64,000 nucleotides of DNA. It comes from Acidobacteriota bacterium (GTDB taxonomy: Bacteria > Acidobacteriota > Vicinamibacteria > Vicinamibacterales > UBA2999). Under the pieces are notes generated by a model. The model saw nothing but the letters and a program-made list of their open reading frames with translations, had not been told where the DNA came from and searched no databases. The translations under genes and the position numbers were made by a program. Location: positions 15,376 to 79,375 of the forward strand of contig JABFSA010000014.1 in NCBI GenBank assembly GCA_013140775.1, in the 5' to 3' direction. Position 1 is the stretch's first letter. The number at the start of each line of letters is the position of its first letter. Below are positions 1 to 64,000 of this stretch, one piece after another.

Positions 1-518
1 CAGGCGCAGTACAGGTTGCTGATGGAGTTGCCGACGCCTGCGCCACTTCCAAAGAAGAAGCCCAGCTTGCGGCTCGCCATCGCGTAGCCGGCCGCCACCG
101 CCACCGCGTGCCCCTCGTGGGTGACGTTGATCACCTGGACGTCGCCGGCGGCATCGACCGCCTCCCACAGCGGACCGAACCCGCTGGTGTTCGTATGAAA
201 GAGCATCCGGACGCCGGCCGCCCGGAGCTGTGCGAGGACGGCCCCGGCCGCCGTGCCGTCGTACATCTCGAAGGCCTCGCCGCTCGGCAACGGGTTGGAC
301 ACGACACCCTGCGTCCCCGCCGCCGGAGAGGCTGGGCCTGCGGTCTGCTGCGCAAGCGCGGCGACCGAGGGCGCGCCGAACGCGACGCTGGTCGCCGCGG
401 TCGCGGCGAGAAAGTCCCTGCGGGATACCGGAGCGACGCCCGCCGGCTGCGAGGGAACCGCGGAACGCTCAGCGTCCGCCGAAGGAGTGTCCGATGAAGG
501 TTTCCGGCTGCTGCTCAT
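1..518 (-). CDS. Thiamine-diphosphate-dependent enzyme (benzoylformate decarboxylase/acetolactate synthase-like) with Tat signal peptide; 3' end runs off the window
   Basis: Manual translation from ATG at 518 (AGGAG upstream): MSSSRKP...VSRRDFLAATAATSVAFGAPSVAALAQ...AAGAVLAQLRAAGVRMLFHTNTSGFGPLWEAV...VINVTHEGHAVAVAAGYAMASRK...GAGVGNSISNLYCA. This matches the TPP_enzyme_N pattern including the catalytic HE motif. Absent from the ORF track because it is truncated. Confidence 0.8.
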   Translation of the reverse strand, partial: MSSSRKPSSDTPSADAERSAVPSQPAGVAPVSRRDFLAATAATSVAFGAPSVAALAQQTAGPASPAAGTQGVVSNPLPSGEAFEMYDGTAAGAVLAQLRAAGVRMLFHTNTSGFGPLWEAVDAAGDVQVINVTHEGHAVAVAAGYAMASRKLGFFFGSGAGVGNSISNLYCA

Positions 519-611
519 CGCGTCTCCTGACCTTGGTGATACGGTCGCAGGCGCAGCTTAGGACTCCTGCGCTGGCCTGTCAATCGCTGTTGGGTTTACA
601 CTGTGGCGCTT

Positions 612-1445
612 ATGCGTTTCATTGCACCAGCCCTGCTCGCCCTCGCGACAGCCGTGACTGCCGCTTCCTTCGCTCCCGCACTGGCCGCGCAAGCCCCGGC
701 CCAGGCGTATGTCCCCGCGCGCACCCCCGACGGCTACCCGAACGTCGAGGGCGTGTGGCGTGCCTGGAACCTCGCGAAGTTCGATCTCGAAGACCATGGT
801 GCCAGGCCCGGGATTCCCGCCGGCCGCGGGTTCGTCGTCGATCCGCCTGACGGCAGGATTCCGTACCGACCCGAGATGCTGGCACGGCGCCAGAAGAACT
901 ACGAAGGCACGCTGACGCCGGACCCGCTTGCGAACACGGATCCACTGGCCAAGTGCTACATGCCCGGCGTTCCGCGGCTGACCTATCTCGGGTGGCCGTT
1001 TCAGATTATCCAGGACCAGCGGGACGTCAACTTCACGTACGAGTGGAGCCACAAGAAGCGGATCGTCCCGATTGGTGACACCAGTCCCCTGCCCGATCCG
1101 GACGGCGGCCTGAACCTGCGGTGGAACGGCATGGCCCGCGGCCGCTATGACGGCAACTCGCTCGTCGTCACGCTCGGGAATTTCAACGGGTACACCTGGT
1201 TCGACATGGCCGGCAACTTCCACAGCGATGCGCTCACCGTCGTGGAGCGGTACACGCCGGTTGGTCCCGACACCTTGCAGTACGAGGCCACGATGACCGA
1301 TCCGAAGGTGTTCACCCGCCCGTGGACGATCCGCATGGTGCTGCAGCGCCAGAAGGAGGTCGGCCTGCTCGATTACGAGTGCACCGCGATGCTCGACGAC
1401 CTCGGTATTGGTCACACGTTCCCGAGAGACTTCGATGTTCAGTAG
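612..1445 (+). CDS. Secreted DUF6152-associated 'large partner' protein, subfamily I
   Basis: Sec signal (ALA-AQ); RTPDGYPNVEGVW, DPPDGRIPY, DPLAKC, GRYDGNSLVV, DPKVFTRPW, C-terminal YEC. Confidence 0.8.
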   Translation: MRFIAPALLALATAVTAASFAPALAAQAPAQAYVPARTPDGYPNVEGVWRAWNLAKFDLEDHGARPGIPAGRGFVVDPPDGRIPYRPEMLARRQKNYEGTLTPDPLANTDPLAKCYMPGVPRLTYLGWPFQIIQDQRDVNFTYEWSHKKRIVPIGDTSPLPDPDGGLNLRWNGMARGRYDGNSLVVTLGNFNGYTWFDMAGNFHSDALTVVERYTPVGPDTLQYEATMTDPKVFTRPWTIRMVLQRQKEVGLLDYECTAMLDDLGIGHTFPRDFDVQ

Positions 1446-1461
1446 CCACGCAAGGAGCACC

Positions 1462-2406
1462 ATGAAGGTTCAATCTTCCGTCGCACTGTCGATCGCACTG
1501 GTCACGACCGGGCTGGTTGTCATGTCCGTGCCCGCCTTGGCCCAGGGACGCGGAGGAGGCGGACGCGGGGGCGGCGCGCCGAGGGTGGCGCCGGCGCTCC
1601 CGCCTGCCGGTCCGATTCCGCGCACCGCGGATGGGAAACCCAACCTTGAAGGGGTCTTCAGCGGCATGGGTTCGGGCCTGACGCATACCGTGATTCTCGA
1701 GACTCACACGTCCGGGTTCGGCATTCGCGGCGGCCCGAGCCTGATCATCGATCCGGCCGACGGCGTCATCCCGTACCAGCCGTGGGCGCTCGTCGAGCGG
1801 AACAAGCGCCGGGAAGACGTGAACGCCTACGAGGATCCCGTCGGCCACTGCGAGTTCTACGACATCGGACGCCTGCACTCGTTCGCGCAGCGTTTCATGT
1901 ACACGGGCGGCAACATCGCGATCGCCGGCCAGGAGCAGATCGTCCGCATCATCGACATGAACCGCAAGCAGCACCTGCCGGCAAGCATCCGTCTCTGGAA
2001 CGGCGATCCGATTGGCCGGTGGGAGGGAGACACGCTGGTCATCGACACGACCAATTTCAACGGCAGGACGCGCATGGCGCTCGGCGGCGACTTCTACAGC
2101 CCGAACGCCCAGACGGTCGAGCGTTACACGATGAAGGATTCGAACACCATCACGTGGACGATGACCATCACCGATCCGACGGTGTTCACGCGTCCGTGGA
2201 CGTTTACGACCGCAGCGCCGATGACGCGGCAGGTCGAAGGCAGCAACGACTGGAGCCGCGCGTTACGGCTCCTCGACCCGGCGTGGGAACACGACTGTCA
2301 TGAAGGCAACGTCGTCCTGCGCCACATGCGGAACGTCTACGACAAGGCGTACGGCGGCAAGTGGCGTCAGCAGACCGTCCCGGGATCGGTCCCAGCCGCG
2401 CCGTAA
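1462..2406 (+). CDS. Secreted DUF6152-associated 'large partner' protein, subfamily I (tandem paralog)
   Basis: AAGGAG RBS; signal peptide; RTADGKPNLEGVF, DPADGVIPY, DPVGHC, GRWEGDTLVIDTTNF, DPTVFTRPW, HDCHEGN. Confidence 0.8.
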   Translation: MKVQSSVALSIALVTTGLVVMSVPALAQGRGGGGRGGGAPRVAPALPPAGPIPRTADGKPNLEGVFSGMGSGLTHTVILETHTSGFGIRGGPSLIIDPADGVIPYQPWALVERNKRREDVNAYEDPVGHCEFYDIGRLHSFAQRFMYTGGNIAIAGQEQIVRIIDMNRKQHLPASIRLWNGDPIGRWEGDTLVIDTTNFNGRTRMALGGDFYSPNAQTVERYTMKDSNTITWTMTITDPTVFTRPWTFTTAAPMTRQVEGSNDWSRALRLLDPAWEHDCHEGNVVLRHMRNVYDKAYGGKWRQQTVPGSVPAAP

Positions 2407-2431
2407 CAGATCGGGACCGCCGCGCAGGCGG

Positions 2432-2929
2432 CTACGACTTCTTGTCGTAGATGGCCGTTTCGGTGTCGGAGCTGCCGTCCTGCGTGACAGTCTTCAGGAC
2501 AGTCAGCTCGTTGCCCTTGACCGTCCAGACCTCCCGGAACTCGATCACCGTATCGCCGGCTGGCGAGGAGAACGAGCGCCGCGAGGTGATGACCAGGGTG
2601 GCGCCGTCGAACTTGGCCTCGCCTGTTTCCGTGATGCCCTCGGGGGCGGCCACGTTGACGCGACTCCCATCCAGCTTGAAGACAGCCTTGAACGGATCCT
2701 GTCTGACGCTGGTGCGTTCGACCGTCAATTCGGTCGGCGACTGTGCGATGACCATCTGGCTGGGAAAGGGCACGTCGGCCCCGTTGCCCGCGATGCGCTC
2801 GCCGCTCTTGTCGAAGTTGAGGAGCCATGTCCCTGAGAGGTTCGGCATCGACTGCGCGAACGCCGCGCTCGCGGAAACGAACGTGAGTGCCGCAAACAGA
2901 ATGGTCGCGCGTAACGGCTTTCTGTTCAT
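2432..2929 (-). CDS. Secreted hypothetical protein, probable lipocalin-like beta-barrel
   Basis: Signal peptide AFA-Q then PNLSGTW; alternating beta-strand pattern; TACACT just upstream of ATG. Confidence 0.7.
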   Translation of the reverse strand: MNRKPLRATILFAALTFVSASAAFAQSMPNLSGTWLLNFDKSGERIAGNGADVPFPSQMVIAQSPTELTVERTSVRQDPFKAVFKLDGSRVNVAAPEGITETGEAKFDGATLVITSRRSFSSPAGDTVIEFREVWTVKGNELTVLKTVTQDGSSDTETAIYDKKS

Positions 2930-2976
2930 AGGGGCTGAGTGTACACCCGGTCGTCTCGGGTGACGACACCTGCGCT

Positions 2977-3864
2977 CTACGCCGCCCTGCCCTCGCCGAC
3001 GAACCACTCGTAGATCTCCGCTCCAGTCATGAACACCACGCCCGGCTGCGCGGCGAGGTGACGATAGAGCTTTTCGAGATGCACGAAGCGGTGCGGCTGC
3101 CCTGACAAATAAGGATGCAGCGGGATTGCCATGATCTTGGCGCGCGAGGCGCCTTCCTTGTGGAGCTGCGTGAACTGATCGACACCGCGCTCATAGAAGT
3201 GCTTCCCCTCGTGCTGAGCAAGCCCCAGCACGGTGATGTCATTCATGTCGAAGGTGTACGGCAGGGTCACCATGTTGCCGCGCGTCGTCTTGATCCAGGA
3301 CGGCTCGTCGTCATGGACATAGTCGGCCGTGTATTTGAGTCCCGCCGCCGCGAGGTGATCGGGCGTCTCGAAGGTCTGCGTCATGCCCGGCGCGAGCCAT
3401 CCGATCGGACGCGTTCCCACCGCTGCCTCGATCGTGTCCAGCGCCTCCTTGATGAAGGCCGGCTGGTCCTCTACCGTCTGCATCGGGCGCTGCTCGTGCC
3501 CGTGGGCGATGAACTCCCATCCGTCAGCCTTTGCCGCAGCGACGATCTGTGGGTAGACGTCGCACACGCGCCCATTGATCGCCGCCGTGGGCGTGATGCC
3601 GAGTGCACGGAAGAGTTCGAAGAAGCGCCAGACGCCGACGCGCATCCCGTACTCGTGCCACGCCCAGTTCGGCACGTCCGGAAGCTGAGGCAGTCCCATC
3701 GGCGGTGTGAGCACCGTCCGCGGCATCGGCCGCGCGATGTCCCAGACTTCCAGGTTGACCACCGTCCACACCGCTACCTGCGCGCCGCCAGGAAGTGTGA
3801 GAGACGGCCGTTCAGTGATCGGCGAATAGGGCAACCGCTCGTGCGGCCGCATGGGCTCGGTCAT
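2977..3864 (-). CDS. Polysaccharide deacetylase family protein (PuuE/allantoinase-like CE4)
   Basis: VVNLEVW, WHEYGMRVGVWR, AHGHEQ, IGWLAPG, IPLHPYLSGQPHR motifs. Confidence 0.85.
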   Translation of the reverse strand: MTEPMRPHERLPYSPITERPSLTLPGGAQVAVWTVVNLEVWDIARPMPRTVLTPPMGLPQLPDVPNWAWHEYGMRVGVWRFFELFRALGITPTAAINGRVCDVYPQIVAAAKADGWEFIAHGHEQRPMQTVEDQPAFIKEALDTIEAAVGTRPIGWLAPGMTQTFETPDHLAAAGLKYTADYVHDDEPSWIKTTRGNMVTLPYTFDMNDITVLGLAQHEGKHFYERGVDQFTQLHKEGASRAKIMAIPLHPYLSGQPHRFVHLEKLYRHLAAQPGVVFMTGAEIYEWFVGEGRAA

Positions 3865-3999
3865 GATCTTGTCTCGCAACAAACTTAGAGTTGGTTACGC
3901 TCCGGAGGAGGTTCGGCGTAAGACGTTTGTCAAGTAGCGCGGACGATCGGGGCCGCTTTCTCACGTCGGCGTGAGCCCCAAAACCCCATGCCAGTGACG

Positions 4000-4185
4000 T
4001 CACTTGCTCTCTTCCAAGACCTGGACCGCGAGCTCACGACTCACGGTCGGAAAGCCCTCGAGAAAGTCGTCCAACGAGTCGCCGTTCTCGAGGTAGTCGA
4101 AGAGCATCTTCACGGGAACCCGAGTCCCCCGAAAGACGGGCACCCCGTGCATCACCTCCCGATCGCTTGTGATGGCTTCCTGCAT
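4000..4185 (-). CDS. DUF433 family antitoxin-like protein (VapB45 type), no intact toxin partner
   Basis: MQEAITSDREVMHGVPVFRGTRVPVKMLFDYLENGDSLDDFLEGFPTVSRE is the DUF433 pattern (GxPVFxGTRVPV...FPxVS). Confidence 0.85.
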   Translation of the reverse strand: MQEAITSDREVMHGVPVFRGTRVPVKMLFDYLENGDSLDDFLEGFPTVSRELAVQVLEESK

Positions 4186-4309
4186 GGCGTCATTGTCGCT
4201 CAAGACCCGGCGGCGGACACCTGTCCCGCCGCCTCCACTGTCTTTCCACAACCCGGCGAACGCGGTGCGACCGGTTGACACCGGCTCGCCTGGAGCGGAC
4301 GATGGTTTT

Positions 4310-5872
4310 ATGGGTCGCGCGCTGCTCGTTGCAACGTTGCTGGTCATGGGCTCGTCGGCGGCGTCTGCCCAGGCGTTGAGCACGCTCCACGTCACGGTCA
4401 AGCTGACTGACGCCGGCGGCAAGGTGACGCCGGTGGCACGCCACGCGCTGCTCATCAGCGAAGAGCCGCCAAGCGCGCCGCCCCGACGCATCTTCACCAC
4501 GCTGGCTGGCACAGCCGACGTCTCGCTGCGTCCCGGACGTTATGCCGTGGAGTCCGATCAGCCAGTGGCGTTCGAGGGCAGACGCTATGAATGGACGCAG
4601 CGCATTGACATCGTCGCGGGCCGTGATGCCACGCTCGAACTGACAGCCGACAACGCATCGGTCGTTACAGGTACAGCGGGTGCAACATCGGCCACACCTT
4701 CCGGCACGGACCCTTCGTTTCTCGCATCTCAGTGGCAAGGGAGTGTCGTCGGGTTGTGGACGCCGACCCAGCACGCGTCTGGATTTCTCATCGATGCTCG
4801 GGGCCTGATCGTCACCAGTCAGCGCGTCGTCGGCAGCGCGACGTCCGCCGAGGCGCAGTTCACCGATATCAAGGTACGGGCGACCGTCCTCGCAGTGGAT
4901 CCCGTGCGCGACGTTGCCATCCTCTGGATCAATCCGTCGATCGTCACATCAGTGCGGCCGCTGCCGCTCGGGTGCGGCCAGACACGGCCGGCGGTGGCGA
5001 ACGGGCAGGAGCTGTCCGCCATCGGCGCGGAGATGACAGGGCAAAAGCGTCTGACGTTTGGGGACGTGACTGGCGTCGGACCACGTCTGCTTCTGTCGGA
5101 TCTGACGGTCGTGCGCGCAAGTGCCGGGGGACCGGTGTTCACGGCGGGTGGCCTGATTGGATTCACCACGGTCGATGATCGGGATCCGGATAGCCGTTCG
5201 AATGCGCGGGTTGTCAGGATCGACCAGGCCTGCGAAGTGATCGCATCGGCGGAGAAGAAGATCACCGGGGCGATGTCGCCAGACGCGACGCCCCTGCCGC
5301 TCGACCCGCCGTCGGTTTCCGTCAATGCGCTCAGCGAGGCGGTGAAGAATCGCGCCGGCAGCCTGAGTCCGTACCCGATGGCCACAACCGACTTTGACGT
5401 CGCGTTTATCACGCCGGTTCACATCTACGGCGCGAAGGATCAGGCGCGGCGTCCGGTGATGGACTTCGGCGACTGGTCGGAATATGTTGCCGCGTATCCG
5501 CGCGCGCTCTTCGTGCGCGTCACGCCCAGGATGGTGGAGGGGCTGTGGGCCAAGGTGGCGCGCGGCGCGGCGATGACGCAAGGGATATCGCTGCCGCCGA
5601 TGAAGCGCGCGAAGTCAGGGTTCTTGTGGATGCGTGCCTTCTGCGGCGACACGGAGGTGGCCCCGATCCACCCGTTCGTGGTCGAACACCGCATCTCGGA
5701 GTCCGAGGCCATCTACGAAGGGCTCTATGTGTTTGATCCTGATACGTTCGGTCCGCTGTGCGCCACGGTGAAACTGACGTTCTATTCGGAAGACGAACCC
5801 GACAAAGGCGACACTCGCGTCATCGATCAGAAGCTGCTGCAGCAGATCACACGGGACTTCGCGCCGTTATGA
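4310..5872 (+). CDS. Secreted trypsin-like (S1C/Trypsin_2) domain protein with N-terminal Ig-like domain; catalytic His and Ser apparently substituted
   Basis: Signal peptide; ASGFLIDARGLIVTSQRVV, RDVAILWI, RASAGGPVF. Confidence 0.7.
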   Translation: MGRALLVATLLVMGSSAASAQALSTLHVTVKLTDAGGKVTPVARHALLISEEPPSAPPRRIFTTLAGTADVSLRPGRYAVESDQPVAFEGRRYEWTQRIDIVAGRDATLELTADNASVVTGTAGATSATPSGTDPSFLASQWQGSVVGLWTPTQHASGFLIDARGLIVTSQRVVGSATSAEAQFTDIKVRATVLAVDPVRDVAILWINPSIVTSVRPLPLGCGQTRPAVANGQELSAIGAEMTGQKRLTFGDVTGVGPRLLLSDLTVVRASAGGPVFTAGGLIGFTTVDDRDPDSRSNARVVRIDQACEVIASAEKKITGAMSPDATPLPLDPPSVSVNALSEAVKNRAGSLSPYPMATTDFDVAFITPVHIYGAKDQARRPVMDFGDWSEYVAAYPRALFVRVTPRMVEGLWAKVARGAAMTQGISLPPMKRAKSGFLWMRAFCGDTEVAPIHPFVVEHRISESEAIYEGLYVFDPDTFGPLCATVKLTFYSEDEPDKGDTRVIDQKLLQQITRDFAPL

Positions 5873-5964
5873 TCACGATCGACGGCACCGCTGGCTGACA
5901 CGCGATCAGTGTAGCCGCCACGCCCACTTCCCCACCCTTGTGGTACCATCCGCCGTTCGCCTGC

Positions 5965-8148
5965 ATGAAACTGGGACTCCCCGTCGTCGCAGTCGTCCTC
6001 GCCGCCGCGCTCCCGGTAGCCGGGCAGTCCGTTCCCATCGACCACAACGCGATTCGTGCCAGTCGGGTTGCGACAGCCGTGCGCATCACGGAGCCGATCA
6101 TGCTCGATGGGCGGCTGGATGAAGAGGTCTGGAACCGCGCACCGCTCGCGGGCGACTTCTATCAGAAGCTGCCGGACAACGGTGCCCCTGCATCCGAACG
6201 AACCGACGTGCGCTTTCTCTATGACGACGACAACCTGTATGTCGGCGTGACGTGCTACGACTCGGAGCCGGACAAGCTGCTCATCAAGGACCTCAAAGAG
6301 GACTTCGACTTCGGCACGACCGACCTGGTGCAGATCTTCATCGACAGCCTCCACGACCGGCGCAGCGGATTCACGTTCGTCGTCAACCCGGCCGGCGCGC
6401 GGCGCGACTCGCAGGTCTCCCTGACGGGAGGCGCCAACATGGACTGGGACGGCGTGTGGGACGCCAAGGTGAGCATGGCCGCCGACGGCGCCTGGTCGAT
6501 CGAGTTCGCCATCCCGTTCAAGACGCTGCGCTTCTCGAGCGCGGAGGTGCAGGAATGGGGCGTGAACGTGAGCCGCAAGATCATGCACCGCAACGAGGAG
6601 AGCAACTGGGCGCCGGTGCCAATCCGGTTCAGCGGGAACCAGGCCGACATGGCGGGCACGCTGCGCGGACTGGAGAATCTCAGCCCGGGCCGTAACCTCA
6701 AGATCAAACCGTTCGTGATCGGCAGCGGTGCGCAGACAGGCATAGGCGGCGCGCGACGAACCAGCTGGGACCGGGACGCGGGGTTCGATCTCAAGTACAG
6801 CCTGACGCCCTCGATGACCTTCGACGGCACGTACCGCACGGACTTTGCGCAGGTGGAGGCCGATCAGCAGCAGGTGAACCTCACCCGCTTCAACCTCTTC
6901 TTCCCCGAGAAGCGGGACTTCTTCCTCGAAAACTCCGGCAACTTCGCATTCGGCGCGGGCAACCGCAACTTCAATAACACCTCGTCGAACCTGGTGCCGT
7001 TCTTCAGCCGCAAAATCGGGCTGAGCTCAACCGGTAACCAGATCCCGATTGTGGGCGGCGGCCGGGTGTCTGGCCAGGTGATGGGCAACGACGTCGGTCT
7101 GCTCGTCATGAAGACCGAGGAGCTTGGAACAACGCCCTCCAACACCTATCTGGTGGGACGCTACAAGCGGAACTTCATGCGTCAGTCGTGGATCGGGGCC
7201 ATCACGACTGATCGGGAGTCTGGCGTTTCAAACGACTACAACCGTGTGTACGGACCGGACGTGCACCTGCAGTTCTTCCAGCGCCTCGAGATCGATGGCT
7301 ACGCCCTGCGGAGCGATACACCGGGCCGCTCGGGCCGCAACATGGCGCGCCAGTTTCTCGCGGCGTGGCGCGATGACGACCTGACGGTCTCAGCCGAGCA
7401 CAATGCGGTGCAGCCCAACTTCAATCCCGAGGTCGGCTTCGTCCGCCGCAGCGACATGTCGCAGTACAGCGGTGACCTCTCGTGGCGGCCGCGGCTCCAG
7501 CGCAGCGACACCATCCGCAACCTCATCTTCAGCTCGGCCCTCGACTACTTCGAGAACGGCGACGGCGTCATGGAAACGCGAACCCAGGAAGGCACGGTGG
7601 GCATGCAGTTGGAGAACAACGGCTCGCTGAACTTCACGGCGAACCAGACGTTCGACCGCCTCGTTCGACCGTTCGCGATCCGCCCGGGAGTCTCCCTCCC
7701 GGTGGGCGACTATCGATATACGCGTTACACAGCGAGCATCAACAGCGGCAACAACCGCAAGGTTGGCGTGACCGGCAACACGAGCTGGGGTGAGTTCTGG
7801 AGCGGTCACAATCGCTCGTACACGGCCAACCTCGACATCCGCCCCAACTATCACCTGAACGTGGACCTGACCTACAGCCGCAACGAGGTCACGCTCCCAC
7901 AGGGCGACTTCACCACGGGGCTGGTGGGCGCACGCATCCTCTACGGCCTCAACCCGCGCGCCTTCTTCAACGCGTTCCTCCAGTACAACCGGGATACGCA
8001 CCAGATCAGCTCCAACCTCCGCTTCAACTTCACGCATCATCCGCTCAGCGATATTTACGTCGTCTACAACGATCGCCGCGACACCACGAGCGGCGACGTA
8101 CTCGAACGAGCGGTCATCCTGAAGGTCACCAACCTCTTCAGCTTCTGA
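5965..8148 (+). CDS. CBM9/DOMON-like + DUF5916 outer-membrane protein
   Basis: LDGRLDEEVW, TDVRFLYDDDNLY, WSIEFAIPFKTLRF, TDFAQVEADQQQVNLTRFNLFFPEKRDFFLE; C-terminal Phe. Confidence 0.85.
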   Translation: MKLGLPVVAVVLAAALPVAGQSVPIDHNAIRASRVATAVRITEPIMLDGRLDEEVWNRAPLAGDFYQKLPDNGAPASERTDVRFLYDDDNLYVGVTCYDSEPDKLLIKDLKEDFDFGTTDLVQIFIDSLHDRRSGFTFVVNPAGARRDSQVSLTGGANMDWDGVWDAKVSMAADGAWSIEFAIPFKTLRFSSAEVQEWGVNVSRKIMHRNEESNWAPVPIRFSGNQADMAGTLRGLENLSPGRNLKIKPFVIGSGAQTGIGGARRTSWDRDAGFDLKYSLTPSMTFDGTYRTDFAQVEADQQQVNLTRFNLFFPEKRDFFLENSGNFAFGAGNRNFNNTSSNLVPFFSRKIGLSSTGNQIPIVGGGRVSGQVMGNDVGLLVMKTEELGTTPSNTYLVGRYKRNFMRQSWIGAITTDRESGVSNDYNRVYGPDVHLQFFQRLEIDGYALRSDTPGRSGRNMARQFLAAWRDDDLTVSAEHNAVQPNFNPEVGFVRRSDMSQYSGDLSWRPRLQRSDTIRNLIFSSALDYFENGDGVMETRTQEGTVGMQLENNGSLNFTANQTFDRLVRPFAIRPGVSLPVGDYRYTRYTASINSGNNRKVGVTGNTSWGEFWSGHNRSYTANLDIRPNYHLNVDLTYSRNEVTLPQGDFTTGLVGARILYGLNPRAFFNAFLQYNRDTHQISSNLRFNFTHHPLSDIYVVYNDRRDTTSGDVLERAVILKVTNLFSF

Positions 8149-8159
8149 GGACGGCAGAG

Positions 8160-8294
8160 GCGCGGCTAAAGCCGCGCACTACGAGGACAACCACGAAGCG
8201 ACGAAGGGAACGAAGGAAAATATCCAAGAATCTTCGTGCTCTTCGTGTCTTCGTGGTTAGCTGGTGCGAGGCGCGGCTCAAGCCGCGCACTACG
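8160..8294. repeat. Composite repeat: two GTAG-type REP palindromes (8160-8183, 8271-8294) flanking an inverted 3x9-mer hairpin (8189-8258)
   Basis: GCGCGGCT-AA-AGCCGCGC-ACTACG and GCGCGGCT-CA-AGCCGCGC-ACTACG; between them AACCACGAAG.CGACGAAG.GGAACGAAG...CTTCGTG.CTCTTCGTG.TCTTCGTGGTT. Confidence 0.85.
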
Positions 8295-8342
8295 ACCGCG
8301 GGTTACACTCGGTCGCGTCGATTCGTCAGTCAGGAGATAGCG

Positions 8343-9989
8343 ATGGCCATCACCCGCCGCGACTTCGTACGGACCACCGCGTCGCTGGCTCCGTTCGTCG
8401 CCAGCCAGTTGACGAGCGCGCAAAGCCCGGCGACAGCCATTCAGGCGCCCGGGCGAACCGCCGCGCCTGCCGAACGCTTTGACTACGTGATCGCCGGCGC
8501 AGGGCACAACAGCCTCGTGTGCGCGGCCTACCTCGCCAAAGCCGGGAACCGCGTGCTGGTACTCGAAGGACGTCCATTGATCGGTGGCGGTGTAAAGACC
8601 GCTGAGGTCCTCCTGCCAGGCTTCAAGCAGGATCTCTGCTCGAGCGCGCACAACGGCATCAATCAGAATCCGATGCTGCGCGACAACGAGATCCCGTTGC
8701 GCGAGTACGGCTACGAAGTCATCGACCCGGACGTCGTCGTCCACATTCCCTTCCTCGACGGCGCATCCTTCACAGTGTTCAGGCGCGACGTTGCGCGTAC
8801 CGCCGAGACGATCGCACGCGTGTCAAAGAAGGATGCGGAGACCTTCACCCGGCTCCTGGCGTCGCGCCAGAAGGTGCTCGCGATGTCCGCCGGGGATCGC
8901 GCCAAGACCAGAGAAGGAGTCTTCTGGGAACGCATCGGAGCGCTTTCGGGATTCGATGCCGCGAAGCAGATCTGGGAGAGCCCGCACATGCGCGCGGCCA
9001 ACCTGTCGGCGGGCCACTTCGGCGGCGTGCCCGGCAGCGATTCCGGCACCGGCAACCAGGCGGTGTCGATGATGACCCACCTGAACGGGCGACCGATGCC
9101 GAAGGGTGGCTCGGGCATGCTGACGGTTGCCCTTGGCCGCTACCTCGAGGCGAACAATGCGGTGATCCTGACCAGCAAGCCGGTCGCGCGGTTGATCATC
9201 GAGAACAACCGGTGCACGGGTGTCGAGTGCGTGGACGGCAGCCAGTATCGCGGCCAGAAGGGCGTTGTCTCGACGATTCATCCCAAGAACCTGATCGGCA
9301 TGGCGCCGCGCGAGCTCTGGGGCGATGCGCTGCTCGACACGGTGGACATCTGGCAGCCCGAGCACGCGATGTTCGCGTTTCACTTCGCGCTCGCCGAATC
9401 GCCGAAGTATCCCCTTTCAACCGGCGGCACGATCGGCAGTTGTGAAGCGTCGATCATGCAGCGGCCCGAGAGCATCTTTCAGCTGAACACCGATCAGGCG
9501 CGCGGTGAGTTGAATATCGAGGACTACCCTCTGCAGATCGTGCATCCTTCCGTGTTCGACACCACGCGCGTGCCACCGGGTTACGGCGCCGTCAAGATCG
9601 AGGGCACCATGCCCTACGGACTGAAAGAAGGGCCCCACCACTGGGATGCGATTAAGGAGCGCGTGGCAGACCAGCTCCTGACCTACTACCTGCGTCACAC
9701 GGCCAACCTCACGAAAGACAAAGTTCTGGCGAAGTTCCTGCTCAGTCCAATCGACATCGAGCGCATGAATCCCTCGATGTGGCGAGGAAGCGTGCACCAT
9801 AGCGTCCGCGAACTTGGAAACTTCGCGCCGTATCGCATGCCGATCCCGGGTCTGTATCAGACGGGAGGATCGACTGCACCAGGCGGCTCGGTCACGGGCC
9901 AGCCGGGACGAAACGCCGCGATGGTCATCCTGCAGGATGACGGGAAGACGCTGGAGCAGGTGGTCGGAAAGGCGCCACGCAGTGCGTAG
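8343..9989 (+). CDS. Tat-exported FAD-dependent oxidoreductase, phytoene dehydrogenase-like (COG1233-type)
   Basis: AGGAG RBS; TRRDFV Tat motif; VIAGAGHNSLVCAAYLA dinucleotide fold; PKGGSGML; GLYQTGGSTAPGGSVTGQPGRNAA. Confidence 0.88.
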   Translation: MAITRRDFVRTTASLAPFVASQLTSAQSPATAIQAPGRTAAPAERFDYVIAGAGHNSLVCAAYLAKAGNRVLVLEGRPLIGGGVKTAEVLLPGFKQDLCSSAHNGINQNPMLRDNEIPLREYGYEVIDPDVVVHIPFLDGASFTVFRRDVARTAETIARVSKKDAETFTRLLASRQKVLAMSAGDRAKTREGVFWERIGALSGFDAAKQIWESPHMRAANLSAGHFGGVPGSDSGTGNQAVSMMTHLNGRPMPKGGSGMLTVALGRYLEANNAVILTSKPVARLIIENNRCTGVECVDGSQYRGQKGVVSTIHPKNLIGMAPRELWGDALLDTVDIWQPEHAMFAFHFALAESPKYPLSTGGTIGSCEASIMQRPESIFQLNTDQARGELNIEDYPLQIVHPSVFDTTRVPPGYGAVKIEGTMPYGLKEGPHHWDAIKERVADQLLTYYLRHTANLTKDKVLAKFLLSPIDIERMNPSMWRGSVHHSVRELGNFAPYRMPIPGLYQTGGSTAPGGSVTGQPGRNAAMVILQDDGKTLEQVVGKAPRSA

Positions 9990-10530
9990 GGGATTCTTCG
10001 TATTGCTGCTGGCGCCGTTGCTCGCCCTGTTCGTCACAGGAGTGTTAAGAGCACAGCAGGGCGCGACCGCGACGCCGGAAGTGCCCCGGCACCTGGCGCC
10101 GCCACCCGCGCCGGTGCAGCCACTCCCCTTCAGTCACAGGACGCACGTCAAAGTTGGCGCGCAGTGCCAGACCTGTCACAGCGCGACGACGGGCGCGCAG
10201 ATGACGTTTCCGGAAACGGCGACGTGCATGAAGTGTCATCGAACGATTGCGGCCAACCGGCCGACGATCGTCAAGCTCGCCGAATTCGCCAAGGGCACCC
10301 AACCGATTCCGTGGGTGCGCGTGTTCCGGGTGCTACCGGGCGTCACGTGGACTCATCGTCCCCACCTGCAGGCCGGCGTGCGGTGCGAGACGTGTCACGG
10401 CAACGTCCCCGAGATGGACACGATGTCGATGGCCACATCGGTGACGGGAATGGCGGCGTGCGTGACGTGTCATCAGGAGCGCAAGGCCAGCACCTCGTGC
10501 ACGACATGTCACGTGTGGCCGGCGACGTAA
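9982..10530 (+). CDS. Pentaheme cytochrome c (c3/c7, ActA-like)
   Basis: Five CxxCH motifs (CQTCH, CMKCH, CETCH, CVTCH, CTTCH); QPLPFSHRTH and IPWVRV; GTG start overlaps the upstream stop. Confidence 0.88.
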   Translation: MRRGFFVLLLAPLLALFVTGVLRAQQGATATPEVPRHLAPPPAPVQPLPFSHRTHVKVGAQCQTCHSATTGAQMTFPETATCMKCHRTIAANRPTIVKLAEFAKGTQPIPWVRVFRVLPGVTWTHRPHLQAGVRCETCHGNVPEMDTMSMATSVTGMAACVTCHQERKASTSCTTCHVWPAT

Positions 10531-10546
10531 CCTCGAAGGGACGAAC

Positions 10547-10936
10547 TCAGTCGAACCGTTCGTTCTCGAGAATGCCCCAGCTCCACCCATCCTTCGGACG
10601 CTTGAAGGTGAGCAGCCGTACGCGATGGTCGGCCGCATTGCGGCCCGGATTGCCGGTGATGATCACTTCGTCGCCGGGCTTCAGCGTGTCTCTCGACACC
10701 GTGCCGCTCAGCTGAGCAGGCGAACCCCACTCGACGACGTAGCGGTTGGTTGTCCCGTTCTTCTCCTTGACCATCAGGTGCACGAAGGAATGCGGATTCC
10801 TGAGAAGGAACTGGACAATCGAGCCTTCGATCGTGACGGACTGATCTTCGAGATAGGTCGCCGCAAACGAGTGATGAGCTGACGCCTGCGTCCCCAACCC
10901 GAGGACGAGCAGCGTTGCGACGAGGTAACGTCTCAT
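10547..10936 (-). CDS. DUF6152 family secreted protein
   Basis: ASA-HHSFAATY, IEGSIVQF, RNPHS, VEWGS, LKPGDEVIITG. Confidence 0.85.
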   Translation of the reverse strand: MRRYLVATLLVLGLGTQASAHHSFAATYLEDQSVTIEGSIVQFLLRNPHSFVHLMVKEKNGTTNRYVVEWGSPAQLSGTVSRDTLKPGDEVIITGNPGRNAADHRVRLLTFKRPKDGWSWGILENERFD

Positions 10937-11023
10937 ACAACTTCCCTCCCGCCGCCTTGACGACGGCGACTGACACCGATCTGAACTAGTTCCCGCGCCT
11001 GCCCCGCCCGGCGCGCCGCCCGA

Positions 11024-11410
11024 TCATTCGACGCGGCCTCGCCACGAGAACCCGTCGCTCGGCCGATCGAGGCTCGAGATCAGCAGTCGCAGCGACGCCG
11101 AATCACGTGCCGCTTCGCCGGTGACCTTCAGCAGGTCGCCCGGCTTCAGGGTGGTGCGGGTGATCTTGGACTGGGCGAGGACGTTGGTCGAACCCCACTC
11201 GAGTGCCCAGGTCTTGACCGAGCCGTCCTTGTCGGTGACGTCAACCCGCATGAATGAATGCGGGTTCCGCCACACGAACTCCTTGACGACACCCTCGATC
11301 TCGACCTTCTGGGTCGAATCGTAGGTGGCGGAAAACGAGTGATGCGCGAACACGCCATCCGCCCCGGCGAACAAGGCGAGCCCGACGAACAGCACCAGGA
11401 TCCTGGTCAT
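11024..11410 (-). CDS. DUF6152 family secreted protein (tandem paralog)
   Basis: GGAG RBS; VFA-HHSFSATYD, EGVVKEFVWRNPHS, LEWGS, LKPGD. Confidence 0.85.
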   Translation of the reverse strand: MTRILVLFVGLALFAGADGVFAHHSFSATYDSTQKVEIEGVVKEFVWRNPHSFMRVDVTDKDGSVKTWALEWGSTNVLAQSKITRTTLKPGDLLKVTGEAARDSASLRLLISSLDRPSDGFSWRGRVE

Positions 11411-11615
11411 TGCGATGTCTCCCTTCACGTGCACACACGCACGCCAGACTAGAGGTAAGCAGCGGCGCGCGTGCGGCCGTCGAGATGCTCGACACTGACT
11501 CATGAATGGCCCTCCGGCCGCGGCTTGCAAGAGCAATTTCACGTTACACCTGCAGATTGGCGAGGGTTGTCTCAGTGTGTCGCAGGGCCTGCGCCCGCGA
11601 CGGCCTGGCAATCCC

Positions 11616-11638
11616 GTCGTGCGTGGCTTCAGCCAGGC
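11616..11638 (+). repeat. Degenerate REP palindrome
   Basis: GTCGTGCGTGGCTTCAGCCAGGC resembles GTAGTGCGCGGCTTCAGCCGCGC. Confidence 0.5.
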
Positions 11639-11748
11639 AGGCCAGGCGATCGGGGCGACACGACATCGAGGAGCTGGGCTCGCGAGACGGGTTGCTTGTA
11701 TCAATTTGTCGCAGCCCTGAACATCCCCACCGGACGCTGACGTCATCC

Positions 11749-11776
11749 TTGACAATCCGCGCGATGCTCGTACGCT
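11749..11776 (+). promoter_or_regulatory. Putative sigma-70 promoter of the TAXI/two-component operon (likely leaderless)
   Basis: TTGACA-16 nt-TACGCT, 6 nt before ATG 11783; no SD. Confidence 0.55.
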
Positions 11777-11782
11777 CAGTCG

Positions 11783-12751
11783 ATGCCTTCAGGCTTCAGT
11801 ACCAGTAGCCGCCTGCTGTCAGCGGGATCCGTGTCGCTGGCGATGCTCATTACGTCGTCGTGCGCCGCGCCCACGCGACCGGAGCCTCGGGAGACACTGA
11901 CAGTCCTGCTGTCCCCGCAGGTCAACGATGACGTGCCCCCCATGCTTGCTCAGGCACTGCGCGACGCGGTGCCTCGCCTGGACGTTGACGTCCGCGCAGG
12001 GATTTCTTCAGTGCAAAGCGTCAAGGCCGTCCAGGATGCCGAAGCCGATGTGGCGATCGCAGGGGCCGATTCCGTCTATGTGGCGTTCGTTGGCCAGCTT
12101 GATGGTCAGCGCGCACCATTCGATAAGTTGCGGGGAATCGCCGTCCTCCAGCCGAGGCTTTTCGAACTCCTGGTTCGCAAGGACTCGCCGATCACGAGAA
12201 TTGAGGACCTGGGTGGCCGCAAGGTGGCGTACACCGAACCTGGCACGCAGGGTTCCCCGACATTTCAGCTCGTTCTTGATTCGTTTGGTTTTCGGGACGG
12301 CGACGTGGACCTTGTCGAACTGAACGTGAAGGACAAACTGGCACAGCTCATCAACGGGGACGTCGATGCCGCGTTCTTTTACGGCAGTCATCCGATCGAT
12401 GAAGTCACGGCGGCCACGAGGGCCGGCGCGCGCCTGCTGCCACTCACTGGCAGTGCCATAGAACATCTCCGACAGAACTATCCGTTCCTTCGTCCTTTTG
12501 ACATTCCCGACGGAACCGAGGCGAATCGCAACATCAGGACCGTTGGGCTCAATGTCATCCTGATTTGCAGAAGCGACCTCGACGAGAGTCTGGTGCATGA
12601 GGTCACCAGGTCGTTCTTCGCGGCGCTCACCTCACTTTCCACGCTCGAAGAGTCTTTCCGCCACATCAATCTGGAACAGGCCTCCGCGACGCCGATTCCT
12701 CTGCATCCCGGGGCCGCTCGCTTCTACCGGGAACGCGAGCTCGCGCGGTAG
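11783..12751 (+). CDS. TAXI-family TRAP solute-binding protein (probable lipoprotein), no transporter nearby
   Basis: TSSC lipobox-like; SSVQSV, LRGIAVL, ITRIEDLGGRKV, GDVDAAF, C-terminal PIPLHPGAARFYRE. Confidence 0.85.
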   Translation: MPSGFSTSSRLLSAGSVSLAMLITSSCAAPTRPEPRETLTVLLSPQVNDDVPPMLAQALRDAVPRLDVDVRAGISSVQSVKAVQDAEADVAIAGADSVYVAFVGQLDGQRAPFDKLRGIAVLQPRLFELLVRKDSPITRIEDLGGRKVAYTEPGTQGSPTFQLVLDSFGFRDGDVDLVELNVKDKLAQLINGDVDAAFFYGSHPIDEVTAATRAGARLLPLTGSAIEHLRQNYPFLRPFDIPDGTEANRNIRTVGLNVILICRSDLDESLVHEVTRSFFAALTSLSTLEESFRHINLEQASATPIPLHPGAARFYRERELAR

Positions 12752-12756
12752 GTGTC

Positions 12757-14445
12757 GTGATGCGGGCACTCACACAGACACAAGTGAGCTGGATTCTCGC
12801 TGTGACGATCTGTGTGTCCGTCGCCATCCTCGGATGGTTTGGGCATGCGGCGGTTCGCGGCTGGTATGGCAGTTCGCTCGAGCTCGCGGATCGTCGCACG
12901 GAAGAGGCAGCCATGCTTCTCGTCAGCGCCCTCACGAAAGACATGCAGGGCGCGCACCGATCCCTCTTGCTCTCCGCCGAAACAGCCAACGCGATGCTGG
13001 GCCCGCCGATCGACGCGCTCTACCCTGTCGCCAGTGCGTTCGCACGATATCCGTACGCGGAATGGTTTTTTGCGACCGACGACATCACGAAGCCGCTTGC
13101 GCTCTTTGCGAGACGCGACCGCCCGGCGTCATGGCTTGCGTTGCCTGAAGGCCAGAATCGGTTTCCTGTCGTGGTCATCAGCAATCCCCCAATCAGCGCC
13201 TCGCTCACCGAGCACGTGATTGCCGACGTTCGGGAACGACGGATGTTCTCGGTCTTCGAGACCACGTTTGCCGGAAGACCGTATCAGGTGATTGCTCGAC
13301 TGCTCTATCGCACGACCCGTGACACCGATACTGTGGCCGTCTACGGCTTCGGCGTGGACATGACGTGGGCCCGCGACCACTACTTCCCGGAGCTGGCGCA
13401 GCAGATTGCACGACTCAAGCCGGCCACCAACGGCGTCACGCTGTCAATCGAGGATGATGCCGGCCGTCAGGTCGCTGCGACCGGCGAGACGGGGAGTGGC
13501 GACAACGACGTGCGGCGTCCCTTTCCTGCCACCTTCTTTGATTCGATCCTGCTGACGCCAAATGCACCGATGGACGTGCCGCGCCAGGACTGGACGGTGC
13601 GAGCGACAGCATCGAACGATCCGACACTTGCAGAAGCGACGCGTGGCGTCACACGAATGCTGTGGCTCGGCGCTACTGCCGCTATTGCCCTGCTCCTTGG
13701 CGTGGGACTGACCGTCCGCGCAGGTCTCGGCAACATTCGGCTCGCCGAACTGCGGGCGGACTTCGTCTCGAGTGTCACCCACGAGCTCAAGACCCCGATT
13801 GCGACCATTCGCGCGGCCGCCGACACCCTCGTCACCGGAAGGATCACCGATCAGGACACCCAGCGCGAGTACGCGGACATGGTCGTCCAGGAATCCAAAC
13901 GCCTCGGCCAGCTCATCGACAACCTGCTGACGTTTTCGCGGGTGACGGACGCCCAGGCCTTTCGAGTGATGGACCCGGTCAGGCTCGACTCGCTTGTCAG
14001 CACCTCTCTCCGTCGTTTTGATCCGCAACTGCGCCGGGGAGGATTCGCCGTCACCGTTGAGCTTCCCGACACCCTCCCGCCGGTGCTCGGCGACGTGACC
14101 GCGCTTCAGCTGATGTTCGATAACGTCCTGGACAACGCCATCCGGTACACACGGGATGTCCGGAGCGTCCGCATTTCCGGTCGCGTCGCCTCCGGTGCCG
14201 TGGTGCTGGAAGTGACCGACCGCGGCATTGGCATTCATCCCGGCGACCTTCCACTCGTGACGCAGAAGTTTTTCCGCGCACGCAATGCCGGCCAGGGCGG
14301 GACGGGACTGGGTCTGGCCATTGCGGCTCGCATCCTGTCCGACCATGGCGGCAGCATCGCGGTGCGCAGCACACTGGGTGAGGGGACCACGATCGTCATG
14401 ACGCTGCCGCTTGCGTCGGCGCGAGCACGCGTCGCGATGGTCTGA
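12757..14445 (+). CDS. Membrane sensor histidine kinase
   Basis: Two TM segments around a large periplasmic domain; H box FVSSVTHELKTP, N box NVLDNAIRY, DRGIGI, GTGLGLAI. Confidence 0.92.
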   Translation: MMRALTQTQVSWILAVTICVSVAILGWFGHAAVRGWYGSSLELADRRTEEAAMLLVSALTKDMQGAHRSLLLSAETANAMLGPPIDALYPVASAFARYPYAEWFFATDDITKPLALFARRDRPASWLALPEGQNRFPVVVISNPPISASLTEHVIADVRERRMFSVFETTFAGRPYQVIARLLYRTTRDTDTVAVYGFGVDMTWARDHYFPELAQQIARLKPATNGVTLSIEDDAGRQVAATGETGSGDNDVRRPFPATFFDSILLTPNAPMDVPRQDWTVRATASNDPTLAEATRGVTRMLWLGATAAIALLLGVGLTVRAGLGNIRLAELRADFVSSVTHELKTPIATIRAAADTLVTGRITDQDTQREYADMVVQESKRLGQLIDNLLTFSRVTDAQAFRVMDPVRLDSLVSTSLRRFDPQLRRGGFAVTVELPDTLPPVLGDVTALQLMFDNVLDNAIRYTRDVRSVRISGRVASGAVVLEVTDRGIGIHPGDLPLVTQKFFRARNAGQGGTGLGLAIAARILSDHGGSIAVRSTLGEGTTIVMTLPLASARARVAMV

Positions 14446-14450
14446 CACGC

Positions 14451-15146
14451 ATGCCTGCTCGAATTCTGGTCGTGGAAGATGACATCGCCCTCGCGCGCGT
14501 GCTGCGCGACAATCTCGCCTTCCAGAACTTTGACGTTGAGTGGGCGGCCGACGCGGACGCTGCGGTCGCGGCCGTACGTGCGCGACCACCAGACTTGATC
14601 CTTCTCGACATCATGCTGCCTGGAAGGAGCGGCTTCGATGTGTTCGGACTCCTGCACCAGAATGGCCGCATCCCGGTCATCATTCTGACGGCGCTCGGCC
14701 AGACGACGGACAAGCTTCGCGGGCTCAGCCTGGGCGCGGATGACTACGTCACGAAGCCCTTCGATCTCGAGGAGCTTCTTGCTCGCGTGCACGTGGTTCT
14801 GCGCCGAACACGAACGTTGATCGAACGGCTGACCATGGGGAACGTCACGGTGGACTTTCGAGCCCGAACCGTGAAGTCGGGCCGACACATGATTCACCTG
14901 ACGAATCAGGAGTTCGAGTTGCTGAAGTATCTGGCCGCCAGGCGGGAGCGCGTGGTCCACCGCAGCGAGCTGCTGCGGGAGGTATGGAAGTACCCGGATA
15001 CGCCTATTACGCGCTCAGTTGACCACGCCATCGCGAGGCTGCGAAAGAAGATAGAACCGAACCCTGCGCATCCCGTGTTCATTCACACGGTGCACGGTGA
15101 CGGCTACTGCCTGACTCCTGACGGCGAGTCGCCACAGGACCGCTGA
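14451..15146 (+). CDS. OmpR/PhoB-family response regulator
   Basis: ILVVEDD, LLDIMLP, GADDYVTKPF, winged helix TRSVDHAIARLRKKIE...TVHGDGY. Confidence 0.93.
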   Translation: MPARILVVEDDIALARVLRDNLAFQNFDVEWAADADAAVAAVRARPPDLILLDIMLPGRSGFDVFGLLHQNGRIPVIILTALGQTTDKLRGLSLGADDYVTKPFDLEELLARVHVVLRRTRTLIERLTMGNVTVDFRARTVKSGRHMIHLTNQEFELLKYLAARRERVVHRSELLREVWKYPDTPITRSVDHAIARLRKKIEPNPAHPVFIHTVHGDGYCLTPDGESPQDR

Positions 15147-15158
15147 GGCGCAGGCGTC

Positions 15159-16169
15159 TTACTTCGCGGTGGCCTCAGGCCGGCGCCCGCGTGGTCCAAG
15201 CACGCCAAACCCGCCGTCGTTGCAGGTGAGGTTAGGCGCGCCACCGGGCCGTCCCTGCGTCTCGATCCAGCCGCAGCAGTATCCGGGCCTGCGAGCGTCG
15301 CAACTGGCAGGCGGCGTGTACACGCCCTTGAGTTTCTTGCGGTACTCCGGATAGAGCGTCTCCGCGTGCCCCATGGCGGCTTCCTTCGGGATGTTGAATG
15401 TCCGGACCATGTAGTCCTCTTCCGGGTTTTCTCCGGGAAGGTAGTGCGGGACTCCGCCGGTGTCCTCGAGGCTCGGGATCTCATTCGCGGTGTTGCACTG
15501 AGGCCGGGCGATCTCGGTGCCCCGCGGATTCCACTGCCACACGCGACTGACGACATGCGGCTCGGTCAGGTAGTGCGGATCTTCCTGGATCGTCATCACC
15601 GTGAGCAGGTCACCGCGCCGCGTGAGGTGGATCGTGATGGTGGTGTCGTCACTCCCCGGAATCCCGACGCCGCGACGGATCCAGGCGGTCTTGAGGTGAG
15701 TCACACGGGCGGTCAGCGTGTCCCCTTCCCATTTCCCGGTGGCGAATCCACCCGCGGTGTGGAGGGCATTTGGCGAAAGCGCTGGCCGGCCGTCCATCCA
15801 GATCCGAATGTCGTTTCTGAGATTGTCGCCGCCGATCACCCACGCAACGACATCGCCTTCCGGACCGTTTTCGCTCCAGATCCGAAATCCGGTCGGCCTG
15901 TACTGGAACACGCCGGCCGACTGCGGCAGACACTGCCGCTCGTAGATTGACGGAAGGTTCGAGGTGTACAGCAACGCCTTGGCACGGCCTTCATCGGTCA
16001 ACGGCATGCCCGTGTAGTTGCCCATGAACTCACCGGGGCCACGCTCGATGTAGTCCTCGTACATGCGTGTCTGGTATGACCCGGTGAGATCGACCTGCGC
16101 GAAGGCCGGGTGTGCGAACGCCGCCACCAGGAAGGTGAACAGCGCAGTCTTCGTGAAGGTCATCAGCAT
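15159..16169 (-). CDS. Secreted 'large partner' protein, subfamily II with Cys-rich tail
   Basis: AFA-QVDLTG; GMPLTDEGR; RQC; IWMDGRP; GKWEGDTL; VPHYLPG; ETLYPEY; tail C..YCCGW..C. Confidence 0.8.
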   Translation of the reverse strand: MLMTFTKTALFTFLVAAFAHPAFAQVDLTGSYQTRMYEDYIERGPGEFMGNYTGMPLTDEGRAKALLYTSNLPSIYERQCLPQSAGVFQYRPTGFRIWSENGPEGDVVAWVIGGDNLRNDIRIWMDGRPALSPNALHTAGGFATGKWEGDTLTARVTHLKTAWIRRGVGIPGSDDTTITIHLTRRGDLLTVMTIQEDPHYLTEPHVVSRVWQWNPRGTEIARPQCNTANEIPSLEDTGGVPHYLPGENPEEDYMVRTFNIPKEAAMGHAETLYPEYRKKLKGVYTPPASCDARRPGYCCGWIETQGRPGGAPNLTCNDGGFGVLGPRGRRPEATAK

Positions 16170-16179
16170 GCTCCAGCCG

Positions 16180-16938
16180 TCAGAATCGCGCATCACAGGG
16201 CTCGGGGTTCCACTTGCTGCCGTCGGGCTCACGCTTGAAATGATTCGACGTGATCCAGGGCGTCTGCAGGTAGGTCGGGTCGTCTACCGTGTCGGTGATC
16301 AGAAGATATTTGTCACCGTTGGTTTCGGTGTGGACGTCCCAGGTTTCGGTGTAGATCGTCCGTTCGCTGTACGGCACGCCATTCTTTCGCAGGTAGCCCG
16401 GCCGCAGGTTGGTCGTCACGGACTTCATTGCGCCGAAGCGCGGACCGCCACGTCCACGGCCACCGCCGGCGAACATCCACTGCGCCGTGGACCGGCCCTG
16501 CCATGAGGGCGTCGGATTCGGCGGCGCGTTTCGAAATTCAAACAATCGCGTCTGCATGCCGTAGTCCGTCTCCAGCTTCAGCGTGTCGTCGTCCAGCCAG
16601 GTGATGTGGAGGCGTGTCGGCCCGCGCATCAGTCCCGGTGCGCCATACGCCTTGCACTGCTGGCCGGCGGCCTCGTCCTTCGCCGGGTCCCACGCTTCGG
16701 CAATCTTCTGTGCGGCGAGGTTGAGAGGGATACTCGGAAAGTCGCCGCGCGACGGCGTGATCATCCGCCAGCGCCAGTCCTCCGAAATGATCGCCACCCA
16801 GTAACCGGTCAGGTCGATCGGCGCCTGTGCACGCGGTGTCGGCGGTGCGCCCTGAGGCGGGGCGCCGCGCCCCTGCGCCACGCCCGTGGCGGTGGTGAGA
16901 GCGAACAGGAGAGCAACGAGCGCGAATCGGTACGCCAT
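16180..16938 (-). CDS. Secreted 'large partner' protein, subfamily III
   Basis: APIDLTGYWVA..EDWRWRM; WDPAKD..QCKAYGA; LRPGYLRKNGVPYS; C-terminal WNPEPC. Confidence 0.8.
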   Translation of the reverse strand: MAYRFALVALLFALTTATGVAQGRGAPPQGAPPTPRAQAPIDLTGYWVAIISEDWRWRMITPSRGDFPSIPLNLAAQKIAEAWDPAKDEAAGQQCKAYGAPGLMRGPTRLHITWLDDDTLKLETDYGMQTRLFEFRNAPPNPTPSWQGRSTAQWMFAGGGRGRGGPRFGAMKSVTTNLRPGYLRKNGVPYSERTIYTETWDVHTETNGDKYLLITDTVDDPTYLQTPWITSNHFKREPDGSKWNPEPCDARF

Positions 16939-17912
16939 TACGGTTTCACCGGGTTCTTGAGGCCGCTATACACGGCTTCCACAAACATGTCCGTCGTCCA
17001 TGGTCCAGACTCCTTGCCCCACCGGGACCGGTAGCCTGCGGTCGGATTCGCTGCCTTCACCTGCTCCAGCGTCATCCCTTTTGCGATCAGCGCTTCGACA
17101 TTGTCCTTGATGGTCGTGACCATGTCGCGGTACTCCACGAGTTCCGCGTAGTCGGAGACTCGGCCGTGGCCCGGCACGAGGAGCGTCCGACCCTCCTTCA
17201 GAACCATCGGCATGGCCGGCACGGTCATCTCCAGCAGGCGGTTCAGTGCATCGAGTTCGCCCTGAATGCTCCCGCCCTTCTTCATGTCGATCACAGGGAA
17301 GCTCCGCAGGTCGATGATGTCGCCAGTCGCAATGACGTCCGCCTTCCGAAACAGCACCACGGTGTCACCATCGGTGTGCGCCCCGGTCATCCGGTACACC
17401 ATGACGGCGTCGTCATTGAGATACATCGACCGCACGCGCGAGGTGAACGTCTCGCTCGGCCACAGCTCGCTGGAGATCTTGTCGTCGCCACTCAGCCGGG
17501 TCAGCACGCTCTCGTGCGACAACACCGTCGCATGCGGCTCGTCGGCAAACAGATCGGGATTCATTTCGATACCGGTGGCGCCGACCACCTCGTTGCCGCC
17601 GATGTGATCCATGTCGGCGCTCGTGTTGACAATGAGGCGGACCGGTTTGGCACTGATGGCCTTGACTGCGGCAACGAGCTGCGCCGCGGTGGCGGTGGAA
17701 CCGCTATCGACAAGAATGACGCCGTCCTCACCCACGTGCGCGGTGACATTGGCTCCCGCGCCGAAGATCGCGTACACGTTCTCGCGGACCTGGATCGTTT
17801 CCAATCCGGCGGCCGGCGCAATTCGTCCTTGGGTCTGCGCGATCGCCGGGGATCCGGCCATCACGAATAACAGTGCCAAGCCAGCCTGTATGAAGCCCTT
17901 TGGTTCGATCAT
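16938..17912 (-). CDS. Secreted MBL-fold (cyclase-like) protein with degenerate metal motif
   Basis: GAGANV, ILVDSG, NTSADMDHIGGN (in place of THxHxDH), AHTDGD, ATGD, VPGHG. Confidence 0.82.
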   Translation of the reverse strand: MIEPKGFIQAGLALLFVMAGSPAIAQTQGRIAPAAGLETIQVRENVYAIFGAGANVTAHVGEDGVILVDSGSTATAAQLVAAVKAISAKPVRLIVNTSADMDHIGGNEVVGATGIEMNPDLFADEPHATVLSHESVLTRLSGDDKISSELWPSETFTSRVRSMYLNDDAVMVYRMTGAHTDGDTVVLFRKADVIATGDIIDLRSFPVIDMKKGGSIQGELDALNRLLEMTVPAMPMVLKEGRTLLVPGHGRVSDYAELVEYRDMVTTIKDNVEALIAKGMTLEQVKAANPTAGYRSRWGKESGPWTTDMFVEAVYSGLKNPVKP

Positions 17913-18002
17913 GATCGAAGAAGGATACGTGATCTGGCGGGCCCGACGCGAGCGACGGTCCGGATCACCGCCCCCTGCGACACACTGATACAACCGACGG
18001 TC

Positions 18003-18066
18003 GTGGGGTCCGGCTCAAGCCGGACACTACGAGGACACGACCACGAAGGGACGAAGGGATCGAAGG
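18003..18066. repeat. REP palindrome plus left arm of the 9-mer element
   Basis: GTGG-GGTCCGGCT-CA-AGCCGGAC-ACTAC then GAGGACA and ACCACGAAG.GGACGAAG.GGATCGAAG, same order as at 8160. Confidence 0.8.
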
Positions 18067-18067
18067 A

Positions 18068-19181
18068 TCAACGCCCCGGGAACGTCACGAGCTCGTTGAC
18101 CAGCGGCAGCTCGTTCTCGCGGCGCTGTGGAACGGCGGGTGTCGCTTTGTCGGGCGCCGGTTCCAGGATGAAGACTCGAGAGCGTAGGGAATTCCCTCCG
18201 CGTCGATGGGGCTCGGCCGGTCCACCATGTGGAAGTGCAGATGCGGTTCGGACGAGTTCCCAGTGTTGCCAACCCTGCCGAGCACCTGCCCCTTGCGAAC
18301 CCGGTCTCCGGCCTTCACCTGCACGCTGCCCAGCCGCAGGTGCGCGTATACGGCGTAGGCATCGCCGCCGATGTCGAGTAACACGTAGTTCCCGACGAGT
18401 GTCTGTGGAGTGATTGGCAACACCCGGGCGGTGGGATGCGGCACGTTCTCCGGAATACCGTCGAGCACGTCTCGCACCACGCCATCGTCCACGGCTAGTA
18501 CGTTCGCCCCGAAAGACCGGTAGCTGTTGTTGTCGAGCGGCTCACCGCGGAATGTGCGGCCATCCTCGTAGAGTCGTACCCAGTCAACAGCGAACCGCTG
18601 CGCGATGCGTGCCTGCCCGGCCAGCGCGATGAGCGCTCGACGATGGCCGACGTTGTTGTGAGGCCCGTTCAACGCAAGCCAGCGATCGCCCTCGAGCGGT
18701 GGACCGATGACGCGAGGGAGTGCCGATGAGAGCGGCGCATCGATTCCGTCGATCGTGAACGGAGAGCCTTGCCCGGGCACGGCGTCCTGTGAGTCCGGCG
18801 GCCCTGTCCCAGCCCTCCCCGCCACGTTGAACCGGATGCGATGGGTCAGCGACGTGGGCACTCTCGTTGACGTCAACGTCACCCACACGAACAGCACAGC
18901 GCACCATCGAACTGCGTCCCCTCAAACGAAGCCAGCAACGCCTCTTCCGGTCGTGCGGTATCTCGCACTTCGACGGAATCGAGCCTCGTCGCCATGCCCG
19001 AAAAATTGGTCAGATGGATCTCGTAGGCCAGATGCACGGCTCCGCCCGCCACAAAAGGCCGCGGAGGTACAGGCACGCGGATGTCCAGCGTTGGAAACGT
19101 CGCCTGTGCCTGCGCGACCACGACGGACGCAGCCAGGATGATCGCGACGCCCAGGCTCGCTGTGCGGATCGCAAAGCGCAT
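18068..19181 (-). pseudogene. M23 family metallopeptidase broken by two frameshifts
   Basis: Signal/N-domain ORF 18879-19181 shifts near 18900 into the ORF with RFAVDW, YAHL, GNTGNSSEPHLHF. A second shift near 18173 restores the typical end FILEPAPD...RENELPLVNELVTFPGR-stop. Confidence 0.8.
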
Positions 19182-19232
19182 TGGAAAATTCTAGTTCCTT
19201 CGGGATACGGGCAGATCAGAACGGGACCTACA

Positions 19233-19505
19233 ATGGGCGCCGTGTTCTTCGTGTACATGGTGCGTTGCGCCGACGGGACGCTCTACACCGGCTACGCCCG
19301 TGATCCGGAGAAGCGAGTGCTCGTCCACAACGCAGGCAAGGGCGCGAAGTACACGCGCTCGCGCCTCCCAGTTGTCCTCACCTACGTCGAGGAGTGTGAA
19401 TCACTCAGCGCGGCGCTCAAGCGCGAGCACGAGCTGAAGCCCTGGACGCGCGCCAAGAAGGAAGAGTTGATCGCGTCTACTGGACGTTACCAATCGCCTG
19501 AATGA
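19233..19505 (+). CDS. GIY-YIG nuclease, UPF0213 (YhbQ/YazA-like)
   Basis: [16 protein letters not shown]...[16 protein letters not shown]...ALKRE..LK; start may be GTG 19242. Confidence 0.9.
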
Positions 19506-21120
19506 GCTCGGCGTTTGGCGCCACCCTTGGCGCCACGATCGACACATGCTGCGCCACGTCGAGATGCAGTTTCTTCGCGTTGAGATCCAGGGTGCGCATC
19601 CCAGCGGTAGCCGGAGCGGGCTTCGCACCCGGGGCCGCCGGCACAAACAGATCCGCGTTGATCAGAATCTTCTCTTTCGGGAGATAGACCATCAGCATGT
19701 CAGCGGAGTGATTGCCTCTGGCCACCGAAGGACCCGGAACCTTCACGTAGCTCTCGCCAATCTCGTACGCCATATCCTGCACGTGCCAGATCTGCATCTG
19801 CCGCTCGTCGTCGCTGACGACATACTTCCCGATCGACGTGGTACCCCCCACCGTCTCAATCGAGGGAGGCCGGCGGCTGATCATGTACATCGGGTTGAAG
19901 ATGGACATCTGATCAGGGCCCAGGGTTCTCGGAAACGGACTGAAGAGGATGTCGACGTAATAGTCTCTGTTCGACTGGTGGGTGACGACCGTGGTCCCCT
20001 GTGAGAAATAGGTCCGGAGACCGCCAGCATGCGCCATGTGGTGGTTCGTGTTGACCACGTACTGAATCGGCTTACCGGGCGCGAGTCTGTGAACCTCTTC
20101 GATCACCGCCAGCGACCGTGCCTCGTTCTGCGGTGCTTCGACGACGGCCACGAAGTTCTTGAACTCGACGAGCACGCTGTTCATTGGGCCGCCGCCGAGC
20201 AGCCAGACATGATCCGCGAGCTTCTGCGTCACCACCTTGACTGGATCGACCTTCGTTGTCCGGACCACGTCCGGGACCGGGATCTTGTCCACGGCGATAT
20301 TCGCTTTGACGTCCTTGATGGAAACCTGGAAGTAGTTCTCCGCGGGGTTGATCCTGGGATCGCCATGATGGACATGGATCAACCCCGGGAACTGCACGCC
20401 GTTGTAGTCCTTGTATTGCGTGTACCGCATCTCATAGGCCATGTCGCCATAGACCGGGTTCGCGATCCACGTACCGGTGAGCTCGATGAGATTCTTGTCG
20501 TTGATGGTGCCGTTGACTCTGTACTTCCCGTAGTGGAAGGACACGATCGTCACCCACTGCCCAAACATCGAGAGACCGTAGTCCGAGGGACCCACGATCT
20601 GCTGCCTGATGGCAATCGCATCGGTGGCGGCCAACGCCGCCTTGAGGAATCCGTGTGGCGTCAGCATCAGCTCGAGCTGCCGTATATCGGCGTATGGCAT
20701 GCCATCGAGATACAGGCGCTTGTAAGGCATGGGCGTGGTGCCCTTCATGTCCCACGCGAAATCGCCGCTCAGGATGTGGGTGACGTGTTCGTTCGGAACT
20801 GGCTCGTAGCCGTTCGTGGGGTAGTTGCCTTGCGTCTGGTCGTAGTCCAGACGCATGTACTTGGCGTCGAAGTCGATCGTGCGCGTGTAATTGGCCACAT
20901 TGAAATGCGGCCAGTCCGTGTTCAGGTCGTACTGCTCACCGACTTTGGATAGGTAGCCATCGGCGGTGAACTGAATCGACTTCAGATTCGTCGTGCCCAT
21001 CGCCTTGGCGGCGTCCTGCAGGGCCTTCCGGGCATCCACCGCCTGCGCGGACGCTGCCGTGGCGACCAGCATCGTGAACGCAACAAAGAGAGCGGCAAGA
21101 AAGCAGAACTTTCGCGTCAT
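19477..21120 (-). CDS. Large secreted MBL-fold protein with N-terminal beta domain; degenerate motif
   Basis: AGGAG RBS; ASA-Q signal; [10 protein letters not shown]; VVEAP; [16 protein letters not shown]; [22 protein letters not shown]. Confidence 0.82.
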
Positions 21121-21173
21121 GTGTTCTCCTGATTGGGAGCAGAGTCGAGGCGAGGCTTTGAACTCGCGGATCT

Positions 21174-21977
21174 TCACCGCGCCTCGTTGGCGCGGCAGGG
21201 TGTCGGGTCCCAGCCCTGTCGGTCAGGAATCTTTTTGAAGGCGACGCTCGTGATGTACGGCCCTGTCAGATAGACGGGATCCGTCACGATGCTGTCCACG
21301 ACGAGCCAGTCGTCGCCGTTGGGTTCCTTGAAGCGGTCGAAGTGCTCTTCGACCCGCGTGCTCGCACTGTAGGGCACGCCGTTCTTTCGAAGATAGCCAG
21401 GCTGCAGGTCCGTGGTGATGACACGCAGGCCTCCCCGGACGTCTTCAGGACTGTCGGGCCGCCGCGCGCGCAAATCAGCGGCGGGAACACCTTCCCAGTC
21501 CGCGACAGAGTATCCCTGCAGTGACGGAGTCCGGCCGCCAGGTGCCTGGCCGCCGAAGTTGAACAACCGCGTCTGCGTTCCGGAGTCGATGTCCATCCGC
21601 AACGCGTTGTCGCTCGCCCAGGTGATGTTGAGGCGTCCGGGGATCCGCATGATGGCCGCGGCGCCGTAGGACTTGCACTGATCGGCGGCGCTTTCCTTCG
21701 CCGGGTCCCAGGCGCCAGCCAACTTGCGAGCTTCCGCGTTCAGCGGCAGCATCGAGAAATCGCCCTTCGGCGGCACCAGCATGCGCAGGTGCCAATGTTC
21801 AGCGACGACCGACACCCAGGTTCCGGTGAGGTCCTTCGGGGCAACGGCGCGCGCCGGCGGCGCCGGCGCGGCAGGACCCGCTCCCCCTCCCCGCTGCGCC
21901 TCGACCACCGCAGGCATCGCGAGCGCAGACAACAGCGCCAGCGCGCAACCGACTCGACGAACGTGGCGGGACTCCAT
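21174..21977 (-). CDS. Secreted 'large partner' protein, subfamily III (paralog of 16180-16938)
   Basis: APKDLTGTWVS..EHWHLRM; WDPAKE..QCKSYGA; LQPGYLRKNGVPYS; WDPTPC. Confidence 0.8.
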   Translation of the reverse strand: MESRHVRRVGCALALLSALAMPAVVEAQRGGGAGPAAPAPPARAVAPKDLTGTWVSVVAEHWHLRMLVPPKGDFSMLPLNAEARKLAGAWDPAKESAADQCKSYGAAAIMRIPGRLNITWASDNALRMDIDSGTQTRLFNFGGQAPGGRTPSLQGYSVADWEGVPAADLRARRPDSPEDVRGGLRVITTDLQPGYLRKNGVPYSASTRVEEHFDRFKEPNGDDWLVVDSIVTDPVYLTGPYITSVAFKKIPDRQGWDPTPCRANEAR

Positions 21978-22372
21978 CAATCGACGACACCTTCCCACAG
22001 CCACCCGTCGGCCGGGCGCTTGATGCTGAATACCCGCAATCCCTTGATCGATGGATCACGCCGCGGCTCACCGGCGGCGATGATCTTGTCGCCAAGCTTG
22101 ATCGTGGTGCGGGACACCGGATACTTCGATGCGGTCAACTGGCTGCTCGAGCCCCACTCGAGATTCCATGTGTCGGCGACGCCTTCCTTGTTCGTGACGT
22201 CGATGCGAATGAACGAGTGCGGGTTCCGCCACACGAACTCTTTGACCACCCCTTCGACTTCTACCCGCTTGGTGTTGTCGTAGGCGGCGGTGAACGAGTG
22301 ATGAGCAAGCGCGAGGTTGGCCCCGGCCAGCGTCGCAGCGCCCACGAGACATAACACGATCATGCGTTTCAT
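21977..22372 (-). CDS. DUF6152 family secreted protein
   Basis: ALA-HHSFTAAYD, EGVVKEFVWRNPHS, LEWGS; start/stop overlaps with both neighbours. Confidence 0.85.
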   Translation of the reverse strand: MKRMIVLCLVGAATLAGANLALAHHSFTAAYDNTKRVEVEGVVKEFVWRNPHSFIRIDVTNKEGVADTWNLEWGSSSQLTASKYPVSRTTIKLGDKIIAAGEPRRDPSIKGLRVFSIKRPADGWLWEGVVD

Positions 22373-23409
22373 CGGAGTTCCCCTCCTGGGTTCTTTGCCA
22401 GACCCGCATACACGGCATCGATAAACATACTCGTCGTCCACGGACCTGTATTCGTACCATACCGAAGATCGTAGTCCCGGCTCGGCCGCGCGGCCTTGAT
22501 CTGCTCGAGCGTCATACCGCGACCGATCATGTCCTTGACGCGATCGCGCACGATGGCCACCATCTGCTGGTAGTAGACGACTTCCGGTTGATCGACCAGA
22601 CGCCCGCGACCAGGGATCACCAGCGTCCCCGCCTCGGATTTTCTGTTGGGCACGGTCAGTTCGATGAGTCTGTTCAGACCCTCCAGCACCGTATCAGCGG
22701 TGCCTCCCGCCTGGATGTCGATCCTCGGGTAGCCCGTCATGTCTACGAGATCTCCAACGCTGATGACATCGGACGTGCGGAAGTACACGATGCTGTGACC
22801 GTCGGTCGTGGACGGGACATGCATGATGACAATCGACTCCTCGTTGAACGGCAGCTTCTTCTGAGGAGTTGAATACGTGTTGTCGGGCCACGCCCCTTCG
22901 GCCCGTGGGGCTACTTTCCCAGTGGGCGCAGACATCCGCTCAAACGCCGTCAGGTACGAAATGATGCTGGCCTTCTGGATGCCTCGCATCCCATCCGAGA
23001 CCCGTGCATCTTCCGCGGGGCGGAAGGGAATCGTGCTGCCCTTCAAGGCAAGAGCCTCATTGCCGCCGCTGTAGTCTTCGCGATCGCTGGTGTTGATGAT
23101 GTACCTGAGTGGCCGCCGGGAGATCGTTTGAATCGCAGCCCAGACCTGCTCGGTCATGTCAGCCGCACCGGCGTCGACTGCGATCACGCCGTCGTTGCCG
23201 GCATGGATGGTGATGTTGCCGCCGGCGCCAACCAGCATGTGCACGTTGCCCCGCACAGGCACCACTTCAACTTTTCCACGCGCGATCGTGTGGATGGGCG
23301 GCGCCCATGCCCAGGGCGCGTTCTGCGTATGCACACTCTCAGCGATGAACATCAGCAGAGCGCAGGTGGCTAAAGCCACCACGGACCAGTATCTGGAGGT
23401 CCCTGACAT
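22369..23409 (-). CDS. Secreted MBL-fold (cyclase-like) protein with strongly degenerate metal motif (paralog of 16938-17912)
   Basis: GAGGNI, VDAG, NTSDREDYSGGN, STTDGH, SVGD, IPGRG, GMTLEQIKAARP..GPWTT. Confidence 0.8.
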   Translation of the reverse strand: MSGTSRYWSVVALATCALLMFIAESVHTQNAPWAWAPPIHTIARGKVEVVPVRGNVHMLVGAGGNITIHAGNDGVIAVDAGAADMTEQVWAAIQTISRRPLRYIINTSDREDYSGGNEALALKGSTIPFRPAEDARVSDGMRGIQKASIISYLTAFERMSAPTGKVAPRAEGAWPDNTYSTPQKKLPFNEESIVIMHVPSTTDGHSIVYFRTSDVISVGDLVDMTGYPRIDIQAGGTADTVLEGLNRLIELTVPNRKSEAGTLVIPGRGRLVDQPEVVYYQQMVAIVRDRVKDMIGRGMTLEQIKAARPSRDYDLRYGTNTGPWTTSMFIDAVYAGLAKNPGGELR

Positions 23410-24314
23410 CACTGACCCCGATCCCCTTCTCCCATCACGGTCTTCGGACGAGGCAGTGTCTTCATCTTTGCGATGTATTCGGGATACATCGTCTCTACGC
23501 CTCCAAGCCTCGGCTCGTACGGCGTGCCAAACGCGTCGGTCATGTTCGGATCGTGCGCTGGCAGAAAACTCTTGCCAGGCAACGAATGCGGCACCGTTCC
23601 CGGTTCGACGACGGTGCCGGTCGCCTCCTCGCATGGATACGGAGGCAGCACGAGGTTCGGGTCGTTCACCCAGAACAGGGATGTCCGGAGATACGGTGCG
23701 TCCATGTAGATCGGGTCGTAGATGATCACCGTCGCGCGCAGGTAGTTGCCGATGCGTTTCCATCGTGTGCGTACGGTCGCGCGATCGCTCCGCATGGGTC
23801 CCCACCGTCGAAGGTAGTTTTCCTTCAGATGTGTTGTCGTCTGCACGAGCGTGTTGCCTTCGAACTCGCCCAACGAGAAGCCGCTCCAGCTGTAACGCAC
23901 CTGGTCGGATGGCCTCGGACGGTTGTCCAGCCAGATATCCGATTCCTGCTCGCGCATCGACAGGCGGCCGTGAAAGGCGACGATGCGTTGCGTGGAATCT
24001 TCGACCTCGGGGACCCACCGCAACTGCGAGGGTCCTGCCTCAATCGAATAGTCGAACGAGTGCGGACGGCACACCAGTTCGGCAACTTCGAAATTCTCGG
24101 GAACCCAGCTGAGCGCCCGCTGACGCCCAGCCTCGTTGAGCGGCAGGCCGGCGAGGTCGCCGTCCATGCCGCTTCCATCCTGATTCCTGGCGAGCGGCCG
24201 CCAGAGGCCCGCCAGATCCACTTGCGCGGATACCGGCGACGCCAGCGTCACACCCACCAGGACGAGTACCCCACGCGCGAACGCCGTAACCCCAGTCGAA
24301 CGCTTCTGTTTCAC
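23409..24314 (-). CDS. Secreted 'large partner' protein, subfamily II
   Basis: VSA-QVDLAGLW; GLPLNEAGR; VCRP; IWLDNRP; GEFEGNTL; YPC; VPHSLPG; ETMYPEY. Confidence 0.8.
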   Translation of the reverse strand: MKQKRSTGVTAFARGVLVLVGVTLASPVSAQVDLAGLWRPLARNQDGSGMDGDLAGLPLNEAGRQRALSWVPENFEVAELVCRPHSFDYSIEAGPSQLRWVPEVEDSTQRIVAFHGRLSMREQESDIWLDNRPRPSDQVRYSWSGFSLGEFEGNTLVQTTTHLKENYLRRWGPMRSDRATVRTRWKRIGNYLRATVIIYDPIYMDAPYLRTSLFWVNDPNLVLPPYPCEEATGTVVEPGTVPHSLPGKSFLPAHDPNMTDAFGTPYEPRLGGVETMYPEYIAKMKTLPRPKTVMGEGDRGQ

Positions 24315-24361
24315 GAATGCCCCAGTGTGTCCGGATACCCCTTCATTATGGGCGCCTCCAA

Positions 24362-27300
24362 TCAGAACTGGTACTTCAGCGCCAGCTGAATGATGCGCGG
24401 ATCGCCCGCGGAAATAATCTGGCCGAAGGTGCCGCTGTTGAGCGCCGCAACGGGGTCGTCATAGTGCACGCGGTTCAACAGGTTGAACACCTCGCCCCGG
24501 AACTGAACCTGCTGCTTGCCACCAAAGCGGAACGAACGGGTGACGCCCATGTCCACGTTGAAGCGACGGGGGCCCACCAGGCTGTTGCGTTCCAGATTCC
24601 CGAAAGTACCAGCCGCCGGGGCCTGGAAGGCCGCGGGATTGAGCCAGCGCAGCCCGTCCTTCACATACACATCGTCGGATATCTTGTTCGGCCGCTGACC
24701 GGCCTGTCCGTTCAGTGCGTTGTCCACACCCGTCTGGACATCGAAGTGCCTGCCGCTGCGCGCGGCCACGATGGCCGACACCTGCCAGTCGCGCGTCAGG
24801 ACACTGAGTGCGCCACCTTGCGAGCCAGGAATCTGATACACCACCGACATGTTACCGACGTGCCGCTGATCTGTGGTGCCGCAGCTGCCGCGGTCGAACG
24901 CCACGTCGCCCGGCTTCGTGAGATTGATGCCTGCGATCCCCGGCTCGTAGTTGATGACGTCCGTGACGCACTCAGACATCGTGTAGTTACTCGAGAGGAA
25001 GAGGCCCCGCGTTCCGCGATGCTGCAGGGATAGCATCAGCGCGTTGTACTCCGAGGTGCCGACGGGGTTGACAGCATAGATCGCGCCGTACAGCCGACCC
25101 GCCGCGGGATTCTCGAGCGTAAGCAGCCGTCTCGCGGCCGTTGTTGCGGTGGTCGCGCCCGGGCTGTAGATGGCGGGGTTCAGCTGATCGCCGACCGGGA
25201 GGCGGTTACCGCGATTGGCGAGGTAATTCGCTGAGACCATCCACGATGCGCCGAGCTGCCGCTGCAGACTGACGTTCCACTGGTCCGAGTACGGTGGTTT
25301 GCCATCGAGAGGGAACGTGACGAACCCACCGCCGGGCGGGAAGATCATGTCGGCGCTCTCGATGAGCGGGAATGGGTTGCCGCCGGGCGTGTTGACCCAC
25401 GGATCGTCGAACACCGCATTGGTCACGTCGATCTGCGTGCCGAAGGGCGTGAGTCGATCGAACCCGGCGAAATACTGCATGTGAGGCAAGTCGAAGAACC
25501 GGCCCCACGCCGCGCGCACGGTCATACGACCGTCGCCAAGCGGGTCCCACGCCGCGGCCAGACGCGGTGCGAAGTTCGGCAGATACGATTCGTTCTCGAG
25601 GCCAGGATCACCGTCGAACAGCACGCCCACCGGAGCGTTCTTGAACCGTGTGCTGCGAACGCCGGCGCGGAACTGTTCGAGACTGAAGTGATTGAAGCGC
25701 CCGAGATCGTTCTTGTACTGGAAGAACGGATCCCAGCGGAGGCCAACGTTCAGCGTGAGCCTCGGCGTCACCGTCCACGCATCCTGGACGTACGAGCCCA
25801 AGTAGTTCATGTGGCCGAAGGGCGTGAAGGGCTGCGCTTGATTGAACGCCGACGGACGTCCGAGCAGGAAGTCCGCGAGCCCGAGCCCCGTGATACTGCC
25901 GTTGAAGACGAAGTTGCCCGCACCGGCGCCAATCGAATCCCCGTCCAGACCCGAACGGATGAAGTTGAAGCCCACACCAAGTTGGTGCTGTCCGCGGACG
26001 ACGCTGAAGTCGTCGCTGACCTGGAATGCTGTCGTCGCGTACCTGCTGGGTCTGGCGCCAGACGGTCCCATCGAAAAGCCGCCCGACACGCTATAGGGCC
26101 CGAAGCCGGGGAGAGGAATGGCGACGTTCCGGATCCCGAGCGTGCCGTGATCGAAGTAGGGCACGTATTCCTTACGAACATCGGCACTGTTGTAGACCAC
26201 GCGGAACGAATTGACGGTATTCGATCCGAGCAGCAAGGTGTCGCCGATCACAACCGAGTGAATGGTGTCGTTGATTGGACCGTTCGCGTAGGCCAGCACG
26301 TTGTCCGGATCGTTGTCGGGCTCCGACTCGTACTGTGCGAGCTGGTAGCGGCCGAAGAGCGAGTGGTTGTTGTTCAACTGGTAATCGAGACGGCCGACGC
26401 CGAGGTGCTCGAAACTCTGCGTCTTCCGGGCGAAGAAGGTCTGGCCGCAGTCGTTCACCGGCGCGGGTAGCCTCGCCTGGAGGTTACGCGCGGCCGGCGA
26501 GAAGAGCGCCGGATCGACCCGAGTGCCGACGAACGGCGCGCGCAGTGCGATCGTGCGGCCCGCATTGCACGCCGGCGACGTGATCGCGGTGAAATCTCCG
26601 GCCATCATCGCGGGCGTCGGTACGAACTGAAAGAAGTCGGTGGGGGTCACGTTCACGCGGGTGCCCTGGTAGGCGCCGAAATAGAACAGTTTCCCGGGAA
26701 GGATGGGGCCACCCAGCGTGCCGCCGAACTGATCGCGGCGCAGACCGTCATCGCGGCGCTTGCCGTCCGGGCCAATCGACGCAAAGGCGTTCTTGGCATT
26801 GAGTGAGGAGTCGCGCATGAACTCGAACGCACTGCCGCTCATGACGTTCGTGCCTGACTTCGTGACGGCGTTGACGGCCGCGGATGAATGGTGCCCGTAC
26901 TGTGCTGGCAGCGCGCTCGTCTCGACCTTGAACTCCTGCATCGCATCGGGAAACGGCAGGGGCAGGCTCAGATTGTTGAACGGATCGTTGTGCGTGCCGC
27001 CGTCGAGGCTGTACGTCACGCCGTTCGACAGTCCTCCCCCAACGACGATCGTCGTGTTGGGGTAACTGCGGATAGCTGTGTTCAACATCGACGCGCTCGG
27101 CGCGTCGGCGGTGCCCGCTCCGCCCGTCGCCACACCCGACTGGAAGATCAGCTCGGTCAGCTGCCGGCCGTTGAGCGGCAGCTCGAGGACCTGCTCGTTC
27201 GTGATCACCTGCCCGATGCCGGGGTTACGCGTCTCGACCAGCGCCGCACTGCCCTGCACCGTGACGGTCTCTTCGAGCTGGCCGAGCTCGAGCGTCACGG

Positions 27301-27649
27301 CAAGCGTGGGATTCGAGCCGACCTGCAGGACGATGCCGGTCTGGACGTAGGTGCGGAATCCCCCGAGTGACGCCTCGAAACGGTACGGTCCAACCGGCAG
27401 ATTCTGCAGGATGTACGAACCGGTCTCGTTGGTCACGACCGTGCGGGTCAACCCCGTGCCGGTGTTCGTGACCGTTACCGTCACGCCGGGCAGAGCGAGT
27501 CCGCCCTGATCCCGGACGCTACCGTTGATCTGTGCGGTGGCCTGGGCGAATACGGTGGCTGTGGTGTAGTGCGCGGCTTGAGCCGCGCCTGCACAGAGAA
27601 GAAGGAGCCAGAAGCCGCGACGCACGAACGTGGTGAACGCGTGGCACAT
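24362..27649 (-). CDS. TonB-dependent receptor, Oar/acidobacterial type with carboxypeptidase-regulatory-like N-domain
   Basis: DQGGLALPGVTVT, LPLNGR, PFPDAMQEFKV, TKSGTN, QFGGTLGGP, C-terminal PRIIQLALKYQF. Confidence 0.92.
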   Translation of the reverse strand: MCHAFTTFVRRGFWLLLLCAGAAQAAHYTTATVFAQATAQINGSVRDQGGLALPGVTVTVTNTGTGLTRTVVTNETGSYILQNLPVGPYRFEASLGGFRTYVQTGIVLQVGSNPTLAVTLELGQLEETVTVQGSAALVETRNPGIGQVITNEQVLELPLNGRQLTELIFQSGVATGGAGTADAPSASMLNTAIRSYPNTTIVVGGGLSNGVTYSLDGGTHNDPFNNLSLPLPFPDAMQEFKVETSALPAQYGHHSSAAVNAVTKSGTNVMSGSAFEFMRDSSLNAKNAFASIGPDGKRRDDGLRRDQFGGTLGGPILPGKLFYFGAYQGTRVNVTPTDFFQFVPTPAMMAGDFTAITSPACNAGRTIALRAPFVGTRVDPALFSPAARNLQARLPAPVNDCGQTFFARKTQSFEHLGVGRLDYQLNNNHSLFGRYQLAQYESEPDNDPDNVLAYANGPINDTIHSVVIGDTLLLGSNTVNSFRVVYNSADVRKEYVPYFDHGTLGIRNVAIPLPGFGPYSVSGGFSMGPSGARPSRYATTAFQVSDDFSVVRGQHQLGVGFNFIRSGLDGDSIGAGAGNFVFNGSITGLGLADFLLGRPSAFNQAQPFTPFGHMNYLGSYVQDAWTVTPRLTLNVGLRWDPFFQYKNDLGRFNHFSLEQFRAGVRSTRFKNAPVGVLFDGDPGLENESYLPNFAPRLAAAWDPLGDGRMTVRAAWGRFFDLPHMQYFAGFDRLTPFGTQIDVTNAVFDDPWVNTPGGNPFPLIESADMIFPPGGGFVTFPLDGKPPYSDQWNVSLQRQLGASWMVSANYLANRGNRLPVGDQLNPAIYSPGATTATTAARRLLTLENPAAGRLYGAIYAVNPVGTSEYNALMLSLQHRGTRGLFLSSNYTMSECVTDVINYEPGIAGINLTKPGDVAFDRGSCGTTDQRHVGNMSVVYQIPGSQGGALSVLTRDWQVSAIVAARSGRHFDVQTGVDNALNGQAGQRPNKISDDVYVKDGLRWLNPAAFQAPAAGTFGNLERNSLVGPRRFNVDMGVTRSFRFGGKQQVQFRGEVFNLLNRVHYDDPVAALNSGTFGQIISAGDPRIIQLALKYQF

Positions 27650-27712
27650 ATGTCCTCTACCGGTCATAAGAGTGACCGTTTTAGCAAGTGAACGATTCGA
27701 GCCTCGACCTGA

Positions 27713-28720
27713 CTAACGATTTGAACCCTCAGCGGCGGTCCGGCCCCTCGGCCCGAGCTGGCCGAATCCGCCGTCATTGCAGCTCAAGTTGGGAGCGCCA
27801 CCAGGAAGACCCTGGCGCTCGATCCAGCCACAGCAGTAACCGGGCGCGCGTGTGCCGCACGCAGCCGGTGGAACGTAGGTATTGCGGATGGTTTTTCGAT
27901 ACTCGGGATACAGCGTGTACGCGTGACCCATGGCGGCATCTTTTGGCAGGTTGAACGTGCGCACCATGAAGTTCTCTTCGGGGTTCTTGCCTGGCAGATA
28001 GTGCGGAACCTGGCCCGTGTCTTCGAGACTGGGGATCTCGTTCCCGGTCACGCAGATACCATCCTCAAACTGATTGCCGCGGGGATCATACTGCCAGACG
28101 CGGCTCACGACGTGCGGTTCGCTGAGGTAGTAGGGATCCCGCTGCACCGTGATGATCGTCAAGAGGTCGTCGTGCCGCGAGATGAACGTGGTCATAGTGG
28201 ACTCGTCGCTCGCAGGGATGCCCACGCCACGGCGAATCCAGCTCGCCTTCACGTGCGTGGTCTCTGCCACGAGGATGTCGCCCTGCCAGCGTCCAGTCGT
28301 GAATCCTCCTTCGACGTGCTGTGCATTGGCTGAAGGATGGGGTCGTCCGTCCATCCAGATCCTGAGCTCGCCTCGCAGGTTGTCGCCCGCAAGAATCCAG
28401 GCAATCACGTCAGTCCCGCTTGGTCCGAGCTCTTTGACGATCTGCACACCACGTGGCCGGTATTGGAAGACCCCGACGCCCTGGGCAAGACACTGCCGTT
28501 CATAGGTGGACGGCAGATTTGACGTATACAGCAGCGCCTTCGCCCGACCGTCGTCAGTGAGAGGCATGCCTGTGAAGTTCCCCATGAACTCCCCGGGGCC
28601 CCGCTCGATGTAGTCCTCGTACATCCGTGAGGTGTACGCGCCGGACAGTTCCATCTGGGCGAACGCGGGTGTCGCAGACGCGACCAGGATGAGTGCCAGG
28701 GCTCCGACTCGGTTCAACAT
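27713..28720 (-). CDS. Secreted 'large partner' protein, subfamily II with Cys-rich tail (close paralog of 15159-16169)
   Basis: RMYEDYIERGPGEFMGNFTGMPLTDDGRAKALLYTSNLPS; PGYCCGWIERQGLPGGAPNLSCNDGGFG. Confidence 0.82.
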   Translation of the reverse strand: MLNRVGALALILVASATPAFAQMELSGAYTSRMYEDYIERGPGEFMGNFTGMPLTDDGRAKALLYTSNLPSTYERQCLAQGVGVFQYRPRGVQIVKELGPSGTDVIAWILAGDNLRGELRIWMDGRPHPSANAQHVEGGFTTGRWQGDILVAETTHVKASWIRRGVGIPASDESTMTTFISRHDDLLTIITVQRDPYYLSEPHVVSRVWQYDPRGNQFEDGICVTGNEIPSLEDTGQVPHYLPGKNPEENFMVRTFNLPKDAAMGHAYTLYPEYRKTIRNTYVPPAACGTRAPGYCCGWIERQGLPGGAPNLSCNDGGFGQLGPRGRTAAEGSNR

Positions 28721-28779
28721 CCGTCCACCCCCAGTTTGATGATCCTCAACGCGACAGGGTCATCGGAACAGTGTGGAGG

Positions 28780-28808
28780 TATATAGCCCGGACGACGGGC
28801 GACCGCAA
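28780..28808 (-). promoter_or_regulatory. Possible sigma-70 promoter for the 28720->19477 gene run
   Basis: Minus strand TTGCGG-17 nt-TATATA with an AT-rich stretch upstream. Confidence 0.35.
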
Positions 28809-28824
28809 TATCTATTTGTTTATG

Positions 28825-28896
28825 AGGTGCGAGGGTGCGGGAGTGCGGGGGTGCGACGGTGCGAGTGCGAAGGTGCGAGGTGCGAAGGTGCGAGGG
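28825..28896. repeat. Imperfect tandem 6-8-mer tract (about nine GTGCG-cored units)
   Basis: AGGTGCG AGGGTGCG GGAGTGCG GGGGTGCG ACGGTGCG AGTGCG AAGGTGCG AGGTGCG AAGGTGCG; short copy at 42611-42627. Confidence 0.8.
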
Positions 28897-29433
28897 TCAA
28901 AACCGCCACGCGAGGCCAATTCGGATGGGCGCGACCGCGAGTAATTCCCCACCTTCCGAACCGATCATCAGTCGGCCGTCAGCAAAGAGGCTTGCGCGCG
29001 CGCCGAGTGGCACGTAGAGCCCGCCGCCAAACAGCGCCGCGCGCACGTCGTTGGTCACGGACTCGGGGAACTGTGCGTTGACGTTCGGCCGCGACCGGCC
29101 AGCGGCGAATCCCACGAGCCCGTACGGTCCAACGCGGTCACGCCCGAACGGTGCGACGCGCAACTCCGCGGCAGCCAGCGTCAGCGTTCCACCACGAAAC
29201 GTCGAAAAGCTATCGCGCCCTTCCGCGCTTGTTTCTGTCGAAAGGTGCGTTCGTTCGACGCCGACAAGGATCGCCAGGGGCGAATCAGGAAAGAAGCCCA
29301 CTCCGGCAGCGAGGCTGTAGCCGCTGTCGATGAGCGTGGGACCAGCGGATGCGTGTACAGCGAATGACTGCGCATGCGCCGCGGACGGATACCCAACAAG
29401 CAGAAAAACGAGCAGACCAGGCATGAATCGCAT
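28897..29433 (-). CDS. Small outer-membrane beta-barrel protein
   Basis: AHA-Q signal; alternating strands; PYGLVGFAAG; C-terminal GLAWRF. Confidence 0.78.
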   Translation of the reverse strand: MRFMPGLLVFLLVGYPSAAHAQSFAVHASAGPTLIDSGYSLAAGVGFFPDSPLAILVGVERTHLSTETSAEGRDSFSTFRGGTLTLAAAELRVAPFGRDRVGPYGLVGFAAGRSRPNVNAQFPESVTNDVRAALFGGGLYVPLGARASLFADGRLMIGSEGGELLAVAPIRIGLAWRF

Positions 29434-29444
29434 ACCCGGTCGGC

Positions 29445-29460
29445 TGCAAGGCAGGTGCCG
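29445..29460 (-). promoter_or_regulatory. Sigma-54 (-24/-12) promoter, apparently leaderless
   Basis: CGGCAC-CTGCC-TTGCA, 11 nt before ATG 29433. Confidence 0.72.
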
Positions 29461-29531
29461 AGGCGTGGTAGCATCCGCGCCGTCGATCCTGCCCTTTCCG
29501 GGACGGTGAGCAAATGAGAGAACCCGCACAG

Positions 29532-30440
29532 ATGCGCGCGTGCACGTGGATTTTTCTGGCCATCCTTGCCTTCGCCGTCATTCAACGTCCATCGGTCACC
29601 CTGGCGCAGGGCGGCGGGGCCCCGGGCGGCTGGGTGACACCGGACTACGCCGAGCCTCAAGTGCCCGTGGCCCGTCGCTCGTCAGCGCCGCGGCGGAGCA
29701 TGGCCGGCACGTGGATCCCAATCGGTCGTTTCGGCACCGGCACACAGGCGGGCGGCGTGCACCTCAAGCCGAACGATGGGCGTCCCGAGAACCAGCTCCC
29801 GTACACGCCTTTCGGACTGAAGCTCTACGAGACGCACAAGGCGCTCGAGGGCGCGGATGCCGTACCGCCGGCACTGGGTAACGACCCGAGAAACCTCTGC
29901 GAGCCCCTCGGCATGCCCCGCGTGAACCACTACAACCTCAACCTCGTGCAGATCATGCAGGACGACTACAAGGTCGCGATCCTGTATCAATTCGACAACA
30001 GGTGGCGTGTCATCTGGACCGACGGCCGCCAGCTGCCGACGGTCGTCGAGGGAGGCGCGGTGAAGCTCGGTGACGAGATCCGCGAGCAGCGATTCCTCGG
30101 CTATAGCGTCGGCCGCTGGTCGGACGATACGACGCTCGAGGCCGTGACCGTGGGGACCATGCCCGAGGATCGTGTGTGGCTCGACTCGACGGGTCGTCCG
30201 ATCACCGATCAGGTGCGCGTCACCGAGCGGATCCGACGGCTCGATTCCCACACCATCGAGTGGTCGGAAACGATTGACGACCCGAAGGTCTATTCGAAGC
30301 CATGGGAGACGATGAGGCTCCCGATGCGGCTGGCCGATCCTCGTACCGACGTCATGGAGTACTACTGTTCGCCCGTCGAGCAGCAGAACTACAACCGGCG
30401 ATTCGGCAACAGTGCGAGCGGCGGCGCAGGGGGCCGGTAA
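29532..30440 (+). CDS. Secreted 'large partner' protein, subfamily I
   Basis: Signal peptide; NDPRNLCEPLGMPR; RVIWTDGR; GYSVGRWSDDTTL; DDPKVYSKPW; MEYYC. Confidence 0.8.
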   Translation: MRACTWIFLAILAFAVIQRPSVTLAQGGGAPGGWVTPDYAEPQVPVARRSSAPRRSMAGTWIPIGRFGTGTQAGGVHLKPNDGRPENQLPYTPFGLKLYETHKALEGADAVPPALGNDPRNLCEPLGMPRVNHYNLNLVQIMQDDYKVAILYQFDNRWRVIWTDGRQLPTVVEGGAVKLGDEIREQRFLGYSVGRWSDDTTLEAVTVGTMPEDRVWLDSTGRPITDQVRVTERIRRLDSHTIEWSETIDDPKVYSKPWETMRLPMRLADPRTDVMEYYCSPVEQQNYNRRFGNSASGGAGGR

Positions 30441-30471
30441 TCCCCGCATGGCTTCGGAAACGGAGGCGCGT

Positions 30472-30879
30472 ATGTTCAGAGTGCGAGTATGTGTCCTGAT
30501 CGCATCCCTGGGACTCGTGGAGCCAGTTGCGATGGCCGCTCATCACGGCAGCGCGGCGTTCGAGTCTGGCAAGAGCGTGGTGCTCAAGGGCACTGTGAAG
30601 GAGTGGGTGTACTCCAACCCGCATTGCCTGCTCGTGCTGGACGTCAAGCGTGAGGACGGCACGCTCGTCGAATGGGTGGCGGAGGGCCAGGCGCCCAACA
30701 CCATTTTCCCTGTGGGCTACCGCAAGGATTCGTTCAAGCCTGGAGATCAGGTGGCGATCACCGTCGAGCAGGTGAAGACCGGCCAGCCAGTCGGCCGGAT
30801 TCTCGAAGCGGTTCTCGCCGACGGCAGCGTGCTGGGGCGAGCCTCCTCGGCAGGCGCCCCCCCGCCGCGCGATCAGTAA
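30472..30879 (+). CDS. DUF6152 family secreted protein
   Basis: GGAGG RBS; AMAA-HHGSAAFE, KGTVKEWVYSNPHC, WVAEG, FKPGDQV. Confidence 0.85.
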   Translation: MFRVRVCVLIASLGLVEPVAMAAHHGSAAFESGKSVVLKGTVKEWVYSNPHCLLVLDVKREDGTLVEWVAEGQAPNTIFPVGYRKDSFKPGDQVAITVEQVKTGQPVGRILEAVLADGSVLGRASSAGAPPPRDQ

Positions 30880-31052
30880 GTCGATCTATCCAATGCGCGT
30901 GTGCGACCAGATGTCGCTCCGCGAAACCGACGTACTCTCACATACTCAGCCTTCGCCGCCGAACAACACGCTAGGCCAATACACCTCCCACGGTTTCGCT
31001 CCGGACATCTGGTCGCACACACGCGTAAGACGGTGCGCGGCGTCGCCGTCGG

Positions 31053-32660
31053 CTAACGAACAGGAATGGTCTGCGCCCAATACACCCAGTCGCGTCCTTC
31101 TGGCGGGCCAAGCTGCTGTCCGCCTCCGCCGCCGCCACCACCCTGCGGGCCACCACCGGCGTTCGCAGCCGCCTCAGCCGGAGGCGCCGGAGCAGCCAGA
31201 ACCTCGTTGAGATAGGTGACTCTCCCCTTCAAGCCCATGGCCTGCAGCTGGATTCTCGCGTTCTGGCGTAGCTGATACGCGTTGCCTGTAAGGTTGTAGA
31301 TGGACGGGCGTGCCATTACGACGCCGTGGCCCGACAGCAGCACGCCCGCCTTCTTGCCAAGCGCAGCTGCAACACCCTGTCCGAGCGCGGGGTTCGACAG
31401 GAGCGGCTGCTTGGGATCGAGCGTTGACAGATTGAACACTGCAAGCCCGTCGCCGATGAAGGCAGCGCCGTTCACGATGGGGCGCAGTGGCACACCGCGT
31501 GACAACGCGACGATCTCCGGCGGCTGCGCATACAGCACGGCTTTCACGTCGGGATTCGCCTTATAGATCTCGTCGTCTATCGACAGCCCCATCGTGTCTG
31601 GACTCGGCTTGGTGATGTCCCGCTCGATGATGTCCTTGTCGGTGACGCTGCCCGGTGCGGCGGTCGCCACGAAGTAGCTGTTGGGGTTGCTCGGATGCCG
31701 AATGCTGACGTGGCCGGCGGTCCCGAGTATTCCCACGGACTCATCGGAGAGGATGCGGTTGGCGAGCACGAGGTCGTGACGTGCGGCGCCTACGGGATCG
31801 GCGGGCTTCGTCGGCATGGGCGCAGGGTTCGTGGGCACCTGGCCGTTCTCGGCAAGCAGGTCCACGCGTCGATAGTGGTCCCACGCCTTCTTATCCGCGG
31901 CCTCGTCGTCCACGATCGCTTCGGGCTGTGCGGAACTGCCGATCGACACGGCGGCCATCTGCGATCGCGCGTTCTCTCGCAGCGCGGTCACGCGATGGAT
32001 CACCTCGGGCAACGATCGGGCGGCCAGAGAAATGCCGTGGCCCCACAGCAGCACCGCTTCGTTGCCACCCATCTTCTCCGCCATCGACTGGCCAAGCAGA
32101 TTGGAACTGACGATGCCGTTGCGGCCACCGTTGAGCGGCCGGATATCCCAGACGGGGACAGGCTTGTTCGGTCCCCAGTACAGCGGGACCGAGGTCGCAC
32201 CGAAGGCCACGAACTCCGGCGAATGCGCGTGCACCACCGCCATCACATCCGGCCTCGCCTTGAAGATCTGGCCGTGCAGATAGATTTCACGCGCGCTGTC
32301 GTTGCGAGGACCGTTGACCGGGACGCTCTCGAGGTCGTACTCGACCATGTCACTCAGGGTCGCGCCACCGGGCGCGACGAAGCGAGCCATGTACCAGTGG
32401 TTGGGGTTCGTCTTGCTGCGAGCGCTCACGTGGGCCTGGATGTCCAGAATGCCCACTTCGCGCGTGAGGATGCGGTTGGCGAGGACAAGATCTTCGAGCA
32501 GTTCCTGTTCCGGAAGTGGCGCCGCTGGTTGAGATGCGGCTGCCTGATCCCCTGCTCCAGCACCAGCGTTGCCTGTCGGCGTTTCAGAAGAGCAGCCCAC
32601 CAGCAGCAGTGCGCCGAGAACCACCGTCACCGGACGCCAGGTCAGCATCGTGCGTGTCAT
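31053..32660 (-). CDS. Lipoprotein with tandem class II aldolase/adducin (decarboxylase-like) domains
   Basis: GGAGGAG RBS; LLVG-C lipobox; two DLVLANRIL..HVS repeats; domain 1 has EIYLH..VVHAHS..GHG; domain 2 has VLYAQP. Confidence 0.85.
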   Translation of the reverse strand: MTRTMLTWRPVTVVLGALLLVGCSSETPTGNAGAGAGDQAAASQPAAPLPEQELLEDLVLANRILTREVGILDIQAHVSARSKTNPNHWYMARFVAPGGATLSDMVEYDLESVPVNGPRNDSAREIYLHGQIFKARPDVMAVVHAHSPEFVAFGATSVPLYWGPNKPVPVWDIRPLNGGRNGIVSSNLLGQSMAEKMGGNEAVLLWGHGISLAARSLPEVIHRVTALRENARSQMAAVSIGSSAQPEAIVDDEAADKKAWDHYRRVDLLAENGQVPTNPAPMPTKPADPVGAARHDLVLANRILSDESVGILGTAGHVSIRHPSNPNSYFVATAAPGSVTDKDIIERDITKPSPDTMGLSIDDEIYKANPDVKAVLYAQPPEIVALSRGVPLRPIVNGAAFIGDGLAVFNLSTLDPKQPLLSNPALGQGVAAALGKKAGVLLSGHGVVMARPSIYNLTGNAYQLRQNARIQLQAMGLKGRVTYLNEVLAAPAPPAEAAANAGGGPQGGGGGGGGQQLGPPEGRDWVYWAQTIPVR

Positions 32661-32742
32661 ATCTCTCCTCCGCCAGGTTAAAGCCGATGCGCGAGTCGAA
32701 GGCGTCGCGGCCTTCGACTCGCTGTCACGACAAAGCTGTCCC

Positions 32743-34383
32743 CTACTGGGACACCTCCCATACGTACACCGCGCCCGATTGCGGCATGGAGTTGTCATTC
32801 TCGTTGCCATTGACACCGGCCACGCCGCCACTTTCCATGCGCGCGCCGGTGACCAGTGTGCGGCCGTCGCCAGTCACCGCGACGGCGGTGCCGAACTCGT
32901 CGTATTCCTCAGCGTTGCTGGCCTTCATGTAGGCCAACTGGGCCCACGACGTTCCAGTGCGCCTGAAGACATAGGCCGCGCCGCTCTCGACCGCAGAATC
33001 GTCTTTCTGGTCGCCGTCGATTCCCCGCGCCCGGCTGTCCTCCATCGGCGCCGCTACCAGCAACGTGTTGCCATCTGCGCTCAAGGCGAGGTTGGCTGCA
33101 AACCAATCCTGCAGTTGCGGAGAAGACGACTTGATGAACGCCTGCTCTGTCCACGTGCCGTTGCCGCGCACCCAGACGTACGCGGCGCCGGCTGATCCAC
33201 CCGACGCGTCTTCGGGTTTGTCGGTGTTGCACCCCTGCGGACTGATGCCACCCAGAAGGCACGATTCATCGGCGGCGCCTCCGATGATGGTGTTGCCATC
33301 GGCGCTGATGGCGATCGAAAAGCCCAGCGCGTCGTTGCCCTCGGAGCGCGAGCCCTTCAGATATGCGTCCTGCTTCCATGCCCCACCGGCGCGGTTAAAA
33401 ACATAGAGTGCGCCGGACCCGTTCGCCCCATTCCCCTGATCCGCAACATTCACGCCGCGGCCAGGTCCGTCTTCGTCATAGCCAGCCGCCACCAGCGTGT
33501 TTCCGTCGTGGCTCAGGGCGACGTCGTACCCGAAGAGGTCGGCTGCTTCAGTATTCGAGCCCTTGACGTACGCCTGCTGCGCCCAGCTGGTGCCCGTCCG
33601 CGAGTAGACGTACACGGCGCCAGCGGAGTTTGCGGAATCGTCCGCGGCGTTGCCGTTGATGCCCGTGGCCACGCTGTCTTCGGTGATGGCACCAACTGCG
33701 AGCGTGTTACCGTCGCCGCTCAAGGCGATCGAGGAGCCAAACTGATCTCCGTCCGCAGTCGGATCGTCCAGATCTGCCGGGTGGCCAGTGTTCGACGCCT
33801 TGACGTATGCCTGTTGCGACCAGGATTCACCGGACCGCACGAAGACGTACGCAGCGCCGGCCTGGGGCATGGAGGTGTCGTTCTGATTGCCATTGACGCC
33901 GGTGGCAGCGCTCGGCTCCCAGGGAGCTGAGACAGCCAGAGTATTGCCATCGGCGCTCACAGCAACGCTCATCCCGAAGAGGTTGCTCTGACCGGCATTG
34001 GACGCCTTCACATACGCCTGCTGCACCCAGGCGCCGTTGCGCCGGACGAACACATAGACAGCACCCGAGTTGTAAAGCGAGTTGTCGGCAGCGTTCCCGT
34101 TGATGCCCCGGGCATTGCTGCTCTCGTGAGGTGCGCCGACGACCATCGTGTTGCCGTCGGCACTGACGGCGAGCGCACTGCCAATGTGTCCAGGCAGCGA
34201 ACCACCGCACGCGAAGTGGTCACCCATGTCGGGGTTGGACGCCTTCAGGTAGGCCACCTGCCTCACCTGTGGGACGGATGACGATGGTGCGGGCTGCGAC
34301 TCGGTGCGGGCGCAGCTGATGGCGGCAGCGGAGACTCCTAACGCGACAACGGCCGAAAGCCCAACCCTCGGTCCTCGAATCAT
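32743..34383 (-). CDS. FG-GAP/integrin-alpha-like repeat beta-propeller lipoprotein
   Basis: AIS-C lipobox; repeated GAVYVF.R.G..W.QQAYVKASN...FG.SVALS.DG.TL.VGA. Confidence 0.87.
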   Translation of the reverse strand: MIRGPRVGLSAVVALGVSAAAISCARTESQPAPSSSVPQVRQVAYLKASNPDMGDHFACGGSLPGHIGSALAVSADGNTMVVGAPHESSNARGINGNAADNSLYNSGAVYVFVRRNGAWVQQAYVKASNAGQSNLFGMSVAVSADGNTLAVSAPWEPSAATGVNGNQNDTSMPQAGAAYVFVRSGESWSQQAYVKASNTGHPADLDDPTADGDQFGSSIALSGDGNTLAVGAITEDSVATGINGNAADDSANSAGAVYVYSRTGTSWAQQAYVKGSNTEAADLFGYDVALSHDGNTLVAAGYDEDGPGRGVNVADQGNGANGSGALYVFNRAGGAWKQDAYLKGSRSEGNDALGFSIAISADGNTIIGGAADESCLLGGISPQGCNTDKPEDASGGSAGAAYVWVRGNGTWTEQAFIKSSSPQLQDWFAANLALSADGNTLLVAAPMEDSRARGIDGDQKDDSAVESGAAYVFRRTGTSWAQLAYMKASNAEEYDEFGTAVAVTGDGRTLVTGARMESGGVAGVNGNENDNSMPQSGAVYVWEVSQ

Positions 34384-34475
34384 GACCACTCCTCAAATGC
34401 AGACAGTGTGTGGGACGCCTGGCTCAAACAACGGCCAGCACTGTCTCATCCTCGGAGCGAGGGAGTCAAACGGAG

Positions 34476-34571
34476 GGCTCTGGGCTTTAGGCTTTCGGCC
34501 CTGGCGCTGGCTTTAGTCTCTAGTTGGTACGAACGACCACGCCTAGAGCCTAAAGCCGAGAGCCGAGAGCC
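34476..34571. repeat. Inverted heptamer tracts forming an imperfect hairpin
   Basis: GGCTCTG GGCTTTA GGCTTTC GGCCCTG ... TAGAGCC TAAAGCC GAGAGCC GAGAGCC. Confidence 0.75.
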
Positions 34572-34572
34572 T

Positions 34573-35283
34573 TCAGTGTCGCGCCTTCGCGGCTTCGTCC
34601 TCCGCGTCGCGGCGCCGCTTGTTCTCGTCTTCCGCCGTCTCGCCCACGTGGGTCTGCTCGCCGCCGGTTTCGAGTCCAATCACATCGCCGGGCTGCGCGC
34701 GTCCACCTGGGTACGGGCTCGGTTCAGGTGCATGCGCCTGACCGATGGGATCGTTGTCGCGTATCAACCGCTCGCGGCGTCCACCGGCGAAGTCGGTGCT
34801 TCCCCACCACTCCGGACTCCTGAAGTCTGGCCGCTCCCATGGCGGTAGCGCGCCGGCTGAGTACGACCCCGGTCCTGTCACGTTGCAGGCTCGGGAGGTC
34901 TCATCAGTGAAACGGTTGATCTGCGTTTCATCGAACTCCTGGAAGGCGTCCTTGTCGAAACCAGGAAAGCGTTCCACGCGATCTTTTGTGACATCCGCGA
35001 CGAGCACCTTGCGGTCGCGGTCGAACTGCGCATGGCCTACCGGCAGCAGGAACAGTCTGGATTTGAACCAGCCTCCCGAATCGACGGCAATGTAGTAGGG
35101 CCGGCCCGACGCCGAATCCACGACAAATCCTTCAACCTCTCCAAGCCGCTCCCCCGTGGGGCTCTCGACATTCATCTCGTCGAAGTCAACCACCTGATCA
35201 GCGAACTCATCGGCATCAACGTGCCGCAAATGTGGATACGGATGATCCAAGGCTTCCCCCAATCCGCGCGTCAGTGCGCTCAT
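34573..35283 (-). CDS. PRC-barrel domain protein
   Basis: VESPTGERLGEVEGFVVD...YIAVDSGGWF..RLFLLPVG...VTKDRVERFPGFD. Confidence 0.85.
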   Translation of the reverse strand: MSALTRGLGEALDHPYPHLRHVDADEFADQVVDFDEMNVESPTGERLGEVEGFVVDSASGRPYYIAVDSGGWFKSRLFLLPVGHAQFDRDRKVLVADVTKDRVERFPGFDKDAFQEFDETQINRFTDETSRACNVTGPGSYSAGALPPWERPDFRSPEWWGSTDFAGGRRERLIRDNDPIGQAHAPEPSPYPGGRAQPGDVIGLETGGEQTHVGETAEDENKRRRDAEDEAAKARH

Positions 35284-35294
35284 ACAGGTAATGA

Positions 35295-35310
35295 AGCAAG
35301 AGGGTTGCCG
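35295..35310 (-). promoter_or_regulatory. Sigma-54 (-24/-12) promoter, apparently leaderless
   Basis: CGGCAA-CCCTC-TTGCT, 11 nt before ATG 35283. Confidence 0.68.
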
Positions 35311-35323
35311 GTCCGTAATGAGG

Positions 35324-35353
35324 TCGAGCCCCCAGCCCCGAGTCCCGAGCCCC
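35324..35353. repeat. Short heptamer tract (CGAGCCC/CGAGTCC); related tract at 44428-44450
   Basis: CGAGCCC CCAGCCC CGAGTCC CGAGCCC. Confidence 0.6.
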
Positions 35354-35500
35354 GGAACGTGGCCTTACAGATGCCCGCAATTCGCCACCGAATCGGTAAG
35401 AAACGGGTGGGTAGTGGCGAAGTCAGCCATGGGCTGCGATACTTACGGGGACACGTTGGTCGGTACGGCACCGGCTCCGGCACGGACGAACGAAGGAGTA

Positions 35501-35932
35501 ATGGGCATGGGCATTACGAGGCGAGCAGTGGCAATCGTCGGCGTCATCACCGCGCTGGCGGGAATCTCGGTGCAGGCGCACCACTCCTGGACGGCGGTGT
35601 TCGACGAAGACAAGCCGATCGTCGTGACGGGAACCCTGACGAAGGTCGAGTTCGTCAATCCCCACGGCTGGATCTGGATCGACGTCAAGAACGCAGACGG
35701 GACGGTCGCCAGCTATGGCGTCGAAGGCGGCGCGCCCAACGGCCTCATCCGGAACGGTGTCACCAAGAACTCGATGAAGCTCGGCGAAACGCTGACCGTC
35801 CGTGGATATGGCTCGAGAGACGGTTCGAACCTCATCGCCGGCGTGAGCTACACAAAAGCAGACGGCTCCCAGTTCTTCCTTGGCAATGAAGGCGCCGAGA
35901 ACGCAGCCAAAGCCAAGGGCAACCTCAAGTGA
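35501..35932 (+). CDS. DUF6152 family secreted protein
   Basis: AAGGAG RBS; VQA-HHSWTAVFD, TGTLTKVEFVNPHGW, VEGGAPN. Confidence 0.85.
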   Translation: MGMGITRRAVAIVGVITALAGISVQAHHSWTAVFDEDKPIVVTGTLTKVEFVNPHGWIWIDVKNADGTVASYGVEGGAPNGLIRNGVTKNSMKLGETLTVRGYGSRDGSNLIAGVSYTKADGSQFFLGNEGAENAAKAKGNLK

Positions 35933-36894
35933 GGGTGTCGGACAGTCAAGCGAGAACACGGGTTCCGGCAGGCGTGAAGACGATCGCGTTCGCAGTCGCG
36001 ATATTCATCTGCGTTCTGGCCGGGTCTCTCCCGACCCGCATGCAGGCGCAGTCGAGGCTGGCAACAGCCGGCGTGTATTCCTCGGGTCAGGCGCAACGCG
36101 GCGCGGCCGACTACAAGGCCCGCTGCGCGAAGTGCCATGGCGCTCAACTCGAAGGCCTCGCCGGCCCTCCACTGGCGGGCGCGGATTTTCTCAACATCTG
36201 GAAAAGCCAGCCGCTGTCGGACCTCTACGGCAAGGTTCACATCACGATGCCGCTGGATAGCCCTGGCACGCTGACGCCAGCGCAGTCCACGGCCCTCGTG
36301 GCGTACATCCTTCAAGGCAACAAGTTTCCGGCGGGCGGCGCGGATCTGCCTTCAGACGAGCCGGCGCTGAAGCTGATTGCACTCGCACCGGCAGGCACTC
36401 CCGCAGCACCGAGAACTGCCGCAGCAGCCGTGTCGTTCCCGGCAGTCGGCACGCTGAACCAGGTCATGCGCGGCATCCTGTTTCCCAGCTCGAACGTCCT
36501 GTTCGACGTGCAGACGCAGGATCCCGGCGCATCGGAGAAAGCTGGAGCCAAGGCCGGGGCCGCCACCACGTCCGTCCGCTACGGCAATGTCTACGGGCCG
36601 TGGATCGGCGTTGACGTCGCGGCCATCGCGATCGCGGAGTCTGCCCCGCTGCTCATGACACCGGGACGACGGTGCGAGAACGGCAAGCCCGTGCCGGTGG
36701 ACCGCGCCGACTGGCAGATGTACGTACAAGGACTCGTCGAGGCGGGTCGCGTCGCCTATAAGGCGTCTCAGTCCAGAAGCCAGGACGCCGTCAGCGAAGC
36801 CACCAACCAGATCGCTGACTCCTGCGCCAACTGCCATCGCGTCTACCGCGATGTGGCGAATCCTGCGATGCGGTGTACGCCCCCAGCCCCTTAG
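35929..36894 (+). CDS. Diheme cytochrome c: class I domain fused to a cytochrome c'-like helical domain
   Basis: CAKCH with downstream TMP (Met ligand); C-terminal CANCHRVYR; GTGA overlap with the DUF6152 stop. Confidence 0.85.
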   Translation: MRVSDSQARTRVPAGVKTIAFAVAIFICVLAGSLPTRMQAQSRLATAGVYSSGQAQRGAADYKARCAKCHGAQLEGLAGPPLAGADFLNIWKSQPLSDLYGKVHITMPLDSPGTLTPAQSTALVAYILQGNKFPAGGADLPSDEPALKLIALAPAGTPAAPRTAAAAVSFPAVGTLNQVMRGILFPSSNVLFDVQTQDPGASEKAGAKAGAATTSVRYGNVYGPWIGVDVAAIAIAESAPLLMTPGRRCENGKPVPVDRADWQMYVQGLVEAGRVAYKASQSRSQDAVSEATNQIADSCANCHRVYRDVANPAMRCTPPAP

Positions 36895-36914
36895 ATCAAA
36901 ACGATAATCCTGCC

Positions 36915-37406
36915 ATGCGCAGGCGACACCTCTACGTCCTCATCTTTGCGCTGCCGGCGTTCCTGCTGTCGCTCATCGGGGGCGCGATGCTGCTCGGCGC
37001 CGCAACCGGGGTGCTGTGGTTGTTCGTCTTCGGCGATAACCCCTGGCCGTCCGCGGCCAACACCCTGCTCACCACCACCTTTATCATTGGCACCCTCGCC
37101 CTCTGGCTTGCGCAGTTGGCCATCGCGTACGCGATAGGCAAAACGCAGGAACGCCGGCCCTCGTTGAACAGGACGCACGTCGCCGCATCTGTGGGCGCGA
37201 CGATCGCGCTCGCAGGACTCATCGCCGTGCGAGTCCTCGGCATTGGGAGCGCTGCGGCCCGAACGGACACCATGATCTGCGCCGACCACTGCCTCGCCAG
37301 AGGTTTCTCCGCGAGCGGCATGGCGCCGCGCGACTCCGGCGACCACACGTGTACCTGCTACGACGCGCAAGGACAGGAAAGCGTCAGCGTTCCGATCGAG
37401 AGATAG
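36915..37406 (+). CDS. Small membrane protein with Cys-rich extracytoplasmic tail
   Basis: Several hydrophobic helices; tail CADHC...CTC; GATAAT 6 nt upstream of ATG. Confidence 0.65.
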   Translation: MRRRHLYVLIFALPAFLLSLIGGAMLLGAATGVLWLFVFGDNPWPSAANTLLTTTFIIGTLALWLAQLAIAYAIGKTQERRPSLNRTHVAASVGATIALAGLIAVRVLGIGSAAARTDTMICADHCLARGFSASGMAPRDSGDHTCTCYDAQGQESVSVPIER

Positions 37407-37410
37407 ACGC

Positions 37411-37480
37411 AACCACGAAGAAGCGAAGGAATCGAAGGCACATACCTGGATGCTTCGTGGATCTTCGTGTCGTCGTGGCT
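37411..37480. repeat. Inverted 3x9-mer hairpin element (same family as 8189-8258)
   Basis: AACCACGAAG AAGCGAAG GAATCGAAG ... CTTCGTG GATCTTCGTG TCGTCGTGGCT. Confidence 0.78.
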
Positions 37481-37616
37481 TGGTCGTAGCGTCAGACCCC
37501 GAAAAACAGAGAACGAACAATTTTGTACAGAAAGTTCGACGTTTTTCGGGCGATGATACGCTTTTGTCCCACGCTGCTGGCGTGGGCGAACATTGACCGA
37601 GGCAGGGAACAGGGAC

Positions 37617-38261
37617 ATGAAGGTCGTCGGACGCCGCGCGCTGATGCTCCTGGCGACCGTGGGGACATTGACGATCCCCGCGGGCGCAGCGACGCCCGTC
37701 TCCTTGACCATCCGTCTCTACAACAGCTCCGGCGTCACAAGCGAGGAGATGCAGTCGGCGCGAAGAGCCGCCGAAGCCATCCTCGCCGACACGGGATTAG
37801 CGGTCGCGTTCCGGCACTGCGGCCGCTCCCCTTTCACTTCTGCCGTCGATGCATGCGCGGAGCCACTCCGGCCCTCCGAAGTGGTGGTGCGGATCATCAA
37901 GGCACCTGCTTTCAGCCCGACGCTCCATCCTGACGCGTACGGAATGGCGTATGTCGTACCAGAGACGAATCGCGGCTGGCTGGCCACTGTCTTCTCTGAT
38001 CGGATCAACAACGCGGCAGCGCGCCTGCACGTCGAGCCTGGCACACTGCTCGGCCTCGTCGCGGCCCACGAGGTCGGGCACCTGCTGCTCGGTGTCGCCT
38101 ATCACGGAGAAGACGGCGTCATGCCGGCGGATCTCCCTGATGCACTGCTGACACGAGACGATCAGGAGTGGCGGTTCTCCTCGAACGAGGCCGAGCGACT
38201 CCATCGCTCACTCGAGTCAATGACCGGCACTTCCGCGTCATCGCCTGCTGTCGAGTTCTGA
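37617..38261 (+). CDS. Secreted zincin-like (HExxH) hypothetical protein
   Basis: Signal peptide; AAHEVGHLLLG..H...GVM. Confidence 0.72.
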   Translation: MKVVGRRALMLLATVGTLTIPAGAATPVSLTIRLYNSSGVTSEEMQSARRAAEAILADTGLAVAFRHCGRSPFTSAVDACAEPLRPSEVVVRIIKAPAFSPTLHPDAYGMAYVVPETNRGWLATVFSDRINNAAARLHVEPGTLLGLVAAHEVGHLLLGVAYHGEDGVMPADLPDALLTRDDQEWRFSSNEAERLHRSLESMTGTSASSPAVEF

Positions 38262-38424
38262 CACAAATGAGCCTGTAGACAGGCGAATCACACAAAAGAG
38301 TCGCTTTCAAGGAATCGCCCCTGCCCGAGCCAGGATCACGGCTCGCAGCCTGATTTCCTGCGTATTCCTGCAGATTTCGAACAACTCATCACTCATGAAC
38401 GGGTCGCCGGCGCCAGCTCTTGGA

Positions 38425-38440
38425 TGGCGCACGCCTTGCA
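38425..38440 (+). promoter_or_regulatory. Sigma-54 (-24/-12) promoter upstream of TonB-dependent receptor
   Basis: TGGCGC-ACGCC-TTGCA. Confidence 0.68.
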
Positions 38441-38612
38441 CTAATTTGCGCGACGACCGCGCTCAGACGCGCGACGTCTCCAGCCCCGACGCTCCGGCGA
38501 TGTGACCGCGGTCGCGCACAGACGCGAATCCGGTCATATCGACTGCGAATCCCAGGCCCCGCAGCCGCCCACAGCCTCGACGCCTCTCTCATTCGACGAG
38601 AAAGGGATATCA

Positions 38613-41600
38613 ATGAACTCGAGACCCGTCAGTGTGCGGTCGGTCCGTCTTCGGGCGGCCGTCGTCGGTCTACTGCTCGCCGCCGCGAGCCTCGTCATCA
38701 CCATCAACGCCAGCGCGCAGACCTATCAGGGAGCCCTGCGCGGGGCGGTGCGCGATGCACAGGGTGTCATTCCCGGTGCGGAAATCACGCTCATCAGCGA
38801 AGAAACGAACGCCGAGCGGGCGGCGATGACGAACGAAGTCGGGGAGTACGCGTTTGCGAGCGTGTTACCAGGCACCTACACGCTTCGGGTGTCGCTGCCA
38901 GGCTTCAGGACCGAGGAACGCAAGGGGATTCGAGTCGGAACGCAACAGTCACTGGTCCTCGACTTCATGCTCGAAGTGGGCGCGATCTCGGAGCAGATTA
39001 CGGTCACAGGTGAAGCGCCGCTCGTCGAGCGCGCAAGCGCCTCGCAGGCGGCCTCGCTCGATCAGGAGGCCCTCCAGAGCCTGCCCATCTTTGGACGCAA
39101 CACGTTCTTCGCCGCCATCTCAACGCCTGGTGTCATCCAGACCGGTGACCCGCAGTTCGTGCGCTACCAGGATCAGTCCGGTTCATCGCAGCTCTCACTG
39201 GGCGGCGGGCCCCGTCGCGGCAACGGCTACCTCATCGAGGGCGTGTCCATCACGGACCTGACGAATCGCCCCACGATTGCACCGTCGATGGAGGCGGTCG
39301 AAGAACTGAAGGTCCAGACCAAGACCTACGAAGCGGACATGGGACACGCGGCAGGCGGCGTCTTCAACACCACGGCCCGATCGGGATCGAACATCTGGCA
39401 CGGCAGCGCGCTGCTCGTGAGCAAACCAGGCATGACAACGGGCACACTGTTCTTTGCCAAGCGCGCGGGACTCGAAAACCCGCCGCAGTATTACCACAAC
39501 TGGGCCGGCTCACTTGGCGGTCCACTCGTGAAGGACAAGACATTCTTCTGGTTCAGCACGGACGGCTACAAACAGCGCAGCACTCGCAACAGCGTGCTCA
39601 CGCTGCCGACAGCTGCGGAGCGCGCCGGAAACTTTTCGCAGACGCGCAACACCGCCGGGCAGCTCGTCACCATCTACGATCCTCTGACGACGCGAACGGA
39701 GAACGGTGTCATCGTGCGAGACCCGTTCCCCGGCAACGTCATCCCGGGTGACCGGATCAGCGCGGTCGCAAGAGCGATGCTCACGCCGATGCCCATCCCC
39801 ACCGACGGAAAGTCGTTCAACGGCCAGGCAATCCTCGACGACGGCCCGCAGGATCAGGAGACGCTGAAGGTCGATCAGCGCTGGACGGAGAGCTGGACGA
39901 TGAGCGGCCTCTATGCGCATCAGCACACCAAGGAACCCGGATCGGCGTTCTTCGGCGCGCACGGAACCGTTCCCGGGGATCCGAGTGCCAGCCTGCTCTT
40001 CCGCACGGTCAATCTACTCGCGTTGAACAACATCTTCATCCCTGATGCGAACACTGCCGTTGCAGTGAGATACGGCATAAATCGATTCCAGGATTTCGGC
40101 GGCAACTACCCGACGTTCGATGCAGGGACGCTCGGGTTCCCGGCAAGCCTCGTGAGCGCGATGACGTTCAACACCTTCCCCCAGGCGGCGATCACCGGAT
40201 ACGGCGGGACCACCACGCTCGGCAACGGCGGTCCCAGTCGCACGACCCACCTGACGCAAACGGCGAACGCCTCGGTCTCTCGTCTCATGGGCAGCCACAC
40301 GCTGAAGTTCGGCGCGGAGTATCGGCGGATTGGGGCAAGCACGAGAACGTTCAGTACTTCGGCGGGCACCTACAACTTCACGCAGGCGTTCACGGCAGCG
40401 ACGCCTACCGCAGCCGGTGGCGACGCGTTCGCCAGCTTCCTTCTCGGCTTTCCCTCGACGGGCAGCATCGTCTATGCGACGCCCGCCGACTATCTCGTGG
40501 ACTACTACGCCGGCTACGCCCAGGACGAATACCGCGCGAGCTCGAAGCTCACGTTGAACTACGGCCTGCGGTACGAATACGAGCCCGGCGTCCGTGAAGC
40601 CGACGGCCACTTTACGGTTGGCTTCGACAGGGACGCGATGTTCCCCGTGCAGGTGCCCGGCATGACGCTCAAGGGTGGCCTCATGTATGCGGGAGTGAAC
40701 GGGTATCCCACGACGCAGGGCGAATCACTCAACGGCCTGGCGCCTCGCGGCGGGTTTGCCTGGTCGGTCTCGGACAACGACGTCATCCGTGGCGGCTACG
40801 GCTTCTTCTGGGCGCCCGTGCAGTTCTCCGGCGTCGGCGAGACCGCCATGGGACGACTCGGCTACACGGCGACCACCACGTATCTTTCGAGCACTGACGG
40901 CAATCGCACACCCGCCAATTCCCTGAGCAATCCGTTCCCCGCGGGCATTATTCCACCGCAGGGCGACGCACTGGGGCTGGCAACCGGCGCCGGCGGCGTC
41001 ATCGATTTCGTCGATCAGCACTCCGGGCCCGGACAGGTCCATCAGTACTCCATCGACTATTCACACGAGTTCCCTGCCGGCATCGCCGTATCAATCGGAT
41101 ACTCGGGCAGCAGGTCCGACCACATGCCGGTTGGCGGCACCGTGGACGCGACCGTCAACATCAATCAGCTCGATCCGCAGTACCTCGCGCTCGGTTCGGC
41201 GCTGCTCGATCTGCTGCCGAACCCGTTCTTCGGCAATTCCGCGTTCGGCAACCTGGCCAACTCGGCGACGATCACCCGCGGACAGCTGCTCCGCCCGTTC
41301 CCACAGTTCACCGATGTGCTTGCTCACCGCGTAACGGACGCTCGTGCCCGATACAACGCGATGACGCTTCGATTCGACAAGCGGGTGCGGGACAACTGGG
41401 GCGTGAATGCGAACTACACGTTCAGCCGGTTGATGGACAACCAGTTCGGCGAGTCCAATACCTACTCCGCGCGCAGCCAGAACGCGCTCGACACGTATGA
41501 CCTCGACCGCGAGTGGGGCTACTCGCTGCTCGACGTGCCCCATCGTTTCAACGTCAACGGCACCTTCGTGGTGCCTGTCGGAAACGGACACCGGTGGCTG

Positions 41601-42101
41601 AGCGATGGGATTGGAAGTGTGCTGCTCGGCGGCTGGTCGGTCACGATGGCCGCACGCTTCCAGACCGGCTTCCCCGTGAGCGTGTGGCAGTCCGCGAGTA
41701 ACTCAGGGCTGCTCGGTGGCAGCTCGCAGGGCAGCTCACAGCGTCCCAACATCGTGCCCGGTGTCGATCTCGGTACGAGTGGCTCGCTCGAGGAACGATT
41801 GACGAGCTGGATCAATCCCGCGGCGTTCACGGCCGCGCCGGCATACACCCTGGGAAACGCGCCACGGACCCTCTCGGACCTGCGCACGCCTGGCCAGCGC
41901 AACGTAGACCTCAGCGTCCAGAAGGCGCAACGGATTAGTGGCGGACAGACCATCTCTGTCAGGGCGGACGTGCTGAACCTCTTCGACAACCCGCTCTTCA
42001 CCACACTGCAGTCGCAGTTCGGCACGCCGACGTTCGGGCAGTTGACGGCCGTCGGTGGCTACGCCCGGTCAGTGCAGTTTCAGGTTCGGTTTGGTTTCTG
42101 A
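38613..42101 (+). CDS. TonB-dependent receptor, Oar/acidobacterial type
   Basis: ASA-QTYQG signal; GVIPGAEITL; PSMEAVEELKVQ; RSGSN; C-terminal RSVQFQVRFGF. Confidence 0.92.
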   Translation: MNSRPVSVRSVRLRAAVVGLLLAAASLVITINASAQTYQGALRGAVRDAQGVIPGAEITLISEETNAERAAMTNEVGEYAFASVLPGTYTLRVSLPGFRTEERKGIRVGTQQSLVLDFMLEVGAISEQITVTGEAPLVERASASQAASLDQEALQSLPIFGRNTFFAAISTPGVIQTGDPQFVRYQDQSGSSQLSLGGGPRRGNGYLIEGVSITDLTNRPTIAPSMEAVEELKVQTKTYEADMGHAAGGVFNTTARSGSNIWHGSALLVSKPGMTTGTLFFAKRAGLENPPQYYHNWAGSLGGPLVKDKTFFWFSTDGYKQRSTRNSVLTLPTAAERAGNFSQTRNTAGQLVTIYDPLTTRTENGVIVRDPFPGNVIPGDRISAVARAMLTPMPIPTDGKSFNGQAILDDGPQDQETLKVDQRWTESWTMSGLYAHQHTKEPGSAFFGAHGTVPGDPSASLLFRTVNLLALNNIFIPDANTAVAVRYGINRFQDFGGNYPTFDAGTLGFPASLVSAMTFNTFPQAAITGYGGTTTLGNGGPSRTTHLTQTANASVSRLMGSHTLKFGAEYRRIGASTRTFSTSAGTYNFTQAFTAATPTAAGGDAFASFLLGFPSTGSIVYATPADYLVDYYAGYAQDEYRASSKLTLNYGLRYEYEPGVREADGHFTVGFDRDAMFPVQVPGMTLKGGLMYAGVNGYPTTQGESLNGLAPRGGFAWSVSDNDVIRGGYGFFWAPVQFSGVGETAMGRLGYTATTTYLSSTDGNRTPANSLSNPFPAGIIPPQGDALGLATGAGGVIDFVDQHSGPGQVHQYSIDYSHEFPAGIAVSIGYSGSRSDHMPVGGTVDATVNINQLDPQYLALGSALLDLLPNPFFGNSAFGNLANSATITRGQLLRPFPQFTDVLAHRVTDARARYNAMTLRFDKRVRDNWGVNANYTFSRLMDNQFGESNTYSARSQNALDTYDLDREWGYSLLDVPHRFNVNGTFVVPVGNGHRWLSDGIGSVLLGGWSVTMAARFQTGFPVSVWQSASNSGLLGGSSQGSSQRPNIVPGVDLGTSGSLEERLTSWINPAAFTAAPAYTLGNAPRTLSDLRTPGQRNVDLSVQKAQRISGGQTISVRADVLNLFDNPLFTTLQSQFGTPTFGQLTAVGGYARSVQFQVRFGF

Positions 42102-42607
42102 GTACTGACCAGATCAAGATCGGGCTGCAGATGAAGCGGCGCTTCTGGGAGGAAGACGACAAGATCTTCGGTGGCCACCTCTACTCCAACCTCCCTCTCG
42201 GCACGTTCTCCTATCCCTCCTGGGGCTACTTCGGCAACAAGGGCATCGTCCTCGGCTTCTATGGCAACGGTCAGATGTCTGGCGTCATCAACATGCCAAT
42301 CAAGGACCGCATCGAACACGTGCTGACGCACGCGGGCAAAGTCCATCCGCAGCTTCGGGAGGAGTACGAGACCGCGTACTGCACGTTCTGGGAAAAGACT
42401 CCGTACAGTCTGGGCGCTTTCGCGGGCGGAGGCGGTACGGGCAACTCAGAACGACTTGCCACACTCAACAAGCCCGACAACCGGATCTTCATCGGCTGCG
42501 CGGCCATCAGCGGCAACGGCGGCTGGCAGGAAGGCGCCATCACCGCCGCGTGGAGACAAGTCAAGCAGCTGCACGAGACGGTCATGAGCAGGACGGCGAC
42601 TGCTTAG
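42101..42607 (+). pseudogene. C-terminal fragment of a flavin monoamine/L-amino-acid oxidase
   Basis: In-frame IKIGLQMKRRFWEEDDKIFGG...WEKTPYSLG...GWQEGAI. No FAD-binding GxGxxG N-terminus and no RBS; homology starts at the TBDR stop codon. Confidence 0.8.
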
Positions 42608-42644
42608 CAGAGGTGCGAGGTGCGAGGTTCGCGACTAGACACTC

Positions 42645-42692
42645 GTGGGGTCCGGCTTTCCTGCCCCGAGCGAAGTCGAGGGGAGCCGGACC
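42645..42692 (+). repeat. REP palindrome with a 24-nt second element inserted in its loop
   Basis: GTGG-GGTCCGGCT-TT-[CCTGCCCCGAGCGAAGTCGAGGGG]-AGCCGGACC. Confidence 0.75.
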
Positions 42693-42725
42693 TGGAGGCG
42701 TTCGATGCATTTGAGGGAACACATC

Positions 42726-43178
42726 ATGGCGATGGGACGTGCGTTTCTTCTGGCCTTCGCGGCGAGCGCGAGCGCGGTGGGAATTGTGACAATGGGCGAA
42801 GTCATGGTGGCGGGACAGGGCTCGCCACCTGCCGTCTTCACGGCTCAGCAGGCGACGGCCGGAAAGGCCGCGTACGCGAAGAACTGCGCGTCGTGCCACT
42901 CGCCAGACTTGAGCGGCAACGGCGAGATCTCCGCGCTCGCCGGCCCAGCCTTCATGGAGACGTGGGGTCCCCGCACAACGAAACAGTTCTTCGACTACAT
43001 CTCCGCAGCGATGCCCTACGGCCAGCCATCGCTGACAACGGAGGCCTACACGGAAATCAGCGCCTTCATCCTGCAATCCAACGGCGCCATCGCCGGCGAG
43101 AGCGCGCTCACCGCATCGACATCAGTCGAGATCCGCGGCCTGGCGGCAGCCGCAACCCTCACGCCGGCGTCGCACTGA
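42726..43178 (+). CDS. Monoheme class I cytochrome c
   Basis: Signal peptide; FTAQQATAGKAAYAKNCASCH; AMP; GAGG RBS. Confidence 0.87.
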   Translation: MAMGRAFLLAFAASASAVGIVTMGEVMVAGQGSPPAVFTAQQATAGKAAYAKNCASCHSPDLSGNGEISALAGPAFMETWGPRTTKQFFDYISAAMPYGQPSLTTEAYTEISAFILQSNGAIAGESALTASTSVEIRGLAAAATLTPASH

Positions 43179-43250
43179 AAGAGGTGAGCAGGACGAAGGA
43201 GTAGCTCCGAGGCACCCGAGCTGAGCCTACCGGACCTCCTTGAGTCGAGC

Positions 43251-43278
43251 TGCAACGGTTATGCCTAAGACCGTTGCA
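43251..43278. terminator. Hairpin between convergent genes, possible terminator
   Basis: TGCAACGGT-10 nt-ACCGTTGCA perfect 9-bp stem. Confidence 0.45.
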
Positions 43279-43347
43279 AATGGACCTCGGTTCCTCGCGC
43301 AATCGACCTACCTCTTCGACAGGAGCTGCCTGATGCTCGAGCCCGAG

Positions 43348-43992
43348 CTAATGCACTCGCTTCTTCTTCACTCTCGCGCCGGTCGTCGGCTGGGAGAACT
43401 CCGCTTCTCCCGTCTCGCGGAACTCGGAGACAGCCGCCGACATGGCGGCTGAGGCCAGACGATACGACGCCCCGTCGGAATCGAAGTTCATCGCCGCCTT
43501 CGGCGCGATGCCGATGTGGCCGCCCTCCTGGATGGCGTCCTGGTTGGCGGCCATGAAGAGGAAGCCCCAGCGATAGACATCGCGCTGCGTCGAGATCATC
43601 TCGAAGACCCGGGCGCGGGTGTAGCGGGTGCTCGCATTCTCCAGACCGTCGGTGATGATGACCATCAGCACGCGATCGGGACGGTCGGTCTCGGGCAACA
43701 TGCGCAGGCGATCACCAGTCGCCTCAATCGTCCGCCCGACAGCATCGAGCAGTGCTGTCGTCCCGCGCGGTTGAAACGTGCCCGCGGTGAGGAGCGGCGC
43801 ATCTGCGATGGGCTGCTCAGCGTAGACGACGTCGTAATGGTCGTCGAACTGCACGAGCGTCAGCCGGCAGTCGCCCGGCTGCGCCCGCTGCTCGGTGACG
43901 AAGTGATTGAACCCACCGACCACGTCCGTGGCGATGGAGTCCATGGATCCGGACCGGTCGAGAATGATGGTGATGTCTGCCTCGTGTTTCAT
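43348..43992 (-). CDS. Stand-alone von Willebrand factor A (vWA) domain protein
   Basis: MIDAS motif ILDRSGSM, PRGTTALLDAVG, IITDGLENAS; GGAG RBS. Confidence 0.88.
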   Translation of the reverse strand: MKHEADITIILDRSGSMDSIATDVVGGFNHFVTEQRAQPGDCRLTLVQFDDHYDVVYAEQPIADAPLLTAGTFQPRGTTALLDAVGRTIEATGDRLRMLPETDRPDRVLMVIITDGLENASTRYTRARVFEMISTQRDVYRWGFLFMAANQDAIQEGGHIGIAPKAAMNFDSDGASYRLASAAMSAAVSEFRETGEAEFSQPTTGARVKKKRVH

Positions 43993-44013
43993 GTGATCTC
44001 CATTGCTCAATTC

Positions 44014-44074
44014 GCGCGGCTGAAGCCGCGCACTACGACTGACTCTTATCGTCCGGCTGAAGCCGGACACTACG
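44014..44074 (-). repeat. Two tandem GTAG-type REP palindromes
   Basis: GCGCGGCTGAAGCCGCGCACTACG (44014-44037) and GTCCGGCTGAAGCCGGACACTACG (44051-44074). Confidence 0.88.
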
Positions 44075-44348
44075 ACTGCAAATGCGCGAGCATCCGCTGA
44101 CGATGCGCCAGCTGCCGATCATCCAGGGTCCTGGATCCCAGCGACGCTGAGGCCCACAAGAACGGCTGCTGCGCGAGCCGTCGCGCGCGCAGACGATCCA
44201 GTTCGCGGCGATAGCACTCGAAGCACAGGGTGTGATCGCGATCCGCGCGGACCTGGCCGCGATATCTGAACCGGGCTTTGCGCTCCCGACACGCGGCGCA
44301 CAGCACCTTGAAACGCCGAAACATCCGCCGACGCTCGCCAATCGACAT
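44070..44348 (-). CDS. Small basic CxxC...CxxC (putative zinc-ribbon) protein
   Basis: Strong AGGAGG RBS; LCAACRERKARF...HTLCFECYR; Arg-rich. Confidence 0.7.
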   Translation of the reverse strand: MSIGERRRMFRRFKVLCAACRERKARFRYRGQVRADRDHTLCFECYRRELDRLRARRLAQQPFLWASASLGSRTLDDRQLAHRQRMLAHLQS

Positions 44349-44462
44349 TCAGATCCTCCTGCTGGCAGAAGGATAAGAACAGATGGTGACAGCACAGGTC
44401 ATACGCCGGGGTTTCGCCTGCCATGCGCGAGTCCCGAATCCCGAGCCCCGAAGGGTGTCGCC

Positions 44463-46361
44463 CTACCCGGCCTGCACAACCATCATCGTGGCGTCGTCTG
44501 AAGGTTCGTGGCCGGCCCGGAAGTTGCCGACCGCAGCCTCTGCGCACACGAGGAGCTGATCCCCGCTGCCCCCTGCCGCGGCAGCCAACAGCACCTCGAG
44601 GCGTTCGAGCCCAAACATGTCGCCAGCGGCGTTCTCGGCATCGACGCAGCCGTCGGTATAGAAAAACAACAAATCGCCGGCGTTCAGTTGCGAGCGCTGT
44701 TCGACGAAGCTGCCACCCGGAAGAAGGCCGATGGGAAACCCGGTGGAGTCCAGGCGCTCGAGTCCGCCGTTCTGCCGCACGACAAACTGCGGATTGTGTC
44801 CGGCGTTGACCCACCGCAACTGTCGCGACACCGGGTCGAAGATTCCCACGAAGAGCGTCGCGTAGACGCGACCCGACGTACTCGACTCGACGTCACGATC
44901 CAGTTCGGCAGCCAGCGCCGCCAGGTCCTGACCAAGCGACAAGCGCGTCCGCAATGACGCCTGAATATTGGCCATCAGGAGCGCAGCACCTACACCTTTT
45001 CCTGACACGTCGCCAACCAGCAGCGCGACGGATCCATCGGCCAATCGGAAATAGTTGAAGAAGTCACCGCCGACCTCACGAGCCGGCACGGAGACTCCTC
45101 TGACATCCGTCAGTCCGAGCGTCAACGGCACCCGAGGCAACATGTCGTGCTGGATCTGGCGGCCAAGCTCGAGCTCCCTGCGAAGACGTTCCTGCTCAAT
45201 CAGCGAATGTTGATGCCGCTCGACGTCCTCGGCCATCTGATTGAATGCACGTCCCAGACGGCCGACCTCGTCGTCTGACCTGACAACGACGCGCGCGGCA
45301 TAGTCACCGTGGGCGATGCGGCGAACCGCGTCGTTGAGGTGGGACAGATTCCGCGTGAGGCTCGACGACAGCGGCAGGATTGCGATCAGCGCGAGCCCTA
45401 CGAACCCGAGCCCGATCGCCGCGTTGCGCAGCGTGGCGCGACGCAGACCTTCGAGTGCGTCACCCATGGGTCGCGCGATACCGAACTTCAGTCCAGACCC
45501 GGTCGGGTCCGGGCTCGTGACAACAATCCACTCCGGAAGCACTGCGGTTCCGGGAGACGTAGCGGCGCTCACCGCGTCCGTATCCAGGGCCTGGATCCTT
45601 CTCCGATCCTCGTTGCCGAGCGTGAACAGCTGCCCATCCCTCGCCACAGCAAATGGCACTTCGCTGCGATCGTATCGGGTGGCGGAGAAGACGGCGTTCA
45701 ACAGGACCGGCAGATCGATCTCACCTGTGACCTGACTCACCACTTCGCCGTCTCTCTCTTCCCGCACATCGAAGCGACTGCCAGTGAGCCCCGCTCTCCG
45801 CTGCGTCGCCGGCTCAGCAACGGCCGGTGGCACGGCCGACGATGAGGGCTCGGACGTCGCGGCTGTCTGAGCCCTGGCCACCTGCTCTGCAACCGAGTCG
45901 CGCACGATCTGAATGCCCTGCTGGATGTCCCGCATGCGCTGGTTGACTTCGGCCAGCACGCGCTGGCGCTCATCAGGTGAGAGCTCGTCAACTCGACGGC
46001 CGGGAATTACCGCGCGAAGAATCTCGCGGCGAACCGGATCAAGATCGATCTCCCCTCGAACCTCGATCTTGTTCACCAGCATCGAGAGCTCTGACAACGC
46101 ATCGGTCGGCGTCTGCCCGTCCGTCGCGGGGCCGTCAGCAGTAGCCGGTGTGGACTCGATCAGCTGGCTCATCCGTTGCGTCAGCTGGTCCGTGACGGTT
46201 TCCATCCGCTGACTCAGCTCGCTTGCCAGCAACCGGGCTTCATCCTCCGCGGCCCCGCGCGCCGCGGCCAGGTTGCCCATGAAGGTGTACAGAGTCAGGC
46301 CCCCGAGGGGTACGACCGACATCAGGAAGAACACGGCAATCAGGCGAACACGAAGGCTCAT
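44463..46361 (-). CDS. Membrane sensor PP2C/SpoIIE (RsbU-like) phosphatase with HAMP domain
   Basis: Two TMs; DEVGRLGRAFNQMA; VGGDFF, GDVSGKG, NAGH, YTDG, DDAT. Confidence 0.9.
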   Translation of the reverse strand: MSLRVRLIAVFFLMSVVPLGGLTLYTFMGNLAAARGAAEDEARLLASELSQRMETVTDQLTQRMSQLIESTPATADGPATDGQTPTDALSELSMLVNKIEVRGEIDLDPVRREILRAVIPGRRVDELSPDERQRVLAEVNQRMRDIQQGIQIVRDSVAEQVARAQTAATSEPSSSAVPPAVAEPATQRRAGLTGSRFDVREERDGEVVSQVTGEIDLPVLLNAVFSATRYDRSEVPFAVARDGQLFTLGNEDRRRIQALDTDAVSAATSPGTAVLPEWIVVTSPDPTGSGLKFGIARPMGDALEGLRRATLRNAAIGLGFVGLALIAILPLSSSLTRNLSHLNDAVRRIAHGDYAARVVVRSDDEVGRLGRAFNQMAEDVERHQHSLIEQERLRRELELGRQIQHDMLPRVPLTLGLTDVRGVSVPAREVGGDFFNYFRLADGSVALLVGDVSGKGVGAALLMANIQASLRTRLSLGQDLAALAAELDRDVESSTSGRVYATLFVGIFDPVSRQLRWVNAGHNPQFVVRQNGGLERLDSTGFPIGLLPGGSFVEQRSQLNAGDLLFFYTDGCVDAENAAGDMFGLERLEVLLAAAAGGSGDQLLVCAEAAVGNFRAGHEPSDDATMMVVQAG

Positions 46362-46489
46362 CGACGTGCACGATTAGAGCAGAACTGGGCGGCGACGGTG
46401 GTGTTTTTTCGGACGCGGAATTCGCCGGGGGATTACCGAAACCCGACCCTTGAGTTGCCAGCGGAATCCCGGTAGCATCTCGCGCTCGG

Positions 46490-47923
46490 ATGATGGTCGC
46501 CCCCGGCCTTCCTCAGAACGCTCCGACAACTACCTCAGCCGCGGTCACGTGGCTCGCCTACGGCTGCGGCCTCATCGTCTCTCTCACGGTGGGCCACTTC
46601 CTGCTCGGATTGCCCATCCAGTACTCGGACAGCTTCGGACAACTGCTGAAGGCCACGGGTCCCTGGAACGATCTGCTCTACGGGGAGTTCACTCAACGAG
46701 CGTATATGCGACCCCTGATGTGGGGTGAGCTCAAGCTCGTGTACGAGCTGTCCGGCGGCAACTATTTCGCCTGGTATCGCGGTGTGCACGTCATCCAGAC
46801 AGCAACGCTGGCGATCCTCTTCATCCGACTCGTGCGACCGCGTACGCTGCTCGACCTTGCGCCGATCGTGCTCGGCCTCGCCGTTCTGTTTGGCACGCAC
46901 ACGTTCCAGGGCACGGTACGGGAAGCGTTCCCCCTCAATCACTTCATGACGGTTCTGATCTACTGCCTGCTCGCGGCCAACCTCGCCATGGCGCGATACC
47001 GCTGGTGGAACGACGTATTGGGAGCGCTGCTCTTTGCCATCTCGGCGTTGACGATTGAAAGCGGGCTGCTCGTCGGCGCGATCCTGGTCGGCGGTGCCCT
47101 CGTGGGGACGACCGGTATTTCTCGCAAAGGAGCAGCGTTGCAGGTGCTCCTGCTCGCGGTGTATCTCGTGCTTCGATTCCCGGTGTTCGGAGTCGGCGCG
47201 CCGGATCTCATCGAACGAAGTTCAGGATTCGGGTTTCGCGTTCTCGATCCTCCGGAGCTGGTGGCCCGCTTCGGAGCGAATCCGCTCGGCTTCTACCTCT
47301 ACAACTCGGTCTCAGGTGTGCTGTCCGTACTTCTTTCTGAACCAACTGGCGGCGTCTACAGCCTGACGAGGCAGGTGCTGAACGGAAACTTCACCTTTGC
47401 AACGTGGGACATGTTCCTCGCGTCGCTGTGTGCCACGAGCCTGGTCGCTTTATTTCTGTGGCGGCGCCGGAGGGCGATTGCAGCGTGGCGTCTCGACCGC
47501 GACGACCAGCTCGTGGCGCTGTTCGTGGTCGTGCTCATGGCGAATGCCGTGGTCACGTATCCGTATAGCAAGGATGTCGTGATGAGTCCGGCCGGTGTCT
47601 TTCTGGCAGTGGCTGTCTGCGTGGCAGCGCGCGGCCTGCTCTCGTGGCTGCCCGCGATCCCGTCACCAAGACTCGAAACCGTCGCGTTGGCGTTCTTTGC
47701 GCTCACCGGCGCGATGTGGGCAATACGCCTGACCGAAACCCACCTCAACCTTCGCGCGGGTGCCGTCGTCGAACGCAACGAGTGGGCCTACATGGAAGAG
47801 GATGCATCCTTCCAGGAGCCTGAGCGCACGCTGTTCCGGTCGCTTCGAGACGACGCGCTGTTCACGCATCCGGCGCCCGGTCCATTGGTCTCACCACTCC
47901 GCGCTCTCCTCTCACGCGAATGA
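46490..47923 (+). CDS. Polytopic membrane protein, possibly GT-C-like glycosyltransferase
   Basis: Many TM helices; early acidic loop (YSDSF) and YMRPL motif as seen in GT-C-like proteins. Confidence 0.55.
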   Translation: MMVAPGLPQNAPTTTSAAVTWLAYGCGLIVSLTVGHFLLGLPIQYSDSFGQLLKATGPWNDLLYGEFTQRAYMRPLMWGELKLVYELSGGNYFAWYRGVHVIQTATLAILFIRLVRPRTLLDLAPIVLGLAVLFGTHTFQGTVREAFPLNHFMTVLIYCLLAANLAMARYRWWNDVLGALLFAISALTIESGLLVGAILVGGALVGTTGISRKGAALQVLLLAVYLVLRFPVFGVGAPDLIERSSGFGFRVLDPPELVARFGANPLGFYLYNSVSGVLSVLLSEPTGGVYSLTRQVLNGNFTFATWDMFLASLCATSLVALFLWRRRRAIAAWRLDRDDQLVALFVVVLMANAVVTYPYSKDVVMSPAGVFLAVAVCVAARGLLSWLPAIPSPRLETVALAFFALTGAMWAIRLTETHLNLRAGAVVERNEWAYMEEDASFQEPERTLFRSLRDDALFTHPAPGPLVSPLRALLSRE

Positions 47924-48396
47924 ATACACGGCTTTCAAAGGCGTGTGCGATCTCGCTGGCAACACCACTCGCGGTTGCCGTGGCCTGGCTCATGTTCGTC
48001 ATGGGCGGAGACATGGTGGGCGCAGGGCCATTCGTCGATCGTGGCCCGAAGAACAGTGCGGAGGCAGCAGGTCTCGCTCGCGCCGCAGACGTACTGCGCT
48101 TCCTGCGCATGGGAGAAGACCCTCATCGTGTGTATCCCGTGCGGCCGGAGGTCATCTCCTCAGCCGTTCTTCGAGTGACGACGCTCGAGGCCGCGATGTG
48201 GTCGCGCCAGCTGGAGCTTGTCCAACTGCTCGACGATCAGCACAGCATCACGCGTGAGGACCGGGCCACGCTTGCGTGTCTGGCTGCGGATCTCAAAGTG
48301 GACGATGTGGTCGAGTACCTCGCACCCGAGGGGACCGGCTACTGTACGCCCGGGCAGACACTTGAACGAGTCATCGCACGCAGTCGAGGCTTGTGA
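47920..48396 (+). CDS. Membrane-anchored hypothetical protein (ankyrin-like helices)
   Basis: ATGA overlap with the upstream gene; N-terminal TM; LRMGEDP, TTLEAAM. Confidence 0.6.
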   Translation: MNTRLSKACAISLATPLAVAVAWLMFVMGGDMVGAGPFVDRGPKNSAEAAGLARAADVLRFLRMGEDPHRVYPVRPEVISSAVLRVTTLEAAMWSRQLELVQLLDDQHSITREDRATLACLAADLKVDDVVEYLAPEGTGYCTPGQTLERVIARSRGL

Positions 48397-48399
48397 TCT

Positions 48400-49818
48400 C
48401 TACCGACCTCGGGCGAGATCGTTGCGGTAGACCTTGCCGCCCTTCATCACGAATCTCACTCGCTGGAGTTCGGTGATATCAGCGAGGGGATCGCCCCCAA
48501 CGGCTACGAGATCCGCGAACTTACCTGTGGTGATTGATCCCACGTCCCGCTGCCAGCCCAGCACTTCGGCGTTGACGATCGTCCCGGCCTGAATGGCACG
48601 GGCCGGGGTCATGCCGGACCGCTTCACGAGGGCCTCGAAGTCCAGGGCCTGCGTGCCATGTACGTAAGTCGAACCATCGGCACCGCTACCGACCATCACC
48701 TTGAGTCCCCGGGTCGCGACAGCCATGGCGACTGCCTTGTCAAAAATGGGGATCATCCGAAACTTGCCACCCGTGTTCTTGGCGTCGTTGTCGTCCATAT
48801 AGGGCTCGACGTAACGGATGAGTGTGGGAGAGAACGCGAGATTCTTCTTCACCATCAGATCCAGCTGCGCCTGTGTGAGCGCGTAGCCATGTTCGATGGT
48901 GTCGCAACCGAGGTCTATCGATCGCTGAAGGTTGTCGCCGCCGAAGACGTGGCACGCTGTCTTCTTTCCTGCGCGGTGCGAATCCTCGATGAGCGCCCGA
49001 AGGACGGGCTCGGGGTACGTCTGGACGTAGCGCACATCGCCGCTGTCGGTGAACGAATATCCGCCCGAGGGATAGAGCTTGATCCAGTCCACCTTGCGGT
49101 CCACGTGTTCCTTGACCGCCGCGCGGGCTTCATCGACGGATCGCACGATGTAGCCGCCCAGCGGGTTGTCTGGCGCGTTGGGATCGGCCGGCTTGGCACC
49201 CCAGTTGATGCCCCGACCTGACACCTGAAGCCGTGGACCGTCGATGTCGCCCATCGTGATCCCGTCGCGGATGTCCACGTCGCCGTAGCCATTGCCGTGC
49301 GAGCTCATGTCGCGCAGGGTGGTGAATCCGGCATAGAGGTCGGCCTGGAGATTGTTGATGGCGACAATCGCGGAGCGCTCGCTCGACATGTTGGGCCGGC
49401 GGTTGTTGTAGACGTGAGAGTGGGTATCGATCAGGCCTGGCACGACCGTGGCCTCACTAAGATCGATGACCTGGGCACCGGCTGGAATGCGCACTTGTGA
49501 CTCGGGACCGACCTCGGTAATGCGTTCGCCTGTGGCAACGATGACCTGTCGAGTCAACATCCGTCCGCTCTCGCTGTCGAAGAGGCGGCCAGCCCGTAGA
49601 GCAACGACCCGGGCGACGGGTGGACATTGCAACACGCCACCTTCCGGGCCGACACAGGGGCGCTCACCAGCAAAACGCCAGGGTCCCGGCGCGGGCTCCC
49701 GAGATGGGGTGACGGGCGCCTGCGCGCGGACACCCGTGACAGCCAGCGCCACGCCGAGCATCACGCCAAGGCCAATACGGACAAGACCGAGTCGAGCAGC
49801 GGACGACTGGCTGATCAT
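48400..49818 (-). CDS. Secreted amidohydrolase (Xaa-Pro dipeptidase-like)
   Basis: PGLIDTHSH, GFTTLRD, WIKLY, ACH, TIEHG, GSITTGKFADLVAV; GSGAD in place of the usual GTD. Confidence 0.88.
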   Translation of the reverse strand: MISQSSAARLGLVRIGLGVMLGVALAVTGVRAQAPVTPSREPAPGPWRFAGERPCVGPEGGVLQCPPVARVVALRAGRLFDSESGRMLTRQVIVATGERITEVGPESQVRIPAGAQVIDLSEATVVPGLIDTHSHVYNNRRPNMSSERSAIVAINNLQADLYAGFTTLRDMSSHGNGYGDVDIRDGITMGDIDGPRLQVSGRGINWGAKPADPNAPDNPLGGYIVRSVDEARAAVKEHVDRKVDWIKLYPSGGYSFTDSGDVRYVQTYPEPVLRALIEDSHRAGKKTACHVFGGDNLQRSIDLGCDTIEHGYALTQAQLDLMVKKNLAFSPTLIRYVEPYMDDNDAKNTGGKFRMIPIFDKAVAMAVATRGLKVMVGSGADGSTYVHGTQALDFEALVKRSGMTPARAIQAGTIVNAEVLGWQRDVGSITTGKFADLVAVGGDPLADITELQRVRFVMKGGKVYRNDLARGR

Positions 49819-49842
49819 TCACAACCTCCGAACGTCTTGCGA

Positions 49843-52839
49843 CTAGAAGTCGACCTGCGTGCTGATCTTCACCATGCGCCCACCGATCGTCTGGAGCACG
49901 TTGAGCCACGCCGGCCCGTAGCGCTCGGTCACGGCAAGGACATTACCGGTGTTGAACAGGTTGGCGAGATCGACGTTCCCATTGACCCTGACGCCACTGA
50001 ACCGGAAGCTGCGAGTGAAGCGAAGGTCCACCTGCTGCACCCGCGGCTCGTATCTCGACTGCGGCGGAATCAGGAGCTCGGTGCGGTTTTGATTGCAGGC
50101 CGCGCCCCCGGCCGGGCACCCCGACAGGTTTCTCCCGAGTGACGGCGCGATGACCGCGTTGGTGATCACGGTGTCGCCCCCCGTCGCGATCCCGGAGAAG
50201 TTCTGGTAGATGAGGCTGGTCTTGAGTTCCCACGGCAGCGGATACACGACCAGGAACTTGACCTGTGTACCCGAGGACCAGGGCGGCGTGACCTTGCAGT
50301 AGCGCGTCGAAGGCGAATCAATGACCGCGCAATTCTCGGTCGTTGTCCGACCGACGGTCATTCCGCCGGCCACCTGGCCCCCGTCGAGGAATCGAGCGTT
50401 GATGTTGAGATCGACGCCGTTGTAGATCTCACTGCGGTCCCCGTAGTGCGACTGCTGCGTGATCAGGTTGTCCACCTGACCGAACTTGGAAGGGTTGAGG
50501 TCGTAGAGCCCGCAGATCCGTTCGCCGCTGACCGAGTCCAGCCGGCTGTCGGTTGGCGCCGTGAAGCAGTACTCGTCGTAGTCGGCCGGGGTCACGGCCA
50601 GGTTGTCGGTTGCGAGAAAGTTGCCATACCACGTGCGGAAGTACCCGATATTGACGCCCAACCCCGGCCGCAGCTCGTGCTGGAGCGATACCGAGCCCTG
50701 CCAGTTATAACCCTGGCGGTTGAACCCTGTGACGGAGTCGGGCGCGTTCCGCGATGTCAGGATCACGCTCTGCCCGAAGTTGCGATCCGACCAGGCCCCG
50801 ACACACTCGCCGTTCGGGTTGGGGTTCAACAGATCGCAGTCCGGTTTGTAATTGCCGGAACGGGCGTCGCCCGGGCCGTAAAAGGAATCGTTCCACGCCC
50901 GCGTGGTGCTCGGCGACTGGCTGTGCTGCGGCTGCGCCTGGCCCGTCGCCCGAATCGGTGGATTGTAGCGGCCGAGTGCGAACTTGATGGCCGTCTTACC
51001 AGCGTCCGACAGGTCGTAGGCGGCGCCCAGCCGCGCATTCAGATTGCGCCAGTGCGGAAAGTTCGGCACCCGCGGCAAGGTCCGCGCCGGCACGAAAGGA
51101 CCGGCCGCAAGCGTCGCTTCATCCAGCTCTTGAAACACGTCGCTGTACCGCAGGCCCAGGTTGAGCGTCAACCGATCGAGGGTCCACTGGTCCTGCACGT
51201 AGGCCGCCTTCTCCACCGCGTGGTCCTCCCAGGCAAAAGGCACGGCCCAGATGCGCACCGACACCGGAACCCGGTTGTTGAACGTGTAGTCCATGGCCTG
51301 ATTAATCTGGTTCGGATCGGTGTTCTTGCTCGCGTCACCGGTCTTGACCCAGCGGTACTCGAATCCGGTCTTGAAGCGATGCGACGCCGAGACGCGCGAC
51401 AGCGCCACGTTGCCCTGGCGCTGCGCTCGCGGAATGAACATGTACGAGCCGGTGTTGCCGACATTCAGCGCACGTGACCCGTACCGATAGTTCGTTGACT
51501 GCTCCAGGACCTGCACGGCTGTGAGACCGGTCTCGGGCTCGCGTCGGTTCGTCTGGTTCTGCACCTGCAGCGTGAGGCCACCCTCGAGCAGAAACGTATT
51601 GTTCACCGGATACGTCCAGCGGTTGCTAGAGATCACCTGCGGGTCCAAGACGTGGTCCGCGACGGCTTCCGGCGCGGCGGCGACACCGCCCGTGGTCGTG
51701 AGAAGCGCGAAGGTGCAGTTGCAATTCGGCTGCGATGACGTGGACGAGGAAATCCGGTGGCGCCCCGCCTGCAGCGTCAGGCGCAGCGTCATGTCACTGG
51801 TGTTGGGCCGGGTATAGGCCGGGCGCGTGAGATCCGGTTCGTAGAACCACGGCGTCGTCGCCTGCAGCTTGTTGTAGTAGTTGCCCTGCTGGTACAGCTC
51901 CGTGGTGCCGTGCCGGGCGGACGCGAAGAACCACAACCGGTCCCGCTTGAGCGGTCCCCCAAACGCACCCGCCACGTCGTAGTGCTTCTTGAGCGACGCG
52001 GACTGACGCACACCGCGCGCAGCCAGCTCGTCGTTGAGATTGCTCGCCACCAGATCGGGGCCGGTGACCGAGTAGGACATCCCTCCCGAGAATACGTTGC
52101 CGCCGTCACGCTGCACGATATTGACGGCGCCGCCGCCCACCGCGCGTTCGGCGCTGATGCCGCCGGTCTCGACGACGACCTCCTGAAAGGTCAACTGGTT
52201 ATAGACGAACGCGCCGGATACGAGCGATCCGATCGCCTGATCGGTCCCGTCCACGACCGCCTCTGCCTCGGGCGCTCCGTGCACCCGAAACCGCATCTGA
52301 GCGGTGTCGTCCACGCCGCCCACACTGTAGGCCGTGGGCGCCACGAGCGCCGCCCCCGGGATCACGTTGGCGAGTCCAGTGATCCGGCCAGTGCCCGGGA
52401 TCGCCTGCAGCGTCTCGCGTTGGAACTGCGTCTGCTGTTGCGTGCTCTGGACGTCCACGAGCGGCGCCTGACCCGTCACGGTTATCGTCTCTTCGAGTGC
52501 ACCAACGCTGAGGTCACCGTTCACCGTGGCCACGAAGTTCGCCGGCAGGACCATCCCATCGCGGCGGAACGTGCGGAAACCTGGCAGTGTGAACGTGACG
52601 CTGTACTCCCCGGGGCGCAAATCCACAATGCGATACAGGCCCCCGCTGTCGGTCACCGTCGTTCGCACTTTGTCGATGAGCGCCGGGCTCGCGGCTTCCA
52701 CTGTCACGCCTGGCAGCACCGCGCCTGATGTGTCGCGGGCAACCCCGGTAATACTGCTGCCGGCCTGCGCGAAGACAACGCCCGGCAGGCACGCGACTCC
52801 GATGATGACGACCACGGCGGCGATTCGGACACCCTTCAT
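49843..52839 (-). CDS. TonB-dependent receptor-like protein with carboxypeptidase-regulatory-like N-domain
   Basis: GAGGA RBS; DTSGAVLPGVTVEAASPALI; GGPLKRDRLWFF; YVQDQWTLDRLTLNLGLRY; terminal QVDF. Confidence 0.9.
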   Translation of the reverse strand: MKGVRIAAVVVIIGVACLPGVVFAQAGSSITGVARDTSGAVLPGVTVEAASPALIDKVRTTVTDSGGLYRIVDLRPGEYSVTFTLPGFRTFRRDGMVLPANFVATVNGDLSVGALEETITVTGQAPLVDVQSTQQQTQFQRETLQAIPGTGRITGLANVIPGAALVAPTAYSVGGVDDTAQMRFRVHGAPEAEAVVDGTDQAIGSLVSGAFVYNQLTFQEVVVETGGISAERAVGGGAVNIVQRDGGNVFSGGMSYSVTGPDLVASNLNDELAARGVRQSASLKKHYDVAGAFGGPLKRDRLWFFASARHGTTELYQQGNYYNKLQATTPWFYEPDLTRPAYTRPNTSDMTLRLTLQAGRHRISSSTSSQPNCNCTFALLTTTGGVAAAPEAVADHVLDPQVISSNRWTYPVNNTFLLEGGLTLQVQNQTNRREPETGLTAVQVLEQSTNYRYGSRALNVGNTGSYMFIPRAQRQGNVALSRVSASHRFKTGFEYRWVKTGDASKNTDPNQINQAMDYTFNNRVPVSVRIWAVPFAWEDHAVEKAAYVQDQWTLDRLTLNLGLRYSDVFQELDEATLAAGPFVPARTLPRVPNFPHWRNLNARLGAAYDLSDAGKTAIKFALGRYNPPIRATGQAQPQHSQSPSTTRAWNDSFYGPGDARSGNYKPDCDLLNPNPNGECVGAWSDRNFGQSVILTSRNAPDSVTGFNRQGYNWQGSVSLQHELRPGLGVNIGYFRTWYGNFLATDNLAVTPADYDEYCFTAPTDSRLDSVSGERICGLYDLNPSKFGQVDNLITQQSHYGDRSEIYNGVDLNINARFLDGGQVAGGMTVGRTTTENCAVIDSPSTRYCKVTPPWSSGTQVKFLVVYPLPWELKTSLIYQNFSGIATGGDTVITNAVIAPSLGRNLSGCPAGGAACNQNRTELLIPPQSRYEPRVQQVDLRFTRSFRFSGVRVNGNVDLANLFNTGNVLAVTERYGPAWLNVLQTIGGRMVKISTQVDF

Positions 52840-52889
52840 AGAGCTATTCCTCCTCTGTACGACGCGCGGAACCGACGAGAGACGGTGAA

Positions 52890-53990
52890 CTACGTCTTGA
52901 GCCGTGGAAACAGCGGGAGCGCGTTCTCGCGATCGATCCGCTGAAGGTCGCGCGCGCTGAACACGCCGCACTCCCGGAGTCCTTTCACATGTTCGGCAGG
53001 TGTCCGATACGGATAGTCCGTGCCAAACACGATCTGTGACGTTGGAACCACCTTGCTGAGCGCCGACATGGCTGCCGGATTCGCGACCTGGGCGGTGTCG
53101 TAGTAGAACTTCCCGGCCGCGCCCTGGAAGCCTTGCGGAAACTTCGGCTTGTTCTGAGCTGAGTTCGCCATGCCCACGAAGCGTTCGACGAGAAACGGCA
53201 TCGTGCCACCGCCGTGGGACCAGATCATGCGCACGTTCGGGTAGCGCGCGGCGGCTCCCCCGAAGATCATCGACGTGATCGCACGTGTCGTGTCCGTGCC
53301 CCATTCAATCGCCCCGTCTCCGATTCCTGGAATGAGATTCCGGCAACAGTCGCTGGTGGTCGGGTGCGTGTACACGACCGCGCGGCGCCCGTTGAGTTCC
53401 TCGAAGATCGGATCGAAGAGCGGATTGCCCAACCATGCGCGGCCGTACACCGTGAAAAGGCCGAGACCGTCCGCCTTGAGGGTGTCGAACGCGTACTCGA
53501 GTTCTTTCAGGCTTGCGTCAATGTCAGGCAGTGGCAGCGCTGCCATCATCCCGAAACGCCCCGGGTGATCCATCGCGAGGCGCGCCGAGTACTCGTTGCA
53601 GTCGCGAACGAGTCGCACGACCGTGGCGGGATCGCTGAACGGCTCGCCGGCCGGGGCAATCGAACTCATACCGATGGACACGCCGGCTTCGTCCATCTCC
53701 TCAATCGCCTTGGCCACCGACCAGTTGACCGGAGCAGCTACACCGCGGGCACGGAGCGCCTGCACGAGCGCAGGCGGGACGATGTGATGGTGAACGTCAA
53801 TGCGGCCGGCCTGCAGCGTAGAGCCACGCGGCGCCCCCTGCCCAATCAGGCGGGCCGGGAGACACGCGCCCACGCCGGCGGCGGCAACCGATCTGAGGAA
53901 GTCTCGGCGTGAACTGCCAGACACCGTGCCGCAGTGCTGTGTGTGAGGATGCGTCGCGCCGCCGGGTCCGCCCGCATGAATCAATCGCAC
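52890..53990 (-). CDS. Tat-exported amidohydrolase_2 decarboxylase-like protein (6-methylsalicylate decarboxylase/ACMSD family)
   Basis: AAGGAGG before GTG; SRRDFL; IDVHHH, VYTHP, DTTRA, SHGGG, YDTA, FGTDYPY. Confidence 0.87.
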   Translation of the reverse strand: MRLIHAGGPGGATHPHTQHCGTVSGSSRRDFLRSVAAAGVGACLPARLIGQGAPRGSTLQAGRIDVHHHIVPPALVQALRARGVAAPVNWSVAKAIEEMDEAGVSIGMSSIAPAGEPFSDPATVVRLVRDCNEYSARLAMDHPGRFGMMAALPLPDIDASLKELEYAFDTLKADGLGLFTVYGRAWLGNPLFDPIFEELNGRRAVVYTHPTTSDCCRNLIPGIGDGAIEWGTDTTRAITSMIFGGAAARYPNVRMIWSHGGGTMPFLVERFVGMANSAQNKPKFPQGFQGAAGKFYYDTAQVANPAAMSALSKVVPTSQIVFGTDYPYRTPAEHVKGLRECGVFSARDLQRIDRENALPLFPRLKT

Positions 53991-54142
53991 GGTCGCCTCC
54001 TTGAGGATGCCGTTTCTTGACGCCGCGCAGTCCGGGTCGCACCCGAGCCTCGCTGACGGCACGGGCAGTGCCCGATTATGGTGGGGGTCGCGCCGTTGTC
54101 AAGCGGAAGAATTTCCCAGCGAGTGTCGTATTACCATCCCTC

Positions 54143-55003
54143 ATGCTTCGAGCTGTTCCGGACCGCTGGTCCATTCCCTCTCTCGTCGTTGTGTGCCTGG
54201 CGCTGACAGTCCCCGCTGCGGCGCAGCAGCGGCCACTCCTCACTGAAGACCCTGATCCTGTCGGCGAAGGCAAGATGCTCATCGAAGCGGGCATCGAGCA
54301 CACACGGTCGCAGCGGTACTCCGTATCAGGTCTCGAAGGGACCCTCTTGCGTGGACCGCTCCTCGGAATCAGCACTGGCGTCGGATCGTCGGCGGAGCTT
54401 CAGCTGGACGGTCTTTCATGGAGTCGTCTGGCTATTCGGGAGCGCTTCAACGCGCCACTCTCCTCCCTCGTGACCGCTCAAGGCGAGAGCACGTCGAGCG
54501 TCGAAGACCTCGTGCTTGGAACCAAAGTACGACTCCTTCGCGAAACGAGCAGCAGGCCCTCACTCGGGCTGCGCTTTGCGACAAAGCTCCCGAACGCGGG
54601 CAACGAAAAGGGTCTCGGACTCGACACGATGGACTTCTTTCAGTCGCTCCTCGTCGCCAAGTCGATCGCGTCCACCCGTTTCGTCGGGAATGTCGGCATG
54701 GCGATCCTGTCCGATCCCACTCGAGGCGACAGGCAGAACGATGTCCTGACCTACGGCTTCTCCGTCGTCCAGAGCTTCACGTCGTTTGCGGTTGCCGGCG
54801 ACGTCAACGGGTGGGTCAGCACGCGCGCGGGAGTGCCGCCACCTGGTACCGAGACACGCGGTACCGCCACGATCGGGGTTCGTTATCCGGTTGGTCCGGT
54901 TCGATTGGATGGCGGATTCTTCACCGGCCTCACCAGTGACGACGATCGCAAGGGGATCAAAGGCGGGCTCACCTGGACGTTCGAGAGTTTCCTGGGCGAG
55001 TGA
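54143..55003 (+). CDS. Outer-membrane beta-barrel (MetA-pathway/phenol-degradation transporter-like)
   Basis: AAA-QQRPLLTED; EDLVLGTK; GLGLDTMDF; strand pattern with aromatic C-terminus. Confidence 0.68.
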   Translation: MLRAVPDRWSIPSLVVVCLALTVPAAAQQRPLLTEDPDPVGEGKMLIEAGIEHTRSQRYSVSGLEGTLLRGPLLGISTGVGSSAELQLDGLSWSRLAIRERFNAPLSSLVTAQGESTSSVEDLVLGTKVRLLRETSSRPSLGLRFATKLPNAGNEKGLGLDTMDFFQSLLVAKSIASTRFVGNVGMAILSDPTRGDRQNDVLTYGFSVVQSFTSFAVAGDVNGWVSTRAGVPPPGTETRGTATIGVRYPVGPVRLDGGFFTGLTSDDDRKGIKGGLTWTFESFLGE

Positions 55004-55008
55004 ACAAG

Positions 55009-55032
55009 GCTCGGCTGAAGCCGAGCACTACG
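55009..55032 (-). repeat. GTAG-type REP palindrome between convergent genes
   Basis: GCTCGGCTGAAGCCGAGCACTACG. Confidence 0.85.
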
Positions 55033-55046
55033 ACAGAAGAAAGCCG

Positions 55047-56612
55047 CTACCAGTCGGTCGGTTGATAGTCCTTCAGGAACTTTCCCCAGATGTGGGTACC
55101 GGTGTTGAACCCGCTGATGATCGGATCGACGATGCGCGCTGCGCCGTCGATGATGTCGAGGGGCGGGTGGAAGCGCTGCTCCACGACCTTGCGCGCCGCG
55201 ATCTCGGCGGGATCCTCGTCGGTGACCCACCCGGTATCCACACTGTTCATGTGAATCCCGTCGTTGTAGTAGTCGGTGGCGGCGGTGCGCGTCATCATGT
55301 TCAACGCAGCCTTCGCCATGTTCGTGTGCGGATGTCTCGTCGTCTTGAAGTTCCGATAGAACTGCCCTTCGACAGCTGAGACATTCACGATGTGTTTGTC
55401 GCGCTCTGGCGTGCGGGTCATCAGCGGCTTCAGGCGAGCGTTGAGGATAAAGGGCGCGACGGCATTCACGAGCTGCACCTCGAGCAGTTCCACCGTTGAC
55501 ACCTCGGCCAGCAGAAGACGCCACGAGTTTCGATCCCGCAGGTCGATCTGCTGGAGGTCCTGATCGAGCCGGCCCTCGGGGAAGAGTGCGCTCTGTGCCT
55601 CCTGTTCCTCTGGCAACAGCGCGACCTGCGAGAGCTGCGCTGCATGCGTCAGACCGGCTACGTCGGCAAGTCGCGTGACCTGCTGTGGTGATGCGGACGA
55701 GGCCTCGGGCAGCATGTGATATCCACGCAGGCCCTCGTAGGTACCAAGCAGCTTTCGGGCGTGATCCGGCAGGTCTTTCAGAGCCGCTGTCTCGCCTTCC
55801 ATCATGTGCGCGTAGAACTCGGGCGGACGCCGCACGGTCTGGCACGCGTTGTTGACGATGATGTCGAGCCGGCTTCGCGTGGCCAGCAGCTCGCGGCAAA
55901 ACGCCTCGACGCTCGGCGTGTGCCGCAGGTCGAGGCCGAAGATCTCGAGACGATCGCGCCACTCCTCGAAGTCAGGCTCCTCTGCGTATCGAGCCGCCGA
56001 GTTCCTCGGGAAGCGCGTGGTGACGATCAACTGTGCGCCCGAGCGAAGCAGCTTCAACCCGGTCTGGTAGCCGATCTTGACGCGCCCGCCCGTCAGCAGC
56101 GCCACGCGTCCGCGCAGATCCGCCAGCTCCGTGCGCTTGGCAAAATTGAACTGCGCGCAGCCAGGACATAACTGGTCGTAGAAGTGATGAACGACTGAGA
56201 ACTGCTCCTTGCAGACGTAGCAGTGCTGGGGCACGGTGTATTCCCGTGCGGCCTCGTCGGCGTGGACATCTTCGGGCTCGAAGTTTCGCGGTGGAAACAC
56301 GTTCGGTGTGTTGAAGACCGCCTTCCGTCGAAGCGTCCGTATGCCGGTTTCCTGCAGGACGCTTTCCTCACGCCTGACCCGCTCGACCCGCTCCAGACGG
56401 GCGTTGGCCTTCAGCTGACGGCGTCTCGTCCGACCGTCGGGCGCGTTCACCCTCGTGACGGCCTTCAGCAGTCTTTTCCTGTCCTCTTCGGGCACCTCTT
56501 CGAGCAGGCGACGGTTGGCGACGATCGTCTCCAGCAGATCGATGGCGTCGCGTAACCGCTCGCGGAGGGTGGTCAGATCGGTCACGGCGGGCGGGGCTTC
56601 GGACGGGGACAT
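55047..56612 (-). CDS. Extended SDR oxidoreductase with CxxC...CxxC insert
   Basis: CYVCK...CPGC; [12 protein letters not shown]; NNACQT; VNVSAVEG; [13 protein letters not shown]. Confidence 0.87.
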
Positions 56613-56780
56613 CCTCACGAGGGTAGCGTACGGACCGCGCGACCGGGGAGATCGCACTCCTGGAAACTGTCGGGCGGCGGCTGGAGCACGCAGCGAGCAG
56701 TAATTACCTGACGCACCAGGGAGCGATGATCCAGCACCCTGCGTCCGAGGCACTCAGGGCCGAAGCACGAAGTATCCTAT

Positions 56781-56796
56781 TGGCACAACCGTTGCT
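56781..56796 (+). promoter_or_regulatory. Sigma-54 (-24/-12) promoter of the PBP1A gene
   Basis: TGGCAC-AACCG-TTGCT consensus match, 16 nt before GTG 56813. Confidence 0.78.
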
Positions 56797-56812
56797 CATT
56801 TCCCGTCAAAAC

Positions 56813-59062
56813 GTGCGATTCCCCAACCTCCCAACCCGTCGCCACATCGAGGATTTTGCCAGGACCAACCCCCGCACGTTCTACGGGGGCGTGCTGGCGC
56901 TCTTCAGCGTATCGCTCGCCACAGGCTTCCTGACATGGTCGCTGCTGTCGGCGTTCCAGGGCCTGCCAGACGGCGAGGTTGTGCGGGCGGCGGGCTCGAT
57001 GAATCGCGCGACCACCATCCTGGACGTGCAGGGCAGACACGCGTTCACCATCTTCAAGGAACAGCGGCTCCACGTCCCTCTCGCACAGGTGTCGCCACAC
57101 CTCGTCAACGCGACGCTGGCCATTGAGGATCAGCGGTTCTACGACCATTCGGGCATCGACGTCATCCGCATCGCCGGCGCAGCGGTGAACAACGTCATCA
57201 AGTGGCGGGCGGATCAGGGCGCGAGCACCATCACCCAGCAGGTGGCCCGGCTGACGTTTCTCAAGCCGGAGAAGACACTCCGCCGCAAGCTGCAGGAAGC
57301 CATCCTCGCCGTGCGTCTCGAACGCGCCTTCACCAAAGACCAGATCCTCGAGCTCTATTTCAACAAGGCCTATTTCGGCGACGGCCTCTACGGCGTCGAG
57401 GCGGCCTCGCTCGGGTATCTCGGGAAGCACGCGTCCGACCTGAATGTGGCAGAGGCGGCGCTCATCGCGGGCCTCGTGAAGTCACCCTCGACCTACGCGC
57501 TTTCCACAGACGCGACACGCGCGACGACGAGACGGAACGTCGTGCTTGGAGCCATGCGCGGCGCAGGCATGATCGACGAAGCAACGCTTGTGTCCGCGGT
57601 GCAGAGTGAAGTCCAGGTGGACGACTCCCTTCGCCGTGAGGACGCCGTCGGTCAGTACTTCAAAGAAGAAGTCCGTCAGCAGCTCGTTGACTGGTTCGGC
57701 TGGGACCGTGTCTATCGCGAAGGCTTGAAGGTCGAGACCACACTCGATCTCGACATGCAGAAGGCCGCCGAGGCCGAGGTCGCGCGCGCGCTCGCTGATA
57801 TCGAAAAGCTTCAGGCACGGCGTCGTCGTCCGGCGCCGACAAATGAGCCGCTGCAGGCGGCACTCGTCGCGCTCGACCCGGCGACTGGCGAGGTTCGGGC
57901 CATGGTGGGGGGACGCGGATTCGAGGAGAGCCGCTTCAACCGCGCGACACAGTCGAAGCGGCAGCCGGGATCGGCGTTCAAGCCGTTCGTCTATGCGGCC
58001 GCACTCGAAGCGGGCTACACACCCGCCACGCTGATTTCCGGGTTGGCCGACCCGATCATGACGTTCCAGGGTGCATGGCTGCCGTCTGACGATCACGTGG
58101 ATGGCGACGCCATCACGATGCGCGCGGCCCTGCGAACGTCGAGTAATCGCGCTGCGGTACAGATGCTCCAAACCATCGGCGTGCCGGCAGCCGCTCGATA
58201 CGCGGAGAGTCTGGGCCTTGGCGCGATGCCACAAGTGCCGTCGCTGGCGCTGGGTTCCGGCGAGGTCACCCTCCAGGCACTGACGTCAGCGTTCGGCGCG
58301 TTCGCCAACCGAGGCGAGCTTGCGGCGCCATCGCTGATTCGTCGAGTGACGTCCAACGAAGGTGAAGTGCTCTACGAATCGCACGTGACACTGACCCACG
58401 CGGTGAGCCCGAGTACCGCCTTCCTCATCACCTCGATGATGCAGGACGTCGTCAACGCCGGTACTGCCGCCCAGATTCGTCAGATGGGATTCCACTTACC
58501 CGCCGCCGGAAAAACCGGTACCACCAGTGAGTATCGCGATGCGTGGTTCGTCGGGTACACGACGAAGCTGGTGACGGGTGTCTGGGTGGGATACGACAAG
58601 CCGCGCACGATCGTGCCAGGTGGCTATGCCGCGCAGATCGCGGTACCCATGTGGACGCGCTTCATGCTCTCGGCCACGAAAGATGACAAGAGCGAGTGGT
58701 TCGGTGCGCCGTCAGACGTGATCGGTGTAGAAGTGGACCGCGCCACCGGACGACGCGCGACGGATGCGTGCCGTCAAACCGGTCAGGTGTCCGTCGAGTA
58801 TTTTGCGAAAGGCACAGAGCCAATCGACATGTGCCCGCTGCACAGGTTTGGCGGGCTGCAGGCGCTGGCGATGGCGCCTCGTGTGCCAGCCGCCGTCGTG
58901 GCATCCAACGCCGTGACATACGAGCAGGCATCGGCAACCGAGCCTGCTGAAGCCAAGGTCGCGACAGCCGCCGTACCAGCTGCCGTACAGGCCGCACCCG
59001 CCCCCGCCAAGAAGCGCGGCTTCTGGTCGCGGGTGTTTGGCAAAGGCGACGACAAGAAATAG
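56813..59062 (+). CDS. Class A penicillin-binding protein (PBP1A family)
   Basis: Transglycosylase EDQRFYDH, GASTITQQ, RKLQE; transpeptidase SAFK, SSN, KTG. Confidence 0.93.
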   Translation: MRFPNLPTRRHIEDFARTNPRTFYGGVLALFSVSLATGFLTWSLLSAFQGLPDGEVVRAAGSMNRATTILDVQGRHAFTIFKEQRLHVPLAQVSPHLVNATLAIEDQRFYDHSGIDVIRIAGAAVNNVIKWRADQGASTITQQVARLTFLKPEKTLRRKLQEAILAVRLERAFTKDQILELYFNKAYFGDGLYGVEAASLGYLGKHASDLNVAEAALIAGLVKSPSTYALSTDATRATTRRNVVLGAMRGAGMIDEATLVSAVQSEVQVDDSLRREDAVGQYFKEEVRQQLVDWFGWDRVYREGLKVETTLDLDMQKAAEAEVARALADIEKLQARRRRPAPTNEPLQAALVALDPATGEVRAMVGGRGFEESRFNRATQSKRQPGSAFKPFVYAAALEAGYTPATLISGLADPIMTFQGAWLPSDDHVDGDAITMRAALRTSSNRAAVQMLQTIGVPAAARYAESLGLGAMPQVPSLALGSGEVTLQALTSAFGAFANRGELAAPSLIRRVTSNEGEVLYESHVTLTHAVSPSTAFLITSMMQDVVNAGTAAQIRQMGFHLPAAGKTGTTSEYRDAWFVGYTTKLVTGVWVGYDKPRTIVPGGYAAQIAVPMWTRFMLSATKDDKSEWFGAPSDVIGVEVDRATGRRATDACRQTGQVSVEYFAKGTEPIDMCPLHRFGGLQALAMAPRVPAAVVASNAVTYEQASATEPAEAKVATAAVPAAVQAAPAPAKKRGFWSRVFGKGDDKK

Positions 59063-59089
59063 CCGGTCACGCATTCTTACCCGCGGCGC

Positions 59090-59105
59090 GGGCACGCGGG
59101 TTGCA
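59090..59105 (+). promoter_or_regulatory. Sigma-54 (-24/-12) promoter, apparently leaderless
   Basis: GGGCAC-GCGGG-TTGCA, 12 nt before ATG 59118. Confidence 0.62.
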
Positions 59106-59117
59106 ATTCTCTCAAGC

Positions 59118-60458
59118 ATGAGACGCGGACTCTCCCGAACCGCGCTGACATGCCTCCTCGCCTGCGCGCTGGTCGTCATTACCTCCTCTCGCCACGTGGC
59201 TGCCTACTCCGTGCTGGCACACGAAGCTGCTGTGGATGCGCTGTGGACCGACACGATCGCACCGTTGCTCAAGCAGCGGTTTCCACAGATATCCCCTGAA
59301 GACCTGCTGAAAGCTCGTGCCTACGCGTACGGCGGAGCCGTCATTCAGGACCTGGGATACTTCCCGTTCGGCAGTCCGCTGTTCACGAATCTCGTGCACT
59401 ACGTGCGATCGGGCGCCTTCGTAGAGGCGCTGCTTCGCGATGCCCGCGACGTCAACGAACTCGCGTTTGCGATTGGCGCCCTCGCCCACTACGCCAGCGA
59501 CAATTCAGGCCATCCGCACGCCGTCAACCGCGTGATCCCGCTGATGTATCCCAAGATACAGGCCCGCTATGGCGACGAGGTGCTCTACGTGAACGCGAAG
59601 GCGCAGCACGTGATGGTCGAGTTTGCCTTCGACGTGTCACAGGTGGCCCAGGGCGCATATGTCGCCACGGCGTATCACGACTTCATCGGGTTCGAGGTCG
59701 CCGAGCGCGTGCTGAATCAGGCGTTTCTCGAAACCTACGGCCTCGAAGCGAAGGACCTGTTTCTCGATCAGGATCTGGCGATTGGCACCTATCGACGTGC
59801 AGTGGGCAAGACAATCCCGCAGCTGACCGAACTCGCATGGCGCGAAAAGCAGGATGAGATCCTCGAACGGAACCCGAAGATTGAGCGCTCCGCGTTCGTC
59901 TATGCGTTGTCGCCACGCGACTACGACCAGACGTTCGGTACGAAGTACCGCAAGCCGGGTTTCTTTGCCCGATTTCTCATCTTCGTGGCGAAGGTCGTTC
60001 CGAAGATCGGCCCGTTCCGCCCACTGGCGTTCGAGCCGCTGACGGCGGATGCGGAACAGCTGTTTCTGGAGAGCCTCAAGGCCTCACGCGACGCGTATCG
60101 TCAATCACTGGTGGCGTTGAGGGCCGGGCGACTGAACCTGAGGGACACGGACTTCGACACCGGAGAACTATCGGGGCGCAGCGAGAATCCGCTGGCCGAC
60201 GAGACGTACGCGGAACTGCTCGGCAAACTGTCCGACAGTAACTTCGCCGGCGTCTCCACCGAATTGCGGGCCGAACTCAACCGTTATTACGCCGCTCCCA
60301 GGAGCGCTCAGACGATGGACCGCAAGAGGCGTAAGCAGCACGAAGAAGCGTTACGGCACCTCACCGCGCTCAATTCCGGTCCGGGTGCCACCGCCTGCGC
60401 ACAGTGCGCGGAACAGCTCAAGCGTGGACCCGAGACTGAACAGGCAAGCAAACGGTAA
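59118..60458 (+). CDS. Zinc-dependent phospholipase C family secreted protein
   Basis: Mature N-terminus YSVLAHE; AYAYGG..QDLGY; LVHY; LAHYASD..GH; HVMVEFAFD. Confidence 0.8.
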   Translation: MRRGLSRTALTCLLACALVVITSSRHVAAYSVLAHEAAVDALWTDTIAPLLKQRFPQISPEDLLKARAYAYGGAVIQDLGYFPFGSPLFTNLVHYVRSGAFVEALLRDARDVNELAFAIGALAHYASDNSGHPHAVNRVIPLMYPKIQARYGDEVLYVNAKAQHVMVEFAFDVSQVAQGAYVATAYHDFIGFEVAERVLNQAFLETYGLEAKDLFLDQDLAIGTYRRAVGKTIPQLTELAWREKQDEILERNPKIERSAFVYALSPRDYDQTFGTKYRKPGFFARFLIFVAKVVPKIGPFRPLAFEPLTADAEQLFLESLKASRDAYRQSLVALRAGRLNLRDTDFDTGELSGRSENPLADETYAELLGKLSDSNFAGVSTELRAELNRYYAAPRSAQTMDRKRRKQHEEALRHLTALNSGPGATACAQCAEQLKRGPETEQASKR

Positions 60459-62485
60459 AGACCGACCCGCCACCGGGCCGGTTGGCGGCCGTGATTGTCC
60501 CGCCATGTTGTTCCACGATCTGTCGCGCGATGGACAAGCCGAGTCCCAATCCGGTGGCGCGCGGCGACAGCTCATCGGCCTGACGGAACGGGTCGAAGAT
60601 GTGCGGTAAGAATGCGGGATCGATACCAGGGCCGTCGTCTTCAACGGCGAGGCTGACGGTTTCGGCCTCAGCCGTGACCACGAGCCGCACGCGACCTCCG
60701 TCCCTTCCGAATGTCACAGCATTGGAAAGTAGATTCCAGAGCACCTGCTGAAGACGTTTCGTGTCGGCCACAAGGTGCACTGCGTCGTCCGGCAGCTGAG
60801 TGTCGATCGTCACGTTTCGTGCGGCCGCTTCCCCACCTACCGTCTCGACGACTCCTTCAACGAGCGCCGGCACGTCTACGGCGTCCAGATGCAGTTGCAG
60901 CCGGCCTCTCGAGAGTCGTGAGGCGTCCATGAGGTCGGAGACCAATCTCGCCTGACTCGTCAGGTTGCGGCAGATGGCATCGGTGGCCTTCGCGGCTCTG
61001 GGGTCCCCCGGTGGTAACGCGTAGCGTATGTGCCCACCCGAGGGCGGCGTTCAGCGGCGTGCGGATCTCGTGTGACAGCGCCGCGAGAAAGGTGTCCTTG
61101 GCGCGATTCACCTCCTCCGCCTCATGGCGCGCTGCCTGTTCGAGGATGAGGGCGGCTCGCGCCTCCTCGTCCTTCTTTCTCTCCGTGATGTCGTGGCCAA
61201 TGCCGCTCATCCGCGTCGGGCGTCCGTCAGCGTCCATGACGACGTGGCCCGCGGCGTAGAGCACACGAATCTGGCCGTCGGGCCGTACGATTCGATGCTC
61301 GAACGTGAAGGCTCGGCCGTCCGCCAGCCCATGCCGCACCACGGCATTGACTCTCTCGCGATCCTCTGGATGAACGCGACCCATGAACGCTTCATACCCG
61401 GTGACGTCGGACGGGCTCAAACCGTAAATCCGGTACATCTCCTCCGACCACCACAGCGCATTCGATGCGACATCCCACTCCCAGCTGCCCACGTGCGCGA
61501 CCTGCTGCGCTTCAAGAAGGCGGTCGTTCACCTTCATCAATTGCTCGGTCCTCTCTGCCACGCGCGCCTCGAGCGCGTGATTCAGCGACCGCAACTCGGC
61601 TTCACTGGTGCGGCGTCTCTTTACCTCCGCTGCCACCGACAGCATCATCGTGTCGGTCACCCCAATGAACGCCTGCAGGAGCAACAGCGACTCATTGGGA
61701 TTGCTTCGCGCGAACGGACCGAAGCCCCGAAGCGTGCCTTCGGTCGCAATCACGGCAACCACCGCAGCTGACGTCGCCGTTTCACGCACACCGAACCTGA
61801 AGGCGCTCCACAAGAGAACAGGAATCAGCAAGAACCTGAGGGGATAGGTACTGCTTGGGGCGGCCCCGAACAGTCCCCATGAGACCACGACCACGCTCAC
61901 CGCGAGGGCCAGGAGCTCAATGAGCCGACGCCCGTTCCATTCCACGGCGAAGGGTGGCTTCCACAGAAGCAACAGCGGTGTCACGACAACGGCGCCGACC
62001 GCGTCCCCGAGCCACCACGTCAGCCAGATCGAAATCGTGTCGTCCACCGGCGCGAGACCGACGGTGGTGAGCGTGGCAACCCCGACGGTCGCCGCGATGG
62101 CCGTCGAGACCATCACTGCCAGCGAGAATTTCAGGATGTCTGGTGTGCGGTCGAAGGCTGACAGACCGCGCGCGAACCTCTGGATCAGCCTGACGCCGAC
62201 GAGCGCTTCAAGCGTGTTGCCGGCGGCGATGGCGACCGACGCCACCAGAACGCCAGAGGTGCTGAGATTGACGAGGAACGCGCCGATGGCCACGATTGGC
62301 CAGGCTTGCCGCCCGAGGAGCAGGAGTGCAGCGAGTGCAATCCCCGTGGGTGGCCAGACCGCGCTGGTACTGGCGTTGACGAAGGCAAGGGAGAGCCCGA
62401 GCCGTCCGGCCGCGTAGTACAGGGCCGTGAAGAGACCCATCCACACGAGGTCAAGCCTGCGCACCCGGACCACGGTGCGCAGCAT
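60418..62485 (-). pseudogene. MASE1-PAS sensor histidine kinase with one frameshift near 61018 (or sequencing error)
   Basis: MASE1 (VWPPTG, WWLGD), PAS_3, H box SHEIRTPLN. After TLR the frame shifts to LPPGDPRAAKATDAICRNLTSQARLVSDLMD and continues into an intact HATPase (NLLSNA, DDGPG, GLGLGL). Confidence 0.8.
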
Positions 62486-62550
62486 GTTAATTCATCCAGC
62501 ATCGACCAGGAATCGCCACGACGAGCGGCGAGGTCGTGCGAGCAATCCGC

Positions 62551-63072
62551 TTACCGCGCGGCGGTGGCTGGTTTCACGACGCAGGCCGTTCCGCCCGCGA
62601 CTTCACGAATCGACGTCGCCTCGAACTCGGACAGGTCGATCGTGCCACGCGATGTCGGGTTGCGGCCCGGAAGCGCGAGACCACCCTCACCGGATTCACC
62701 ACCGGCGTCGATGCGACCGGATACTTCGACGCGCTTGCCGACAAGCCCCTTCAACTGTCCATCCGGTAGGCCCTCGACGTTGTACATTCTTCCGCCGGTA
62801 CCTGCCTCCGGCCCCGGTGCGGACGAGCCCTGGCCCACCACCCTGGCATCAGCAATGGTGTAGCCCTCGAGCCCCCCGGGCTTCTCCGCGAGGTTCGGTG
62901 CTCGGCCGGGCATGTCCCCCTTGCGATAGAGGCAACCCGAAAGCATGACAGCCGTCTGCGTAGCCGGAACCGCACGCTGGCTTGCGCCGGCTGGAACCGG
63001 GGCCTGTCCCGCTGCTGCGCTCAAGGCGGCACACAGGCATGTCGCAATTCCTGTGGCGATAACTGTGTTCAT
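62551..63072 (-). CDS. Secreted hypothetical OB-fold-like protein
   Basis: Signal peptide; LSGCL ... VGKRVEVSG ... terminal C. Confidence 0.65.
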   Translation of the reverse strand: MNTVIATGIATCLCAALSAAAGQAPVPAGASQRAVPATQTAVMLSGCLYRKGDMPGRAPNLAEKPGGLEGYTIADARVVGQGSSAPGPEAGTGGRMYNVEGLPDGQLKGLVGKRVEVSGRIDAGGESGEGGLALPGRNPTSRGTIDLSEFEATSIREVAGGTACVVKPATAAR

Positions 63073-63132
63073 GTGTTCATACCTTCCTGAGTCGCTGGCC
63101 ATGTGTCAGCTCTGCTGTCGTCAGCCCAAAGG

Positions 63133-63148
63133 AGCAAGTCACGTACCG
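63133..63148 (-). promoter_or_regulatory. Sigma-54 (-24/-12) promoter
   Basis: CGGTAC-GTGAC-TTGCT upstream of 63072. Confidence 0.6.
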
Positions 63149-63236
63149 AAGCAGAAACCTCCAGGTTTCGGTCGTGCGTGGGCCAGAGGCTCGAGGCGGC
63201 ATGCTTCGTGAAACGAAGAAGCCGGGGGAATCTCGT

Positions 63237-63818
63237 ATGCTGCACTACACACAGAAACTGAGCCTCGCGTTCGCTGCGACAACCTTGCTGTTCGGATCCT
63301 TGGCGACAGGACAAACGCTGGGTATCAAGGAAGACTTCACCGCGGTTGCGATCGTGAACAACAACCTCGGCAGCGGCGCGGGCACGGTGCTGCTGAGCGT
63401 GACGCGCTGGTCAACCGACGAGGAGCGCAACCGTCTGGTAGATACCCTGCTGAAGAAGGGGCCTGACGCACTGCTGGATGTGCTTCACGACAATCGATCG
63501 ACGGGTACGATCCGAACGCCTGATTCGCTCGGATACGACCTGCGGTTCGCACATCAGACAGCCACGGCTGACGGAGGCCGCCGCATCGTGATCGCCACCG
63601 ATCGTCCGATTGGCTTCTGGGAAGCCACGCGCCAGCCGCGGACGATTGACTACCCGTTCACGGTGATTCAGATGGAGTTCGGACCGGAGGGCAAGGGGAA
63701 GGGAACACTCTCCTACTTCACCAAGATCACGGCCCGCAACAACGTCATCGAGCTTGAGAACTTTGCGACGTCGCCGGTGATGCTGACCGAGATCACCGCC
63801 AAGCCACACGACGACTAG
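63237..63818 (+). CDS. Secreted hypothetical protein
   Basis: Signal peptide; RWSTDEER, GGRRIVIATDRPIGFWE, DYPFTVI; typical codon usage. Confidence 0.72.
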   Translation: MLHYTQKLSLAFAATTLLFGSLATGQTLGIKEDFTAVAIVNNNLGSGAGTVLLSVTRWSTDEERNRLVDTLLKKGPDALLDVLHDNRSTGTIRTPDSLGYDLRFAHQTATADGGRRIVIATDRPIGFWEATRQPRTIDYPFTVIQMEFGPEGKGKGTLSYFTKITARNNVIELENFATSPVMLTEITAKPHDD

Positions 63819-63867
63819 CGGACGACAGCGATAGTGAGGCCGCACGTTGCCCGGCGTGCGGCTCACA

Positions 63868-64000
63868 TCACGCGGCCTTGCGCTTCCGTATACGCCTCGT
63901 GGGCGCAGTGGGTTGGCCAGCCGGCTCCCGCGTCGCTCGAACCGGACGCGCACGTGATGCGGGCCGTTCTTCTCTACCTGACTTGACCGCCGCGAGGCTC
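63868..64000 (-). CDS. 3' end of a gene entering from the right; basic tail resembling Ku (NHEJ) C-termini
   Basis: Frame reads SLAAVKSGREERPASRARPVRATREPAGQPTAPTRRIRKRKAA-TGA; only 43 codons visible. Confidence 0.35.
   Translation of the reverse strand, partial: SLAAVKSGREERPASRARPVRATREPAGQPTAPTRRIRKRKAA

Follow-up and report, generated by a model that had tools for sequence, protein, structure and literature searches.

In the periplasm, metal handling is served both by the OB fold, as in CusF, and by the calycin fold, as in ZinT. In a review of histidine-brace proteins, an N-terminal histidine freed by signal cleavage is given as the hallmark of the copper histidine-brace of LPMO, pMMO, CopC, PmoF1 and YcnI, and the redox partners of histidine-brace enzymes can be cytochromes (PMC10952591). 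A stretch of 64,000 nt (the window; GCA_013140775.1, contig JABFSA010000014.1, 15,376-79,375, forward strand) was found to contain five genes of the DUF6152 family (d) and eight genes of a larger secreted family (B), and no literature was found on either. The two-part system is unstudied. What had been observed in the window is confirmed but underestimates the system, of whose many periplasmic members the window contains only a fraction; the 87 d and 108 B genes form the largest paralog cluster of the genome, and the system occupies several percent of it. The explanation that we tentatively prefer is that d and B are two-subunit periplasmic proteins, in which a His-triad metal site of d and a ligand pocket of B would act on receptor-imported compounds.

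The DUF6152 component

The five small genes, which a sequence-only reading of the window had called DUF6152-like, were all found to match Pfam PF19649 (DUF6152) with 73.5-96.7 bits, over the gathering cut-off of 27 bits. They were located at 10547..10936 (- strand, 1.6e-20), in tandem with 11024..11410 (- strand, 5.7e-25), and at 21977..22372 (- strand, 5.1e-24), 30472..30879 (+ strand, 1.1e-23) and 35501..35932 (+ strand, 8.8e-28); the genome total was 87 matches above the cut-off. The window d were also found to contain weak Pfam matches to tRNA_anti-codon and DUF4131, and none of the five matched CopC (PF04234) at E<=0.1.

In all five sequences, a signal-peptide-like N-terminus was found to be followed by His-His, then by NPH and later by Glu, as the sequence-only reading had described. 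The cleavage contexts were ASA/HHSF (ASA/HH in 10547), VFA/HHSF, ALA/HHSF and VQA/HHSW, and in 30472 (VAMAA-HH) the AxA rule equally permits a cut one residue upstream, which would give Ala-His-His. The signal peptides were of type I, with no lipobox found in the window d and B sequences. The His-His was conserved in 87/87 d of the genome, preceded by Ala in 84 and by Gly in the remaining 3, and all 87 combined a K/R-bearing n-region with A/G at position -1. The NPH, located about 25 residues beyond His-His, contained N in 91%, P in 99% and His in 100% of these sequences, followed by the later Glu in 80%. Both His occurred without exception among 100 diverse d representatives, with A, N, P, H and E each conserved in at least 90%. 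The proposed combination of His-His and NPH is invariant among the 87 paralogs as well as the diverse relatives. A gammaproteobacterial genome was found to contain (A/G)HH...NPH in 32/34 d ORFs, the other two being cut fragments. As judged from sequence, mature d would begin with His-His after signal cleavage.

The B family and its pairing with d

Three groups of large genes were found by BLASTP, and they were the same three subfamilies into which the eight paralogs had been sorted before. Subfamily I contained 603..1445 (+ strand, start likely near 612), predicted to encode a secreted calycin-like barrel protein, 1408..2406 (+ strand, start likely near 1462) and 29514..30440 (+ strand), in which 603 matched 1408 (5e-30) and 29514 (5e-14). 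Subfamily II contained 15159..16232 (- strand), with a Cys-rich C-terminal tail, 23409..24314 (- strand) and 27713..28720 (- strand, 68% identity to 15159), and subfamily III contained 16180..16938 and 21174..22004 (both - strand, 50% identity). The groups were linked by values of 1e-4 to 2e-9 between II and III and by a sole I-II link at 6.5e-4; HMMs built separately from seeds I, II and III merged them, each recovering the identical set of 108 genome ORFs. By these sequence comparisons the eight genes are one family without a Pfam or NCBIfam model, as 0/8 had any Pfam family at E<=0.1 and 0/4 tested had an NCBIfam family.

Across the 108 B, C129 (95%), C285 (93%), D256 (99%) and P263 (93%) were found to be conserved, and the GxW(E/D)G(D/N)TL strand, the DPxY..P motif and the Cys pair noticed earlier are all real. 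No conserved His or Met was found in these 108 sequences and the only conserved Cys were the pair, so B has no obvious ligands of its own, which counts against the preferred reading. The median identity among B was 25%.

An AlphaFold2 model of one d-B fusion (pLDDT 88, pTM 0.82) was found to contain a d part similar to SSB/PriB OB folds (Z 7-8.2), with many SSB, PriB and LysRS entries and a best SSB match at Z 8.2 (81 residues, rmsd 2.6), and d is accordingly modelled as an OB fold with a five-strand barrel. The B part was similar to LBP-8 (Z 8.7, 113 residues, rmsd 3.0) and nitrobindin (Z 7.8), and the model of the subfamily III protein 21174..22004 (pLDDT 78.8) contained a FABP/nitrobindin-like barrel (Z 8.5) with the same neighbour list. 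B is thus predicted to be a FABP/nitrobindin-like (calycin-like) barrel with a ten-strand core, besides which the model contains a helical N-terminal extension of about 70 residues. The calycin-type neighbour lists were homogeneous, with best Z no higher than 8.1-8.7; at E<=0.001 Foldseek gave no calycin match, the sole match of the fusion model being an OB-domain LysRS and the subfamily III model having none, and no sequence relation of B to calycin families was found. The structural similarities are modest (Z about 8), say nothing about function and count against the preferred reading.

A same-strand B was found to adjoin immediately 66/85 free-standing d, against a mean of 2.5 and a maximum of 9 in 1000 label shuffles, an association well above chance; the 19/85 free-standing d without an adjacent B count against the preferred reading. 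Natural d-B fusions were found as two ORFs in the genome. Among the best 120 matches to one fusion, 117 contained PF19649, and fused ORFs were present in 53/63 loci of Acidobacteriota, Gemmatimonadales, Gammaproteobacteria and Rhodospirillaceae MAGs. The distances of d and B were correlated (Mantel r 0.68, 62 pairs; reached in 0/2000 permutations), and in the same 301 genomes d was present in 30, B in 30 and both in 27. Because of the adjacency, the fusions kept across phyla, the co-diversification and the matching presence and absence, d and B are regarded as the functional pair that had been proposed, and they would be physically complexed.

The sequence-only reading had named two adjacent pairs in the window. 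The d gene 30472 was indeed located 31 nt 3' of its subfamily I partner 29514, and both genes of this pair were recovered together, with 0 differences, on one contig from an independent run; the second pair did not stand, since the gene next to d 21977 on that side (22369..23403, - strand) encodes an MBL-fold protein (Lactamase_B 5.3e-6), and the actual B-family neighbour is the subfamily III gene 21174..22004, which has a 28-nt overlap with the end of d. Direct neighbours of d belonged to subfamilies I and III only. Subfamilies II and III mainly accompany MBL-fold genes, and a receptor-II-MBL-d-III cassette was recurrent; the association of subfamily II with MBL genes and not with d counts against the preferred reading.

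Genomic neighbours and possible function

The neighbours named earlier were all present in the window. A TonB-dependent receptor of the Acidobacteria type (CarboxypepD_reg + OMP_b-brl_4; 24362..27667, - strand, Pfam 6.3e-185), belonging to a 73-gene cluster, was located between subfamily II genes, 27713 upstream and 23409 directly downstream, the latter followed by the rest of the II-MBL-d-III cassette. The last gene of the cassette (19477..21177, - strand) encodes a 566-aa protein with an MBL-like domain, for which the Lactamase_B score (2.4e-4) was under the cut-off and the NCBIfam MBL matches were weak. A third MBL-fold gene (16938..17993, - strand, Lactamase_B 8.9e-10, 39% identity to 22369-23403) heads an MBL-III-II operon with 16180 and, as final gene, 15159. 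A multihaem c7/c3-like c-type cytochrome with five CxxCH (9814..10530, + strand, Cytochrome_C7 8e-11) was convergent with d 10547, and the stop of d 35501 overlaps the start of a c-type cytochrome gene with a cbb3-type c domain, a cytochrome c'-like C-terminus and two CxxCH (35929..36894, + strand, Pfam).

In the whole genome, 38/73 TonB-dependent receptors (OR 9.8, p 8e-19) and 30/94 CxxCH ORFs (OR 4.1, p 1.6e-8) were located <=3 genes from d/B, and 13/14 members of one dihaem cytochrome family were also neighbours of d/B. In this genome, the suggested link to cytochromes c and receptors thus has statistical support. DUF6644 membrane proteins (8/10 ORFs <=3 kb from d) and MBL-fold proteins were also enriched, and the neighbouring enzymes were of MBL, amidase, amidohydrolase and esterase types, not glycoside hydrolases. 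Only 33/73 d/B loci contained a receptor or CxxCH ORF <=2 genes away, which counts against the preferred reading, and 40/73 contained neither.

In nine other genomes of the phylum, B was located <=4 kb from d in 18/20 loci, and in a Ca. Rariloculaceae genome <=3.5 kb from d in 16/20 loci. Genomes with a single copy were found to contain a conserved module, apparently the ancestral form, in which B-B-d is joined by two genes for DUF6644 membrane proteins; its composition suggests an assembly larger than a plain heterodimer.

On the preferred reading, d (about 110 mature residues, OB fold) would be cut by signal peptidase to start with His-His, which with the NPH His and the usually kept Glu would most likely form a transition-metal site using the free N-terminus. 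In a copper histidine-brace, a second His completes the T-shaped Cu coordination together with the N-terminal amine, and the candidates for it in d are the invariant second His of His-His and the invariant NPH His. The site of d may be histidine-brace-like, with copper as the leading candidate; an OB-fold member is not mentioned among histidine-brace proteins in the part of the source available, which counts against the reading (PMC10952591). B (250-400 residues), as a disulfide-bonded barrel, would supply the small-molecule pocket, both acting as a single unit through neighbouring genes or a fused chain. The unit would have been duplicated and diverged repeatedly, with the metal module constant and the barrel varying. 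Placed beside TonB-dependent receptors, c-type cytochromes and periplasmic hydrolases (MBL and others), the units may bind a variety of receptor-imported compounds and probably also convert them, by oxidation or in some other way, and would exchange electrons with the cytochromes.

It is less probable, and on balance unlikely, that the d-B units are non-catalytic carriers. Such carriers would take over a metal chelate or a small molecule of hydrophobic or amphiphilic nature from the TonB receptor and deliver this cargo to inner-membrane transporters or hydrolases, with the His triad gripping the cargo or docking the unit. The predicted B fold is that of classical ligand carriers (FABP, CRBP, bile-acid-binding protein, nitrobindin), B has no evident catalytic residues, the receptors are enriched and the many divergent paralogs suit diversified specificity, but His-His and NPH invariant in every paralog are hard to square with differing cargoes, and the enriched c-type cytochromes and the 40 loci with neither neighbour also stand against carriage. 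A still weaker candidate is that d is a metallochaperone or uptake protein, comparable to CopC, YcnI and CusF, acting with DUF6644 or HupE-like proteins, with B as clients or regulators. In Bryobacterales, d without B was found in an operon RND - d - receptor - cytochrome c' - HupE_UreJ_2, which looks like metal uptake, and on contig C144 d-DUF6644-DUF6644 was close to HMA-domain genes, so these two loci favour metal handling over catalysis. The d-DUF6644-DUF6644 modules exist with and without B, and DUF6644 is weakly like CopD (hhalign probability 27%, E 6.8e-4, 109 columns) and DUF2214, the model of which matches DUF6644 ORFs with scores under its cut-off. According to the histidine-brace review, copper transport is the setting of most proteins of this type other than LPMO (PMC10952591). 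Against this reading, metal homeostasis does not call for 87 to at least 150 copies of d per genome, each co-diverging with its own barrel partner and often fused with it, and the genome has only 10 DUF6644 ORFs for 87 d.

Far less probable than either is that the His-His of d reaches into B and ligates a haem, tetrapyrrole or metal complex in a nitrobindin-like manner, or that the His triad is a structural Zn site. Nitrobindin and phycobiliprotein lyases are among the structural neighbours of B (Z 6.5-7.8) and cytochromes lie nearby, but a haem-binding motif is absent, the loci examined revealed no genes for the uptake or synthesis of haem, and the constant placement of His-His directly at the cleavage site speaks for a role of the free amino terminus. 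The preferred two-subunit reading has a wider form, which we hold to be doubtful: the DUF6152-barrel units would be a new class of OB-fold periplasmic copper oxidoreductases of histidine-brace type, fed by TonB receptors and wired to c-cytochromes, with an exchangeable calycin-barrel subunit setting substrate specificity, and would provide several abundant uncultured lineages with their chief set of catabolic tools. If true, each genome of Vicinamibacterales, Ca. Rariloculaceae and other Gammaproteobacteria concerned would contain from about 70 to over 150 units.

Comparison with known systems

CusF and ZinT were absent among the 50 best structural matches of the models, and their ligand sets differ from that of d; to our knowledge, neither occurs as a paired or expanded system. 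B shares the predicted core of the FABP/CRBP/nitrobindin/lipocalin barrels, but it departs from the FABP/nitrobindin calycins by its helical N-terminal extension and its conserved disulfide pair, by being periplasmic and by a presumed dependence on an OB-fold partner.

The d/B loci resemble SusC/SusD PULs in their many diversified loci with a TonB-dependent receptor, dedicated binding proteins and periplasmic enzymes. Unlike SusD, d and B carry signal peptides of type I without a lipobox, and no SusD/RagB Pfam match was found among the large window genes; unlike in PULs, only 22/73 d/B loci contain a receptor <=2 genes away and the enzymes are not glycoside hydrolases.

With LPMO and pMMO, d shares secretion, a distal His and a His predicted to come first once the signal peptide is removed, whereas the predicted d fold is unrelated, carbohydrate-binding modules are lacking and the putative pocket is on a separate subunit (B). 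Like CopC of CopC/CopD (YobA/YebZ) and YcnI of YcnI/YcnJ, d is a small secreted beta-protein in which cleavage would expose an N-terminal His near a His/carboxylate, and it is likewise gene-linked to small polytopic membrane proteins, DUF6644 in the case of d. In contrast to the Ig/cupredoxin-like sandwich of CopC and YcnI, d is a predicted OB fold with a His-His doublet and NPH and, unlike CopC, it lacks the CopC Pfam match and is present in at least 87 copies, paired or fused with a barrel.

Pairing of the small and large secreted proteins

The small secreted DUF6152 proteins (PF19649; d) and the larger secreted proteins with a predicted barrel (B) were found side by side in the genome of the window. 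A same-strand B gene was the immediate neighbour of 66 of the 85 free-standing d genes, with gaps of at most 150 bp, whereas 1000 shufflings of the labels gave 2.5 such adjacencies on average and 9 at most. Among 301 sampled Acidobacteriota genomes, d and B were found in 30 each: both in 27, d only in 3 and B only in 3; the 27 genomes span at least five families, and related genomes are not independent. Both the adjacency and the shared presence agree with the co-occurrence that the sequence-only reading had named as a check.

Two ORFs of the genome were found to contain both proteins in one chain, with a signal peptide and His-His followed by the d domain, a linker and a B domain without a signal peptide of its own. 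PF19649 was present in 117 of the best 120 matches to one of these fusions, most of them full length with 56-90% identity. Fused ORFs occurred in 53 of 63 loci scanned with one genome per species, and came from Acidobacteriota, Gemmatimonadales, Steroidobacteraceae, Arenicellaceae, Ca. Rariloculaceae, Pseudohongiellaceae and Rhodospirillaceae MAGs; the loci were often arrays with up to eight family members per 13 kb. In nine other Acidobacteriota genomes, B was found within 4 kb of d in 18 of 20 loci, and in a 4.4-Mb Ca. Rariloculaceae genome within 3.5 kb in 16 of 20 loci sampled from the best-scoring matches listed.

The distances among d proteins were correlated with those among their partner B proteins (62 pairs; Mantel r 0.68, a value that none of 2000 permutations attained), and the correlation was 0.49 with only d pairs below 50% identity. 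The d paralogs had a median identity of 32% and the B paralogs one of 25%, and individual paralogs had their own orthologs in other samples at 64-93% identity. Recent duplication was rejected on account of this low median identity and of the paralog-specific orthologs, and the divergence of d and B is old as judged from these sequences. A complex prediction for the mature chains of 29514 (B) and 30472 (d), run without controls, scored 0.20 where the mark was 0.32, and speaks neither for nor against binding. Since pairing, fusion and co-diversification coincide, the simplest reading is that d and B very probably form a physical two-subunit protein.

Extent of the families and their members in the window

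The families were collected from all ORFs of at least 60 residues in six frames of the genome, using HMMs iterated from the window members as seeds. Gene calls (longest ORF plus GC3) were crude, and the family counts rest on the HMM matches instead. The iterated HMM and the Pfam model each returned 87 d ORFs, and seeds from B subfamilies I, II and III all converged on one set of 108 ORFs, which was split by seed score into 85 I-like, 13 II-like and 10 III-like members. Together, d and B accounted for 195 of about 4,286 called ORFs (4.5%) and, joined through the fusions, formed the largest BLAST cluster of the genome, followed by 150 two-component genes and 73 TonB-dependent receptors.

The 30 genomes with d in the Acidobacteriota sample belonged mostly to the order of the window, and another Vicinamibacterales genome contained 114 DUF6152 matches. 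Four gammaproteobacterial MAG genomes of 4.4-6 Mb contained at least 150 matches each (161-255 candidates at first look) and thus exceeded the genome of the window, whereas DUF6152 was found in 0 of 300 other sampled Gammaproteobacteria genomes and in none of 14 model organisms. The DUF6152 family is patchy and often very large where present. Of 1.84 billion cluster representatives, 5,983 matched one window d by phmmer at E<=0.001.

The window corresponds to positions 15376-79375 of contig C46 in a 4.86-Mb genome of 183 contigs that is 94% complete. Its G+C content was 64%, and the closest database proteins carried the source labels Acidobacteria or Vicinamibacterales. Contigs of an independent study were found to cover 22228-24818, 25713-28831 and 29038-30879 with 0 differences, and chance or mis-assembly of the region was therefore rejected. 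In one sequencing run, a joint from 26511 to 28267 was found with three letters (ACA) between its sides, which is absent from the main joint table of the same mapping; this joint hints at a strain variant without about 1.75 kb, comprising the N-terminal part of the receptor and part of B 27713.

All five small genes (10547, 11024, 21977, 30472 and 35501) scored above the Pfam cut-off for DUF6152, and each contained the features first noticed by eye, a signal-peptide-like N-terminus and His-His, followed by NPH about 25 residues on and then by Glu. The earlier grouping of the eight large genes into subfamilies I (603, 1408, 29514), II (15159, 23409, 27713) and III (16180, 21174) was reproduced by BLASTP, and no family was found for the eight in Pfam or for the four tested in NCBIfam. 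One assignment fell: the gene at 22372, taken for the large partner of d 21977, encodes an MBL-fold protein, and the true B neighbour lies at 21174-22004. A common Cys-rich C-terminal tail (YCCGW followed by a further C) was observed in subfamily II members 15159-16232 and 27713-28720 (minus strand), and was absent from the third window member, 23409, and from the other subfamilies. The 191-residue secreted protein at 2432-3007 (minus strand) contained NLSGTW and FDGATLVITS, which resemble the N-terminal and strand motifs of B; it matched the B HMM with E 0.012 at best with filters off, and may be a minimal barrel relative. On the same contig, at C46:7514-13159 shortly before the left edge of the window, seven further genes were found in the order d, B (512 residues), B, d, d, B and d; the cluster therefore reaches past that edge.

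Conserved His-His motif and predicted folds

The His-His pair was conserved in 87 of 87 d paralogs of the genome, preceded by Ala in 84 and Gly in 3, with a basic n-region in all 87 and mainly V, L or A at position -3. In the same paralogs, the NPH motif was conserved at 91% (N), 99% (P) and 100% (H), followed by a later Glu in 80%. Of the best 150 phmmer matches, 100 were aligned; both His residues were present in these without exception, and A, N, P, H and E at 90% or more each. The motif was also present in 32 of 34 d ORFs at gammaproteobacterial loci, the remaining two being cut fragments. Sequence rules predict cleavage directly before His-His in d, and in 30472 the site could lie one residue earlier.

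The participation of the free amino terminus in binding is given as the rule for copper histidine-brace proteins in one review (PMC10952591). If that terminus joins in binding in d as well, the His pair should stay fixed at the predicted cleavage site, as is observed. The invariant cleavage-adjacent His-His, together with a third His and a Glu, makes a putative metal site on d rather likely. From the histidine-brace precedent, copper would be the first candidate, although the present data do not tell metals apart.

An AlphaFold2 model of one fusion, built on 92 sequences, had a mean pLDDT of 88 and a pTM of 0.82; the latter suggests that the two domains are packed in a defined way. Residues 34-121 resembled OB folds (SSB, Z 8.2 over 81 aligned residues, rmsd 2.6) and were matched by Foldseek to LysRS anticodon-binding domains. 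Residues 156-330 resembled barrels of the FABP type (LBP-8, Z 8.7 over 113 residues, rmsd 3.0) and the nitrobindin barrel (Z 7.8). These Z values are middling and therefore indicate the fold class only. The model of a window subfamily III protein (pLDDT 78.8) gave the same neighbour list as the B part of the fusion, and Foldseek returned no match for it at E<=0.001. In a PDB sequence search, no match of the fusion profile fell below E 0.37, and all matches in the ESM Atlas were unnamed Acidobacteriota clusters. The most conserved parts of B were the Gly/Trp strand motif, the Cys pair (95% and 93%), R165 (93%), E238 (92%) and D256 (99%; 29514 numbering), and no conserved His or Met was found. 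Judging by the barrel fold and by how much it varies, B would carry a putative ligand pocket.

Gene neighbourhoods and possible functions

Subfamily I was found to pair with d, and subfamilies II and III to go with MBL-fold genes: MBL genes were present at up to 1.5 kb from 10 of the 13 II genes and 9 of the 10 III genes, against only 2 of the 85 I genes. The cassette receptor-II-MBL-d-III was present in the window from 28720 to 19477 (minus strand) and recurred on contigs C119, C172, C96, C183 and C37; a shorter MBL-III-II operon occupied 17993-15159 (minus strand). The receptor, MBL-fold proteins and cytochromes c named earlier as neighbours were all found in the window, as an Acidobacteria-type TonB-dependent receptor at 24362-27667 (minus strand), three MBL-fold genes, a five-haem cytochrome at 9814-10530 and a c-type cytochrome, its start overlapping the d 35501 stop, along with a two-component regulator pair and assorted exported enzymes. 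In 38502-43178 (plus strand), a second TonB-dependent receptor (1199 residues) was followed by two small ORFs, one of which (42645-43178) encodes a c-type cytochrome with 33% identity to 35929-36894; neither a d nor a B gene adjoined this stretch. The thiamine-pyrophosphate enzyme at 3-518 (minus strand), which runs on upstream of the window, is apparently exported, since it carries a twin-arginine signal.

The zone within three genes of any d or B gene comprised 440 of 4,286 genes, and receptors and cytochromes were enriched in it. It contained 38 of 73 TonB-dependent receptors (OR 9.8, p 8e-19) and 30 of 94 CxxCH ORFs (OR 4.1, p 1.6e-8), together with 13 of 14 members of a dihaem cytochrome family, 6 of 8 of the DUF6644 membrane protein cluster, 4 of 4 Abhydrolase_10 genes and 4 of 8 thiamine-pyrophosphate enzymes of the cluster of window 3-518. 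Of 29 MBL-like ORFs, 16 lay within 3 kb of d or B, a zone that makes up 12.7% of the genome. A receptor or cytochrome was present within two genes of only 33 of 73 d/B loci. In other phyla, the recurring neighbours were NHL-repeat, MBL, amidase, arylsulfotransferase-like and dienelactone-hydrolase proteins. The dihaem proteins (380-395 residues) consisted of a PufC-like N-terminal part, in which both CxxCH motifs lay, and an unassigned, beta-rich C-terminal part of about 250 residues, and were often followed by a secreted protein of about 190 residues without a Pfam family (e.g. C108:21456-22622 and C108:22654-23247).

Genomes with a single d were found to contain the module B-B-d with two DUF6644 genes, divergent or adjacent, and sometimes a cytochrome c'-like lipoprotein; the order X-X-d-B-B, as in these genomes, was also found at one gammaproteobacterial locus. 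DUF6644 showed a weak likeness to CopD (hhalign probability 27%), and CopD itself had no match above cut-off in the genome of the window. Contig C144 contained d-DUF6644-DUF6644 near HMA-domain genes. At three loci of Bryobacterales MAGs, d was present without B in an operon of RND pump, d, TonB receptor, cytochrome c'-like protein, HupE_UreJ_2 and a small membrane protein; a His directly after the signal peptide (LLA|HN) was observed in the HupE_UreJ_2 protein too.

From the enrichment of cytochromes, redox chemistry may be supposed for at least some of the d-B family, a tentative reading that we hold to be somewhat doubtful. Two alternatives are kept alive beside it. A role of d in metal trafficking would agree with the contexts in which d occurs alone or in metal operons, and a non-catalytic shuttle formed by d and B would agree with the carrier-type fold.

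No paper on DUF6152 (PF19649), DUF6644 or PF20349 was found in the open-access literature, nor any joining 'histidine brace' and 'OB-fold'. A large family with an invariant, predicted N-terminal His-His and a partner without a model amounts to a sizeable annotation blind spot in soil, drinking-water and marine bacteria. Should the metal site on d prove to be a histidine brace, it would be without precedent both in its OB fold and in having the substrate pocket on a separate subunit, and the family would constitute an extensive natural library of binders or oxidative enzymes in the periplasm. If d and B were instead a carrier system, they would represent a SusD-like solution for receptors outside the Bacteroidota.

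Follow-up and report, generated by a model that had tools for sequence, protein, structure and literature searches.

An expanded periplasmic two-protein system of DUF6152 proteins and larger secreted partners in an acidobacterium, probably a new metal-containing machine

The acidobacterial genome analysed here encodes two families of secreted proteins, the small DUF6152 proteins (S) and a family of larger partners (L), which make up a periplasmic two-protein system and probably represent a new metal-containing machine. Both S and L are unstudied proteins, and a literature search on the accessions and on the pairing of a histidine brace with an OB fold returned nothing. A preliminary description of the window, a stretch of 64,000 nucleotides, had pointed to five S and eight L genes as an expanded system. 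This observation is confirmed, and it was understated: there are 87 copies of S and 108 paralogs of L genome-wide. Together, S and L genes account for 193 of about 4,258 gene calls obtained with a crude ORF/GC3 heuristic, or about one gene in twenty.

All five small genes in the window belong to DUF6152, as had been proposed, with PF19649 matches of E 1.6e-20 to 1.8e-27 and 73–96 bits (cut-off 27 bits). S1 (10547..10936, minus strand; E 1.6e-20), with the mature N-terminus HHSFAATY, lies in tandem with S2 (11024..11410, minus; E 2.7e-24), for which the start MTRILV was confirmed and which has no adjoining large partner. S3 (21977..22372, minus; E 8.1e-24) sits in an operon, flanked by a metallo-beta-lactamase-fold (MBL) gene and the L gene 21174, with overlapping ATGA and TGATG junctions on either side. 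S4 (30472..30879, plus; E 1.6e-23) follows the L gene 29532. S5 (35501..35932, plus; E 1.8e-27) is directly followed, through a GTGA junction, by the cytochrome c gene 35929, which takes the place of a large partner.

It had also been suggested that signal cleavage exposes His-His at the mature N-terminus of S, and that NPH and a downstream Glu are kept. The motifs A-HHS/G (cleavage after the Ala), NPH and EW/EG are visible in the translations of all five window genes, and a rule-based signal-peptide check of all 87 genomic copies was consistent with cleavage before His-His in each of them. A hydrophobic core and an n-region with R/K are present in 87/87 copies; the residue before the cleavage site (-1) is Ala in 84 copies and Gly in the other 3, and 83/87 have V, L, A, T, G or S at position -3. 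The His-His pair and the His of NPH are both invariant (87/87 each), the downstream Glu is kept in 70 copies and missing in 17, and the median pairwise difference outside the kept motifs is about 69%. The motifs are likewise kept in 6/6 low-copy acidobacterial loci, in the four proteobacterial copies inspected and in 15/15 fusion proteins. The AF2 model of S4 (pLDDT 86.8; first ten residues pLDDT 68) has a five-strand OB fold that matches SSB-type OB folds (VIA, Z 9.2). Here, NPH (residues 26–28) lies just ahead of strand 29–36 and the Glu (residue 48) at the end of strand 42–49, so the two are predicted at adjoining ends of one hairpin. We regard S as a putative OB-fold protein of about 110 residues, in which signal peptidase most likely cuts just before the invariant His-His. 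A metal site at His-His/NPH is probable: the His-His with its free amino terminus, the NPH His at the start of strand 2 and the Glu at the end of strand 3 would form a single, histidine-brace-like site, for which Cu or Fe is favoured.

The eight large window genes match no Pfam or NCBIfam model. They are real paralogs, in agreement with the preliminary description, with one correction to its three subfamilies: II and III group with each other (links of E 1e-5 to 1e-10). Group I comprises the plus-strand genes 612..1445 (own HMM E 7e-68; no Pfam/NCBIfam match), 1462..2406 and 29532..30440, with mutual E values of 1e-9 to 1e-31, and within the window it is weakly tied to groups II and III. Gene 612 and its tandem neighbour 1462 are 34% identical (E 7e-31). 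The former is of the type found as first L in L-L'-S operons, with orthologs of 35–44% identity in 6/6 low-copy loci, and the latter, which the second L of such loci matches best, is of the L' type. In group II, all on the minus strand, 15159..16193 carries a Cys-rich C-terminal extension, has an uncertain start (candidate Met positions at 16163–16232) and is 68% identical to 27713..28720, the first gene of a minus-strand cluster spanning 28720–19477; 23409..24314, between a TonB-dependent receptor gene and an MBL gene, is 30% identical to both (E about 1e-28). Group III, also on the minus strand, consists of 16180..16938 (own HMM E 3.6e-52), directly downstream of the MBL gene 16938–17993, and 21174..21977, the partner of S3; these are 50% identical.

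Genome-wide, BLAST links at 1e-10 join all 108 L paralogs into a single component. The motifs proposed for the family were recovered over these paralogs: G-x-W (G in 102, W in 99 of 108), the Cys pair (103 and 103) and D-P (107 and 101, with a later P in 100). A G.S.G motif is present as well (107, 92 and 87). An Arg (97/108), a Ser (92/108) and a Glu (99/108) are also kept, and none of the His residues of L is invariant. No sequence similarity of L to any Pfam or PDB family was found, and among the 1,618 homologs of L 29532 no Pfam domain occurs in any of 120 among the matches listed. The AF2 model of this copy (pLDDT 87.1, pTM 0.86) is a calycin-like barrel, and the best-scoring folds it matches come from calycins without exception (VIA, Z 5–7.7), among them nanoKAZ (7.7), CRBP (7.2), UnaG (7.0) and nitrobindin (7.0). 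The best of these Z scores (7.7) lies in the range that the fold-comparison tool calls common, and a Foldseek search returned no match below E 1e-3. We consider L a putative barrel of about 260 residues, of the FABP/nitrobindin type and with a conserved Cys pair, which is highly variable and most likely the ligand holder.

S and L very probably form a functional unit. An L gene lies within 300 bp on the same strand for 68/87 S genes, against a mean of 3.2 and a maximum of 9 in 200 random placements, which excludes chance; 19/87 S genes are without an adjacent L and 40/108 L genes without an adjacent S. In the window, the L gene 29532–30440 is followed after a 31-bp gap by S4, as had been described. 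The other pair had been given as 22372/21977, and a small gene does adjoin a large one there; these coordinates are those of S3 itself, and its real partner is 21174, which overlaps the S3 stop codon through the TGATG junction. Paired S and L paralogs have diverged together (Mantel r 0.61, maximum 0.12 in 1,000 permutations), and their nearest neighbours agree in 30/63 pairs. Both families also co-occur beyond this genome: of 41 related genomes, 27 have both, 13 neither, one L only and none S only. Furthermore, two S-L fusions of the form SP-HH-S-linker-L, with no second signal peptide, are encoded in this genome, and one more is P0128. One fusion constitutes a conserved ortholog group found in Acidobacteria and Gammaproteobacteria, in which S always comes first; PF19649 is present in 117/120 of the relatives listed, and 115 of these 117 have 325–399 aa and 56–90% identity. 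From gene order, co-diversification and the conserved S-first fusion, we conclude that S and L act together genetically, and they presumably also bind each other. The earlier idea of small-large heterodimers thus stands as regards a common unit, supported by adjacency, co-diversification, presence/absence and fusion, but a simple heterodimer does not describe every case, as low-copy genomes have the operon form L-L'-S (6/6). Some relatives have expanded L with few S (5 S and 61 L in G004, 5 and 37 in G010, 1 and 19 in G040), and L can therefore work without S.

The neighbours named in the preliminary description, a TonB-dependent receptor, MBL-fold proteins and cytochromes c, are all present in the window by domain matches. 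The receptor gene (24362..27667, minus; CarboxypepD_reg and OMP_b-brl_4; PF25183 E 6e-185, PF13620 E 2e-19) sits inside the L/MBL/S cluster, and a second one (38502..42101, plus; PF25183 E 8e-179) lies outside the range first described. Two SoxH-like MBL-fold proteins are encoded on the minus strand: 22369..23400 (start approximate; PF00753; TIGR04559 E 3.8e-10, well below the model cut-off), directly upstream of S3, and 16938..17993 (PF00753 E 9e-10; TIGR04559 E 1.1e-23, below the model cut-off), upstream of L 16180 and L 15159. The last gene of the minus-strand cluster, 19477..21177, encodes a larger MBL-like protein with a weak match (PF00753 E 2.4e-4; its 21.5 bits fall slightly short of the 22.7 cut-off). 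The two-haem cytochrome c coupled to S5 (35929..36894, plus; PF13442 E 4e-11, PF01322 E 2.6e-5; two CxxCH) combines a class I domain with a cytochrome c'-like C-terminus. A five-haem cytochrome c (9814..10530, plus; Cytochrome_C7/c3 matches, five CxxCH motifs) is convergent with S1/S2 and lies downstream of an FAD amine-oxidase-like gene.

Across the genome, 39/68 TonB-dependent receptors are within three genes of S or L (7.5 expected) and 22/68 are immediately adjacent on the same strand, the enrichment statistics being descriptive because the neighbour families were chosen with the data already in view and the gene calls were crude. Conversely, a receptor lies no more than three genes away from only 30/87 S and 41/106 L genes. 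The link, which the preliminary description had proposed, is also seen on Sphingomonadales plasmids, and coupling of S-L units to these receptors is likely. Within three genes of S/L are also 13/14 members of a di-haem cytochrome family (9/14 immediately adjacent on the same strand), 4/4 cbb3-type cytochromes c, 10/14 MBL-fold proteins and 6/8 DUF6644 membrane proteins. The same neighbour families recur in Novosphingobium, Croceibacterium, Azospirillum and Caballeronia. Conservation across phyla is highest for a DUF6644 membrane protein and c-type cytochromes, which the preliminary description had not marked as core components.

From these analyses, we tentatively favour a reading in which S and L are parts of one secreted unit, present in about 70 copies, whose metal site would transform a receptor-imported ligand. 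The units would operate in the periplasm behind TonB-dependent receptors, with c-type cytochromes and small DUF6644 membrane proteins as the putative link to electron transfer or the inner membrane. The metal site may act on the ligand held by L, through oxidation or stripping, rather than the unit serving carriage alone; redox catalysis by the S-L unit is conceivable, if doubtful. One family with many paralogs, which speaks against an enzyme, is usual for binding proteins such as SusD and solute-binding proteins.

S-L pairs could instead be non-catalytic periplasmic binding or shuttle proteins in the role of SusD or solute-binding proteins. L would capture the ligand released by the receptor, S would cap it, and the complex would hand it over to a partner in the inner membrane, for example DUF6644, the His-His site then serving ligand or partner recognition rather than chemistry. 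About 70 paralogous pairs beside 68 receptors fit a binding-protein pattern, the calycin fold is a classic ligand carrier, the kept Arg, Ser and Glu of L could bind a polar head group, and the membrane protein DUF6644 is a conserved neighbour. However, if no metal is bound, three histidines invariant in 87/87 copies, one of them N-terminal after processing, are difficult to account for, the strong enrichment of three cytochrome c families suggests electron transfer, and ABC transporter genes are not enriched near S/L (5/50, 5.5 expected); we consider this reading rather unlikely. Even less probable is a joint role of S and L in binding haem or another tetrapyrrole, with the macrocycle in the nitrobindin-like L barrel and ligated by S histidines; such a unit would carry electrons or resemble a haemophore. 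The fold matches of L include nitrobindins and a Riemerella haemophore (Z 7.0, 6.2 and 5.0), S would offer three histidines where L has no invariant one, and cytochromes are frequent neighbours. Yet these matches favour haem binders no more than fatty-acid or retinoid binders, no haem-handling genes were noticed nearby and the copy number is ill-suited to haem uptake, which makes this reading highly improbable.

A core resembling the metal-trafficking pairs CopC/CopD or YcnI/YcnJ is quite unlikely, and 87 copies are far above any metal-homeostasis need. N-terminal histidines of S would bind Cu (or Fe, Zn, Ni) and pass the metal to DUF6644, L barrels would bind receptor-imported metallophores or metal chelates, and cytochromes would reduce the metal. 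The known pairs likewise have a small beta-rich secreted protein, in which cleavage would expose an N-terminal His beside a distal His, encoded next to a small multi-pass membrane protein, here DUF6644. DUF6644 adjoins DUF6152 in Acidobacteria, Alpha- and Betaproteobacteria (5/6 proteobacterial and 3/4 Pfam-scanned low-copy acidobacterial loci), and in Caballeronia and Azospirillum the module consists of just S and a DUF6644 gene after it, with L absent. Four DUF6644 proteins match the CopD model of Pfam below threshold (E 5e-6 to 6e-4), but the similarity is not significant, with a profile-profile probability of just 6.6%. True CopD was detected solely in G005 and G012, both relatives without DUF6152, a complementary distribution that is based on two genomes, and an unsystematic look noticed no metal-responsive regulator beside the genes. 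In known histidine-brace carriers, His1 is exposed by signal-peptide removal (review PMC10952591). In contrast to CopC and YcnI, which are beta-sandwiches, S is a predicted OB fold that begins with a His-His dyad; its genes number in the dozens per genome, are linked to TonB-dependent receptors and come with a calycin partner that looks obligatory.

The preferred reading of a metal site acting on an L-held ligand also recalls other systems. LPMOs act alone on polymer surfaces, whereas in S-L a small ligand would be held by the barrel as a subunit of its own. The comparison with LPMOs and CopC made earlier stands as an analogy in the signal-exposed N-terminal His, and not in the fold, as S has an OB fold rather than a histidine-brace beta-sandwich; no sequence or fold relation of S to LPMOs was found. 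LPMOs are likewise secreted, with a signal peptidase-exposed His1, a second conserved His and cytochrome-type electron donors nearby, according to established knowledge and the review PMC10952591. SusC/SusD loci share the many paralogous loci, the receptor with N-terminal CarboxypepD_reg and diversified secreted partners. In S-L loci, however, the partner proteins have predicted OB and calycin folds behind ordinary signal peptides, accompanied by cytochromes and MBL-fold proteins instead of glycoside hydrolases, and Pfam scans of the window and of recurrent S/L neighbours revealed no SusD-like gene. A precedent for a small metal-binding periplasmic OB fold is the copper/silver chaperone CusF, which coordinates its metal through internal His, Met and Trp residues rather than through the N-terminus; this analysis found no sequence relation to S. 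Like FABP, nitrobindin, lipocalin and siderocalin, L is modelled as an up-and-down barrel, and its near-invariant G-x-W near the N-terminus is similar to the G-x-W signature of lipocalins. Unlike these calycins, L is about twice the size of FABP, with long N-terminal and inserted segments and a conserved Cys pair, and pairs with or is fused to an OB-fold protein.

The window belongs to a source assembly of 4.86 Mb in 183 contigs (94% complete); its GC content is approximately 64% and its close homologs carry an Acidobacteria label. All five small secreted proteins of the window, here called S (S1 at 10547, S2 at 11024, S3 at 21977, S4 at 30472 and S5 at 35501), scored 73.5–95.7 bits against the DUF6152 model PF19649 (gathering cut-off 27; E 1.6e-20 to 1.8e-27), which confirms their assignment in the preliminary description. 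At the predicted cleavage site (↓), the translated proteins have A↓HHS(F/W) or A↓HHG, followed by NPH and then EW or EG, so that the NPH motif and downstream Glu claimed for the five proteins are present in each. The eight larger secreted partners, here called L, matched nothing in Pfam or NCBIfam. Pairwise comparison of these eight places 612, 1462 and 29532 in group I, while group II contains 15159 and 27713 (68% identity) together with 23409 (30% identity to each), and group III contains 16180 and 21174 (50% identity); groups II and III are connected at E 1e-5 to 1e-10. The two 68%-identical members of group II (15159–16232 and 27713–28720) are extended at the C-terminus by approximately 90 residues, the tail of which is Cys-rich (PGYCCGW...C.DGGFG); the other L proteins lack this extension.

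The direct adjacency proposed for 29532 and 30472 is borne out by a gap of 31 bp between this L gene and the downstream S4, an operon-like arrangement. On the minus strand, positions 28720–19477 encode, in order, a group II L, a TonB-dependent receptor, a second group II L, a metallo-beta-lactamase-fold (MBL) protein, S3, a group III L and an MBL-like protein; ATGA and TGATG overlaps join the MBL gene, S3 and L 21174. S5 directly abuts a downstream cytochrome c gene. Near-identical DNA to positions 21100–31000 recurs in more than one study, as contigs of the DNA runs X2 and X3 match fractions of 0.95 and 0.90, respectively, of the words sampled from it; run X1, with 0.99, is possibly where the window itself came from. 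No RNA run was listed as containing this segment.

Both families are strongly expanded in the source genome. The Pfam model found 87 DUF6152 proteins above the cut-off, against none in 14 control genomes, and an HMM built from the eight window L genes and iterated across all six-frame ORFs retrieved 108 L paralogs. Together, S and L account for 193 genes, which is 4.5% of the approximately 4,258 genes called by a crude method. The L paralogs form a single BLAST component at 1e-10 (108/108), which, with the mutual similarity of the window genes, bears out their proposed paralogy; at 1e-20 they separate into clusters of 81, including window group I, and 22, including groups II and III, and a few singletons. 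In a library of 1.8 billion proteins, the L family comprises 27,895 cluster representatives at E ≤1e-3 and 15,879 at ≤1e-10. Despite this size it has no Pfam model: searching 62 L members at E ≤1 gave nothing recurrent, with Imm72 in three of the 62 (best E 0.0012). NCBIfam returned nothing for either family, and PDB chains matched the L and S profiles only at chance level (CsdE, E 0.012; SUMO2, E 0.1). The ESM Atlas gave only unnamed clusters for L (0.94), and for S, with DUF6152 excluded, MamS/MamX-domain clusters at 0.81–0.82, a score under the trusted level that serves as a lead only.

From gene order, fusions and paralog comparisons, we conclude that S and L are two predicted secreted families that are genetically coupled, naturally fused and co-diversifying. 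A same-strand L gene lies within 300 bp of 68 of the 87 S genes, against a mean of 3.2 and a maximum of 9 in 200 random placements, which rules out chance clustering; S comes first in 40 of these adjacent pairs and L in 28. Among 41 genomes of the same order, which are related and hence non-independent, 27 have both families, 13 have neither, one carries just a single L and none carries S without L, per-genome figures being lower bounds from 91 (DUF6152) and 62 (L) upwards. Both counts agree with the co-occurrence foreseen in the preliminary description. Across 63 pairs, the S and L distance matrices are correlated (r 0.61; maximum 0.12 in 1,000 permutations), and in 30 pairs the nearest S paralog is the partner of the nearest L paralog. 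S and L thus duplicate and diverge as pairs, although such a correlation by itself is no proof of contact.

Natural fusions also join the two families. In two ORFs of the source genome, a single signal peptide precedes A↓HH and DUF6152, and a linker connects DUF6152 to L; a library protein from another metagenome (P0128) has the identical layout. One of the two belongs to a conserved ortholog family: PF19649 was found in 117 of the best 120 relatives listed, of which 115 are 325–399 aa long with 56–90% identity and mostly 90–100% coverage, and several are labelled Gammaproteobacteria. S is N-terminal in 15/15 aligned fusions, the order that a site needing a free amino terminus would require. 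Six of eight longer S3 relatives (P0121–P0126) were not accepted as fusions, as they look like frameshifted assemblies reading S into L; P0128 was the only one of the eight to be counted. Against a strict one-to-one pair stand 19 unpaired S genes and 40 unpaired L genes in the source genome. Some relatives are rich in L and poor in S, such as genome G004 with 5 S and 61 L. In all six genomes examined that have few copies, the order is 612-type L, 1462-type L, S, and tandem L-L proteins of 450–530 aa with two L-profile stretches each (P0129–P0136 and similar, from the public library) agree with this L-L'-S operon.

Across phyla, receptors, cytochromes, MBL proteins and DUF6644 membrane proteins are genetically linked with S and L. 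The following counts apply to a distance of up to three genes from an S or L gene and are descriptive, since the families were selected post hoc and gene calling was crude. TonB-dependent receptors lie near S or L in 39 of 68 cases (7.5 expected), as do 13 of the 14 di-haem cytochromes of a family whose N-terminus resembles CytoC_RC, 4/4 cbb3-type di-haem cytochromes, 10/14 SoxH-like MBL proteins and 6/8 DUF6644 proteins; histidine kinases (12/104) and ABC ATPases (5/50) remain at background level. The receptor, MBL and cytochrome c neighbours described for the window recur genome-wide. As same-strand immediate neighbours we counted 22 of the 68 receptors, 9 of the 14 di-haem cytochromes and 9 of the 14 MBL proteins.

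Gene maps of the source genome reveal two types of module. The first combines a receptor, S and a group I L, with or without a cytochrome; the second, found in the window, combines a group II L, MBL, S and a group III L, with or without a receptor. The L-MBL-S-L order of the window cluster (19477–28720) is repeated on five other contigs (C37, C96, C119, C172 and C183), and the second type suggests that group II and III L proteins work with a periplasmic MBL hydrolase. The MBL neighbours reached best scores of 84 and 39.6 bits, against cut-offs of 300 (TIGR04558) and 280 (TIGR04559), and are MBL-fold relatives, not members, of the quinoprotein relay and SoxH-like zinc metallohydrolases; a role in beta-lactam resistance was rejected because the scores are far under every NCBIfam cut-off. 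Two further contigs (C47 and C116) carry near-duplicate modules of an ankyrin-repeat protein, two L, S and a receptor, in which the secreted ankyrin-repeat protein is an unusual companion.

In an even phylum sample of 121 genomes, each at least 90% complete, DUF6152 was found in 11, with more than 10 matches only in the window's order and a single copy elsewhere; per related genus, the number ranges from 0 to at least 91. It is also encoded on plasmids, with 15 records (tblastn) from Novosphingobium, Azospirillum, Croceibacterium, Sphingobium and Caballeronia. The Croceibacterium plasmid locus reads S-S-L-receptor. In N. humi, a GH39-like gene, L and S follow each other beside two DUF6644 genes, while Novosphingobium KACC 22771 has a cytochrome c, L-S-L-S, two DUF6644 genes and two receptors. 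In strain PP1Y, S-L and an S gene preceded by two DUF6644 genes occur in the vicinity of a receptor and a LigB dioxygenase, and the Caballeronia and Azospirillum loci consist of S-DUF6644 only. DUF6644 also adjoins in three of four loci scanned in Acidobacteria with few copies, once together with a cytochrome c', and is the most widely conserved DUF6152 neighbour across three bacterial classes (observed at loci L046, L060, L062, L063, L067–L071, L076, L077, L080 and L082). It is a four-helix membrane protein of approximately 160 residues, often present as a tandem pair, with an invariant His in helix 2, Lys, Trp and a C-terminal Gly-Arg.

The most constant part of S is its N-terminus. In the alignment of all 87 source-genome copies, His-His and the His of NPH are invariant (87/87 each), the Pro and Asn of NPH are present in 86 and 79 copies and the later Glu in 70, and directly ahead of His-His 84 copies have A and 3 have G. 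Every copy has, upstream of His-His, a hydrophobic core and an n-region with R or K; one of V, L, A, T, G or S occupies position −3 in 83 copies, and the median lengths are 22 residues for the signal peptide and 110 for the mature protein. From these rules we infer that signal cleavage would expose an N-terminal His-His. The combination of A↓HH and NPH is also found in six acidobacterial genomes with few copies, in the four proteobacterial S copies inspected and in 15/15 fusion proteins. Outside the conserved motif residues the paralogs differ by approximately 69%, which places the focus of selection on these residues. In a histidine brace, His1 is freed by signal cleavage and, with its amino terminus and a second His, binds Cu through three nitrogens in a T-shaped arrangement. 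In S, a metal site would be built from the processed His-His together with the Glu and the His of NPH.

A model of S4 built from 44 paralogs (pLDDT 86.8; 68 for the first ten residues) has strands at residues 7–23, 29–36, 42–49, 70–78 and 84–91 and a helix at 52–58 (DSSP), and is predicted as a five-stranded OB fold with the helix between strands 3 and 4. VIA-align gave a best Z of 9.2, with SSB, PriB and tRNA-synthetase anticodon-binding domains as the top matches (Z 8–9.2); 22 chains reached Z ≥8, all OB folds among the matches listed, while Foldseek gave only weak OB matches. In the model, NPH directly precedes strand 2 and the Glu is located where strand 3 ends; the two positions are adjoining ends of one hairpin. 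Nucleic-acid binding by the OB fold was ruled out because S is secreted.

Calycins are up-and-down barrels of eight to ten strands. The model of L 29532 (62 sequences; pLDDT 87.1, pTM 0.86) has a core barrel that resembles them with middling scores (nanoKAZ, Z 7.7; CRBP, 7.2; UnaG, 7.0; nitrobindin, 7.0): the top seven VIA rows and most others are calycins, with Z only 5–7.7 over 105–134 aligned residues, and the best Foldseek E-value is 4e-3. Among the 108 paralogs, the Gly and Trp of G-x-W are conserved in 102 and 99, an Arg, a Ser and a Glu in 97, 92 and 99, and the Cys pair and D-P motif, as proposed from the window genes, in 103 and 103 and in 107 and 101. No invariant His was found among these paralogs.

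We tentatively favour, at somewhat under even chances, the reading of S-L as a metal-dependent periplasmic unit that processes receptor cargo with electrons from cytochromes: L would hold the ligand inside its barrel, S would dock on L and the cytochromes would supply electrons to the unit. That the two are pure binding or shuttle proteins is somewhat unlikely. A metal route like that of CopC and CopD draws on four DUF6644 proteins that match CopD (PF05425) at 22–29 bits, under the cut-off of 32.1, and on true CopD, which among 31 related genomes exceeds its Pfam cut-off only in G005 and G012, both without DUF6152; a complementary distribution of CopD and DUF6152, resting on these two genomes, is possible. 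However, this lead to CopD is a weak one: when DUF6644 was compared with two CopD sequences, hhalign returned a probability of only 6.6%, and DUF6644 was not accepted as a CopD member. Its resemblance to CopD and to DUF2214 (E 0.013–0.14) appears weak and not significant, and we consider this route unlikely. That S and L form a haem-binding pair is highly improbable.

In a more specific form of the favoured metal-dependent unit, S would represent a new class of N-terminal-histidine metal centre, of histidine-brace type on an OB fold, and would dock onto a substrate-specific calycin L; the result would be a combinatorial repertoire of approximately 70 periplasmic oxygenases or oxidases, each with its own receptor and receiving electrons via cytochromes and DUF6644. 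This form is a doubtful one; if true, the system would correspond, as an oxidative version, to polysaccharide utilisation loci (PULs), its targets being small organic molecules of soil and water.

We rate the S-L system as categorically new in architecture. The known histidine-brace scaffolds are beta-sandwiches (Ig-, fibronectin- or cupredoxin-like), whereas the S model is an OB fold and would represent a new scaffold and not a known class; for S, the A or G at position −1 (87/87) predicts, by rule, a cleavage that would expose an N-terminal His as in these proteins. The pertinent passages of a 2023 review name LPMOs, pMMO/pAMO, CopC, X325, Bim1, PmoF1 and YcnI as histidine-brace proteins, and mention among them no OB fold and no two-subunit design (PMC10952591). 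A full-text literature search, with subscription journals outside its coverage, found no paper on DUF6152/PF19649, DUF6644 or an OB-fold histidine brace, and, for Acidobacteria and TonB-dependent receptors, no title or abstract of relevance. The PUL-like organisation suggested earlier is not of the SusC/SusD type, in which a SusD-family lipoprotein adjoins the receptor: among the Pfam matches of 41 window ORFs and 19 recurrent neighbour families, no SusD family was found.

Acidobacteria and Sphingomonadales have many receptors, no SusD and few obvious downstream enzymes, a gap that S-L fits, and the system could explain the periplasmic fate of receptor cargo in these groups. If Cu or Fe binds at the His-His site, the few N-terminal-histidine metal centres would gain a new scaffold and a two-subunit design, with a bearing on biocatalysis and on organic-matter turnover by abundant soil and water bacteria. 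The minimal versions in cultured, tractable Proteobacteria (Azospirillum brasilense Sp7, Novosphingobium) make the system testable.

Three further loci of the window deserve mention. At 60418–62485 (minus strand), a MASE1-PAS histidine kinase ends within HisKA (profile 1–30 of 66) and an overlapping ORF has the HATPase, which looks like one gene split by a frameshift or assembly error. A 158-residue ORF at 42131–42607 (plus strand), directly downstream of the second TonB-dependent receptor, has a match to the amine-oxidase family that is confined to the C-terminal third (profile 292–441 of 443) and may be a gene fragment or have a mis-called start. Convergent with S1 and S2, positions 8253–10530 (plus strand) encode an FAD amine-oxidase-like protein and, after it, a cytochrome c with five haems (five CxxCH motifs), possibly a periplasmic flavocytochrome pair.
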